A DNA stretch of 64,000 nt from Stegostoma tigrinum (taxonomy: Eukaryota), in assembly GCF_030684315.1 (NCBI RefSeq), contig NC_081359.1, positions 12,176,127 through 12,240,126 of the forward strand, given 5' to 3'. Of the stretch, positions 1 to 64,000 are shown in pieces. The translations under genes were made by a program, and so were the position numbers. The notes beneath the pieces are model-generated. The model made no database searches. It worked only from the letters and a program-made list of their open reading frames with translations, and had not been told where the DNA came from. How positions within the stretch are numbered: position 1 is the first letter of the stretch; every line of letters begins with the position of its first letter.

Positions 1-32
<32 letters not shown>

Positions 33-242
33 TAGTGTGTGTGAGAGCATCTGTGTCAGTGTGTATGTGTGAGAGTATGTGTATGTGTCTGCATGTGTGT
101 GTGAGTGAAAGAGTGTGTGTGTATGAGAGAGCATCTCTGTGAGTATGTTTGTGTGAGAGATTGTGAATGTGTGCACGTGTGTGTGTGAGTGAAACAGCGT
201 GTGTGTATGGGAGAGAATCTGTGCCAGTGTGTGTATGTGAGT

Positions 243-452
243 AAAAACCGAAAGAACTGTGGACGCTGTAAATCAGGAACAAAAACAAAGTTGCTGGAAA
301 AGCTCAGCAGGTCTGGCAGCATCTATGGAGGACAAAACAGAGTTAACATTTAGGGTTCTGAAGAAGGGTCACCGGACGCGAAACGTTAACTCTGTTTCCT
401 CCTCCATAGATGCTGCCAGACCTGCTGAGCTTTCCCAGCAACTTTGTTTTTG
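243..452. mobile_element. Palindromic (inverted pLTR pair) non-coding PLE derivative, family B
   Basis: Arm ~279-351 is the near-perfect reverse complement of ~381-452. An extra ~36 nt tail (243-278) is present on one arm only. The same sequence recurs at 53642-53785 and 55001-55233. Confidence 0.8.
352..393 (+). ncRNA. Minimal type I hammerhead ribozyme motif (PLE family B)
   Basis: agggtt-CTGAAGA(358-364)-A-gggtc/accg/gacgc-GAAA(380-383)-CG-TT-aactct. Helix I has 6 bp including one G.U; helix II has one mismatch; helix III is the palindrome ACGT. Confidence 0.7.
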
Positions 453-462
453 TGTATGTGAA

Positions 463-532
<70 letters not shown>

Positions 533-550
533 TGTATAGTGTGGTGGGGG

Positions 551-724
551 TCACCTGTAGTGTGACATGAACCCAAGATCCTGGTCGAGGCCGTCTTCAT
601 GGGTACCGGACTTGGCTACCAGCCTCTGCTCGGTGACTCTGTGTTGCTGTGTATCCCAAAGGGCGTCTCGGAGGATGCCGACCCAAAGATTCAAGGCCAA
701 AAGCCCTTGAATGCTGAAGCATTC
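551..724 (-). mobile_element. PLE (family C) C-terminal GIY-YIG endonuclease remnant
   Basis: Manual translation ECFSIQGLLALNLWVGILRDALWDTQQHRVTEQRLVAKSGTHEDGLDQDLGFMSHYR* resembles the PLE endonuclease C-terminus (HF..GHS...R..EQ.LI..F.T..GLN.D.GF). Confidence 0.7.
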
Positions 725-727
725 CTA

Positions 728-1165
728 CTTTTGGAAATAAAATCAGCCTGACTCCAAGTTAAAACGCAGACAGATTCTGAACAAGGCCTCACACCTAAAA
801 TGCATTATCTAAGCTGAGATGAACACATCTGGTATATTGATAAAACCTTTAGTTATCACAGGGCAGCAACTTGATATAAATTCTGGGATTTATGTATCAA
901 TCAATCGAAAACTGCGTTTCCTTCTTAACTGATTAAAGATTTAACAGACATCTTACATTTGTTCAGTAGAATTGCATCAGTTCTGTGACCCTTTGGTCTT
1001 TTACTTGTAAAATCTGAGTCTGATGCCACCTCCCTCACTATCACCTGAAGAAGGAGCAAGACTCTGAAAGCTTGTGTTTTCAAATAAACCTGTTGGACTA
1101 TAACAGTGTTGTATGATTTTTGACCCTGTCTGCACCAGTCCAACATCAGCACCTCCGCATCATTC
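728..1165 (+). mobile_element. PLE family C 3' region/pLTR, inverted relative to 551-724
   Basis: Contains a hammerhead core followed by aaataaacctgttggactataac, which is shared with 27597-27779. Confidence 0.65.
1042..1076 (+). ncRNA. Minimal type I hammerhead ribozyme motif (PLE family C)
   Basis: cac-CTGAAGA(1045-1051)-A-ggag/caaga/ctct-GAAA(1066-1069)-GC-TT-gtg. Helix I is cac/gtg and helix III is the palindrome AGCT. Confidence 0.7.
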
Positions 1166-1169
1166 CACA

Positions 1170-1570
1170 CTTGAACCACTCTGTGTCAAAAACATCGGTC
1201 CTCGTGTCTTTTTAAAATCCTTTTCCTCTCATTTTAAAAATGTGTCCCCTTGTCTTTAAATCACCCATCTGAGGGGAAAAGCCACTTGCCATTCACCTTA
1301 CCCATACCCCTCATGATTTTATAAACCTATAGAAAATGCATTCCTCAACATCCTACGCTGCCTCTCCTTATAACTTAAACCCTCCAGTCCCAGAAATATC
1401 CCAGTAAATATTATCTGAACCATCTCTAGCTTAATAACATCCTTCCTATAACAGACAACCAGGACTGGACACAGTACTCCAGAAGAGGCCTCAATAACAT
1501 CCTGTATAACCTTAACATGATGTCCCAACTCCTAATCACAAAGGTCTGAGCAACAAAGGCATGCTGTTCT
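1170..1570 (-). mobile_element. CR1 (HER1-like) LINE ORF2 3' fragment
   Basis: Frameshifted CR1 motifs (RPLLEYCVQ.W, RKDVIKLE.VQ, GLEGLSYKER). Confidence 0.8.
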
Positions 1571-2319
1571 TCAGAATGGAAAAAGATTGTAAATAGTGTT
1601 CCACGAACACGATTATGGGACTACAATTGTCCTAAACTTACATTGAAGTTTTGGACTGAGGAATCAAAACTGCAAGGATGTGAGTATATGGGAGAATATA
1701 TTTCCAGTTTAAGCCTGCCTTATCGACAGTGAAAATATGCTGGGAACCGATCCAGCAATCCAAAAAGAAGACATCTGCCTCCTTGGGGGCAAGAAATCCA
1801 ACAAAGCTGCTAGCCAATCTGACCCTAGCAAGGGGTATGGGTTTGAGGTTTAAGAGCTGGAGAAAAGGTACAAAGAGAAGGCACATTCTGAGGAGGACAG
1901 AAATGGGCTTACCCAATGAACATAGAAGGGAGAGAAGTAACCCCTTCCCCATCTTCCACATCTTGTTCTTTAATACTTGCCAGTCTGGTCACCTTGCTGC
2001 CACTTATCCTAGCCAGTTCAATAGGCCAGTGGAGGCAATTAAGTGACAGTTAATTGGCTCCTTAATAACTTTAACAGACACCAGGATGAATGGATGGCTT
2101 CATGCCTTACTCACTCCTGTAATATATGGGAAGATGTTGGAGGTGAACAGGAAGGGAAAGCAACCTACATTATTTTGCACTTGCCCCTCCTTACAAAATG
2201 CTGGCAGGAGGCCATAGAATTTTGCCCACAGTTCTTAAATTTGCATATGACACCAAATTGGAAAAGGGATGTAGAGTCAATACTGAGGAGGATTGCAACA
2301 GGTCACAGGATAATCTTGT

Positions 2320-3050
2320 TGAATGGTCATTCTTAAATGAAATCTAATACAGATAAATGTGATGCATACAATTTGACAGGGAGAATATGTCAATCTCTTA
2401 ATACTTGAAATGTGAAAATCCAGAAAAACATAATGTCAGTCCATAAATACATAAATCACTGAAAGTTGGTGCTTCAGGTTAGCAAGACCCAGAAAGCAGC
2501 AAACCTAATACAACTTATTTCTTGTGGGATAGGCATGAAAATTAGTGAAATTATGCTAAACCTGTTTCAACTAGATCACACTTGGAGTACTACCTGGGTG
2601 TCCTAGTCTCCCTCCAATGTGGAGCCATCGACGAGGATGGAGAGATCATTTGTAAAAATGATTTCAGAAATGGGTACATTTCAACATACATATCAACAAA
2701 GGATTTAAACTTCAATCTCTGAAGGATGGCCTGACAAATCTGTTTCAAACTTGAAAGAGTTTCCTTAGGGTGGGTAGAGAAAGAAGCTTCTTCTTTTGGG
2801 GAAAAGCATAACTAGAGGCTATTAATATGATCATCAAAACATCAATTAGGAATCCACAAGAAATTGCTTCACCCAAAGAGAGTGGTGACAATGTGGAATA
2901 TGCTACTAGGCGGTGTGGTTGCTTTGCATATTCTAAATGCATTTTAAGGAGATGGCCTGTGTAGATGACAGAAGTTGGGAGGAGGCCTAAGTGGAGTATA
3001 AGCATCAGCCTCACTTGGTTGAGCTGAGAGGCCCATTTCTGCGCTGAATG
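2320..3050 (+). mobile_element. Old degraded CR1 3' fragment
   Basis: Residual CR1 motifs (aatacagataaatgtga, cacacttggagtac, cccaaagagagtggtg, 3' tail-like ggcccatttctgcgctg). Confidence 0.55.
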
Positions 3051-5819
3051 TCATACAGATGTTAAATTCTAATTTGATTTTGTGGCAATCTATAATACCT
3101 TTTTTCATAGCTGACATCCTCTTCTAAGAATGTAGGCCTTGTCTGAAAAGTGTCTGATTCCTATGTATGAAGTCCAGGCAGCCACATTTTAATTTACCAA
3201 GAGAAGGCAAGATTTGAAGTTCAGTCTAAAGTGCTTGTAAGATACCACCCACTTGCTCCTCACTGAGAAAGAGTGGTTTCCCCATTATTACTCATACCTC
3301 GAGATCGGTATTGATGAAGAAGGTTGTTCTTAATTCATCCATTTTGGACAACAGGCGAGAAAGCTGACTAGTCCCTATCAATGCATTTTCAATATTCCAC
3401 CAATACATACTCACAATTGCCCATTAGATGTTTTCTAGGGGTTCATCTCCACCTCCTCGTAAGCCCATTCTTATTGTTGGTCAGCATATCAATCCTCAAG
3501 ATGTATACAACTGCTTTCAAGCTGTGTCCCATTGTTCTACTTCCACTGCTTATTTATGTACTATTCTGGATTAACCATCCAACATCAGAAACCTGCAGGA
3601 ATTCACAGTTTCTTTCCAATACCAGAATAGTTGGGGAGGGGGTGGTTAGAAAGTTCAGCCCACTATTACCTTCCTGAGCACTACGTTCCATCCTGATATT
3701 GAGGAAAACATGAGCAACCACATTAAAAAAAAAGCAATTGGGTCATCATTTTAAAAATACCCAAACAGCTAACAGATGTTACTTACAATTCTGCCTGGAA
3801 TTAATGCTTGCTGCAAGCAGTAAACATGTGTTGGGACAGGAGTAATTTAGTTTTCCACATCAGTCAGTGAAATGACTAGTGGCTGTGTTGTTACCAGATC
3901 AATACATGCAACACATTTCTGACATATTTCAGAAGACTAATGTTCCATTTATTCATTCATTTGTTGTCTTTCCAATGAGAGTTAGGGAGTTAAACTGAAG
4001 CTCTGTATTTATTTAAGTAGATTGTGTAAATTGATACAAAAATTGTATTATCATTATAAAATATAACATTGAAAATATTCAACAAAGTACAAAATATTGA
4101 GTCAATTAAAATTGAATATTATTAAATTATACCATAATGCAAATAATATTAGTCTAAATAAATATAATTAATACATACTAGGATAAAGTTTTGACCTTAT
4201 GAATGATCAGCAGTTCAGGAACCAATTGGGAAATTAATGTGAATTTATTGCTTAAGTTTCCACTTCAACTCATTTGCTCACTTACAAATTTAAAATCTTC
4301 TACAAACCGCATAATTGGGCAATGTTTTCAAAAAGTAATTGTGTATTTTCATTTTCTTGCTTTAAAAATACTCCTTGATATTTTTAAGAGTCTTGGCATC
4401 AAGCAGTTTCATAAATAGGGCTGAAAATGGACTTAAAATAAAAATGTGTTTTAATTAGGATTTCTATTCCTCCATCTGATAATCATCTAACCAACTGAAA
4501 ATAACACAAAAAACTTTACCGAAAACCATTTGTTTAGTTTATTTGGTGTGTACAGTCAACTTTTTAGGAAATTAACTATAGTTTATAGATGTAAATTTAA
4601 ATGTAAATTATTCAATCTAGATAATTTTGCCATCTGCACAAGATGTAAAAGAGATCATAAATTGTTAAAAGAAAACAAACTTTCTTCTACAATTTAAAAA
4701 CTGACTTTGCTGGACTAGAGTGGCTACTGCAGACTGCAATGATTCACAAGTTGACCACAATCCGGAAACATCCAACTGTTATAACGAGCACAAAGCGGAA
4801 CAAATTCATGTTGTGGAATTTCTCACCTATTACTTGCATGGGTGGTGCAAAATCAGAGAGACATTGAGAGAAAACTCTGGATTGATAACAAAAGGAGACA
4901 CATCACAATGCAAACACTAACCACTATCAGGCAACTGTTAAAGTGAGCAATGGGTTTTGACCACTATCATAGAAATACCTTGTTCATTAAACTGAGTCAT
5001 CTATGGACAGCATTACATCAGCAACTGCTCTGGCCTTTTCAAGAATCTTTAAATTATACACTTCTGAAACCTTGTCTCAACCTACTTTTAACATTCAGCC
5101 CATCAGCAGCAGGAGACAGGGCTCCAGACTGCTACTCAATTCTGCCTCACATCCAAATCTCCTTCAAGCTTAGTCCTGGAAAATCCTTGTATTTTGCCTA
5201 CAAAGACAAATAATCTTGCTGCATCATCTCCAACTTCAAAGGAGTTCCACCATACCCTGCCTTCAGCTACCTGGGCATATTTCATTCCTGAGTGAAGAAA
5301 CCCTCACTGGATGCTTTCATGTAAATTAATATCTATATGTTTATTGTTTCAATATTCAAAAAGGTGATTTTTTTCTGTGTCCTTTGTATGTGCATGTATA
5401 AGTGCATGTGTGTAAAGTTGTAAAGACTGCCTGGTTTGAATGTGTGAATAAATAATGCTCCTTGTTTAAACTTGACAGTTTGTTGTGACCAGCACAAAAC
5501 ACACCACAGCCATCTCAAATGCTGATAGAAGTAGTCTTCAACCAAATGAAGGGAGACTGTTATCAGTCAACGAGCAGTGTCCAACCTCAGTCCAGGGGCT
5601 TTAGACATGGTCAGCTTGCTCCTTGGGTGGTCAACAACAAAACGTTCTGTATTTTACATTCCCAGGATTAGACCTTGATAACTGCTACAGATTCAGTACA
5701 ACGACTCATGGAACTAATGCTTAAGTCAAGGTCTTAATCACGAGATGACAAGTGTGTTTGCTTGCTGAAGATTGTGCAATATTCAATATCAATTGCAACT
5801 GTTCAGGTATTGAAGGATG

Positions 5820-6440
5820 CATGTCTAGGAAGACTGGACAATCTTTAAACTGAGCCTGATAAGTGGCAAGTAATAACAATGCTACACAAGTTAAGGCCAC
5901 TATCTTCCCTGTGAAGAGCAGATCAAATCATCTCTCTTTCAGTGGTATTCCCATTGCTGAATCTTCCATTATCAACATTCTGTCGATCACCATTAACCGG
6001 AAACTGAATTGAAATAGTTCGTTAGATAACTACACTGGCTGCATGAGTATGTCTGAGGCTAGGAATTATGTAGCAAGAAACTTATCTCCTGACTTCCCTG
6101 TGTCTTTCCAACAACTACATGTCACAAGTCAGGAGTAGTGCAGAAGAGTTTCCATTTTCCTGGATGAGTGTAGCTACAACATCACTGAAAAATCACCATT
6201 ATAAAGCAACTGATCCACCATCTTAAGGATTAATTTGTTCCACAGTTGCAACACAGCGGCAGCAGTGTGTACCATGTACAAGATGCATCTTAGCAAATCA
6301 TGCTGTGTCTTTTGACAGCACATATGAACCCTATGACCTCTATCAAGTAGCAAGCTAGACAAAAGACAAGTAGCTCCAGAGGAATAGCACCACTCATCAT
6401 CATTCCTTGGAATTGTCAGTTGTTCCTTAATTGTAACTGA
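5820..6440 (+). mobile_element. L2/CR1-group LINE ORF2 3' fragment
   Basis: gataagtggcaagtaa, accattaaccggaaactgaattg and cacaagtcaggagt. The same family recurs at ~12000-12680 and ~35600-37420. Confidence 0.6.
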
Positions 6441-6449
6441 ATGAAATGA

Positions 6450-6575
6450 AATAGGAAGGGTTTGGAGAGATATGGGCCAAATGCTGGATTAATTCAGGAT
6501 ACCCAGTTGGCATAGCTGAGTTGGACTGAAGGGTTTATTTCTGTGCTGGGTATCTCTGTAAATCTATGACTGTAA
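6450..6575 (+). mobile_element. CR1/HER1 3' tail
   Basis: aggaagggtttggagagatatgggccaaatgctgg...gagttggactgaaggg...ctatgact matches the other CR1 tails in the window. Confidence 0.7.
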
Positions 6576-6829
6576 GTCAGTTGGACCAATTCATCAAGTG
6601 CCACTCTCTCTTTCGCTCATCTTTTCACTGTAGGCCTGCACCTCAGAAGATCTGTCCCGACCTCACCCTGAGGCCCCCACTACCATAAGTGGGAGATTTC
6701 AACTAATGCCAGTCATCGCGCATAAAGAACAGCTGAAATCATTGTGTATTGCAACCTGTGAAATCCTTGGTTGCGGAGGAAGAGTGTGGTGTCATCTCTT
6801 CATGCATGGAGATACACACCACAATGATT

Positions 6830-6950
6830 TTTAGATTTTTAGATTAGATTCCCTACAGTGTGGAAACTGGCCCTTCGGTCTAACAAGTCCACACTGCCCC
6901 TTGAAGCATCCCACCCAGACCCATCCCCCTATAACGCACGCACCCCTGAT
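6830..6950 (-). mobile_element. HE1 SINE/HER1 3' tail fragment
   Basis: (ttaga)n tail followed by ttccctacagtgtggaaactggcccttcgg. Confidence 0.6.
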
Positions 6951-9414
6951 AAACTATGTATCTCGCAGGTGTCTTGGAACTAAGCTGGAGCGACCTACTC
7001 ATTATTCTGCAGGGTAATTTTTCGAGCATTGGGAATCTTACATGCATTAGTGGATTTTACAGTTGTTAGCTTTTACATTCAGGCATTGTCTTATTTGACT
7101 TGTTATTGTGCTGCAGGTCTATAATAGATTTCATTGAGTTGCTCAAAGATGGAAGAAAATGGACAAATTAGATTTGAGGACGTAATGTAAATGCTTATAG
7201 TCAAAGTTAGAATGAAGGTGATGGTTTAGATTAGTAAGGGAGAACAGTAAGAGAATATTGAACCTGCAGCGGTGTCTAGACTGAGTTGCTGTGGTGAAGT
7301 TTGCTGGCAGTTGATGTGTAATCTCAATGCACATGAAGACACTCTGAAGAATAATGAGGGCTCAAAATCCACTAGAGCAGGAGATAGCAATTAATAATAC
7401 AAAGGGACCACACATGTTCACCAGACTCTTAATGCACATCAGAAAGACTTTTGGCAATTATGCTGAATGAGCCTCATTCGCATTTTAAATTTGCCGTCAG
7501 AAGTTTTAATTGTAAGAACTGAAAGTCATATGCTGCAAATGGAAATATGGCTGTCAAACCGGAACAATGAAAGGTGACACTTTACATAAGGTAAACCAAT
7601 TACCAATGCTATTGACACAATGGCTGTCAGCTGGAATTCTCTCCATACTTCCTAAAGTACGACTAATACATGATTAATTCATTCCCAAATAAACCCTATA
7701 GGAACAATGTAGTGTTTCCAATGATTACGTGCTGTAGCCAGTTGTCTAAATGTTCTATGCACCTCAACGCTATTTGGCTTACTGCCTGTAATGTTCTTTC
7801 TAAAGTGATTTATAAGTTAACTATTGGCCATTTAGCTGTTTTTTTTATTCTTTCTCAGGATGGTAGTGTCATTGGAAAGACCAGCATTTATTGCCCATCT
7901 CTGATTTCCCCTGAGAAGGTGGTGAGCTGCCTTTTTGAATGCTGCAGCCCACATGGTGTACTTACAGCCCCAGAGCCATTCAGAAAGGAGTTCCACTAAT
8001 TTAAAATTTTATTCTTGAATATACTGCACAAAACAACTCAAAATCATCTGACACATGTACTGTTGACGTGACTTTGAAACAGAACACTTTGAAACGTCTG
8101 AGAGCACACCCACCAGGTCTCAATATTGTTGTAGGCATGTTAGATCTCTCTAAAGCCAAAATATTATATCTTGCTCATCTGGTATTCTGCCACACCTCAG
8201 CACAGCCTAACAGCAGTATCTTTTGAGATCAGAGGTCATTTGATCTGTGTGGGAGCTTAAATCCTTCCCAATTCTTCATTTTCTTATGATGTAAAGCTAT
8301 TGATCTCCTCAACACCAGTTACCTTTGAGATTTATTGCAGGCTGCCAGCCACTTTTAAGTTTTTCAAGCCCAATGGTTCTGAACATTTACTGTGCTTAGT
8401 AAAACTATATTAAGGTAGCTTCACACCTACAGGTATTTATCTGAACTGAACAATAGATACTGCACTTAGTCTCCTGGGCATCAATGGCAATCCATAAACC
8501 CATTTTGCTTAGAATCAGCAGAAAGGTACAAAAGAACCTAATTCACAAAGCTGCTGTTGATGGAAAAAAAATGCAAACGTCACTTTAAATATGCATTGGT
8601 TGCTTGGTGACTTTCAATTAATTTCATATTGTATTTTACATTAAATTGTTCATTAAAGAATTGAAGCTACATGCCTGACAGCTGCATTCAATAAACTGGA
8701 ACCAGCATATGCATCCTCGCGTGCATATGAATGCCTATTAGAATTAAAAACATACAAAAGCTTGAGAAGCATTGATATAGTAGACAAAAGATTCAGCTCA
8801 GTGAGGGTATGGCAGAATCATTGCCTGGTATATATGGAAGATTTTCCCTTCCACTGATGTTAACAAACTTGTGAATGGTGTGTAACTAATGGCTCGCCTT
8901 GGCTACATGGTATACACTGTGCAGTGGAGATGAATTCCCAGTGGAGGAGATTCCAGGGAATGATATCCTTGGGAGAATGTTTAGGTGGAAGACATTGTGG
9001 AAAGGATATCACAGGGTGAAGAGATACTGGATGAAATGATGGCAGAGGTAAACTTGATGGTCAAGAGAATAAATAATCATGTTAGTGTGATCAGTTCAGT
9101 GTGAATAAGAATGAGGGACATGAGATCAGTGGTGCTGGTGTGACTATTGTAAGCTGGGGTCTGGCAAGTGTGTTGAATGAAAGAACAGAGTAATAGACCA
9201 GTGGTGAAGGAATCAAGATCAGAATTGGTGGGAATGGGGAAAGGGGTGGGCTCTAACAGATCATAAAAGAAGTGAGCACAGGAAAAGATATTATGGCGGA
9301 ATGAATTGAGGTGTATTGATCACTCAGGAAAGAGCTCATCAGGGAGGAAATTGTACTGAAAAAGCTTACAGCAAAACTATAACATGGGAAAGAATTTGTG
9401 GATAAGAAAACAAA

Positions 9415-9745
9415 GAATCATAGAGCCGCTGCAGTGTAGTAACAGGCCATTCAGCCCATTAAGTCCACACTGATCTTCCAAAGATCTTCCATCCAGATCC
9501 ACCCAATCTCTATATTTCCCACAGCTAATCCACTTAGCCTGCACATCCCTGGATACTCTGGGCAATTTAACGTGCTAATCCACCTAACCTACACATCTTT
9601 GAACTTGAGAGGAAACCAGAGCACCTGGAAGAAACCCATGCAGAAGCATGTCGAATGTGCAAGCTCCACACAGATGCTTGCCTGAGACTGGGTCCCTGCC
9701 ACTGTGAGGCTGCAGTGCTAACCAGTGAATATCTGTGCTGTCCAT
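9415..9745 (-). mobile_element. HE1-type V-SINE (tRNA-derived)
   Basis: Reverse complement shows a tRNA-like head (cactggttagcactgcagcctcacag), the V-domain (tgggtttcttccaggtgctctggtttcctc...aaagatgt) and a CR1-type tail. Confidence 0.8.
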
Positions 9746-10739
9746 GGATAAGAGCTTTCAGGAGAAGATAACATAGGAGTTAGAGGTCTTATGGGGAAGA
9801 GCTTTGTAAGCAAGAGTTTATGAGGGAAGAAATCAAAACAGGGAAAGGATCGTAATGAGAAAGAAATTTGAGGTGGAAGAGTTGATGTGTAAGTATACAC
9901 AGGTAAGGAGTTAGTTGAGAAAGATATTGCATAGAGAAAGTATCAGAGGTCAAGAAATCTCAAGGAAGGATTTGCTTGGAAACAATGGTGGCAAGAGATG
10001 ATGGGGAAAAGATTGCAGGGCAATAAACCATGCTGGATTGAAGGCTCAACTCAGAAGAATCTTAAGAGAAGTATCCCACTGAACAAAGATCACAGGGGAA
10101 GGAATCATAAAGGAGTAATTTTGAAGAACAGGAAGTGGAGGAAATGATAGCAGGATAAAATTGTGAGGAAGAAATCACCAAGTAAGAAGTTGGGAGAAGG
10201 AGAGGATTGTGATGTGAAGATCATGGGGAAAAATCATAGGAAAGGCATCACAGGGAAAAAAATTACCACTGCAGGATCATAGCAAGAGGATGATATTGTA
10301 GCGAGGAGGTTACAAGAAAGAAATCACAAGGGTAAGTGTTTATAGGACAATATTATCAGGTGAGATTTGAGTTCATGGGTGGGGGAGGATCATTTTTGAT
10401 GGAGGAGATTGTCTAGTTAAGGTTTGAAGGTCAGAGCTAATTTAATTTGCAGGGAGGAGAGGTTTGCTTGAGCGGCCGAGTTTGGAGGGATTGCGGATGT
10501 TTTCCAGGCTGACAAGCAGAGCTAAAAAGGCATTCAGTCATTCTTCACTTCCTGTCAACTGTTTGATTTCCGGGAAACCCTGCCTGTATCTGTTAACATT
10601 TGAGGCGTACACCCCTATTAGCAGAATTAAATAATTGCCTACCTTTTGCGAACATGTTAAAACATCCTTTACTCCCACTTCCTCCTCATCCCCATCCGCA
10701 CAAACACCTACATACCCCCACTCATTGATTCATACACTC

Positions 10740-11910
10740 ACACAGCTCAGAAAAGGCCCTTTGGCCCATCAAGTCTGCACTGACAAAGCTACCACTAAAA
10801 GTGCACCAATCCTAATTTTCTGCACTTGTTCAATATCCTTAAATAGTATGGTACTTAAGGTATGCATCCAAATTTTTTTTAAAAGATTGTAAAGTTTTCA
10901 GTCTCCACCACCTTCCCAGGCAGTGCATTCCAGCCTCCCACCGCTCCCTGAGTGAGAAAATCTCTTCCCAAATACCCTCTCTATCTCCTCCCCTTTACCC
11001 TAAAACAATGCTCACTTATGATTGACCCCTCAACCAAGGGAACCTGCTGCTCTCTATATACCCTGTCCACACTTCACATAATCTTATACACCTCAATTAT
11101 GCCCTCCCTCAGTCTTTGCTGCTCTAAAGAAAACAATCCAAGCCTGTCTAGTCTTTCCTTATACCTCAATTTCTCCATCCCAGGCAATATCCCGGTGAAC
11201 CTCCTTTGTACCACCTTCAGTGTTATCACATTCTTCCTGTAATAAGGTGCCCAGAACTGCACACAGTACTTCAGCTGTGACCTGATCAAAGATCTGTACA
11301 ACTTCAACATTATCTCCTAGATCTTATATTCTATGCCACGACTGATGAAATCAAGTGTCCTGTATGCCTTTTTAACTATCCTATTCATGTGTTCTGCTGA
11401 CTTCAGCGATCTGTGAATAATTATCCTGTGATCCCTCTGTTCCCCTAAGCTACCCAGTGTCCTGCCACTCATTAAATGTCATATGACACTCATCTGCTCA
11501 TCTGACCAACATATGTATCACCCTGTAACCTACAACCATCTCCTTTGCTATTAGCCACCCTACCAATCTTGGTGTCATCTGCAATTTTGCTTAACATCCA
11601 CCCCACACTTTCATCTGTACTATTTACATATATAACAAATAAGGGTCCCAGAACTGATCCTTGTGATACAGTGCTAGACTGGATCCTTCAGTTACTCAAA
11701 CAACCTTTTTCCACTACCCTTTGTGTCCTATTACTAAACAAGTTTCTGATCCATCTCACTGAGTTTCCCTAAATTACATGTGCTTTCACCTTCTCAATCA
11801 GTCTCCCATGTGGGACCTTGTCAAAAGCTTTGCTAAAATCCACATAAACTACATCAAAGTTCCCTCATCCACATACTTGATCACATTTTCGAAAAATTCA
11901 AGCAAGTTTT
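10740..11910 (-). mobile_element. CR1 LINE ORF2 (RT and 3' end) fragment
   Basis: ORF 11074-11310 (LYRSLIRSQLKYCVQFWAPYYRK...RLGLFSLEQQRL). Upstream ADDTK and DFSKAFDKV motifs on the minus strand. Confidence 0.9.
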
Positions 11911-11999
11911 TTGGAATTCTTCTCCACCAATCTCCTTCACCATCAAATTCTTGGCTCCTGTGAAAATGAAGCATTCTATCCTAACCAATGATACGACCC

Positions 12000-12680
12000 A
12001 AGCTTTCTAGACTCAGGCTTGCATGTGGCAGGATTACATTTAAATCTGAGGCAGTAATCACTATCACAATCTATGGTGGAGTTTTCCACCAGCAAAATCT
12101 AAGTGACCAAAAGCATAATTGACTGCAGGGCAATGACTGAGTATCATGTGACAAAAACCTCCTGATTCCTCAAAGTCTGCTACCATGTAAAAGGATCGAG
12201 TATTAATGGGATGGAATACCTATTGCTTTCCTGCAAGAGCTGCACCTGCAGAAGCAATCAGAAGCTCAGACTTTTCAGGACAGAGCACCACTCTCGATCA
12301 GTGCCCCAGTCATCAGATTCAAACTCCACTTTTTGCCAACAGTCGCACTCTGTGACTGAAGTAGCAGACAATCCACAGGATTCCCTTCCGCAATTAATCC
12401 CGATCATTTTGATACCACCTGAATCCCCAAGATTTTGACAAAAAGAAGGACAAGAGTGGCAATGGCACGGGAATGCAACCGACTTCAAGCACACCTCTTA
12501 AGCCACGTGGACTAGAAAATGTATCGGCATTCTTTTGTTGTTAATGGGGTCAGTATCTTGAAATTCCCTGTGTGACAGCACTGTGGGAGTGCCATCACCA
12601 CAAGCATCACAGCAGTTCAAAGAAAAAAAACAATACTTTACTGGGGCAATGACTGTGATCTTCCTACCAGCCACATACCA
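12000..12680 (+). mobile_element. L2/CR1-group LINE 3' fragment
   Basis: gggatggaatacc..ttgc..cctg, gacagcactgtgggagtgccatcaccaca and cagcagttcaaag; same family as 5820-6440. Confidence 0.55.
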
Positions 12681-13470
12681 ATGTTACTATTCAATGTGTA
12701 CCTGAGGTCCTGGTATATGCTCCCATTTTATTAAAGCTAAAAGCCTTGTGCTGAACATCGAACTGTCGGAATGTGTCTTCATTGGAATGGCCCCAGAAAA
12801 TACATTTTGTAAAATTCAAAAAGCAATAAACATAAATATGGATTTTAGATTATCTTCCAGCTTTTCATTTAGAATTGAGTGTGAGATGAATTAATTGAGC
12901 AGATGGATCGAAAGACATTCAGGAACTTAATTTTGTGATTCAGTATTTTCTCTGGCACCAGTGAGCAGACAGAGTTCTAGCCTTCCTTTCAGAATTAAAT
13001 GGGATGTTACCTATTAAATGCCTTCCTCCCGATTTCTATTTTTAAAACCTGGGTGTATTTCAAAACATGTATAAAAGAAGAGCTGTAATTTCTTGAGGGA
13101 AGCAAATTAGGAAAGAAATATGTACTTGCAAATAGATCCCATATTCATAATAATTACTTTATTACATGCGTGTTTAATTCCCCATGGAGAATCAGTGAAT
13201 TGTATAAGTATTCAAATTGCTTGGATATATTTTTATCTGTAACATTTTTAAATCAAATTAAAAACGCAGACTTTAAGAAAAGTAGCAATATCCAAATTAT
13301 AAAGTAAAGCAAACAACCAGCTCCAGGCAGGAGAGCAACAAATATTCTGCTTAATTTTCAGTAAATGGATAGGATCATTTTGGTCCACCTTCAGCAGTGA
13401 ATTAGGTTTGCCAAACAAATGATAATGTGCTTTCTGGACGCGAGTACATGGAAAAATATGACAATTAATT

Positions 13471-14895
13471 TAACAAGGTGTAGAGCTGGATGAACACAGC
13501 GGGCCAAACGGCATCAGAGGAGCAAGAAAGCTGATATCTTGGGCCTAGTCCCTTCTTCAGAAATGGGGGAGGTAAGAAGGTGAATAGGGAGAGAGGGGGA
13601 GGCGAACAGAAGATGGATAGCGGAGTAGACAGGTGGAGAGGAGACAGACAGGTCAAAGAGGTGGGGATGGAGCCAATAAAAGTGAGGGAGGAGATAGGTC
13701 AGTTTAGGGAGGACGGACAGGTCAAGGGGGTGGGATGAGGTTAGTAGGTCAGAGGTGGGGATGGAGCTAGAGGGAGGAGGAGGGGATAGAAGGGAAGAAG
13801 GACAGGTTAGGGAGGTGGGGATGAGCTGGGCTGGTTTTGGGATACGGTAGGGGGAGGGGAGATTTTGAAGCTTGTGAAGTCGACATTGATACCATTGGGC
13901 TGCGGGGTTCCCAAGCGGAATATGAGTTGCTGTTCCTGAAACCTTTGGGTGGCATCATTGTGGCACTGCAGGAGGCCCATGACGGACATGTCATCTGAGG
14001 AATGGGAGCGGGAGTGGAAATGGTTTGCGACTGGGAGGTGCGGTTGTTTGTTGCGAACTGAACAGAGGTGTTCTGCAAAGCGGTCCCCAAGCCTCCACTT
14101 GGTTTCCCCAATGTAGAGGAAGCCACAACGGGAACAGAGATGCAGTATACCACATTGGCAGATGTGCAGGTGAACATCTGATTGATGTGGAAAGTCTTCT
14201 TGGGGCCTGGGATGGGTGTGAGAGGGTAGGTGTAGGAGCAGGTATATCGCTTCCTGCGGTTGCAGGGAAAATTGCCAGGTGTGGTGGGGTTGGAGGGGAG
14301 TGTGGAGCAGACAAGGGAGTCACAGAGAGAGTCATCCCTCTGGAAAGCAAATAAGGAGGGAAAAATCAGTAAGGAGGGAAATATCTCTTTGGTCCTGGGG
14401 TCGGATTATAGATGGCGGAAGTGTCGAAGGATGATGTGTTGGATCTGGAGGGTTCAATATCTCCCCTCCTCCGACTGCATCCCAAAACCAGCCCAGCCCG
14501 TCCCTGCCTCCCTACCCTGTCCTTCCTCCCACTTATTCACTCCTCGCACCTTAAGCCCCATCTCCTCCCTAACCTCATCTGGCCCCCTTAACCCATCTGT
14601 CCTCCCTGGACTGACTTATCTCCTCCCTAACTCCTTATCTACACTCACCTTTACTGGCTCCATCCCCACATCTTTGACCTGTCTGTATCTTCTCCATTAT
14701 CCATCTTCTATCCACCTCTCCCTCTCTCCCTATTTATTTCAGAACCCCCTTCTCCTCCCCCATTTCTGAAGAAGGGTCTAGGCCCAAAACCTCAGCCTTC
14801 CTGCTCCCCTGATGCTGCTTGGCCTGTTGTGTTCATCCAGCTCAACACGTTGTTGTCTCAAATTCTCCAGCATCTGCAGTTCCTACTATCTCTAA
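13471..14895. mobile_element. PLE family A, inverted structure (minus arm 13471-14454 with frameshifted GIY-YIG; plus arm 14455-14895 pLTR)
   Basis: FTCTSANVVYC and MGLLQCHNDATQRFQEQQLIFRLGT on the minus strand. Both arms end in the same pLTR and carry decayed hammerhead cores. Possible degraded TSD acaattaattta/acagataattta. Confidence 0.9.
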
Positions 14896-15494
14896 CAGAT
14901 AATTTAGTTCAGATGGGTGAGTTTTATCCTCCACGTTGGCCTTCAAGGAAATGGAAACAAAAAAAATTAAATCAACTTGGCCAAATAATGATAAGTGAAA
15001 GGACCCAGTTCATTTTAAAGATTTCATATTTACAGTGGGAAAAATAATCTTATTTCCTACTGAAATGAACAATGATGCATTTATTCTCAGGATTATTTCC
15101 TTGTGGAGTTTAGAAATGTTGCTGTGAGCTCAGTAGAAAAAAAACAAATGAGGAGCGGGTGTGGGTCAGGAACACAAAAGGGTTTGAGTGGATCTTGGAG
15201 AAAATAATGAAATGTTATTGGCAAAATGTTACAATTTGCGGGCCCAGTAGTTTTGTTGAGATTCCGTCGATCTCCACCTAAAACTAGGAAATTTGCCTGG
15301 CAACTTGGAAATGGCATGGTACCTAAAACAGACATTCCCATCAGCCCTGATGGTCTCATGTTGATAATGGAGGAAAATTCATGGAAGCCAGCAGAATTTC
15401 AGGCCCTAGATTAAATCATCCATCTCGTTGTTCACCTGAAACGCCCAAGCCAATTACCAATTTCTAATTGATCAGAGAAATTATTATGTTAGAA

Positions 15495-16431
15495 TTATAT
15501 AGGTTTGCAGAGGGTCCAGTTTAGTTTGGAATTATGATTGTCGTGGCCACTTTGGGCCGAAGGATTTCCTTCCATGCTGTATTTCTCTCTATGAATACTT
15601 GCCTGATGCATACAGGTCTGAGAACCATACCAGTGTGGTGGCTCTCCAGCACTGAACTCTGTGGAATGCCATTGGAAGCTGACTTCCAGCCACAGAGATA
15701 TTCCTCTACCATCATCTGCCTCTCGACCAAGATTGGATCCAACGTGCACTTTGCCTCGGAACTCATGACCCTTACTTTTTTGACCTAAAATGGAAAATAC
15801 TGGAGAAATTCAGCAGGTCTGGCAGCGTCTGCAGAGAAAAAGCAGTATTAATGCTTCAGGCCAGGTGACCCTCTTCAGAACTTGCTGAGTTTCTCCAGCA
15901 ATTTCTGTTTCTTTTTCTGATTTCAAAAATCGGCAGTCTTTTTGTTTTTTTTAACTTTTTTGACCAGTCTACAACAAAGCACCTTTTCAAAAGCCTCGCT
16001 AAAGTTTATATAAATCACATTAATATATTACCCACGTTAAGTCTACTGGTTATCTCCTCAAAACATTTGATCAAATTTGTCAAACATAACATTCCCTAAC
16101 AAATCCATGCTGACTTTCTGTGATTAATCTATGTCTCACCAAGTGCAGATATATTCTGTCTGTCAGAATTCTTTCAAATAACTTGTCCACTGCCAAGATT
16201 AGACTGACCGGCCTGTAATTTCTTGGCCTATCCTTTCATCCCTTTTTCAAATTTTGAGACAATGTCAACAATCCTTTCCAACTCTGGCACCTCACCTGCA
16301 GCCAGAGAGGATTTAAAAATTAATGCCAGAGCCCCTCATATCTTCTCCCTTGATTCCCTCAACAGCTTAGGATGCCTCGCATCTGACCTGTGGAGCTATC
16401 CCCATTTCAGGGCTGCTAAATCCTCTAGCAC

Positions 16432-16432
<1 letters not shown>
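15495..16432 (-). mobile_element. CR1 LINE fragments (RT and a 3' tail), interrupted by a PLE palindrome
   Basis: GWKSASNGIPQSSVL (GVPQGSVLG-like); NYRPVSL and QHGFV on the minus strand. Confidence 0.75.
15786..15953. mobile_element. Short inverted-pLTR PLE derivative (family B-like) nested in CR1, with 12-bp TSD
   Basis: TSD acttttttgacc at 15774-15785 and 15954-15965. The minus arm carries CTGAAGA-gggtc/acct/ggcct-GAAG (decayed core). Confidence 0.75.
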
Positions 16433-16471
<39 letters not shown>

Positions 16472-16492
16472 CATCTCTCTCTCTCTCGCTCT
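16433..16492. repeat. (CT)n microsatellite
   Basis: Directly visible. Confidence 0.95.
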
Positions 16493-17379
16493 GTTAATTT
16501 CCTATAATATTCCACAGTCCTCTTCTCTGATGTCTATTTATTGAAAGCTGGGCATTTCCTTGATGCATGCAGAAAGTCACAACTTCCACATGTCTTGCTC
16601 TGTTTAGATGCTGCAATGACCATCGAGTTTGTGCTGGGCACTTGTGAACTTCACCAACCATTAAAGATTAATTCATACTTATGTCGATGCTTCCTTAGAT
16701 TTTACAAGAGATCTTCATCTTATCCATCAAATCTTTTTCGAATACGTCTATGGAATTTGCTCACTTCCCATCAGAAGAAGGAATCACACAATGAGCCCTT
16801 TCACTGCAACTGTTCACATAGTGGTCTGTGAATTCTGTAAGCTTCTGTCTTAATGACATGAATTCTAGTCAATGAATGCTGAAGTCTAATCTGGTTCTGA
16901 ATTGGTGCCCTAACCATTTAACTCTTCAGTTATTAATCCTGATGTGTTAAATTTGAGTTCACCTTCATTCTTAACTACTAAGTATAACCTACTGACTTGC
17001 TTTTCTGTATCGCTCACCCAAATCTTGAAAGCTGAACACTAAACAATGTTTATAACATTTTAACAAAGTGTGGAGCTGGATGAACACGGCAGGCCAAGCA
17101 GCATCTCAGGAGCACAAAAGCTGACGCTTCGGGCCTAGACCCTAGATCACAGAGGGGGATGGGGTGAGGGTTCTGGAATAAATAGGGAGAGAGGGGGAGG
17201 CCGACTGAAGATGGAGTGAAAACAAGATAGGTGGAGAGGAGAGTATAGGTGGAGAGGTAGGGAGGGGATAGGTCAGCCCAGGGAAGATGGACAGGTCAAG
17301 GAGGTGGGATGAGGTGGTAGGTAGGAAATGGAGGTGTGGCTTGAGGTGGGAGGAAAGGATGGGTGAGAGGAAGAACAGG

Positions 17380-18063
17380 TTAGGGAAGCAGAGACAGGCT
17401 GGGCTGGTTTTGAGATGCAGTGGGGGGAGGGGACGAACTGGGCTGGTTTTGTGATGCAGTGGAGGAAGGGGAGATTTTGAAGCTTGTGAAGTCCACATTG
17501 ATACCATTGGGCTGCAGGGTTCCCAAGCGGAATATGAGTTGCTGTTCCTGCAACCTTCGGGTGGCATCATTGTGGCACTGCAGGAGGCCCATGATGGACA
17601 GGTCGCCTGAGGAATGGGAGGGGGAGTTGAAATGGTTCGCAACTGGGAGGTGCAGTTGTTTGTTGCGAACCGAGCGGAGGTGTTCTGCAAAGCGGTCCCC
17701 AAGCCTCCGCTTGGTTTCCCCAATGTAGAGGAAGCCACACCGGGTACACTGGATACAATATACCACATTGGCAGATGTGCAGGTGAACATCTGCTTGATA
17801 TGGAAGGTCATCTTGGGGCCTGGGATGGGGGTGAGGGAGGAGGTGTGGGGGCAAGTGTAGCACTTCCTGCAGTTGCAGGGGAAGGTACCGGGTGTGGTGG
17901 GGTTGGAGGGGAGTGTGGAGTGGACAAGGGAGTCACGGAGAGAGTGGTCTCTCCGGAAGGCAGATAAGGGTGGGAATGGAAAAATAGCTTGGGTGGTGAG
18001 GTCAGTTTGTAGATGGCGGAAGTGCCGGAGGGTGATACGTTGTATCCAGAGGTTGGTGGGGTG
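17380..18063 (-). pseudogene. 5'-truncated but stop-free PLE linker plus GIY-YIG endonuclease frame (227 aa)
   Basis: HPTNLWIQR...AFRRDHSLRDSLVHS...PCNCRKCYTCPH...NVVYCIQCTRCGFLYIGETKRRLGDRFAEH...HFNSPSH...RLQEQQLIFRLGTLQPNGIN. VVY-YIG, CxxC..H..H and the conserved R/E/N residues are present; the RT is absent. Confidence 0.9.
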
Positions 18064-18068
18064 TTATG

Positions 18069-18517
18069 TCACCTGCACATCTGCCAATGTGGTATATTGT
18101 ATCCATTGCACCCGGTGTGGCTTCCTCTACATTGGGGAAACCAAGTGGAGGCTTGGGGACCGCTTTGCAGAACACCTCTGTTCAGTTCGCAACAAACAAC
18201 TGCACCTCCCGGTTGTGAAACATTTCAACTCCCCCTCCCATTCCTCAGACGACATGTCCATCATGGGCCTCCTGCAGTGCCACAATGATGCCACCCGAAG
18301 GTTGCAGGAGCAGCAACTCATATTCCGCTTGGGAACCCTGCAGCCCAATGGTATCAATGTGGACTTCACAAGCTTCAAAATCTCCCCTTCCCCCACTGCA
18401 GCCCAAAACCAGCCCAGTTCTTCCCCTCCTCCCCTTACTGCATCACAAAACCAGCCCAGCTCATCCCCTCCCCCCACTGCATCCCAAAACCAGCCCAGCC
18501 GTTCTCTGCTTCCCTAA
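18069..18517 (+). pseudogene. Second (inverted) copy of the GIY-YIG endonuclease coding region
   Basis: TCTSANVVYCIHCTRCGFLYIGETKWRLGDRFAEH... in ORF 17873-18517. Confidence 0.9.
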
Positions 18518-19969
18518 CCTGTTCTTCCTCTCACCCATCCCTTCCTCCCATCTCAAGCCGCACCTCAATTTCCTACCTACCACCTCATCCCTCCTCCTTG
18601 ACTTGTCCATCTTCCCTGGACTGACCTATCTCCTCCCTACCTCCTCACCTATACTCTCCTCTCTACCTATCTTGTTTTCTCTCCATCTTCGGTCCGCCTC
18701 CCCCTCTCTCCCTATTTATTCCAGTTCCCTCTCTCCATCCCCCTCTGTAATGAAGGGCCTAGGCCTGAAACGTCAGCTTTTGTGCTCCTGAGATGCTGCT
18801 TGGCCTGCTGTGTTCATCCAGCTCCACACTTTGTTATCTTGGATTCTCCAGCAACTGCAGTTCCCATTATCACTGATACAATTTGTAACATTTTAATTCT
18901 GTTAGGATCTCCCAACATAAATTCAAGGATTTTGCAATCTCTCTGCTAATATGCCTTCAGCCTTGCTTCTTTGCTACTGATGTAACTTGCATACCAGTCA
19001 CTTGACTTTCTCAATTTGAGGTAAATGGAATTTGTTTATTATGGATTTATCTGCTTACCAGCAAGCAGAGTTTCTAACACTCCCTATCACAGTAATGAAC
19101 AAAGTTGTCAAGAGTCGTCTCATGCACTTTAGAATGATTGCTGTCAAACATTTGTTTCACCTGTACATTAACTTCCTTACATAGGTTCAAGCACTATAGG
19201 CTCCATCAGCATGATAATGTCCACAGTTGCCAAGTCGTGTTAATGATAATGCGCCAATGATCAATTTCAGTTCAGGGATTCATTAATTGCTTATTTTTTT
19301 CCCTTAAAACAGCAAAACATATTGCAAGTTGTGCAGCAGACATTACAGTAAAATGAATGATTTCCGTATGTGCAGATTGCATTCTGACAAGCAGCAAATA
19401 AATGGCTAGACAGCGCTGTGTTATAATATGAACACAGCGCACGGAGTCCCTAAGCGTGAACTGACTGAAAAGCAACGGACACATATAGCATAGAGCACCT
19501 CTCTCTTTGTACCTCCTTCATCTGCAAATGCTGACCTGACCATTCCACATCAATGCTGTGGATAGTGATTATCTCCCTCCTCTGATAAACTGACAAACAC
19601 GCCCAACTGCTTCCAAACTGATGTTGTCAGTTCAAAATCTTCCAAAGTTGAAAAAAGCCAAAACCTAACTAGCACACTCTGCCAAAGAAAATAGAAGTAG
19701 CAGCTGCGATTCATAAACTTTTATTCAGCTCGGACAATGACAGATTGAAGTAGCCAGAATCCTGTGCACCAGATGTTGTGGTCATGCCCACCAGAACCAT
19801 CTCGGATGTCTTGGTTAAATTCAATGCTATCAATCCTTCTCAATGTTATCAGTGTAAGCTACCAGCACCAACTGTGGAATGATGCCTGAAGTAAGGCTTC
19901 AGCAGAGGAGAGGTCCAGTCTTATTAAATAGAATAGATTTATTATATGGTACTTAGATGGATCTCAGAC

Positions 19970-20145
19970 CTGTGTGTTTAAGACTGAGGTAAATGAATTC
20001 TTGATTGGTTGGGCAATTAGGGGTTATGAAGAAATAGTGGGAAGTGGAGGTGAGGAGTGTTGGGTCAGCTTTGATCCTATTGAATGGCAAGTCAGGATGG
20101 AAGGGCCAAATGGCCTACCACTGTTCCTTTTTTTCTGGTCTTACT
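19970..20145 (+). mobile_element. CR1 3' end fragment
   Basis: FKTEVNEFL..GYEE and a tail with gaagggccaaatggcctac. Confidence 0.7.
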
Positions 20146-20280
20146 TAATACATGACATCTGAGTTATATGATAATCTCACATGAAACCTTCAGAGTAAGC
20201 ATATGTTACAGTTCAACTAGGAGGAATTTAACACTTAGAACAATATCTGGAATATTGAAAGCAAATGTTATAAAGTAGAA

Positions 20281-21427
20281 GTTGACACCCCTCTGATAGC
20301 TAAATCTGCAACACCCAGAGAGGAGCACCTTGCCTAATAATCTGGTAAAAAGGAGTGAGAAAAGTGGTGTAACCTGCTTCTCAGCAACTTCTGGTAGTTA
20401 AATAAAACAAGGCTTTGACACCCACTTTACAATCAACAAATAACAATTGATTATCTAACTCTAATAGTGAACAAGGGAGAGCAGCAGGTCTGACAACACC
20501 CGAGGATCAGGGAAGGCAATATTTCACACCAAAACCATTTGTCAGGAATGACGTGCTGTGCATTTGCAGCTTCACATTTATTCACTGAATTTTCCAGCAT
20601 CTGCAGTCCTCCCTGTCTCTAACTATTAACAACCCCCTGAATAATCCCCTTGTAACTACTAACTATTCCCTAGTAAAAGAAGATTCTAATGGCATGCTGT
20701 TCCAATAGATACAGGTCCCACTTATATCAAGTAAAAAAAACACAGACTTTAGTCACTCAAAATTACAGCCAGATTACGCATCTTGCAGAATGCTCTGTGC
20801 CTTCTCTGTCAAAAGACCTATCAGGAATACTAGCTCATTGTGCTAGAGATGCCTTCGATTTAGATAGTGCATTATCTAAAACTTAGAGAAGACTGTGAGA
20901 GCTGGTGATTCTCTCTTGAGAGCTGAGAGATGTTAACTCTGGCAGACAGAAGTTACTTCTCTTGAATTTCCAACTGCCCTCTCCTTTCATACCCTTGATG
21001 ACATCTCAATTTCTTACAACAGGATTGGTTCTACGTTGTCAAAACCATCAGATTTAATTTTAGATTTAATCATCAGATGAAGGGTCTAGGCCCGAAACAT
21101 CAGCTTTTGTGCTCCTGAGATGCTGCTGGGCCTGCTGTGTTCATCCAGCCTCATATTTTATTATCTTGGATTCTCCAGCATCTGCAGTTCCCATTATCAC
21201 AGATTTAATTTTAGTTGGTTTTTGGTCTCTGAGTGCCTGATCCATATTGATTGGCCAAAATCAAGCGAAACTGCTGCTTGGCCTGCTAACTGTATAGCTT
21301 TTTGATTCAAGTGTTTCAATTTGAGGGTTCTCTGTGCAGGCACAAACCCACAAGCTGCTGTCTGCAGACATTTTGTTTAAACCTCTGAGCATGGAAAAAG
21401 CACATAATCTTTAAGAGGGACCACACA
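20281..21427 (-). mobile_element. Possible solo LTR containing two PLE pLTR insertions (~20476-20620 and 21064-21199)
   Basis: LTR-like composition only; termini and TSD not established. Confidence 0.3.
21064..21199 (+). mobile_element. Solo PLE family A pLTR tip with decayed hammerhead and 15-bp TSD
   Basis: TSD cagatttaattttag at 21049-21063 and 21200-21214; core caGATGA-A-gggtctaggccc-GAAAC-atc. Confidence 0.85.
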
Positions 21428-23094
21428 CTGCTCTCTCCCCAACTCCCCACCCCAACATTTTACAAACACCAATATTTTACAAACACCAAATTCTAACGTT
21501 CTGCCTTCCAATCCACAAATACTCCACCCAACTTCACAACACAAAGTGCTATCCTCACAGGAACAGGCCTTTATCTCTTGATAGGTGGAGCATATTGTAT
21601 GTGACTTCTATTCGCACTTTCTGGTGCTAGACGTTTTCTACAACGCCAGGGACCTGTAATGCTGAAGTAAATTCAGAGCTAAGTTAAAAGAAAAAATACG
21701 CATATCTCATTGACATCTCTTTGGAATGCTAGTTATGCCAACAATTACCCATTTGTAATCCATTAAAAAAAATTTGACTTGAACAAATAGGTGTCTTGCC
21801 AGCATCCAAATAGGCTTCCATTAAGACAAGATGTGGCTGCAGTGGAGTTAACTTGTATGCTCAAACCTAATACATCATGCTTTTACTTCTTCCTAACCCT
21901 CCAATTCCTGCGGAATATCATTTCCAACAAGGGATCATAACAAGGCAAGCATTCAGGTTGCCACATTATGTTGTGGGGCCTCAAAAATATTATCACTTAC
22001 AAATCTCTGAGGTCAATTTTTAAAAAAATCTTTCCTCAACTCCACTCTTTGGAATATTGCCCAAATAAAAAATGATTGAAATGCCATTCATCTTTCTTTT
22101 ATCTCCCAAGGCTGTCCGAAGATCAGAGAAGGTTGAGAATATTATGGCTTTACTTGAAAGTGTTTCCCTTTTGTAAACATTTATATCCTGTTGCATTTAA
22201 TAAGGGCTATTGAGCAGAATCCACCCCGTACCTGTCAATCATTATAAACTGCAATTAACAGATACTGACCTATAGTTTTTGAGACTCCCAGTCACTTTGA
22301 ACTGAAGGCATCAGTTTTACAAGCTGTAAAACGTCAGCTTCATTGGTGCTGTTATTGAATGCCTGCCTTCTCCCTGTACAACCTATGCAAAAAAATTGCA
22401 ACTATGAGCAAATTTAATGCATTTTTTCAATTGTGATATTGACATTTGCAATAAGTGGCCTAACCAGCAATCCTTAAAAGTCTGGCAGCAGGTTACAGTT
22501 CAGGATAGGGGTTTGGATTGTTTAAGGCTGAGTTGAGGTCACTTAAAGTGTTGTGAATGTGCCAAATTCTTTATACCAGAGGGCTGTGGGCGCTCTATCT
22601 TTGAATATATTTAAGGATTGAGAGAGAGGATTTTTGGTCCGGCAGGAAGCTAAGAGCTTAACAAGTAAGAAATTGGATCTGAAGCCCATGACAAATAATG
22701 ACATTACTGAATTTTGGAGCAGACATGATGAGCGATGCAGTTTTCTCCTATTGCTATTTTTTATATGCCTATATCTATACCATAATGATTTGTGGTTTCC
22801 TTTTACTAGATGGAACAGTTAAAAGCTATTCATTACCAGGAAGATTTAGGGTTTGGTGTGGTAGTATACAAGTTAGCTGACGTTGTGCTTCAATGTTTGC
22901 TGATACAGCTCAAACCATGTACTTTTATGGTTATGTTGGGAAATAGCTGAGGCAGTTTGTAGGCTTTGTAGGTAGAATAATGTTGCTTTGCAGGAATTCC
23001 TTGTCTTGTTGGCTTTTGTTCACCGAAGCACGTTAAACTAGAATTAATCAGCAGACAGTATTTCATGCAGAATGACCAATAAACAACAATAACT

Positions 23095-23460
23095 TGGACT
23101 TATGTAGCACCTTTAACATGATAAAATGTTTCATATTGCTTCACAAGAGAAATATAAAGCAAACTTTGACATTGTGTCACATAGAGACGAAGAGGTTGAT
23201 GTGAAATAGTGTCATCGAAGAGCTGGGTAAGGAGAATCTTAAAAGAAAAGAAAGTTGGAGAGGTGTAAGCGTTTAGATAAATGGGCTTGCAGGGCATAGA
23301 ACAAATAGTGAAGCATTTAACATTGGAGGTTGCTCAAGATGCTAAAAGTAGAGAGTGCATATATCTTAGCGGATATGGGGTTAAAGGACATTACTGAGAT
23401 AGGTAGGAGTGAAGTTTTGGAATGATTTGAAAACAAGGGTAAGAATGATATAATCAATTG
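23095..23460 (-). mobile_element. L2 LINE 3' end
   Basis: Reverse-complement tail ttaaaggtgctacataagtccaagtt, an L2-type terminus. Confidence 0.55.
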
Positions 23461-23764
23461 GCTGAACCTTGCCTTTTTTGGCGAAATTCAAATTACTTTG
23501 AGCATTTTGCAGTTTTTTTTAATGCTACAAGGCCTAGTGGGTTTCCTTGCCATACCTTGCCAGATTCACCGCAATAATTGCCAAACTGCCCCTCTGGCAC
23601 ATTTCACACCTGACTTCTTCATCAACTTACTCTGTGAACGATCCGCCACTCACCAGATATTCACCCCAAGACCAACATCCCTTGTTTCAGCGCCACCTTT
23701 GAAAGCCCACTGAGTATTGGCACATGGGAACTGCACTGGTTGATTTTAGAGACTGTGAGGAGAC

Positions 23765-23960
23765 AAGGTGAGAAGAGGGAATTGGGACCATGTTTCTGCA
23801 ACAGGGTTGTGGAGGCCCTGGTCAATGGGGGGGTACAATAAAACATGTGTCCTCTGTCAAATGAAATCCTACCACTACACAATGCTACCCTGGTTAGAGA
23901 TTACCATCTTGGATCACTGTAGTCTCAATTGCATAGAAGGCCAAGCTGCAGTGCTGCAAT
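23765..23960 (+). pseudogene. Decayed Myb/SANT-like DNA-binding domain, probably PIF/Harbinger ORF2
   Basis: Across frameshifts: EKRELGPCFCNRVVEALVNG...WLEIT...VS....LQC, resembling R.P.F...LE.LV..V...W.EIA..V....R...QC. Confidence 0.45.
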
Positions 23961-24429
23961 GTACCCTCTCTGTTTCACTAGGCTAAGTGCCATTCTCTGC
24001 TGCATCTGTTGTTGCACATAGCTCACACCAAGGCTGACCCTTTGATATCCCATCTGCTGCATCCAATACCTTCCCTCACGCATTCTCATCACCATGTATC
24101 CTCGAAAACCACTAACACTGCATCACTTCCATGGTACCACCTTTGGTCCCTCAAAACACTTCAACACCATTTCCCTACTTGTTCTAACAATGATACCATC
24201 CACTTGCAATTTACTGAATTCACCCCATAATGTCATTATGGAGAAGACATTCCATAACAAGGCAGAGTGAGACCATTTTGGCGGGTAGGTTCCCAATACC
24301 TATGTCCTCACCTCCTCTGAGGAGAGAATAATTGCTCTTGCTACAGAAGACTGGGACTGCTCCTGTGGTGCCCATGTCTGTCAGCCAAGTAAATACCACT
24401 TGTTGTTCCATATTTGGATATAATACACT

Positions 24430-25840
24430 CTGCCCCCCCCTCCTTAAATACGTTAGTATGCATGAATAAACAATTGAGCTCCTAAGACTGTTCCTTGTAG
24501 AACCAGACAAATTTTATCCTTCCAGCCTACAGAAGACCCATTGATCAAGGCTGTCTGTCTTCTGCATGTTAACCAAACTTCAATCCATGCTCATACTTTA
24601 TCCCCAATACCATGATTTCCAATCTAATTATCTGTTGTGTGGCACGTTATGAAATCCTTCTGGAAATTTAAAACTTCCCAGAAATAGTAGTTAAATAATA
24701 ATGTAAGTTATCTGCTATTTCACTGTTCCCTGTTATCAATTCTCCCATCACATCCTACACAGTTTATTTGGCTACCTGCTTCTTTTTATGTACACGTAGA
24801 ATCTCTTGCTTTTTGCTTTTATATTTCATGCCAATTTGTTTTCGTAAACAATTTTCACCACTTTTATTAGATTCCTAGTCATCTACTATTGGTTCCTAAC
24901 AATTCCTAATCCTCTGACATGCCATTAGCTTCGTTACCTTGTTTTGCACTAATTTTGGAATGGATACTCCCCTTGATCACCTTTGTTAACCATGAGTGGT
25001 TCATTCTCTTTGACTGGAGTAGATTTCACTGAGTATTGTGAACTATCTGCGTAAATATCTACCACTGTTTATCATTCTCCTTAGAACATTTTTCCAACCT
25101 GCTGTAGACAATACATTTTTCATAGCTGTGTAATAGCCCATATTAAGGTGAGGACCCTGGTTTGAGACTCACGTTTCTCTCCCGCAAACTGAATTTGAAA
25201 TTCTATCATGTTATGAGCTCTGCACCCTTGAGGATACTCAACTATAATCTCTTATTAATCTTCCCTCAGTGCTCACTACTAGATCAAAAATATCCTGTTC
25301 CCTGGTAGGTTATGCAACAATCTCTGAAGTAGTCTATAAATTCATCATCTATGTTACCATTTCCAGTATAATTTGCCCAGTCAGTATGCAGCTGAAAAAT
25401 CACCCATGACAAGTGTAATGCCTTCCTACAGGCCTCCATTATTTCCCGAGTTATATTTTATCTAACAGTGCGGTATCTCTTCGGCGGCAGGGGATGACCA
25501 TAGGTGACCCCCACCATTCTCTTGCTATTCCTGTTTCCAATGAACTGATTCAATGTCATGGCCCATTTCATCCATATCACTAGTCAGCACTGCACTACTA
25601 CTTCCTTTATTAACAACGCTCCCTCAGCTCCTTTTCTTTTCTGAAATGATGACCATCCATGAATATTAAGTTCTTAGTCTCAATCAACCTGTAACTGTGT
25701 CTCTGTCATAGCTTTCAAGTCATATTCATTTGTTTCTTCTGTGACACCAACTCATCCAAATGCTATGTGCTTTAAAATGTAAAAGCATTAAACTTCGGCT
25801 TTGTATCATTATAGTTTATTCTTGTTCTAGTTTTCACTGC
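24430..25840 (-). mobile_element. Degraded CR1 ORF2 internal fragments (endonuclease to RT)
   Basis: Minus-strand motifs VMGDF, QDIFDLV and DFQK; heavily decayed. Confidence 0.55.
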
Positions 25841-26069
25841 ATTCTTTTGCTTATATTTCTTCCTATATATTTACATATATTCTTCCTTATATTTCCTGTC
25901 ACACTTTGGTTATCAATCATGTAGATGTTGCTCTGCACCACAGTGCTGTCATTTCTTTTGGATTTTTTGAACTTCTCTCAAATGGAATCCTCTTCCTCCA
26001 CCACAAACATCCTACTCACCCCCAATCCCCCAGACTTATTAGTTTAAAGCCCTATCTATGACCCTGGTT

Positions 26070-26870
26070 GTACAGTTCATTGTGCCACTGGCCCCAGTTG
26101 GGTAAATCACAGAGGAAGAAACAGATGGCCATAGTGATGATATGGAATTGTTGTCAGAATCTCATTCCAGCTTCAAGTTTCAAACCAAATTTACCAACAA
26201 TCTGTTTCATCCTCAGATATTTGCCAGGGATAGAGACAGAGTTGACAGCTCAGGAAAGGGATTTGTATTGGGCCCAAAAGCAATGCCTTCCCGATATTTA
26301 ACTGGAAGAAATGTATTGAATATCAATCAGCAGTCTGATGATTTTGCAATAGTGAACAATTTGGGAAAAAATGATAGTGATTTAGAGTTAGATGTCATCA
26401 TTGTACATGTGGAAACAAATACTGTCTTAGGATGCTGTCACCCATGAGAACCAGATCACTGAGAAATAGCAGGAGGGTGAGTTAATTCTTTGGGGAACAG
26501 CAGAGGTAATGGCACAAGACTGGGAAGATAAACCTTTGCAGGTTATACACTGGCAACTGGAAGGTGATGGAAAGGCAATGAAAGCGGTAGTAGTCAATTT
26601 TGTGAGAGGCTGTAAACAATTCAAAAAGCACAAGGAATACATTTTGCCTCTGCATTAATCAGAGGTAACTTTCATAAAAGTTATTTCAGCACTACTGGAG
26701 TGGAGTGAAAATATGAGTCGAAAAATGTGATCATAAATTCTCGGAATGAGGGCTATAAGTTTAGCAGGCAACAACACATTCAATGACTTTGGAGAGGAAA
26801 GAGAGTTGGAGATGGGACAACAGTTTGCAAGGTCAATGGGGTTACTGGCTCATCTTTTGAGGAAAGGGCT
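26070..26870 (-). mobile_element. L2 LINE RT fragment
   Basis: Reverse complement of ~26391-26416 reads FHMYNDDI (F.MYADD). A VPQ-like motif lies at ~26490. Confidence 0.55.
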
Positions 26871-27204
26871 AAATGTTTTTATGGCATTATTTGGGCACAG
26901 GGCTCACGATTCGTGACCTGTCTGAATCGGTTCTAGTGAATGAAGGAGGCGTGAAAATTTGGCGCTGCCATCCATTTGTAAGATTGTGCTATTGGGCCAT
27001 GTATTGGTTTTGCTGCTGGCTACTTCATTGTTCAGTCGGGACCTAGCATCAGGTATTCATCAGATGAGGTTGAGCCAGCTATTGACTCTTAAATGCATCA
27101 TCTGCCTCTTTCAAAGAACATTGCAATAAATTATAAAATGGTCCAGGTTAATATTTTGACTGCAATTCAAAACAAGGGAAGTTAATTACCAGGTCAGAGA
27201 GTGA

Positions 27205-27360
27205 GCACCAAGACTACAAATTCCAGTCACCAGGAGGAAAGGCACCATGGTTATATGAGGTGGCAGGAGGCACTGGCAGAAGCTGGTGGAAGCAGACAAT
27301 CAGTTGACATCTGCCAGTGAGACTCTAACACCAATGTCACATGACATTGAATAAGTCCGC
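27205..27360 (+). pseudogene. Decayed Myb/SANT-like (Harbinger ORF2-like) remnant
   Basis: RE*APRL, GKAPWLYEVA/EALAEA and QCHMTLNK motifs across frameshifts. Confidence 0.35.
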
Positions 27361-27596
27361 TTATGCAGTCAATGTTAGAGAATGCAGCTTTGCATTCATT
27401 GATGTGCCCACCACACCACCAATCTTACATGTTGTTCAATGTAACACATTTTCATCACTCATCCTGCCTCAGACCCTGGCACTCAGGACTCTTACGTCAC
27501 ACCCACGTACACCATCTCATCTCCACACACCCACCAGAAGAGCCAATCTCAAACCTATCTCTCACAGATGTCATATCTCTCCAGCCATTCAACTAT

Positions 27597-27779
27597 GCCA
27601 GAAGTCACACAGCATCACATTATAGTCCAATAGATTTATTTGAAATCACAAGCTTTCAGAGCATAGCCCCTTCGTCTGGTGAAATGTGACTAATAAAATA
27701 AACCAGTTGGACTATAACCTGGTGTCATGTGACTTCTGACTGTCCACCCCAGTCTAACAGCAGTGCCTCCACAGCATGA
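27597..27779. mobile_element. Palindromic PLE family C derivative with 12-bp TSD
   Basis: TSD ccattcaactat at 27585-27596 and 27780-27791. Arms gaagtcacac..ttatagtccaa / ttggactataa..gtgacttc. Minus arm carries cac-CAGACGA-..-GAAA-GC-TT-gtg. Confidence 0.8.
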
Positions 27780-28289
27780 CCATTCAACTATAGCAATGCA
27801 TCAGCCAAACGCATTGAGCAGAAGCTTCCTAGCTCCTGATTGATGTGGATAATGGAGAGTCAGTTGGTAAAATAAAGTAAGGCTGGTCAAGTGAGATTCA
27901 CAACAGTGAGGAAAAGGACCAGATTTTCCACCCAAAGTTTTAAAGATGAGATTGGAATTTTGCCAGTGAGCAGTGAACAGAATCACACCAGTATGCCCCT
28001 GTGATGTGCCTTTCCTGGATGATGTGGAGATATGCACTAACGCACATATTTTAGTACAATGACTAGCAAAGCATGAGGATCAGCATACAACGAGACACCA
28101 GGCATTGTTACAGGCAGGCCAGGGTGTAAAGTAAGGTTCATGTACTCGTTCACTAGAAGTGCAGTCACTGATGTTTTCTGTGACAGGGGTCTCAGATGTG
28201 AACCTCAGAAAGGTGGTATACTGGAACATTCTGACAGACACATGCAACTCCTGTCACTGTGAGAGATGGTGGAACAGGCTCGCTGCAAG

Positions 28290-29060
28290 ATTAGAATATA
28301 AGACCACAAGGAACAGGAGTGGGCTGTTCGGCCCATTGAGTCTGCTCCACCATTCAGTAGGATCATGATTTGACATTCCATAGTCCACTTTCCTGCCCGT
28401 TCCCCTTAACACTTGATTCCCTGACTGATCAAAATCTACCTGTTTCAGCCTTAAATGTACGCAGGGACTTCATATATGCAAGAATTTGAAAGACTCACAC
28501 CCCTCTGAGAGATGAAATCTCTCCTTATCTCAGCTTTAATTTGGTGCCCCTTTATTCTGAGACTATGCTCCCTGGTCCTCAACCCTTCCATGAGGTGAAA
28601 CATCCTCTTAGCATTTACCCTGTCAAGTTCCTTAAGAATCCCTACATGTTTCAATGAGACCACCTCACCTTATTCAAAACTTCAGTAAGTTGAATTCAAA
28701 ACTGTTTAATCTTTGTTCATAACACAATTCCTCCATACTGGCATTCATCCTCTTGAACCTTTGAACTGCGTCCAATGAAACAATATCTTTCTTTAAGTAA
28801 GGAGGCCAGAACTGCTCACAGTATTTCAGATGTGGTCTTATAAGCACCTTGTACAGGTGCAGTAGCATTTTCCTACCTTTATATTCCAATTCTCTTGAAA
28901 TAAGGGCAACATTCTATTAGCCTTCCTGATTACCTACTGCTTCTATGTGCCAGCTTTCTGTGTTTCATGCACAGGTACCTCAATGTCCCTTAGTGCTTCA
29001 GCTTTTCTACTTTTAAATAATACGCTATTCTTTTGTTCCCACTTCCAAAATGAACAATTT
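28290..29060 (-). mobile_element. CR1 LINE 3' fragment
   Basis: LYKVLIRPHLKYCEQFWPPYLKKDI and ILKELDRVNAKRMF...HSLRIKG. Confidence 0.88.
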
Positions 29061-29280
29061 TGCATTTCCCACACATGGAAGACAAACAATGTTCAGAGAG
29101 CCACTCTCTGCAGTCTATTCTTCATTTCCCTCTGCAATAGCCTCTGCATTCGCAGTACCTGCTATGGCCTTTAAATGGACAGATTACCTACTTTGCAGTC
29201 ATCCCTGCATGGCAACCCTTCCAACAAAAGCCCACAATAATTCCAGTTCCTTTTGCAGCAGCAGACAACCTTTCATATGA

Positions 29281-29705
29281 TAATAAAATGTGAGGCTGGA
29301 TGAACCCAAACCAGTCCAACCTGTCTCTGCCTCCCTAACCTGTTCTTCCTCTCACCCATCCCTTCCTCCCACCCCAAGCCGCACCTCCATCTCCTACCTA
29401 CTAACCTCATCCCACCTTCTTGACCTGTCCGTCTTCCCTGGACTGACCTATCCCCTCCCTACCTCCCCACCTATACTCTCTCCACCTATCTTCTTTACTC
29501 TCCATCTTCGGTCCGCCTCCCCCTCTCTCCCTATTTATTCCAGTTCCCTCTCCCCTTCCCCATCTCTGATGAAGGGTCTAGGCCCGATACGTCAGCTTTT
29601 ATGCTCCTGAGATGCTGCTTGGCCTGCTGTGTTCATCCAGCCTCACATTTTATTATCTTGGAATTCTCCAGCATCTGTAGTTCCCATTATCTCTGATACT
29701 ATTTT
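29281..29705 (+). mobile_element. PLE family A pLTR with a 25-nt inverted 5' cap and 14-bp TSD
   Basis: TSD aacctttcatatga at 29267-29280 and 29706-29719. 29281-29305 is the reverse complement of 29631-29655. Core CTGATGA (29566-29572)...GATA (mutated from GAAA). Confidence 0.9.
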
Positions 29706-29814
29706 AACCTTTCATATGAGTTAGGTTTCATTTCCTTGAAATAATCCCAACATTAAGCTCCTCTCGAAGCTGAATGCATGATCATCGATAAGTGACTTGT
29801 GGATTTGACAGCAG

Positions 29815-29960
29815 AGCGGAGGGGGTGGGGGGTGGTCCAAATTTGGAATGAGAGCTTCGCATCAGCTGTAAGTGCTGCGTGACTCGATTGAAGCAGTTCC
29901 GTTGCCTCCAGCGCACATGGCTCTCAATTCTCAAGGTGCTGAGTCATTTGGTCTTCGCAG
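29815..29960. promoter_or_regulatory. Candidate enhancer motif cluster
   Basis: GGGGTGGGG (KLF/SP), CArG box CCAAATTTGG (29837-29846), E-box CAGCTG (29863-29868) and ARE/MARE TGCTGAGTCAT (29937-29947), with retained CpGs. Confidence 0.35.
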
Positions 29961-30699
29961 TTGCATTGACAGCAACACAACAGATCTGAAATTCACACAC
30001 ACTTCAGTTTCTTCGCAAGTTCTAGAGAAATGTCAAATTGGAGAGGAGCCAGAATAGAAACCTTTATATGTGGCTGAAATGCTTATTCCGCTACTTACTC
30101 CCACTTTATAAATATTCTATAAGTCTGCATTTGGCCTTGTACAAACAACGAGTAATTGCAGATCATAATCTGGCATCAGGAACCATATTCCTTTTCCTGT
30201 TTTTGATGGGATCTGGATGTCAGTGGCAAATCCATTGTTTATTGCTACACCCAATCGTAAATGTGTGGCTTGCTAGGCCATTCCAGAAGGTGACTAAGTG
30301 TTAACGACTTTGTTGAACATCTGGAGCAGGTCAGGGGAACAGCTATTCTTAAAGGACAGGAGTGAACCAGATGAGTTTTTATGACAGCCGGTATTACTTT
30401 CATGTTCACCATTATTGACTTCTGTAAGTTTATTATTCAAATTTAAATTCCACCAGCTTCTGTTGTCGCTGGCCTTGGATCATTAAACATTACCATGGTA
30501 GCCCTGTCTTCCCACTTAATTATCTCTTTCATTTGTCTTAAGATGCATCTCCCTTGGAGAGAAAAATACGATGACAGAAGGAGTATTCATTGCCACACTG
30601 TTACCATCAGAGGTGGACAAATGTATCAGGTCCTCTCTTTATCGACCCTTTGTTTAAAGATAAAAGATTTTAAATTCCTTTGTATATCTCACCCTAATG

Positions 30700-31400
30700 T
30701 ATATAAGAACATAAGAATATAAGAAATAGGAGCAGGACTGGGTCATTTGGCCAGGACTAGGTCATTCGTCCTGCTCTACTATTCAATAAAATCATGGTTG
30801 ATCTTTTCATAGCTTCAGCTTCACTTACTTACCTAGTCACCGTAACTCTTAATTCCTTTACTGTTCAAAAATCTATCGGTGCCTTAAAAACATTCAACAA
30901 GGTAGCGTCAAGTGCTTTACTGGGTGGAGAATTCCATGACATCACAACCATTGGAGTGAAGAAGCTCCTCCTCTGCTCAGTACAAAATCTGGCCCTTCTT
31001 ATTCTGAGGCTAGGCTCCCTAGCTCTAGTTTCATCTGCCAATGGAAAATACCTCCCTCCTTCTATCTTATGGCTTCCCTTCGTAATTTTATATATTTCTT
31101 TAAGATCCTCCCTCATTCTTCTAAATTCCAATGAGCATAGTCCCAGTCTACTCAATTTCTCCCTATAGGACAACATTCTTAACTCCAGAATCAAAATAGT
31201 GAACTTCCTCTGCACTCTATCAGTATATCCTTTCTCAAGTAAGGAGACCAAAACTGCATACAGTATTCCAGACGTGGCCTCACCGGCACCATAAACGGTC
31301 GCAGCATAACCTCCCTGTTTTTCAACTCCACTTCTCTAGCAATGAAGGACAATATTCCACCTGCTGCATCTGCAAATAAACTTTTTATGATGTACTATTT
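30700..31400 (-). mobile_element. CR1 LINE 3' fragment with (taagaa)n-like tail
   Basis: ORF 30865-31251 (RVQRKFTILI...LSYREKLSRLGLCSLEFRRMREDL). Confidence 0.9.
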
Positions 31401-32034
31401 CATCAGATCCAATGAAGGAGTGAATTTTAAGTGAATGAAAGAACGAATATATTACTTCCTAACAGCAACAAAAGTAATAAAGTTGTGAGATCAATCATAC
31501 ATACCCACCATAATGAGGACTAAGTTTAGAAAGGGGAAAGTATCCAGTACAAGAAGGAAGTTAAATGAATATGTGGTTTATATGTCCTTAGATTGTTGTT
31601 GCTGTGTTAGCTTTAAACTCGAGATCATGGTTAGTTAATTCATTTCTTGTAACCTCAACAGTTGTAATCATTGTAGATATCTTTGCCTTCTCAGTGAGCA
31701 ACTATTACTCCCCTTTGCTTTATCATCAATCTATTGTTGTGTCCTATGAAAGAGACAGAGAGAAGTGAATGAAGGAGTAAGTATTCTCTAATTCCAGTTA
31801 CAAATTCATCTTTCCCTCTGCTGCTCTGACAATACAACTCGTTGAAATGTAGCCCATTTGTGTGTTCCTATGTCTGAGTGCATTGTTTTCTAAGCTGGAT
31901 AACTCTTTCACAAACAAGATGTTAAGTTTACCAATAAAGATACAAAAAAACAGGATGGTGTTTTAATGCCTTCTGTAAATTTTAATTTTGGGTCAGACTA
32001 CTTTTACTTTTCTCACTTTTTAAGAAAATTCTCT

Positions 32035-32530
32035 CATGAAAATGGGGCATTGTTGACTGACTGCCCCTTGTTACCCCTGAGAAGTGATGGTGAGCTGCCT
32101 TCTTGACACACTGCCATTCATGTTGTACTGTACGTAAACCCATAATGCTGTTAGGGATGGAATTCCAGGATATTGACCTTGCAACATTGAAGGAATGGCA
32201 ATATATTTCTAAGTTAGGAAAGTTAGTGACTTAGAGGGGAACTTGCTGGTGACGACTTTTCTATGTATCTGCTTTCTTTGTCCTTCTAGAGGGAAATGGT
32301 CATGGGTTTGGAAAGTGCTATCCAAGAATACTTAGGTGAATTTCTGCAGAGCATCATGTACATATTAGACACTGCTGCTACTAGCTGATGAAAGTGGTGC
32401 AATCAGGTTGGTTGCTTTGTTCTAGATGGTGCCAAGCTTCTCAGGTGTTATTGGAAAGACATTCAGCCAGACAAGTGGAGATATTCCATTGCACTCCTGA
32501 ACTGTGCCTTGTAAATTGTGGGCAGTTTCA
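32035..32530 (-). mobile_element. L2/CR1-group LINE 3' fragment
   Basis: cctgagaagtgatggtgagctgccttcttga...gggatggaattccagg; the same family is at ~7850-8000 and ~62320-62720. Confidence 0.6.
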
Positions 32531-33017
32531 TGAGGCTGTACTGGGATTAGGTTTTAATACATTTTTTGAACACCTAAGTCGCCCAAATTTGTCTAACGTC
32601 TCGTAGATAATACTTTGTCCAATTACTCCTTATAGCCAATAGGACCCAGCAAGTCTCCCTGATGCTTACCAAATGTGACTCAGCATAGATTTCAATTGTA
32701 ACATTTTGGAGAACTATCAGCTTCTGATTGGCTGTAGCTCTGAGATGAATCTAATTTCTGAGGAGCAACTCATAACTGCCTGGATATTCCAGAATTGGCC
32801 AGCATCATGGCATTGGTGCCATCTTCAGAAGGCCATTATACACCCAGACAAACCCCCTAGCCCTGAGCCAACCTGCACAGTTCCTGATCTATTCCCCAGG
32901 CATGACAGACAAGGGAAATGCAGCATCTTTTTTTGCGGGGCCTGAGGTGATATTTAGGCAGTACATTCTCTTCCCTCAGGACCAGTGGAGGATGACCACC
33001 CTCACCCAAGGTTATCA

Positions 33018-33484
33018 TACACCAGTTTCAAAATCTCCCCTTCCCCAAATGCATCCCTAAACCAGCCCAGTTCGCCCCCTCCCCCCACTGCACCACACAA
33101 CCAGCCCAGCTCTTCCACTCCACCCACTGCATCCCAAAACCAGTCCAACCTGTCTCCGCCTCCCTAACCTGTTCTTCCTCTCACCCATCCCTTCCTCCCA
33201 CCCCAAGCCGCACCCCCATCTACCTACTAACCTCATCCCACCTCCTTGACCTGTCCGTCTTCCCTGGACTGACCTATCCCCTCCCTACCTCCCCACCTAC
33301 ACTCTCTCCACCTATCTTCTTTTCTCTCCATCCTCGGTCCGCCTCCCCCTCTCTCCCTATTTATTCCAGAACCCTCACCCCATCCCCCTCTCTGATGAAG
33401 GGTCTAGGCCCGAAACGTCAGCTTTTGTGCTCCTGAGATGCTGCTTGGCCTGCTGTTTTCATCCAGCCTCAGATTTTGTTATCA
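33018..33484 (+). mobile_element. PLE family A 3' end/pLTR
   Basis: TSFKISPSP... C-terminus and pLTR similar to 18360-18840. Confidence 0.9.
33388..33423 (+). ncRNA. Minimal type I hammerhead ribozyme motif (PLE family A), intact core
   Basis: CTGATGA(33392-33398)-A-ggg/tctagg/ccc-GAAA(33412-33415)-CG-TC(33418-33419). GUC triplet and palindromic ACGT helix III; helix I is only 2 bp locally. Confidence 0.7.
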
Positions 33485-33942
33485 CACAGTTGCCAGGGTT
33501 CGAAGGTTTACGGTCTAGGGAGAGGCTGAGTAGACTGGGATCATTTTCCCTGGAGTTTTGGAGGCTAAGGACTGACTTTATAGAGATTTATGAAATCATG
33601 AGGGGCATGGATAGGGTGAATAGCCAAGGTCTTTTCTCCAGGGTAGGGCCGTCCAAACTAGAGGGCATAGGTTGAAGATGAGAGAAGAAAGATTTAAAAG
33701 GGACCTGAGTGGCAACTTTTTTTGCGCAGAGGGTGGTGTGAGTTCAGAATAAGCTGCCAGAGGAAATAGTGGAGGCTGATACAATGACCACATTTAGAAG
33801 GCATCTGGATGAGTATTGAATAGTTCAGAGGGATATGAGCCAAATGTTGATAAATGGGACTAGATTAATTTAAGATATCTGGCCAGCATGGACGAGTTGG
33901 ACTGAAGGGGCTGTTTCTATGCTGTACAACTCTATGATTATA
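33485..33942 (+). mobile_element. CR1/HER1 3' end
   Basis: LPGFEGLRSRERLSRLGSFSLEFWRLRTDFIEIYEIMRGMDRV followed by the tail. Confidence 0.9.
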
Positions 33943-35599
33943 GGTCAGTGCCTTGAGCAGTGGTCAGCAATGTACAAAATACATGAATGATCTTCTCTAC
34001 TCCACCAGTAGAAATGCCACCAGCATCTCTCTGAGAATACTTACTTTATTTCTGTTAGAGCATCCATCGCCACTAATGTGCACGCTCTATGTCTCTCACT
34101 ATTACTTGCAAAACCTTCCCTTAATTGCTGTGACCCACCCCAACCCCAGACATTACTAACTCTGCATACACTCTGTGCTGCCTTTCCTCTCTTGCAGGAC
34201 ACCTCCCAACTTCCAACAAAACTAACAGTGGTGTCAGCCACTGTTGTCTTACTTAATATCAGCCTCTCCCTCAGACTAGGAGGAAAATAGCCCACAATAG
34301 GGCAGAAATATTCAAACAGGGTGGTGAGCGGGCTGGCATTTGGTGTGTCACCCCTAATATAGGCAGCATCCTGTCTCTGATCCATCCAAGTGGTTGACTG
34401 ACTGTGTTGAAGCCCCTGAATTGGTTTCAGATGCAAAAAAGATACGTGAGTTATTCGCAATATCAAGATAGACCTTATCAGACTTCTTACGAGCTTTTGC
34501 CACAAATCTCATCCCATTTCATTCACGCCCCTATCAGATTCCACCCATCACATCTCAAGACACAATCTTGACCAACTTGAAAATTGTATCGGCTCAACTA
34601 TCACTGCTGCAATTTGGAAAATTTCCTTCAAGATATTTCTTAACCTTGCTTTTAAAAGTTCATTGATTTCATATCAAACTCCGCTTTATTTTGAAAGCAT
34701 TCGGTGAAGGTGTTCTCTATATGTATAAAAAAACTCACCTCTTCCTAAGAATTTTGAATAGTTTTTGTTTGGGAAACAGACCTATTATTTTCAAAACTTT
34801 TATTGAATTTGAGCTTTACTTTTAGCTTTATCTCACTACTATGGAAACGTCTCTCTCAGTATCTCTTGGATCGCTTAGTAATAGTTACAGTTCTTGGCAT
34901 CATCATCCGTACGGAATCAATGATAAATGCTCTCCCATCTCTAGTGGCACCTGTATGTGTGCACTATCAGTAATCTATTACAGCATATGATTTACCTTTA
35001 TCATGATTAAATTTCCTGCTAGCCTTGCTTCTTTGCTCTTGTACTCTACACCCTGATGTATAAAACCAAAATGATGCTGCTTTTCCTTGATGCCTGTGAG
35101 TACCTGCACTAGCACCTTCAAGAAAATATGTATCCACATGTGGGAGACTTCTGTTTATCCAGATCTTCCAATATCTTTCAACCCAATTTTCTTATCCTTG
35201 TAAAATATATCACACATGTAAGGAACAATAATAAGGAGTGGTATTGGCCTATCGTTTGGTCCCTTTCACAACTATCTTGCTTATCTCCACTTCAATCATT
35301 TCATTAATTTAAGATATCTGGTCAGCATGGATGAGTTGAACTAAAAGGCCTGTTTCTGTGATGTTCATCTCTATGATTCTAGGTCAGTGCCATGGAAAAT
35401 TCAAACATAGATAAAATATAACAACACACTAACTGAGGCATTAAATGGTATTTGCCTAATCAACAATATGTGTCTTTCACATTACAATAGGCAGACCTAC
35501 GCCAAAATTGGGAGAACTGACCTATATGCTGTTCAAAAAGCAGTGTGAGATAGGTATACTCAACAAATCATACCTTACAAACAATATCCTAGACTCTCC

Positions 35600-37420
35600 A
35601 ACACTATCCCTGAAAAGATTCTGTCCTGTTGGAGCACAGATTGGATGTAATGGTGCTGGGAGTCTTCAACATTGGCTCTGAGCCATGAAGTCTCTTGACA
35701 TTATATCAAACATGGACTGAGAAAGCTGCTAATGATTCCAACCAGCCAGACTGGACTGCAGCAAGTGGTGAGAGACCAATTTATACAGATTGCTTATCAA
35801 ATTTTCATCAGCCCACCTTTCTCAGATTTGGATTAGACCCAACAGTTCAAATTCCTCGTGATGTCATGGGCCATCAGCAGTGACATAATCGATCACAATC
35901 TAACCTCATCAATTAGCATATTCCTCAGGTTTTCATTATCAACCCTGGAGCGTGGGAGTGCATGCCAGGCACAGCAACAGGACAAACCTAAGAGTTATGT
36001 GCCAACCTGGGGAAGCTAAAACACTGGATTACGAACATGCTCCAATGAAGAAGCAAACGTTAAAGATCCCAAAAGAAATAACTAGGATCAAAGCTTCAAA
36101 TTCCTGGTGATTCTATGAGCGAACTGTAGTGGGCTATTAGATGCATAATACGGAGAGGCACCTCCAAGAATATCTACATCCTGAATGGAAGAGGAATCCA
36201 GAAAATATTGCAAAAGACAGTATAATTGTTTACAACATCTTCAGTCAGAAGCACTAATTCAACTAATACTCCTATTGTTCTCCTGACAATGGACCATGAT
36301 AGCTCATGCAATTTGATTTGCTTGATGCAATATCAAAAGAATAAGACTCTACAGACTGGGCACTGTAAAGTCTGTGAGACACAACACCATTATTGTTGTA
36401 ATACTGAGTACATATGTTTCAGAACTACATGGTGGGCCAAAGGGTCTGTTCCTATCTTGTATGCTTCTAGAACTGGAATAATGTAACCAAATCTCTAACC
36501 AAGCTGCTCCAGTACTGCCACAATACTGACACCAGTGCAATATTTCACTCAGTATATTATATCCACGAACGGCAGGGCAAATCAAATCTAATTGACGTTG
36601 TTCCAGGTCAACAGAGCTGTCATGAATAATTTGCTTGTTCAATTGTGTAACAACCAGGGCCAGTCAGCACCAAACACCATTGCAGACTTGGTCCAAACGT
36701 GGAGACAAGAATTGAACTCCAGTGTGAAGGTGAAGCTGATTGTTCTAAAAGTCAAGGCAGAATTAAGAAGCCTTGGGCAAAGCTGGAGTCAACAGGAACT
36801 GGTCTCCAAATGGAGTCATACATACCACAAAGGCCGTGGTTGTTGAGACCAATCATCATTGATCCAGCATGAATCCCTCAAGGTCTAAGTAACCTGTTCA
36901 GAGATGGTATTGCATGCCTCTGGAGCAGTTGGGCATGAGCCTTCTGTCTCAAAGGAAAGGGCATTACCACTGCACCACATGAGCAAATTCCCCTAGGTAG
37001 ACACTTTTAATCAAACAGCTCAGAGATGTTATGACACACTTCTGGAGCAGCTGAGACTCGAACATGGATATCCTAGCTTAGAGGTAGGGTCACTACCGCT
37101 GCAATGCAAGAAAGCAGAATTCCTCATGGTTGAGATTTTTTTTAATGAACCTGTTCAGAGATGTTATTAAACTACCCTGGAGCAGGTGGGTCTTGAAGGT
37201 AGGTCTCCTGGCTGGGAGGTAGGACCCTACCACTGCAGCCCGAACACCAATCATTTCATTGCTTCATGACCAATGGAGAAGCTCACTGATGATTGCACAA
37301 TGTTCATTATTCAGTCTCCTTTGTGGCTTTTCTCATAATGAAGCAGTCTGTTCTCAACTGCAGCAAGCCCCTGGACAACATTTAGGTTTCACACCGATAA
37401 GAGGCAGGCAACTCTCAGCA
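35600..37420 (+). mobile_element. Degraded L2/CR1-group LINE ORF2 fragments, split by a SINE trimer
   Basis: LGVFN, LVQTWRQELNS, a PQG-like motif at ~36875 and a TDDCT motif at ~37285. Confidence 0.55.
36890..37245 (-). mobile_element. Three tandem short tRNA-derived SINE-like units (periods 122 and 135 bp)
   Basis: Each unit on the minus strand has an A-box-like tggtgcagtggta, a B-box-like gttcgagtc/ttcaagacc, then tgctccag...catctctgaacagg. Confidence 0.65.
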
Positions 37421-37929
37421 AGGCAAATATTTAACACATCAATCATCCCGATCATGCATTAGACAGTAGTTTGTGTTTCAGCAACAATGGCATTGATGTA
37501 GAAGTGTAAACGAGAGATGTTCTTGGTGGGGACGTTAAAAAGGAATTAAAAATTAAAGCCAGCATTTAGTAGCATATTAACATCCAGCACCATATTGCCC
37601 AGCAGATAATCAAGGAAATCTCTGAAACAGAGTCAGAGGCATGTGTTTGATTAACAATATTGTATCATTATTGAGCGGTCGGAAATGTTAGCTCAGTCCG
37701 AATTTGAGCGTGGACAGCACAGCTGTTACCCTGGGGCAGAATGGTAGAGTTGCTCACCAGTTGAGTATCAATGTTTGTTCACCACATTTTTACTAAATAA
37801 TGTCATCGAAAAAGTGACAAGAAATGTTGCTATCAGTATGCAATCTATTTCCTGATTTCTTAGAATAATTTGTCTTATATTGAGTATAACTACTTCATAA
37901 TATGAAAACTAAAACACATTTCTTTCCCG

Positions 37930-38249
37930 AGTGGGCAATGACTGTTTAGGCACATCTCTTAGATGAAGATCAAGCTGTTAAATTTGAAGCCACTTCAATG
38001 GGAAAAGCAGAATGGCAGAGTATTATATAAATGGTGACAGATTGGGAAAGGTTGATGCACAGAGGGATCTGGATGCCCATATGCATTGGTCACCAAAAGC
38101 AAGCATGAAGGAGCAGCAAGTAGTTAGGAAGGCAAAGCCTTGCTTTCATTACGAGAGAGGATGAGAGCAGGAGCAAGAGAGTCTTACTGCAGCTTTACAT
38201 TATGTCGCTGAGGCCACATGTGAAATATTATGTGTAGTTTTGGTCTCCT
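37930..38249 (+). mobile_element. CR1 fragment (5' half of an element split by a 2.2-kb insertion)
   Basis: Ends LRPHVKYYV*FWSP; continues at 40484. Confidence 0.8.
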
Positions 38250-38454
38250 GGGCCTGGTTAGATGGTGACAGAGTAGAACACTCCACCCAGAGCACCTCCT
38301 CACCAGATGTTCTTTTTCTTTTTTATTGTCTCCCTCTCTCCTCCCTTCTCTTGGCATCTACCCTAGCCTCCAAAGGGGGGCCATTGGTTGACAGAGATGC
38401 CAGCAGATGGAGTGGGGATGTCGGCAAGCAGTGCCTGAATGCGGAGCGAGGCAG

Positions 38455-39623
38455 CAGTGTCCCAGTGCAGAGCAAGGATACCAGCCCAGTGCAGAACGGG
38501 GAGAACAGCCCACTGCAGAGCAAGGATAACAGCCCAGTGTGGAGCCGGGATAACAGCCCAGTGCAGAGCGGGGATGCCAGCCCACTGCAGAGCAAGGATA
38601 ACAGCCAAGTGAAGAGCAGGGATCACAGCCCAGTGCGGAGCGGGGATAACAGCCCAGTGCGGAGCGGGGATGACAGCCCAGTGCGGAGCGGGGATAACAG
38701 CCCAGTGCGGAGCGGGGATGACAGCCCAGTGCAGAGCAGGGATAACAGACAAGTGAAGAGCAGGGATCACAGACCAGTGCGGAGCGGGGATAACAGCCCA
38801 GTGCGGAGCGGGGATAACAGCCCAGTGCGGAAGGAGATAACAGCCCAGTCCGGAGCAGGGATCACAGCCCAGTCCGGAGCAGGGATCACAGCCCAGTGCG
38901 GAGCGGGGATAACAGCCCAGTGCAGAGCAGGGATAACAGCCCAGTGCAGAGCGGGGATAACAGCCCAGCGCAGAGCAGGGATAACAGCCCAGTGCGGAAG
39001 GAGATAACAGCCCAGTCCGGAGCAGGGATCACAGCCCAGTCCGGAGCAGGGATCACAGCCCAGTGCGGAGCGGGGATAACAGCCCAGTGCAGAGCAGGGA
39101 TCACAGCCCAGTCCGGAGCAGGGATCACAGCCCAGTGCGGAGCGGGGATAACAGCCCAGTGCAGAGCAGGGATCACAGCCCAGTGCGGAGCGGGGATAAC
39201 AGCCCAGTGCAGAGCAGGGATAACAGCACAGTGCGGAGCGGGGATAACAGCCCAGTGCAGAGCGGGGATAACAGCCCAGTGCAGAGCAGGGATCACAGCC
39301 CAGTGCGGAGCAGGGATAACAGCCCAGTGCAGAGCAGGGATAACAGCACAGTGCGGAGCGGGGATAACAGCCCAGTGCAGAGCGGGGATAACAGCCCAGT
39401 GCAGAGCAGGGATCACAGCCCAGTGCGGAGCAGGGATAACAGCCCAGTGCAGAGCGGGGATAACAGCACAGTGCAGAGCAGGGATAACAGCCCAGTGCAG
39501 AGCAGGGATAACAGCACAGTGCGGAGCGGGGATAACAGCCCAGTGCAGAGTGGGGATAACAGCACAGTGCGGAGCGGGGATAACAGCCCAGTGCGGAGCG
39601 GGGATAACAGCACAGTGCAGAGC
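38455..39623. repeat. 24-bp GC-rich minisatellite, ~48 copies, consensus GGATAACAGCCCAGTGCRGAGCRG
   Basis: Directly visible. Two 23-bp units (at ~38831 and ~38998); higher-order blocks of 144 and 167 bp. Confidence 0.97.
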
Positions 39624-39807
39624 GTGGTGGTAGCCAGCATCCAGACCACCTGGATGGCCCTTGCGTTGGCCTGCTGCAGAGAGCTTTTGCAGAGAGTCTG
39701 TGATGTTTGCCTTTTTAACTTTGCTTCTTGTTGTTTTCTATGCTATATAGTTATACCGTGTATAGCTGTATTGTAACTTTTTTCTTAATTTCTCTTTTCT
39801 TTAAAAG

Positions 39808-40190
39808 GGGAAGTAATGGGTTGTGTGGCATTATCGCTGGACTGTGAACCCAGAGACCCAAATAATGTTCTGGGGACCCGGGTTCAAATCCAACCATGGC
39901 AGATGGTGGAATTTTAACTCAATTTTTTAAAAATCCTGTAATTATGATTTTAGACAATCGATTGTCACAAAATCCCACTGGTTCACTAAAATCCTTGAGG
40001 GAAGGAAACTGCCATCCTTACCTGGTCTGGCCTACATGTGACTCCAGATCCACAGCAATGTGGTTGACTCTGAACTTCTCTTTGTAGCTGGCCAGTGTGG
40101 CTACTCCTTAACTGGCAACTAGACAACTAGGAAAAGTCAATGAATGCTGGCCTAGCGGATGACATGCATATCCCATGGAAGAAAAAGAGA
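39808..40190 (+). mobile_element. tRNA-derived SINE with L2-type tail (SacSINE1/DeuSINE-like)
   Basis: B-box ggttcaaatcc (~39881), core ggttcactaa..agggaaggaaactgccatccttacctggtctggcctacatgtgactccag and tail aatgctggcctag. A second partial copy is at 48770-48995. Confidence 0.7.
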
Positions 40191-40483
40191 AAATATTCCA
40201 GACCATAATGACCTGCAATGAGGAATTTTATTCTGTGTCACAAAGTACTTAAAATGGATAGACAAGGTAGGTGCAAGTAAAATATTTCCCTGTTGAGACA
40301 ATTATGGATAGACAATGAATACTGCCTAGCCCGCGACATCCTCATCCCATAAATGAATATAGAAAAAAAAACCTAGGGATTGTAGCAGGGTACAGTTGCA
40401 CCAAAGATGATGTTGCAAGTGGTGATGTATAAACTTTTCACTGTGCTCATTTGAGTACATGTGACAATAAAGTCAATTCAATT

Positions 40484-40985
40484 CCTTACTTAACAAAAGA
40501 AATACTTTCCATAGAGGGAGGGCAGCAAAGGTTCACTCTCCTGACTCCTGGGATCACAGTTGTTGTATGAAGAGAGATTGTGTTGACTGGGCTAGTGTTC
40601 ACTGGAATTTAAAAGAATGAGAGAGGATCTCATTAAAGCACTAACATTTCTGACAGGGCTGGACAGATTGAGTGCAGGGATAATGTTTCCGATGTCCGGG
40701 AGGGCCCAGGGCAAAAGGTTTTGGATTCAAAATAAAGATGCAGATCGAGGTGAGGAAATGTTTCTTCTCTCTGAGGATGGTTTGTCAATGGAATTCTTTA
40801 CCACGAATGGTTGTTGAGGCCGAGTCACTGTAGATATTTCAGAAAGAAATAGATTGCTAAAGGTGTCATGGGTAGTGGGGGAAAGCAGCACTGTAGCATT
40901 GTGATTGAGGAGAAGTGTGATCGTGTTGAATTGTTAGGTGGGTTTGATGGGCTGAATGGTCTCCTCCTGCTCCTATTTTCTATGA
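40484..40985 (+). mobile_element. CR1 fragment (3' half)
   Basis: YLTKEILSIEGGQQRFT; MREDLIKALTFLTGLDR; tail gggctgaatggtctcctcctgctcctat. Confidence 0.85.
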
Positions 40986-42544
40986 CAGTCGATTGATGCC
41001 CTGAAAAAAACTTCAACGAAAGGAGCCAGATTTCATATGAAATATATCTGTTTTTTCACAGTGGTTGATAAATATTCATGATGAAAAGAATATTATTTAT
41101 TTGCCTTGAGTCAACATAATACCTGCAGGGCATTTCTTTGATATTTTTAAAATGCCTGTTTCATGATTTAAAGCTCCAGAGAATCCCAAATGTTGCATTA
41201 TTTAAACATTACATTTTACCTGAAGCAGTGAAGAACATTAGTTTCGTTTTCTGTGCTTGATTCAAGATCTAATATCTTGGTTGCATTTTAATAGAATCAA
41301 TACGATGTAATGCTATTTATAAGCAAGTGCTTGAGGGGATAAAGTATGTTGAGGTGAGGACTATTGCATCTCTCAAACTGTGCTGCTCTGAAAGTTGTTT
41401 TTATTGAAGATAATAGCTCTTTGCTTTACTTGGCAGCAGTGTTTCCTCTGAGTTGGCATTCAAGGTTCGCTTCCTGACCCGAACACCCAATCCAGAAGAC
41501 TATCAAATGAACTGTGAAGCCAAGGCTCTATCTGCTAAGGGGCTTCACAATCTTTGTTCCATGGTGGCAGATGAGGTGATCTCCAACTGGACTGGGTGGT
41601 CACCCAATCGGTGTGCTCTGAATGTCACATGGCCCTGAAGTTTTACATATCCAGCTCATTCCTGCAGATATGTGTGACCTGTCTTGTCCCAAACATCCCC
41701 CCAATCACTGCATCAAGGCGGCGATCACTATAATCTTCAAAAGGGCCTGAAAATGGATACAACACTGAATTAACATGGATAGACAGGTCATGAGAGCAGT
41801 GATGAAGAGATGGGTCGAAGGAAGGAAGTAGTGAAAGCAACCACTAAGATCAGGATGCTGAAGGTGAGAAACAGTGCTTAAGATGTCAGAAGTGGAATAG
41901 TAGCATTAAGTAGGAAATGTTAGTAAATTAGTAAGAGATCATAAAGACATTTTAGGCCGGTTAGGTAACCCTATTGCATACATCAATAGATTTTCAATGC
42001 ACCATTTAAAGGTCAGGAATGTAATACACTCTGTTGTGCTTCGTTATGGAAAAATGATCTTAATTTGGCACACTTTCATTGAACATTCCACTTTTAAGGG
42101 CACATCAGGAATGCTAAATGAGCCGTAGGTACACTTTCTTCCTGTTTATTTGGTTATCTATGAATCAGCAAATGCTTTTTACAGTATGCTGCCCAAAATT
42201 TTGCAACTCGTTTTGTTACGTACTAAAAAATGTCACAAGCTGTTTACTTTATTTTAACATGTACCAACTGAGAGCATAGTGAACGCAGAAAAAATATTAG
42301 CCGCACTATTTGTATCCAGTGATTATTAAACATGGCAACAAACTGTTTGCCCTAGTCTGAGCTTTCTCAATTATAATATTTTCACTTTATTAAGGACAAT
42401 GTGAAAAGGGAGAGGTAAGAGACCAGTTTCATTTGAGAACTTTTGTGTAGGCTTGGTGCAGAAGAGTCTGGAAGCCTGCTGTTTTCATCCATTCAATAGA
42501 TTGATAACTTTGACTCGAATTGCTGAAGGCTAACAGTTCAGTGC

Positions 42545-42730
42545 ATTATAAAAAAAAGCGGAGGAAGAAAGAAATGGGATGTTGCCTAAAGACAGGAGCC
42601 CAGTCACACTGAGAGGCAAAACAATTCAGAAAGTAGTCTATGTGCAAGTGTGAGCTAGAGAGTGGAAGCTCAATTGCTCAGCTCTCCAACGAGCAGGAAA
42701 CCGCTGAAATTGGTTCTTGGAACAGTAAGT
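42545..42730 (+). promoter_or_regulatory. Candidate TATA box plus short non-coding first exon
   Basis: TATAAAA at 42547-42553 and donor-like ACA|GTAAGT at 42725, in repeat-free CpG-retaining sequence. No transcript evidence. Confidence 0.25.
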
Positions 42731-43519
42731 TTGCTCTGAAGTTGGAGTGATAATGAATTTAGGTTGAAGTTTCTTTTAGATTTCTTGGGGAGGGATTCCA
42801 ACTGGAGGAATAATATCAAGTGAATGCTCAGAAATTTGCAAGAACAAAGCCAGTTCCAGCTATGCCAGCCTGAGAGTGGAAATAGTCGTGGCCCATCAAT
42901 GACATTTGAGCATTGAAAGGAACACGTTGGGATAAAAGGAGTAGATTGAAGGTGAACTTTTTTCCCCCTCTGGTGCTTATAAAGAAGTCTGCGCAATCTT
43001 TCTGTTTAGTGTAATATATTTCAATTTCTTTTCTTTTACCCAATAACTGCTTTAGTTTTTGTGCCAAAAGTATAATGTCAGTGTTTTGCGACATCTACAA
43101 TTTAGAAAAAACGAAATTAAAATCTAAAAAGCCAGGATTCACTCTGCAGCTGCAGACTGGGTGGGGGCCATAGTTTAAAGAAAGTTAGAAATGGCATGCA
43201 AATTGTATCACTGTCAACAACGCCGTCGTCTGATGCTTTGACATCATCAGATTAGTGATGTCCTGGTAAAGAGAGCGAAATAATTTGCAGCATTCATGTC
43301 GCTTTGCAACTAGGTAAGTCTACAAATGTGGCAAATGTGGTTTACATGTGGTATATTTAAAAAGGGTTAATAAAAGAGGACATTTTCTTTTACAAGCTAA
43401 TTCCTCATTGAACAACAGCTGAGGAGATTTTCTACTTGCTTGATAAGTTCATCACTGAAGATAGGATTTCATGCTTAAAATGTGTTGGACTTTGCACTGA
43501 CAGCGCAAATTCAGTGACA

Positions 43520-43740
43520 CATGCAGAGAATGAGCTGCCAGAGGAAGTGGTGGAGGCTGGTACAATTACAACACTTAGAAGGCATCTGGATGGGTATATG
43601 ATTAGGAAGGGTTTAGGGGGATATGGGCCACTTGCTGGCAAATGGGACTAAATTGATTTAGGAAATCTAGTCAGTGTGGATGAGTTGGACCAAATGGTCT
43701 GTTTCCGTGCTGTACAGCTCTACAACTTAATGACTATGGC
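43520..43740 (+). mobile_element. CR1/HER1 3' end
   Basis: NELPEEVVEAGTITTLRRHLDGYM..KGLGGYGP followed by the tail. Confidence 0.88.
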
Positions 43741-43959
43741 ATGGAGGCACGATGGATTGGTGACATACATTGTTTGGAGAAATGTATTTGTAAAGACACT
43801 ATACTGTCATGTACTGTCTGTTGTCATCTCTGATCCATTTACTGAACCTTTCTGCACTTCGGAGCACACATCCGCTTATCCTTTCAAGTGCAAGCAGTGT
43901 CCTTGCATCAACATTGCAAGGATAAGTGGACGTGTGCTCTAAAGGAGAACAGGCCCAAT

Positions 43960-44320
43960 CGCTCTACTCTTTCCTGCATCTAAAATCCCTCATTCCTGGT
44001 ATCGTTCTAGTAAAGCTCCTTTGAACTATCTCCAGGGCTTTAAAATGATTCCATAAATAAAGAGAACTAAACACCATGCTCCAAGTGTGGTCTGACCAAT
44101 GATTTGTAGACGGGTAGCAGTGTTTCCTTGCTTTTATACTATATGCCTCTATTTTTAAACTTGAGGATTCCATAAGCCTGGTTACCTTCAGAGAATCATT
44201 TACTTAAACCCTGCAGTCCCTCTGCTCCCATATTCCTCTCAATGTAGTGCGCTTGAGCCTATATTGTCTTTCCATTGACCAAAATGAAACATCTCACTTT
44301 TCATCTAAATAGATCACATT
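43960..44320 (-). mobile_element. CR1 fragment
   Basis: KALEIVQRSFTRTIPGMRDF. Confidence 0.7.
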
Positions 44321-45011
44321 CACTGGCTCTGCTCTATTTAACCTACTCTTTACCTTCAGAAACAATTCAGGTTTCTAATCTGTCATGACACTTGCTGAAC
44401 TGCACAATTCCAATGTTCTCCGGCTTGACCAAACATCTTTCACCCTCAATCATTTAGATGTAATTTAAGGGAGCAGTTGATGTGCTTAGTATACAGACAC
44501 TTAAGGAGAAGTTGGCCAAGCATGTGAGGAAGAAGGGAGAAGCTTGTTGAGATTGTAGATTTAAATGACGTGGAGAATTCCTTTTTTGTTTCATTGATTT
44601 GTGATTCAGGAACCAGCACATAGTCAATACTGTAGTATTCAGAGAGCGGATAGTTCCAAAGAAGATATGAATATTCTCTGATATTAGTTACATTAAATGC
44701 TGCCTAGGAAGAAGAGCAAGTTGTTGCAAAGTTTTCAGTATTTCACTCAAAATAGTTTAGGGAGGGACTGTTCTGAGCTCATAGTTACTTGGTGAAGAAG
44801 ACAGAGACAGAAGCAAGAAAGTAACTTTTGAGCTATAGTGTTGAACGGGAACTCGACTGCACTATTAGAGATTGCATTTGAGGTCAAGAGCGGTTGGATA
44901 TCTGCACTGTTAGAACTCAGGAGAATGTTCTGAGAGTTAGTTGGCAGCTTTATGTTGGAGCCAAAGCTCAGGAATTCTGGGGTTCTGAAGAAACCATGTG
45001 CCATTAATACT

Positions 45012-45110
45012 GAAAACCACAAATGCTGGAGATCACAGCAGGTCAACCTGCATCCATGGAGAGAGAGAGCAAGCTAAGTTTCAAGTCTAGATGACACTCC
45101 ATCAGAGCAG
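45012..45110 (-). mobile_element. PLE pLTR tip with decayed hammerhead
   Basis: Reverse complement gct-CTGATGG-agtgtcatctagactt-GAAAC-ttagc...gacctgctgtgatctccagcattt. Confidence 0.6.
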
Positions 45111-46029
45111 TTCAGTACAGCTGTGGGAAAGACTGAAGGAAGCCTGGAAACATGATTTGCTATGTGATACAGTGCTGTCTTGGTGAAACACAGAAAATAG
45201 GAGCAGAAGTAAACCTTTCGGCCCAGGGAGTCTGCTTTGCAGGTTGTCATGACGACTGCTGATCCTCTATCTCGATGTTCCTGCTCTCTCCCCTTACTCT
45301 TGAAATTTTTAATCTTCTGGAGATCTGGCTATTTGTCTATCATAGAAACAAATCTCATTCTTTAGTATACTCAGGCATAAAAAGAGGAATGATAGAAGGA
45401 GGTTTGAATGGAAGATAAATATCAACACGGACTGATGGGCTGAAGAGCCTGTGACCACCATTTTCCTATGTAATTGCATGAAGTTAGGGTACAAATGAGC
45501 CATTTAGAAATCAGCATTAACCCCTTTATAGTACAACCTATTTATGATGAAAATACATGCAGACATTTAATTGATGATCACTGAAGTTTATAATGATCCT
45601 CGGAGGGTAACAATGAGTGTGTCATGTTTCAGAGCCAACTGAGATGTGAAGTGAAGTTTTGAGCTTATCCAAGGTGGGGTTGACAGCGCGATAGTGACAA
45701 GCGAGCAAGAGGTAGTGGAAAGTGAAAAAGTGGGGTAGAAGGGTGGAAAGCACCGAAGAGGGAGGAAGTCAAAAGCAGTAGGATTGGATAAAAAGTAGGG
45801 GAACAGAAAGGAGAGAAGGGCACTGGAGACAGAGAACAGGGAAGAGAGAGGGTTGGGGTAGAAATAATGGGCTTGATCAGTGAATACAAATTGCAATGAG
45901 TGGTGACAGAGGAAGTTCAGATAAAGTAAGTACAACAATAATTAGAATAGTTTTGTCAAACTCATTAATAGTGGTTGTGCTGTTTAATATATTAATGCCT
46001 GCCTTACAAAGTCTGAATGACAACACTCA

Positions 46030-46680
46030 GAGACTTCTTCCTACTTCCTCCTAGATGATGACCCTCATGGAATATCAAACCATTGTTTCCAGGAAAGTCA
46101 CTAAGTCATATCCTCTGGAAATCTTCCCTCCACAGCTTTCCGATTCATCCTGAACAGCCCTGTCCTTCCCAAAGCCCACAAACAGGATTTCCTGGTCGTC
46201 TCATTGTTTCAGCCTACTCCGGTCTGAGTGAAGTAATTTCTTCCCACATCACGTCATTTGTCCAGTCTCTTCCTTCCTTAATTTTTGATTTTTCTGCTGC
46301 TGTATGTCATTTTCCAACAATCTTCAGTTTGCTGGCCTGAACCACTGCAAATATCTCTTCAGTTCCAACTTTCGCTGGCCCAAACAGTTCCTAGCCACCA
46401 TCAAATTCTTTACCTGGCTGAACTTGTTCTCATATCAAACAATTTCTCCTTTAACTTCCTCCAAATAAATGTAGCTATGGATACGCGCACGAGTCCTCAT
46501 TATGATTGAAGGGTATTTTCTGAAGCAGGGTCTAGACCCAAAATGTCAGCTTTCCTGCTCCTCTGATGCTGCTTGGCCTGCTGTGTTCCTCCAGCTCTAC
46601 ACCTTGTTAACTCTGTCTTTGTTATGACTGTCTTTTTAGTGGGGAATATGAAATGTTCCTTGTTTCATTGCTTTTTAGCA
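46030..46680 (+). mobile_element. Degraded PLE reverse transcriptase, interrupted by a family A pLTR tip (46509-46621)
   Basis: PGRLIVSAYSG..VQSLPS and LAELVLISNNFSFNFLQINVAMDTRTSPHY match PLE RT motifs (PGRPIVS, NNFSFN..GVAMGT..PSYA). Flanks ttatgattg/ttatgactg look like a TSD. Confidence 0.7.
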
Positions 46681-47074
46681 GAACATCAAGACACCCATGC
46701 AAAAACTCCTCTATCCACCCTAACTCTTATTTTCCAGTACCATTTTGAAATGGTGATAGCCACAGGAGATTCCCACACTGCCTGCCTATCTCTCCTACTT
46801 TAGTAGAGGTAACCCATCTACACAACTATCTGCAGTCATCCATCACACCCCAGGGTTCCTATAAATTGCTCATTGCCTCTAAGTGCCATTCGAACCGATC
46901 CATGTGATCTGATAGGATTCACAACCAAACATACCTTGTGCAGATATAGCCATTAAAATTTTCCCTAACTTCCCACATCCAGCAGGAAGAGCGCATCAGC
47001 CTGCTAGCAGCCAACTCTGCACTTTAATCTGCAGGCTCAGAAAATAGCACAGTCCTACTGCTCTAAAAACAATT

Positions 47075-47345
47075 TTAAGATGGGAGGCGAAAAATACAAA
47101 AGGGACCTAAAGGGGCAATTTTTTCACACAGAGAGTAGTGCATGTATGGAATGAGCTGCCAGAGGAGGAGGTGGATGTAGGCACAATTACAACATTTAAA
47201 AGGCACCTGGATGGGTATATGAAGAGGAAGAGCTTGGAGGAGTATGGGCCAAAAACTGGCAAATGGGACTAAATTGATGTAGGATATCTAGTCGGCATGG
47301 ACGGGTTGGATCACAGGATCTGTTTCTGTGCTGTACGTGTCTGTG
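47075..47345 (+). mobile_element. CR1/HER1 3' end
   Basis: tggaatgagctgccagaggagg...aaatgggactaaatt, as at 43520-43740. Confidence 0.85.
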
Positions 47346-48769
47346 GCAATGGCAGTACATCAATGATTACATCAGCTCTGTTACCAAGTCTCACTTGGAA
47401 ACAGAATTACAAATTTAAGGTAATTTCCCTCTGTCCGCATGTTGAAGATGTTGCCAGATCTTCACTGTATCTCCAGCATTTTCTGTATTCATCTCAGATT
47501 TCCAGCATCCAGAGTATTTAGCTTCTGCGTGATATAACCAGTAGGTAATTGTTGATCTCTGTGCTTTATCCAGAAATCAGCCTGACATTCTGCTGAATCA
47601 GCACATCGTTCTAATTTCCAGCATAGTGTTTGAGAAAAGTACATTGAAACAGGTTAGAAGCTTTATCTTATGTCAAATTTTATAAGATCCATCACTGCCA
47701 CAAGTACTTATTCATAAAATCAACTCGACAGCATGATCAGTGCATTCACTCATTCGGGACTAACTTCAATGAGGATATTTTGTGAACCTGTTGGACCACA
47801 TTGCTGTAGTAGGCTTATTCTTGGTTTGAGATGCTGCATTTACTATTTTGCACTGCTGTCAACAGCTATCCAAAACAATAGGTTTTCAAGGACATCTCTG
47901 GAATAGGCAACTCCCATCTGAACAATTCTAAGCCCTATTGATTGAAGTAGTGGCATTCACTGCCTGAAAGACAACAGTTAACAATTTCCCAGTCACAACA
48001 AAAGATTGTTATTCCTACAAATAACTTCCTTATATTTCACGTTAGAGTGGCTTTAAAGAAACAAGCTTTAGTTTGCATTCATAAATAACATTATTAATTT
48101 TATAGAATTATTCTGCAGTAATGCATTACATGGGGATCATGCAAAACAATGTCCTTCCTCTATGCAGTCCCAATCAAGCTGATTTGACTTGCTTTGCTTT
48201 TGTGGGTTAATGATAAGATGAAGAGATCTGCACCATCCTGGGAGCACTTTAACTTAAGATGGGGGCCGGTTCTATTCTTGTGTTTAGTATGCTAGACCGC
48301 ACATGTTCATGTCAGTCTCTTCGCCAAACTGATGCTGGGCTGAGCTGTTTACATAATATTCTAATTGTTACTGTTCTTCGCACCAACCTGAATGGGAGTT
48401 CTATACACACTGCCTTAATTGTTGCCTGTGATATAGCCTTGACTGATCGTTTAGGGATGTCCTGGCAAACAATCTTTCATCTAGGTATGGTTTTATAACA
48501 TCACTACTTTGTCTACATAGCCAAAATTCCAAAGCAAAGTGAAGTTATTCAATTGTTATCAGCTGAATTTTTGGTTGACTATTATTCCCACTGATTACAT
48601 TGAACACAAACTGCTGTTCCAATGAAGTTTATTATCAGCTGCATTACGTTTACTTCAACAGCATTTACTTTTTGACAAAATATCTGCACAGGGTGGGGAA
48701 CGGTGACTTTCCCAACTCTAACATGAGTATATGGTTGGCTGGTAAACCACATCTGGTAATAGACATCTG

Positions 48770-48995
48770 GAATTCAGAGTCTAATGATGACCATAAGTCC
48801 ATTGCCAATTGTTGGTAAAACACATCTGGTTCACTAATGCCCTTTAGGGAAGGAAACTGTCATCCTTACCTGGTCTGGCCTAGATGTGACTCCAGACCCA
48901 CAGCAAAGTGACTGATCCTTAACTGCCCTCTGGGCAATAATGGACAGGCAATAAATGATGGCCCAGACAGCGACGCCCTCCTCCTGTGAATGTAT
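48770..48995 (+). mobile_element. Partial SacSINE1/DeuSINE-like SINE
   Basis: Matches ~39950-40180. Confidence 0.7.
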
Positions 48996-49524
48996 GAAGC
49001 AAAAATCCACCCAGCAGCAATCTTATGGTGATTCGCCAGGAGCGTTTACAGTTCAGAATTTGGTCGTGGCTGTGTTAGGAAGACAATCAGGTCAGTGGGG
49101 AGGACAACCATGCATTCTGGGCCAAGGTAGGTCAGCGATATTGGATTGGGTTTGTTAGGAAGGGGGAGCAGGAGGCTGGCATGTCGATTTTGCAGTGCAG
49201 GTAGGGAGAAAGGAAATGGGAGCATGGCACTAACTGATTAGCAATGGCTCAGAGGTAGAAAGTGTACCCCCGAAGCTACCCCTCCACTCTTCCACCCTTC
49301 ATCCCATCGAACACACACTTCCAGATAAATCGACTCCCACAAGTTGAATTACCCCTTAATTACTTAATTGCATAATGTGGATGTGCCCTGCATGCACCCC
49401 CATATCATTGCTGTGATCTTGGGTGGGGTGGGTGAGAAAACAGTGAGATGGCCAACTGACCAATTTTACACATCCCATGGTAAAAACACAGCTGGCTGGT
49501 GAATGTTACATCCAGCCCATTATC

Positions 49525-49947
49525 TAACATTGTATTCATTAGAGTTTAGAAGGTTGAGGGGAGATCTAATAGAAACTTACAAGATAATGTATGGTTTAGA
49601 AAGGGTGGACGCTGGGAAGTTGTTTCCGTTAGGCGGGGAGACTGGGACCCGTGGACACAGCCTTAGAATTAGAAGGGGTAAACTTAAAACGGAAATGAGG
49701 AGGCATTTCTTCAGCCAGAGAGTGGTCGGCCTGTGGAATTCATTGCCACAGAGTGCAGTGGAGGCCAGGACTTTAAATGTCTTCAAGGCAGAGATTGATA
49801 AATTCTTGATCTCACAAGGTATCAAGGGCTACGGGGAGACTGCAGGGAAGTGGAGTTGAAATGCCCATCAGCCATGATTTAAATGGCAGAGTGGACTCGA
49901 TGGGCCGAATGGCCTTACTTCCACTCCTATGTCTTATGGTCTTATGG
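49525..49947 (+). mobile_element. Young CR1 3' end
   Basis: Stop-free LYSLEFRRLRGDLIETYKIM...FFSQRVVGLWNSLPQ...GKWS and a (tcttatgg)n tail. Confidence 0.93.
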
Positions 49948-50869
49948 CCTTAACAGCATTATAAATAAGGCAATCAGTCTAATTTCAACAGTTCTGCTGG
50001 AAGTCTACAGCACATTTCTGTTATTATTTGCTAAGCAGCTGGTCCTACTTCAAGCTTGTCAGCTTTACGCCAAATCCTTAGATCACATAATCTTTTCACA
50101 GGTACATTATGCACACCTTTCAGCATTTAGATCAAGCCTGCCTAGCTTATATTGCTAATAAATGATTCTGGGGTTAGTGAGGCTAATTCCGAAAGATTAA
50201 TCTCAAAATTATCTCTGTTCCTGTTTTAAACCTTTCAAATGCAAGAGCAGACATTTGAATTAACATGTCCAAAATGTCAGAAAATATCTTAGCATCATCA
50301 AATTGTGCTGTATAAAGTTCAGCCTGTTTTCTCTTGCTCTCTTCTTGATTAGATCATGTTTATTGGACATGAAATGTTAATATCATGGAACTAAACCATT
50401 TCTGCCATTGGCAGTAATTATCAGAATCAAGTATTCGAACATTTTCAAGTAATTTTACCCAAGCTGGCTTTACGTAGGCAGTGTCTAAGGTAAACAGTGA
50501 TCCATCTGCTCTCCTCTCAACTTGCATCATGAGGCCTGACTTGCCAGAACTTAGTGGCTCGCAGGTAGAGTGAGACTTTAGGTGGCAGGAGGTTGTAAAG
50601 AACTGGCTTGTAGCATTGAGGTAAGTGGTCAGGATGTCCGCAAAGGAGATCATTGTAACAGGAAGAAGAGGTGTCATTAGGCTTATAGGTTTCTCCCTTC
50701 AATACAATCATCAATTCTTCCACTGCATGCTTTAGATTGAATTGGAGAACTGACCAATAACTTCTAGCGTCCTACTTGAAACCAGCTGCAAAAGCATTCA
50801 GGCAAAACTCCTAAAAAATCAACCAGGATGGGCTGAACATTGCGCCCAGAAGACCAACAAGTGATTCTT

Positions 50870-50981
50870 TACTGAAGAGGTCAGCTTTCCTGCTCCTCTG
50901 ATGCTGCCTGGCCTGCTGTGTTCATCCAGCTCCACACTGTGTTAGCTCTGACTCCAGCATTGACAGTTCTTACTACCTCTC
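50870..50981 (+). mobile_element. PLE family A pLTR tip (hammerhead helix II deleted)
   Basis: ctgaaga-ggtcagctttcctgctcctctgatgctgcctggcctgctgtgttcatccagc. Confidence 0.75.
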
Positions 50982-52680
50982 ATTCTCCTGCCAGGTCCTG
51001 TTTTTCCCATTCTCAAATGGCCAGCGTTCAGGGACAGACAAAGAAAATGCTTCAAGATAACACTGAAGCTCTCCTTGAGGAGCAGCTGCATGCCATTATG
51101 AGGGGAAGCTGCCAATCAGTCAGCAAAGCAAGAACTTGCCCACCAAGCTGCATCATGTTTTGAGTCGCTACATTTAAACGATGACCCAGATTGGCCCAGC
51201 ACTCTCTGCATTCCTGCTGCAAGCGTAATATATGAGAAGGAAAGTAAAGGGAACAAATCCTGCATTCCAATCCCACTACCTTCCGTGCCTCATGATCTAT
51301 GCTCATATGAAGCCTCATAAAAGAAAAGCACTATGTTGCAGAGATATTATCTTCAAAATAATAGAAATAATGGAGAAATCCTGATGCTCTGCACTGGAAG
51401 GAATCCAAAGGCACTTGCAATTACCACTATCCTTTGAACTTGAATGTTATTATCCAAATGGATTTACATTTTTCCCTATGAAACAGAAAATTGGTTATCT
51501 CCATGATGCAATGATGTACTGTTGCCTACCAAGTGCCATCAGCATCACTTGCCTCTCCTCAGGAATTGGTTGTAAGTAAATAAAAAACTGTAAGGTAGTT
51601 CTGAATTTGATAGGAGCAGCCCATGCTGATATCTTCTGTGAGATCGTAGAAGATGTACAGAGCTGTTACAAGTCAGCAAACAGCTGCCGAGATAGGTGCA
51701 GCCCTCTGATGCACTGTCATTCCAACATATCCAGATGAGTTCTCCCTTTGGCTGTCCCTATATTCAGGATTATCACCTTTATTGCCTTTCTGGCCCTGGA
51801 CCTTGCATCCCTATTGAATGAGGGCCTGCTTCATCTACTGCAAATGCTTTCCCTCATTATTAATTGAAATGTCTTAGAATGATTCAATCTGATTTCCTGT
51901 TAATTTCTTCCATTCTTTCCATTGGATTGTGGAATCTTCTTGACCAATTCCTGTCATGAAACCAGGATGTCTGGGTGCAGAGGGGTATGCCCATCATTCA
52001 GACCTGCCACCCCAAAATGGTTTTGCCCAGAGCGATGAGACTTGTAGATGATTATCAAAGTGCTATGAAGCCAGTTGCCTATGAATAAGGGGCTTTCATC
52101 TTTAATGGTACGTCCTTCATGCAGCCCAGTCATCCTGACTCCATCTCAGCATAACCTAAAATATGTGTACTATATTTAATGTGATGAATAAAGTGCGCAG
52201 CAAGCACCTTTATTGTGATACAAGTTTTGTTGTTGGTCTACAGACCACAAGGCTTCTAAGATTCCCTTTCTTTCCTGAGAGGGTAACATCAAATTAAAAG
52301 GGCTGAATGGCCTACTCATGTCCCATATGCCCCTGATACAGGCCAAAAGGGTTGAGTTCTGAAAAAAAATCCAAAATCGAACAATGAGTTTTCCCCACCT
52401 TTAGAACATAAAAAAAGTCTCAGCTGTGCATTCCTGCTGCAAATGTAATATATGAGAATTATATTCCATTTCCTCCATCAGCCATGCTTAGGCTTTGTCA
52501 CAGAAATTGCTCAATTTACTGAAATAGCAACTAGTTTTGTGCTGTGAATCCACACCTTCAGGAAACTAAACTGAGGCAACTGAAACTCTGTTCATGCAGG
52601 CACCCTTTAACTGTGAGATAATATTCGTGGATTTTCTTTTTCCTCTGGCACTGAAGTCTGAACCACAGTGAGAGATAAAA

Positions 52681-52892
52681 AAACAAGCAAGGGAGTTGTA
52701 TTTCAGAGAGACAGAATTAAATCTGCTGTAGAGGAAGTTTGAAAATAGTGCGAAGACAGTTGCATCCAGCCAATGTGCAACTATGCTTGAAAATGTTGGA
52801 GTTATACTTGCAAAAATTACCACTCAATCACAAAACTGATGAATACCAACTGAGGTGGTAATGAATGCAGGAAGTGGTTTGAAAATGTGAGA
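52681..52892 (+). pseudogene. Decayed Myb/SANT-like DNA-binding domain (Harbinger ORF2-like)
   Basis: KQARELYFRETELNLL/EEV...AKITTQ...*GGNECRKWFENVR. The TGA and TGG codons are explicable as CpG decay of Arg codons. Confidence 0.5.
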
Positions 52893-53641
52893 ATATATGC
52901 TGAGGAAATGATTGCCTCGAATTTCAAACATTGTTGATGTAGTTGGATCAGGATCAGCAAGCCGACAGTTCATGAATCTCATTGAGGAAAAAATAGAACG
53001 ACATTTCAGATTGAGCTCATATGCATAGAAGTAAACTAAGTTCGGTTGCAAATTTTAACTTGCTAAACGTTTCTATAAGTCTTAAAGTAATAATTTTTAC
53101 ATATTAGCTGAAAGCTAGCTTCTGATACAGAGCTCTGTGTATTAGGACCGCGAATATGTCTACTGCTATAGCTGCTTATGTAAACTATCTATCAGATTTC
53201 TAGTGAAGTTACAATGGCTGGAAATAATTCTAAGTGACTTCTCGCTCTTAGAATGACAATTTTCAGCATGACTTAGCATGATCCTAGCTGATAATTGTAC
53301 AGGAGAGGTCAAATTCCAGAGTGAAACCTGGCTTAATAGACAATAAGTTTTATTTTTGAAATTTGGCTACCATAGTGGTCCGTCACAATGCATATTCATA
53401 AGAGGATACAATTTAATACAATAGCAGCAAAACTAATAACAGAACAGAAAAGAAAGAGGTGTATACGTGGAACACAATTTGGGAAGATCTTACCATAAAC
53501 AGCAAAAATACTCAATCCTTTTTCTCTCAACAGCTTCTTTTACAGACACTCAAATGCAGTGACATATCACATATTTCATAACTTTCTTAACCATAAGCCA
53601 AGGTAACAAACAGTTCTTTTAGGCAACTTTCAATATATTCA

Positions 53642-53785
53642 GACCCAAAGGTCCTCAGGAATGGTCACCGGACCCGAAACGTTAACTCTGTTTTTTCCTT
53701 CACGGATGCTGCTAGACCTGCTGAGCTTTTCCAGCAACTTTGTTTTTGTTCCTGATTTACAGCATCCGCAGTTCTTTCGGTTTCT
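53642..53785 (+). mobile_element. PLE family B pLTR
   Basis: ggtcaccggacccGAAACGTTaactctg... closely matches 367-452; the 5' core is decayed (ctcagga). Confidence 0.85.
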
Positions 53786-53809
53786 TCAATCTCTCACTGA
53801 GGTACGCAA

Positions 53810-54769
53810 TGTTATGGACCAGACCAGGCCCCCTCAAAATATTTTAAGAAGGTAGCCGAGACCCTAACTTTTTCTTATTTTAAAGGTCAATGCGAAGATG
53901 TTCCAGATGCAATGTGATCGGTCAAACTACTCAACATTAAGCAAAACGCAATTTATTTAAACACTTTAGTTAAAATACAAACAAAAGAAAGTGGAAATTA
54001 GACCAATTTTATTGGAAATCTTAACCAAATGATAAACGCAATACCTATTACTAATTAACTATTCCAAAATAGTACTATCCCATAAACACGCTCCTTGGCC
54101 GAAAGGCAAATTCAGTCACAAAATATTACATGCAGTTGTCCAGTCCCAGAGGAAACAAAAAACCAAGAGAAATTTCAGCTAACATAGCAGCTAGGAGTCA
54201 TTCAGTGAAGCCTCCAGCTTTATAAGAATCCAATGGCTTCTGATGCTATCGAGAAAACCAAAACCCTAAAATCTGGATCTGTGAGCACTGACCATACCCA
54301 TTTAACCTGCTTCCATTGTTCCAACTTAATAAGAACTCAAGACCTACTAACCTCATCCCGCCCCCTTGAACTGTCCGTACTTCCTGGATGGACCTATCCC
54401 TTCCCTATCTCCCCACCTACACACACCTTTACTGGCTCCATCCCCACCTCTTTGACCGTCTGTCTCCTTTCCACCTATCTTCTCCTCCATTTATTTCAGA
54501 ACTCCCTTCCCTCCCCCATTTCTGAAGAAGGGTCTAGGCCTGAAACTTCAATCGTCCTGCTCCTCTGATGCTGCTCAGCCTGCTGTGTTCCTCCAGCTGT
54601 ACATTTTGTTAAGTCAGATTCTCCAGCATCTGCAGTTTATACTATCTCTGTTAAGGCCTCACAAGCTGTTTACCTAAATCACTTCCAGTAGCCACTTCAG
54701 CACCTCTGCCTTACAACCTGGCTTAAAAAGACAAGACAAATAACCTTTCAAAGTGACAGTATCATCACG
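53810..54769 (-). mobile_element. Probable solo LTR (Gypsy-like) with nested PLE pLTR
   Basis: Termini TGTTATG...CATCACG, 4-bp flanks gcaa/gcag and tttatt-like poly(A) signals (minus strand). Confidence 0.45.
54341..54650 (+). mobile_element. PLE family A pLTR with hammerhead-like core
   Basis: CTGAAGA(54522-54528)-A-gggtctaggcct-GAAAC-ttc; similar to 14570-14895. Confidence 0.85.
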
Positions 54770-54958
54770 GCAGACGCAGACGAACTCACTGATTTTTCTC
54801 ACTGAACTCTAAAGATTATTTTCCCTGGCACTATGACTGATTTTAGGCTGTGAAACAGCACAACTGTTAGTATCAGTCTTTACCTCTGAATTGAACTTGC
54901 TTCTGGTCTCTGACCTGTTTTCCCCCGGGTCATATAGACGCAACTTGGTAAATACTTA

Positions 54959-55233
54959 CACAACACAACAACAACAACAACAAAATCAACAGCAACAAGA
55001 ACAACAAAAACAGAAGTTGCTGGAAAGGCTCAGCAGGTCTAACAGCATCTGAGAAGGAAAAAACAGAGTTCACCTTTCGGGTCCCGTGACCCAAAGGTTC
55101 TAAGGAAGGATCGCTGCACCCGAAACTTTAGCTCTGTTTTTTCCTTCACAGATGCTGCTAGACCTGCTGAGCTTTTCCAGCAACTTTGTTTTTGTTCCTG
55201 ATTTACAGCGTCCGCAGTTCTTTTGGTTTTTAT
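54959..55233. mobile_element. Palindromic PLE family B derivative with (CAA)n 5' junction and 14-bp TSD
   Basis: TSD ttggtaaatactta (54945-54958) / ttggtatatactta (55234-55247). Arms 55003-55092 and ~55108-55196 are inverted; a ~37 nt tail is on the right arm. Confidence 0.85.
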
Positions 55234-56059
55234 TTGGTATATACTTAGCTCACCAGGTAGCTTGTCTAATCATTGAGCTCAAGTCACAGGATTTCATGGA
55301 AAATGTTATTTTGATCTGGTGATAGCAGAGTTTCTAACTTGTAAAAAGTCACCTTCACAGAACAGAAAGTCAAAGATTCATTTATTACGACTTCGGAACC
55401 CAAGCTGCTAAATAATATTGTATTAGTAATCTTCATCATTACGGCCACCTTTAGAAAATAAATGACATTTTTTTAATCAAAATTTGCTCATTACTGTTTT
55501 CTTCTATGTTGACAGGAATAACATATTTACAATAAATACACGGGAATGTTTATAACAATCAGGCCATTTTGCTCCCAACATTCATTGTTCTCAATATTTG
55601 CTCTGACAAAACATCTACTGTAACATTCTTGTCTTGCTGCACGCATGTTTTTCAAATTATGTGGTTTCAGCATGAAAATCAAACAAAACAGTCTCAAAAT
55701 CTTGTAAATGTAATTATTTTAGAAACTTGAGAGAATTATGGTTTATCTAAATAACAGCCTCTGCAGAGATTCAGATATATAGAGTTCAAAGAGTATTACA
55801 AATGAGACTGGAGGAGTGCACTGTTGCTCTAATCCCATTAGTCACAACATAAAATAACAATACTTTTGCAGGTTACCACAATGACAAATTAAATACCTTA
55901 ACCATATCAAGTTTCAAACAACCAGGCTTCGTAAGAAACACAATTATGGGCTTATTATTGGAATAAAATTTACTCTATAAAGATACAGTAGCTGTAAGCA
56001 GCCATGACTAAGGTTTCGGACATGTTCTTATTATGGTTAACATACACAGTCAATAACAT

Positions 56060-56350
56060 AGTATCTCTTCAGTGGGGAAAGAGGCCATTTGTCCCAGAAA
56101 GTCTGCACCAACCCTCTTTAGAGCAACCCAATCAGATCCACCCCATCTCTGTAACACACATTCACCCGTGGCTAATCCACCCAGTCTGCACATCTTTGGA
56201 CTGTGGGAGGAAACTGGAGCATTCGAAGGAAACCCATGCAGACACAGCAAAAGTGCGCAGACTCCACACAGACTGTTTTCCGAGGCTGGAATCAAATCCA
56301 GCTCCCTGGCTTTGTGAGACAACAATTCTATCCACTGAACCACAGTGCTG
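56060..56350 (-). mobile_element. HE1-type V-SINE abutting the gap
   Basis: V-domain rc tgggtttccttcgaatgctccagtttcctcccacagtccaaagatgtgcag, with a tRNA-like head at ~56285-56350. Confidence 0.85.
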
Positions 56351-56508
56351 NNNNNNNNNNNNNNNNNNNNNNNNNNNNNNNNNNNNNNNNNNNNNNNNNN
56401 NNNNNNNNNNNNNNNNNNNNNNNNNNNNNNNNNNNNNNNNNNNNNNNNNNNNNNNNNNNNNNNNNNNNNNNNNNNNNNNNNNNNNNNNNNNNNNNNNNNN
56501 NNNNNNNN
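56351..56508. other. Assembly gap (158 N)
   Basis: Run of N. Confidence 1.
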
Positions 56509-59500
56509 AACAGAAGAATAAACTGATTTATCTACAGAATTTGGCTTTCTGAAAAAAGTCTCTTTGGCTGATAGGTTAGTCTTGAAGGTGAAAGGACAAA
56601 TGCTCCCATGCCTGTAGCTGTAATGTTTGGTACACATCTTCGAGGCCTTGCTGACTTAGTTTTCTTTTTTAATCAGTATTTCAGAAGAACTGTTACACTT
56701 CATTTTGAACTGATATAAAGAGTTTTCTTTTCAGAAACAAGAGTGATCAGCTGAGCATCTTGTTCAGTGAAAGCTTTTCTCTAACTCAGTTGGTTCTCAG
56801 TAGACTTTACTCCAACTCAGTATTTTTTTAAGCAGGCTTTTTCCTCCAGTGAATAGGTAAAACACTCAGGCACCCCACGCGCCGTGCACTCTGCCCCTGC
56901 TGGAAAGTTATCATCTCTGCTGTGAAGTACTCCATGCCCAGACACGCCTGGAGCTACAGTATTGCCACTGGAACCGTGTCACCATTCTTCAGTGCTATCT
57001 TCTCTCCATTGACATCATCGCTGCTATGAGTTCGCCCTGGGCTGACCTCAGCAATGCAGCCGATGTTGAAGCTGCCGGGTCCCAAACAGGGTTCACACGC
57101 CACATTGTGCCCACCGTGCCGAAGCAGCCAGTGCCTCGTTCTGGATTATGTTGCCACCTCTTGGGACCGCCATTTCAGCAAAGGAATCTGCCACTGCCAA
57201 CACTCCGGAATGGAGCCGCTCCCATCGCCGCCAACATTCCAGGGAGGGGACCAATGCTGCTGGGAAAACGAGGAGAAAGAAAGGGAAAAAGGAAGGGCAA
57301 AAATAAAAGAAAGAGAAAGCAAAAAGAAAGGCAGAAAGAAGGGGAATGTCAGGTGATGTTTGGAGTAGAAAAGGCAGGAGAAGGGGATACTGTGGGAAGG
57401 TTGAGGCCTGCAGGGGGCCCACTGAATGGAAAGGACACCCTGTGCCTGCCTCCAGCTCCAGGCAGGGAAACACACTGGTGGTGGGTGGGTCAGTGGTAGC
57501 CACACACTCGCTGACATTAAGATGCTACACTCCTTCCAAACTGCCAGTGGAAGTGAACGGCACATTAATTCAAGTACATTGTGTGCTGCATTTCAGTTCA
57601 ACAAAACTCATGGGAAGATAGTTCCTTGTTAAGCAAGTATATTGCCAAATATCAGGACCTACATGGCAATGAGGCGTGCTTCTTAGTCCATTCTGACTAC
57701 TTATTCAAACAAGTTGCTGTTGGGCATTAGGTGCCACATCTAATATCTTGTACAAAATCCAAATAGCAATTGTGTTCTGCCGCAGATTGAAGCTAGCAAA
57801 AATTTCCTTTGCTTTGTTCTATTTTTTTCTTAATCTCTGTAATGAGGCTGGAAGATTTATGAAACTTCTGTGGCAGTTGCTCGTATGGAGTAAATTTTTG
57901 ATGATTACAGTTTGAAATTTGAACAGATCCTTCCTTGCAAGCCAAGACTTTCGCGATGATGACAAACCCTGAGTAGAAAGTAATTCATAAGATGCAATCA
58001 GCTGTATCAACAATTTCCACTAACTCATTGATTTTAAGCTCCCCTCCCCGCCCTCAATACAACCTCTGTGGCAAAAACATAATAAAGGGAATCAAGATAA
58101 CTGTGTGTCTAATGTTGTTCATCATTATTAATGGACAAATTACACATCAACTTCAGGCAAGGGCAAATGTATTTTTGAACACAAAAGGTCTATAATATTC
58201 TTCACAACAGGATATTCTGCCAGTGTCTTCCAAAAATCAGGATCTCATTATCTGACCCATCAGTTTAATAAATATGAAGCACGAAATGTCTTTATTTATG
58301 TTAATAATGGACTAAACTCAACTCATAAATTTAAGCCATCTTTATTGCCATCTAAGTAACCATTTTTATTATATAAAAGATCTTAGTTATGGTCAAACAA
58401 CCTTTTTAGCACTAATAATGTACTTTCTTAAGCATGGATCTTATTCCTTTAGATTTCAAATATTGAAGATCTCAGAATTATAGCATAGGAATAGGTTTTT
58501 TAGCCTATTGTATTTGTGCTGGTTTTCTAAAAGAACAACTGACCAAGCTACATTCTCCTCCAACAGCACTGCAAATGTGTTCCCTTTAAAAGAAGTTAAG
58601 ACATATTTATCTTACACAATTTCTGACCTTTTTCCCAGTCTCTTTCTTTCCTTTTATTATTTTGCTTTGTGTGCCTGATTTGCACTATGCTGTCTTGCAC
58701 TTCCTAATTCACATTCTGCACCGTACGGCAACATTAGTTCAATTTGATTTGTGAAGGTAACACATAGTTACGCTGCCTGTCAATAAAATCCCACATGGCC
58801 TGCAGAGGACAGCATGGTATTTTGATCAACCACTTACAACAAAGGCTGTTGCCAATTAAATCAGCATGGACAAGACTTACAAATGATATTTGTCCTTTAT
58901 CCATCGGAAACAATATATTCTGGTGGTGTATCTTCAATGCAACACGGATTTGCATTTCCAGAGTGTCTTTACCAGAAAGGGACACCCAACAAATGAAATG
59001 AAAAACAGTAGCATTTTCAGTGTATGCTATTTGTGATCTGTTATGATCAGTTATCAGTCCTTTCTCATGACTGCCAAAAATGGATAGTGGGACTCAATGC
59101 ACAAATATACATAGTAAAACAAATGCTCTTTGAGTATTAACTTGATCCATTAAACAACCAGAGATTTCACCTTATTAGAAAGTTCAGTAATACAGATTTG
59201 CCAAAAGTGGTCAGCCAGTGTGAACAGAAAATGTGCCAACAAAAATCTGTAACTGTGAAATTCAAGATACCATCAGGGAATACATTTTGATACAAATACT
59301 TAATTCTTCAAATCTCCTCTTCATGCTCTGTTAATCAACCCAGAATGTTTATGACTTATTTGATGTTTTAATATGTTTATTTGAAAAAAAAATTCCAGTA
59401 GCTATGTTTCTTCTTTGGGCCAGAGTGACAGTCCGTGACTGTGCCCATGCAATAAAAAATTTAGATGTTTCTGGATCAGCTGTTTTTAGGAACTCTGATC

Positions 59501-59834
59501 TGACTGTGGGTTGAAGTTTCCATTTATTTCGGAAAAGTGCTTCTTTTAATCCAAGTTAGAGTCATGATGGTCAGTCTCCCATGGTCCAACTTATCTCATG
59601 CAGTCGGCCTGTTTGGAGTCTGTCTTGTGGAATTGTGTGGCAGGAGGAGCAGAAATGTTTTCACGACAGGGGCATTATGATGTTCATGCCACCTGAGCCA
59701 TATTTAAACCACAGCTCCTTGGCACTTGACATCTGCCACCTTGTTCTCTGCATGGCCAGAACAGACCTTCATACTGTTGTTGTGCACTGCTTTCCTGAAG
59801 GAAATAGCCCAGAAAGGGAACATAGCTTCCTCAA

Positions 59835-60825
59835 TAAAGTCACAGAGATGTGCAGCACAGGAACAGGCTCTCCGGTCCAACTTGTCTATGCCAGCTGAAT
59901 ATCCTAAATATATCTACTCCCATTTGCCAGCATTTGGCCCATTTCAATATAAACCCTTCCTTTTCATATACCCATCCAGATGGCTTTTATATGTAGTAAT
60001 TGGACAGCGTACACCACTTCCTTTGTCAGCTCATTCTATGCATGCACCACATTCTGTGAAAAAGTTGCCCCTTAGGTCTCTTTTTAATCTATTCCCTCTC
60101 ATATTAAAACTATGTCCCCTAGTTTTGGACTCACCCACCCCAGGGGAAAGACTTTGGCTATTCACCCTATCCATGACCCTCATATAAACCTCTATAAGGT
60201 CACCCCTCAGCCTCCAACACTCCAGGGAAAATAGCAGAAGTATATTCTGCCTCTCCTTGTCGCTCAAACCCTTCAACCCTGGCACTACCCTTATAAATCT
60301 TTTGTGAACATTTTCAAGTTTCACAACATCCTTCTGAGAGGAGAGAGACCAGAATTGCACACAGTATTCCAATAATGGCCTAACCAATGTCCTGTACACC
60401 TTCAACATGACCTCAACTCCTGTGCTCAATACACTGATCAATAAAGGCAAGCATACCAAACATCTTCTTCATTATCCTATCTATCTGCAAATCAACTTTC
60501 AAGGGACTATGATCTTGCACTCCAAAGTCTCTGTGTTCATTAACACCCCCCAGGGTCTTACCACCAAGTGTATAAATCCTGCCCTGACTTGCCTTTCCAA
60601 AATGCAGCATGTCACGTTTATCTAAATTAAACTCCATTTGCTACTCCTTGGCCCATTAGCCCATTTGATCAAGGTTTCATTATACTCTCAGGTAACCTTC
60701 TTCGCTGTCCATGATGCCTCCAGTTTTGGTGTCATCTGCAAACATATCAACCATACCTCTTATGTTCACGTCCAAATCGTTTATATAAATGACAAAAAGC
60801 AGTGGACCCAGCACCAATTTTTGTG
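59835..60825 (-). mobile_element. CR1/HER1 LINE RT-to-3' end fragment
   Basis: VLGPLLFVIYINDLD...MFADDTKTGG and YRTLVRPLLEYCVQFWS; frameshifted. Confidence 0.93.
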
Positions 60826-62319
60826 GTGGCCTGGAGATGCAGGAGGACAGGGTTGAGGTGGGAAAATGATGACAATGCTTTTTTCTGATTAGCAGCAAAA
60901 CAGGCCAAGTCACGAAATACAGCCATCCTGGACAAACATTGTGACCCAAGTCACTGTACTGTCCTGGTTGAAATGAACACACAGGAGTACAGGGAGAAAA
61001 ATAATGATATTCAGCATTTCACAAGGGTAAATAGCACTAGCTTCTCTCTATATTTCACCCTCACAGGGATACTCCTCGGTCTTATTTTGTTATTGAACAA
61101 ACGCTTCCCAAAATACAATGGACTGCCACTCTCACTACTGTATGTAACATGTCTTAATGACTTTCAATTGCCTCATCCTCCCAAACTACTAACTCTTTGA
61201 GCCCTCAACACTTCCTACTCATTCAACAGGGATACCTCAGCACCTCTCCTGCCTCTGCATCACCATTTGACATCTCTCCTGTTCCATTGCCATCATACTC
61301 AACACTACCTTTCTCCTGTTGTAGGAAAGAAAATTCTCACTACTGAGCCATGAGGGCAAAGACCATGAGCTCCAGGGTATTTCAATGAAAATGGACACCC
61401 TCGCCTGCTGAGCTTGGGGTAACCCACTCGAGTGAAGGCAATTATAGACCCTCCTTCAGGGCATTTCCTAATCAGAAGGACTTGAAGTTGGCCCACAGCA
61501 AAGCCCCAAAGCAAACACAGCCTTGAGCAAATGGTTAAAGTTTCCTTCAGGGTCCTGGCCGGCAAGCTGTTTTAGTTTATTAAACAAAAGAAATGGTGTT
61601 AAAACTGAGTAGACCAACGTGTTAATATATAATATGCCTTTAAAGATGTTGAAACATGCAGCAGAAATTTAATCCAAATAATCCCAAAACACTCTTTTAA
61701 GATCGCGAAAATACTTTGACATCATTCAAAAGCATCACAAGTACAGCGCTCACACCAGAGAAAAAAGGCATTTTTAAAACACTTCATTTGGCTTAGGTTA
61801 ATTGTGACTTCAACTCAAATCTGTGAAAATCTAATAGCCTTCTTCTGGAGCTTGCAGGTATCTGAGCTTTCAAATAACATCTTCAGGGTTTCATCCAAGC
61901 AGTTCTGGTTTGCGTCTATCACTAAATTCCTTACTCTAAGATAATCTAGTTTTATTATCTTCTCCGCTTCTGTGTATTATACATCCATCTTTTATTGGCT
62001 TCTGTAAAAATGCCTCAAAACTGAAAATTTTAGAAAAAATCTTTGTTTTCTAAGCTGCTGGTGCTTTCCTTGATCTTAAAAACAAATCTAAAGTTTTCAA
62101 ACAAACACCTTGATTCACAATTGTTTACCTTGTTGTGTTCTAAACTCTCCTAAATTATTTTTTAAAATTAGTTCTAAAAGCTATATCCCTGAGATGTTTT
62201 TCAAAGGAATCACCTTGCCCTCAGAAATATCAGGCAAACCCATACGTTATTAATTCAAAATTCAAAAAAACAAACTCAAAAGAAATGGGATTAAAAATAA
62301 AGACAAGTTTTTTTTAATT

Positions 62320-62720
62320 CATTCAAAGGAAGTGGATAATATAGACTAGACCAGCATTTATTGCTCCATCTCCAGTTTCCCTGAGAAGCTGGTAGTCTCT
62401 ACTTGAACTACTGAAGTCCATTGTCCTACACTGATCTAGGATGCCACTGGAGAGGGAATTCCAGGGTTGTAACTTAATGACACTGAATGAATAATGTTCC
62501 AAGCCACCTCATTTTTAGGTCTGCCTGGTGCTGCCCCTCACTTGCAGTCCTGAACTCTTCATTGAAAACAAGAGTGATTCCTTGGGTTTGATCGTGGTGC
62601 TGGGCCGTGAGATTGCAGATTATGTTGGAGTACAGTCTTGCTGCTGCTGATTCCTCACCCTAACTGATGGATGTCTGCAGTTTTGAGTTGCTAGAGCTGT
62701 TGGAAGTCTACATCACAGGA
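62320..62720 (-). mobile_element. L2/CR1-group LINE 3' fragment
   Basis: ccagcatttattgc...cctgagaagctgg...gggaattccaggg. Confidence 0.55.
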
Positions 62721-64000
62721 AAAGTGTTGTCCTTCAACTTAGTGAATGAAATGTGGTTCAGAAATGATCAGCTCGAGTGAGTCTTTTGAAGATAGCATCT
62801 GGTTAAATTTGCTTATTTCATTTGTCAAGGAGGCAATTAGTGCAAAATTAGTCATGATTGGGCAGAGCCTGACGCTCACAGCCCCCTTCCAACCTCAGAT
62901 AGAGTCCACGCAGACAAATCTAGCAGTCTCCCTTAAGGTAAGAGAGCCTAGCAGTGGTGGAAAGAGGTTCATAATTTGATGCTTAAGAAATCAACCTTTG
63001 GCAAGGAAGGTTAGCATGTTCACTGTCAATAGCAAAGTACCTTGGGCAGCAAGAATATGGTGTGGGGACACAGCTGCCAAACTTCCCCCTTGATTTACGT
63101 TGGCTCCTACCATTCTGTGGATTTGGCTAGCACTCTGAAACTCCGAACACCAGCCCACTTTCCAGGGCTGCAATTCCTGCTGGTGGCTTATTTTCCTTAA
63201 GCCCATTACGCAGTACCTGCAAGAATGGCAAGGAAGGAGTTCTGTTGACATTTGAGTAGCACAGCAGATTATTTCAAAGTTCTATTTACATATCAAGGGA
63301 ACATAAATGGAAGTGTGTGGTCTGTGTATGAACTCAGCTAAAGAGTATTCAATCAATCTGACGTGATGTCCATGGTATGCAGCTGGTGCTGGAGAATTCC
63401 ACCCCATCTTTAGTGAAGTATTCCCTGTATATTTCTTTCATTGAAACACGCTTTCAGTGTAAGGAAAGGACATAGACGCAGAATACCGACAAGGAACAAA
63501 TCCAAACAACCTTTTTACTTATTACTAACAAGTTCCTCAATAATAGAATAACTGAAGAGTCTAAATGGCATGGTAATCCTTTGTTTCATTCTCAGAATTA
63601 ATTTGAGAGTTTTAACTAAGTAGCTTATCTCTTATATTTTTAGTATTCTTATAAATTTTGTTATTTAAAGCCCAGAATGAATTCTCCATGTTGTGCTGAT
63701 TGGATTGGATAAAGTCTTTAAGAGGATTTCTTGAGCTGTATTTTTGTCACTCTTGCAACTTTCCAACGTAGCAAACTTTTAAGAGAAATCAAAACTCACT
63801 TTGCGCACAAATGTAATTAAACATATGAGCCCAATTCAAAGTATGAAGCTTTAACTTACAGGATTACAGCAATGTGAAATGAACATCTCGTGTCTGGTGT
63901 AAATATTTTAAAATGCCACTCTTTTGGGTCTGCCAAATAATGAGGAAGCCAATCCAATCAAAGACCAAAGGGTAGTCAAGGTTAAAGCCAAGGGAATTAA

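Follow-up and report, generated by a model that had tools for sequence, protein, structure and literature searches.

A 64,000-nt stretch of the Stegostoma tigrinum genome (GCF_030684315.1, NC_081359.1, positions 12,176,127-12,240,126; here denoted the window and numbered from 1) holds many repeats with hammerhead-like motifs. Are these motifs real ribozymes, which elements carry them, and which RNAs gave rise to the copies? The initial annotation had counted about 15 repeat copies in three sequence families (A, B and C), a figure that agrees with the BLAST search with family seeds, which found 23 pseudo-LTR (pLTR) pieces, 17 of which include the hammerhead core (nine in A, five in B, two in C and one in a fourth variant, F). 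The three cores first described lie where they had been placed, at 33392-33419 (A), 358-387 (B) and 1045-1073 (C), and share the proposed order of CTGANGA, an extra A, helix II, GAAA, a loop-less ACGT or AGCT and TH. Two details need correction: helix II of the B core, given as gggtc/accg/gaccc, reads GACGC in its 3' arm, and the 10.1-11.1 pair of the C core is G-T.

A strict descriptor was passed by one of the 17 core copies in the window (A, 33392-33419), most others being decayed, and gave 0 matches across 200 window shuffles. The same descriptor found 49 matches in a 1.14-Mb genome sample vs 0 in 20 shuffles of that sample, which consisted of 114 stretches of 10 kb, each placed at a round coordinate of a large contig, with 13 nonexistent stretches dropped, and is not strictly random. 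The window motifs are not chance matches. An Rfam scan of the window with E up to 5 reported no hammerhead family; its three window matches were unrelated to hammerheads, two of them being the 319-413 hairpin.

The consensus and covariation check proposed in the initial annotation came out in favor of the motif: the core is conserved in all seven family consensuses, where 35/35 helix I and II positions are paired, with 3-4 pair types per position. The shuffle mean was 21.7 and 0 of 200,000 shuffles came up to 35, a significance that is overstated because the families are related. A MAFFT alignment of real copies misplaced rows C and D, and the pairs were therefore tallied on core-anchored consensuses. 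All family consensuses have the catalytic core CUGANGA, GAAA and UH in type I order, and they show the extra base between 9 and 10.1, G10.1-C11.1 and a palindromic loop-less helix III, with CpG-type decay at single positions in C, E and F. Helix I measures 2 bp in A, 4 bp in B and 3-5 bp in C. The motifs are real, mostly decayed minimal type I hammerheads of the known Penelope-like kind (Cervera and De la Pena 2014), with self-cleavage predicted from sequence.

The intact copy is part of an untailed family A 3' fragment (33020..33483, plus strand; 96% to the element L128 described below). Its minimal hammerhead spans 33388..33421 (+), with helix I at 33390-33391/33420-33421, a putative RNA start at 33388 and a predicted cut after 33419; a TATA-like box, TATTTATT, lies at 33358..33365 (+), 34 nt upstream of the core, as a candidate promoter. 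Two minus-strand A 3' fragments have inverted plus-strand partners. The older-subfamily fragment 13472..14451 (GIY-YIG remnant, decayed hammerhead from 13560 downward) is paired with the tailed piece 14462..14895 (decayed hammerhead 14766-14793), and the untailed fragment 17061..18069 (C-x4-CxxC linker, a GIY-YIG/CCHH endonuclease frame at 17380-18063 and a decayed hammerhead reading downward from 17150) with 18069..18874 (endonuclease remnant, tail, decayed hammerhead 18747-18774). The A 3' fragment 29279..29694 (+) combines a tailed part (29305-29694) with a 30-nt inverted arm and has GATA instead of GAAA in its hammerhead (29566-29593), and an older tailed one lies at 54342..54649 (+; decayed hammerhead 54522-54549). 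Short solo A copies are found at 21073..21198 (+), starting 1 nt 5' of the core (hammerhead 21074-21101, 2 changes), and at 46519..46608 (+; older, decayed hammerhead from 46520). The tail-side A fragment 20554..20620 (+) and an older A copy at 50880..50980 (+), which begins a few bases 5' of the predicted cut site, are without a core.

Family B is represented by an inverted pair of a tailed minus arm (243..356, 5' end within helix II) and an untailed plus arm (355..453, starting ~3 nt 5' of the core, hammerhead 358-387 with one helix II mismatch), by a second pair at 55003..55235 (decayed hammerhead 55100-55129 in the plus arm) and by a tailed short solo copy at 53651..53786 (+; hammerhead 53654-53683, 2 changes). 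An old B-like inverted pair at 15800..15950 carries a decayed core in its minus arm. The family C element fragment 469..710 (-; 73% to L133) is inverted relative to the C 3' fragment 721..1162 (+; hammerhead 1045-1073), and a C inverted pair at 27599..27773 has its hammerhead at 27678-27650 on the minus strand, with 1 core change. The F pLTR (45008..45105, minus strand; decayed hammerhead) was absent from the first list.

The first proposal, that these repeats are pLTRs of Penelope-like elements (PLEs), is supported: GIY-YIG remnants precede family A in the window, a near full-length element exists, related ORFs stand upstream of B and C, and the helices covary between families. In A, B and C alike, RT/GIY-YIG coding sequence with Neptune-type motifs is found upstream, and a C-x2-5-CxxC zinc finger between RT and endonuclease is seen in the translations of all three. 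The near full-length family A element L128, located outside the window, is arranged pLTR-ORF-pLTR with a partial tandem and an inverted copy; its ORF, broken into three pieces, shows DKG, RT motifs and GIY-YIG, and its relatives carry RVT_1 and GIY-YIG with Pfam scores just below curated cut-offs. The traits of EN+ PLEs are present: one ORF encoding RT followed by a C-terminal GIY-YIG/CCHH endonuclease, together with pLTRs, a partial tandem, an inverted copy and a 30-40 nt tail. By motifs, not by a tree with named references, the three families are Neptune-type. A and B share 48-66% amino-acid identity in matched pieces and C 26-31%, which on sequence makes A and B sister lineages and C a distant one. 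No ORF was found beside family D in five loci.

The initial annotation's very large ribozyme-retroelement population was borne out by the genome-wide counts. The family A core occurs in 92,176 identical copies, and core-bearing copies are estimated at 0.76 million, ~137,000 of them intact by estimate, vs ~4,000 motifs in coelacanth and ~9,000 in Xenopus according to PMC4209133, whose descriptors differ. The motif density is ~1 per 4 kb in this genome, and Rfam misses the motif.

To describe where copies begin, we counted offsets from the first core base of the hammerhead. Family A 5' ends pile up ~4 nt upstream of the core, 30 nt downstream of the TATA-like box: 51 of 252 usable copies start at -5..-1 (10.2 per nt) vs 38 in -299..-11 (0.13 per nt). 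The 100 youngest A copies show the same pattern (17 vs 14), family B likewise has a 5'-end pile before the core, and genome-wide 22,522 matches had a non-reference flank at -7/-6. TATA-like boxes stand at a fixed distance in A, B, C and D, and TATTTATT keeps its position in 60/72 copies that contain it. The hammerhead likely forms the extreme 5' end of the element's capped RNA. A splice acceptor was also considered as the cause of the pile and rejected, AG being present in B and absent in A.

At the other side, copies have two preferred 3' ends, ~+92 and ~+129, and in 49 of the 53 classifiable inverted pairs (59 in total) a tail is present on one arm and absent from the other (p = 3e-11). We give a probability of roughly three in four to the reading that these are minimal type I hammerheads in the pLTRs of three Neptune-type families, whose 5'-truncated, solo and inverted insertions derive from RNAs beginning at the start and at the cut. 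Transcription would begin at the -4 pile, downstream of the TATA-like box, and the element's RT, by analogy with the anole Poseidon in vitro, would initiate at either of two internal sites 3' of the hammerhead. Priming of both sites on both nicked strands would yield head-to-head pairs with one arm tailed, and RT running off the RNA 5' end would copy the cap as an extra G. Most templates would be uncut, with a minority likely cut by the ribozyme as a dimer, probably protein-aided; the start positions suggest that capped RNA, still uncut, was likely the template of most short copies, and that a minority likely derive from RNA cleaved at the predicted position. We are evenly divided on the stronger statement, that the insertions are a fossil read-out of capped-uncut (-4 plus G) and ribozyme-cut (+28) germ-line PLE RNA, which would entail that a minimal hammerhead of a vertebrate cuts in vivo although its helix I has just 2 bp, would fix the mode of insertion as twin-priming run-off, and would place this perhaps among the most hammerhead-rich genomes known.

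The indirect evidence for cutting comes from starts at the predicted cut, +28, which number 3,454 vs 261 at the control position +23, likewise a 4-nt palindrome (ACGT; ~13-fold fewer). Among 100 listed ends, counted by hand, 15 fall at +28 vs 5, 5, 3 and 2 at +26, +27, +29 and +30, and +33, +34 and +35 are as frequent as +28 (14, 15 and 16); of the 15 at +28, 4 are microhomology joints and 2 are ambiguous. Perfect palindromes on AGCT make up 61 of the first 100 cut-site matches listed, and a peak at the cut is absent in the random sample (4/252 copies at +27..29). These observations leave some room for the possibility, which we consider doubtful, that the family A hammerhead no longer cuts and is kept as a 5' UTR or protein-binding structure, the +28 pile arising from the AGCT palindrome and microhomology. 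The 2-bp helix I of A fits such a loss: predicted helix I pairing is ~0 in A and B and 0.28 in C, in silico folding of family A toward the active structure is poor, and in dimers its helix II, being self-complementary, competes; moreover, insertion by the Poseidon PAc of Anolis carolinensis did not need cleavage in vitro (PMC11167929). However, the neighboring palindrome has far fewer starts, the catalytic bases are all kept, even the 2-bp helix covaries across families, and the presence of protein lets the PAc hammerhead cut (PMC11167929). The favored reading is a likely minority of ribozyme-cut templates, of the order of 1 in 7 to 1 in 13 when set against the start pile.

Long copies raise a separate question, because an RNA started at -4 cannot alone template the L128 5' pLTR, which reaches back to -137 and continues seamlessly across the core as far as the ORF. 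Such copies might, as a tentative minority option, derive from cut and re-ligated circular RNA, as circles have been proposed in PMC4209133. In long copies mutated at -5, that base is G in 23, T in 56 and A in 21 (hand tally); this lack of a cap-derived G excess (23 G vs 21 A) fits circles and leaves no trace of strand transfer after cap copying; strand transfer as a route of the cap G into long copies found no support. However, tandem read-through, or a homology jump losing the extra base, yields an identical product, and no circle is evident in the DNA data. If long copies came from circles, cleavage would weigh more than the 5'-end count implies; this origin is compatible with run-off from capped RNA as the preferred reading for short copies.

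The base at -5 also bears on whether the pile marks an RNA start at all. It is G in 69, T in 26 and A in 5 of the first 100 of 8,457 matches listed (hand tally), and short-start copies differ in this from the long mutated ones (Fisher p = 4e-7). With a unique flank, G is found in 10/15 copies starting at -4 (p = 0.0013), and in 16 of all 40 such copies vs 11 expected (p = 0.058). Untemplated G has been interpreted as cap copying for LINE-1 and SVA (PMC4859970), and the extra G here is likely a copied cap. Improbably, the pile could instead reflect RT stopping at the hammerhead fold or at an upstream C-run on a longer RNA, with G added by terminal transferase or fold-back and no promoter involved. 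An inverted partner whose complement can supply G exists for 71/111 short copies, so that G in inverted pairs is not necessarily cap-derived; the G excess over all unique-flank copies is marginal, and in family B it is not clear (37 G, 12 C and 51 T in the first 100 matches listed, hand tally). Yet A and B have TATA-like boxes ~30 nt upstream, C and D have them at fixed places, the pile lies past the structure rather than before it, B has no C-run there, and G stands in 10/15 of the unique-flank copies starting at -4. Separately, joint tables of contig runs X1-X4 contain -4/-5 joints with an extra G in 5/12 and 4/12 rows and +28 joints in 2/12 and 3/12 rows among those listed; these joints are not independent support because X2-X4 are one sample, from which the assembly itself may have been made, and the rows shown were selected.

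A further reading, in which the short copies form a non-autonomous family of their own, retrozyme or SINE-like, spreading via ribozyme-cut RNA circles, to which the many hammerhead-bearing copies of just 95-135 nt and the PLE-derived tandem retrozymes reported in one sampled chondrichthyan (bioRxiv 10.64898/2026.07.22.740005) could point, is already largely refuted, as the window contains no hammerhead-bearing tandem array (at least 2 consecutive units, each with a hammerhead), direct neighbors are uncommon (19/110 adjacent A pairs), and the short copies match pLTRs belonging to coding elements from their own subfamilies and have their starts upstream of the core rather than at the cut.

The ribozyme class and its host elements are already published: minimal hammerheads are described in pLTRs of metazoan PLEs, including the fish Xena, Poseidon and Neptune (PMC4209133). 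The copies here share with them type I topology, the extra base 9/10.1, G10.1-C11.1, the loop-less palindromic 15.2-16.2, several consensus families per genome and mostly single copies, some close on opposite strands. Family A has a helix II of 4 bp and a helix I of 2 bp, vs 7-8 and 4-5 bp as published typical values, with 2 bp in D. virilis. In PAc, RT was shown to start at two sites, both strands to be cleaved and uncut RNA to serve as the main substrate (Frangieh et al. 2024, PMC11167929); the families here likewise have two 3' ends one tail apart and a hammerhead near the ORF start, and would share the cutting of both strands and a mainly uncut template. A linker zinc finger, which Poseidon lacks, is present here, and the A ORF starts ~165 nt 3' of the first core base rather than inside the ribozyme; the available text on PAc describes no start-site or cut-site footprints. 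Neptune EN+ PLEs (Craig et al. 2021, PMC8557442; Arkhipova et al. 2013, PMC3846280) likewise have the C-terminal GIY-YIG with CCHH, C-x2-5-CxxC linker, partial tandem, inverted 5'-truncated copy, 30-40 bp one-end tail, palindromes at inverted junctions and putative TATA and Inr in the pLTR, whereas in the families here a counted pile of 5' ends with extra G goes with the TATA-like box. By comparison, the D. virilis Penelope has a TATA-less internal promoter (PMC2377424). Non-LTR retrozymes share the PLE-origin type I hammerhead in non-coding repeats, but are described as head-to-tail tandems, whereas the copies here are scattered pieces of coding elements, standing alone or head to head (bioRxiv 10.64898/2026.07.22.740005).

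No paper on shark PLE hammerheads or on start or cut footprints was found in the literature searched; such data may lie outside it, in subscription papers, in Repbase/Dfam, in supplements on bioRxiv or in the first supplement file of PMC4209133. The other two of that paper's three supplement files have no shark, skate or Callorhinchus entries. Added here are the abundance, the start pile with TATA-like box and extra G, the cut-site pile and the tailed/untailed inverted pairs. So large a family could serve as a natural experiment on two questions, in vivo cutting by the minimal hammerheads of PLEs and the way in which these elements insert and restore the pseudo-LTR, and its footprints give exact predictions for RNA end-mapping: a start at -4 with a cap G, a cut at +28 and RT starts at ~+92 and ~+129.

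Families A, B and C of hammerhead-bearing pseudo-LTRs (pLTRs) each have cores in the window at the places proposed in the initial annotation. BLAST from family seeds detected 23 pLTR pieces in the window, 17 of which include the core region (nine of A, five of B, two of C and one of variant F). The strict descriptor was passed by one of these 17, at 33392-33419; it gave 0 matches in 200 window shuffles, and 49 in a 1.14 Mb genome sample versus 0 in 20 shuffles of that sample. The examples proposed for families B and C kept their core places and required corrections in helix II, where the 3' arm of B reads GACGC and pair 10.1-11.1 of C is G-T. Rfam yielded no hammerhead match in the window.

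Family consensuses, built from 5-120 copies each, retain CUGANGA, the extra base, GAAA and UH, with a helix I of 2 bp in A, 4 bp in B and 3-5 bp in C, a helix II of 4-5 bp across families and a loop-less ACGU or AGCU as helix III. Helix II and the flanks had been described as differing between families around shared catalytic nucleotides; among seven consensuses, all five of the helix positions anchored on the core are paired (35 of 35 cells), and each position shows 3-4 pair types. Shuffled helix pairing gave a mean of 21.7 paired cells and reached 35 in 0 of 200,000 trials, a significance inflated by family relatedness. For helix I, the pairing predicted in families A and B lies close to 0, consistent with the low activity reported for the minimal hammerhead (min-HHR) class and with the protein dependence of the ribozyme of PAc, the Anolis carolinensis Poseidon element (PMC11167929). 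Judged by sequence, the family hammerheads fit the min-HHR description in PMC4209133, and they are predicted to work like the minimal hammerhead of Penelope-like elements (PLEs), with which they share the catalytic core, the extra base, the loop-less palindromic helix III and covarying helices. Helix II of family A (window 33400-33411) is a 12-nt self-complementary stretch with loop CUAG and pairs intermolecularly in the predicted dimer; this modelled self-pairing might either nucleate dimer formation or draw the RNA away from the active fold. Family D, which has no copy in the window and occurs at L015, L022, L049, L055, L066 and other loci (15 core-bearing copies in the 1.14 Mb sample), has a two-part helix I, an extra U and a predicted helix I pairing of 0.47; a search for a neighbouring ORF at five of its loci found none.

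In two regions of the window, 13.5-14.9 kb and 17.1-18.9 kb, family A copies have upstream frames that encode GIY-YIG, with Pfam matches slightly short of the cut-off (E 1.5e-4 and 2.9e-4), and frames upstream of A window copies also carry CCHH and a C-x4-CxxC linker. A near full-length element at another locus, L128 (G000:C15), comprises an inverted 5'-truncated copy, a 5' pLTR (hammerhead at 2301), an ORF broken into three pieces between ~2468 and 5703, a 3' pLTR (hammerhead at 5931) and a partial tandem that has the tail at its end. These frames and this element bear out the initial assignment of the hammerheads to PLEs. Searching with the C-terminal part of L128 returned 125 proteins of at least 728 residues, the majority bearing RT Pfam marks. 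PLE coding sequence also precedes B and C copies (48-66% and 26-31% identity to A, respectively, in matched pieces), and the linker motif is encoded next to both families. Near a family C copy, the minus-strand frame at L113 3-482 is apparently a host gene exon, presumably resembling a serpin N-terminus. By the motif definitions in PMC8557442, the A, B and C elements would be Neptune-type.

Genome-wide, exact matches to the 28-nt core of family A number 92,176 (control 0). The 114 sampled 10-kb stretches contain 270 copies that include the core region; the catalytic bases are retained by 81 copies, and 49 satisfy the strict descriptor. Scaled to the genome, these counts correspond to 0.76 million copies (bootstrap 0.65-0.86) for the core region, 0.23 million for the catalytic bases and 0.137 million (0.10-0.18) for the descriptor. 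The very large ribozyme-element population anticipated from the window is supported by the identical A cores and the core-region estimate. Published counts, obtained with other descriptors, are ~4,000 hammerheads in coelacanth and ~9,000 in Xenopus (PMC4209133), and at most 14,255 for tandem retrozymes. Tandem retrozyme identity was rejected for the hammerheads described here, as the window contains no tandem array of hammerhead-bearing units. The minimal PLE hammerhead is a known type, to which these families add members of unusually high copy number; the literature searched, outside Lunse et al. 2017, repeat databases and some supplements, did not describe the families or their footprints.

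Copy ends were mapped relative to C3, the first base of the core, taken as 0. Of 273 A pieces, 252 were usable; the other 21 had short 3' ends or lay at the edge of a locus. The 5' ends of 51 copies fall at -5 to -1, and those of 38 across the 289 nt upstream of -10; 49 copies reach -300 and four start at +27 to +29. The 5' pile near the core is also present when the 100 youngest copies are taken by themselves, and family B shows it too. TATA-like boxes lie at -34 in 60 of the 72 A copies holding the box, at -33 in six of nine in B (51 examined), at -39 in five of six in C (14 examined) and at -45 in eight of eight in D (13 examined). The start region of family B fits the initiator consensus YYANWYY, its A falling at -4.

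A non-reference flank at -7/-6 was found in 22,522 matches genome-wide; by hand tally of the first 100 listed, 26 start at -4, of which 22 are preceded by G, and six of the 100 are long copies whose C-run has been shortened. By hand tally, the base at -5 is G in 69 and A in 5 of the first 100 short-copy-rich matches listed, versus 23 G and 21 A in a hand tally of long mutated copies. Because a partner arm could template the G, we examined unique-flank copies, in which G precedes 10 of 15 starts at -4 (p 0.0013) and only 16 of 40 starts at all positions (p 0.058); in family B a G excess is not clear (37 G, 12 C and 51 T by hand tally of the first 100 matches listed). In LINE-1 and SVA, an untemplated 5' G has been interpreted as cap copying (PMC4859970).

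The predicted family A cut would leave a 5' end at +28. Starts at +28 that follow two bases differing from the reference number 3,454, and those at +23, likewise a 4-nt palindrome but with CpG, number 261. Among the first 100 listed of 7,214 fine-map matches, a hand tally (one excluded) gave 5, 7, 5, 5, 15 and 3 starts at +24 to +29, and 2, 8, 4, 14, 15 and 16 at +30 to +35, so that starts at +33 to +35 are as frequent as at +28. The local +28 peak has a Poisson p of 1e-5, or 0.015 with six doubtful rows removed; perfect palindromes make up 61 of the first 100 listed of the 3,454 matches, and the peak is absent from the 252 usable family A copies. From these sequence data, we give ribozyme cleavage slightly better than even odds of being the cause of the +28 peak.

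The 3' ends show two modes, at ~+92 and ~+129, spaced by the known tail. Family A neighbours at most 1.5 kb apart are head-to-head in 71 cases, tail-to-tail in 20 and direct in 19, and 49 of the 53 classifiable pairs among 59 head-to-head A pairs combine one tailed and one untailed arm (p 3e-11). Family A also forms a local tandem array at G000:C2:58043056-58044747, where nine matches to a piece that begins with helix III recur every 208 nt.

PLE origin, a conserved covarying hammerhead and these end distributions are observed features, to which we add a putative mechanism. The RNA would be a capped transcript that begins at the helix I 5' strand; RT would initiate at either tail boundary, as PAc does in vitro (PMC11167929), and would then run off the RNA 5' end, copying the cap. 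Priming on both strands would yield head-to-head pairs with one tail, from templates that would be mostly uncut, a minority being cut, likely via helix III-paired dimers. L128 has no seam from -137 into the ORF and long copies lack a visible cap-derived G at -5, so the promoter-bearing 5' pLTR may be rebuilt through circles, by reading through tandem copies or by a clean homology jump. The start and cut footprints provide testable mechanistic predictions.

ARAGORN found no tRNA genes in the window. To judge by its repeats, the host is probably a shark. A minisatellite at 38461-39624 has a 24-bp unit in 48.6 copies with 88% matches, and a run of 158 N (56351-56508) has flanks resembling a short interspersed repeat. 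Dispersed fragments like LINE RT 3' ends, which we presume to be CR1-like, lie at 30865-31335, 33500-33955, 43453-43743, 47074-47364 and 59834-60468; long ORFs similar to them occur elsewhere in the genome, at L012, L019 and L024.
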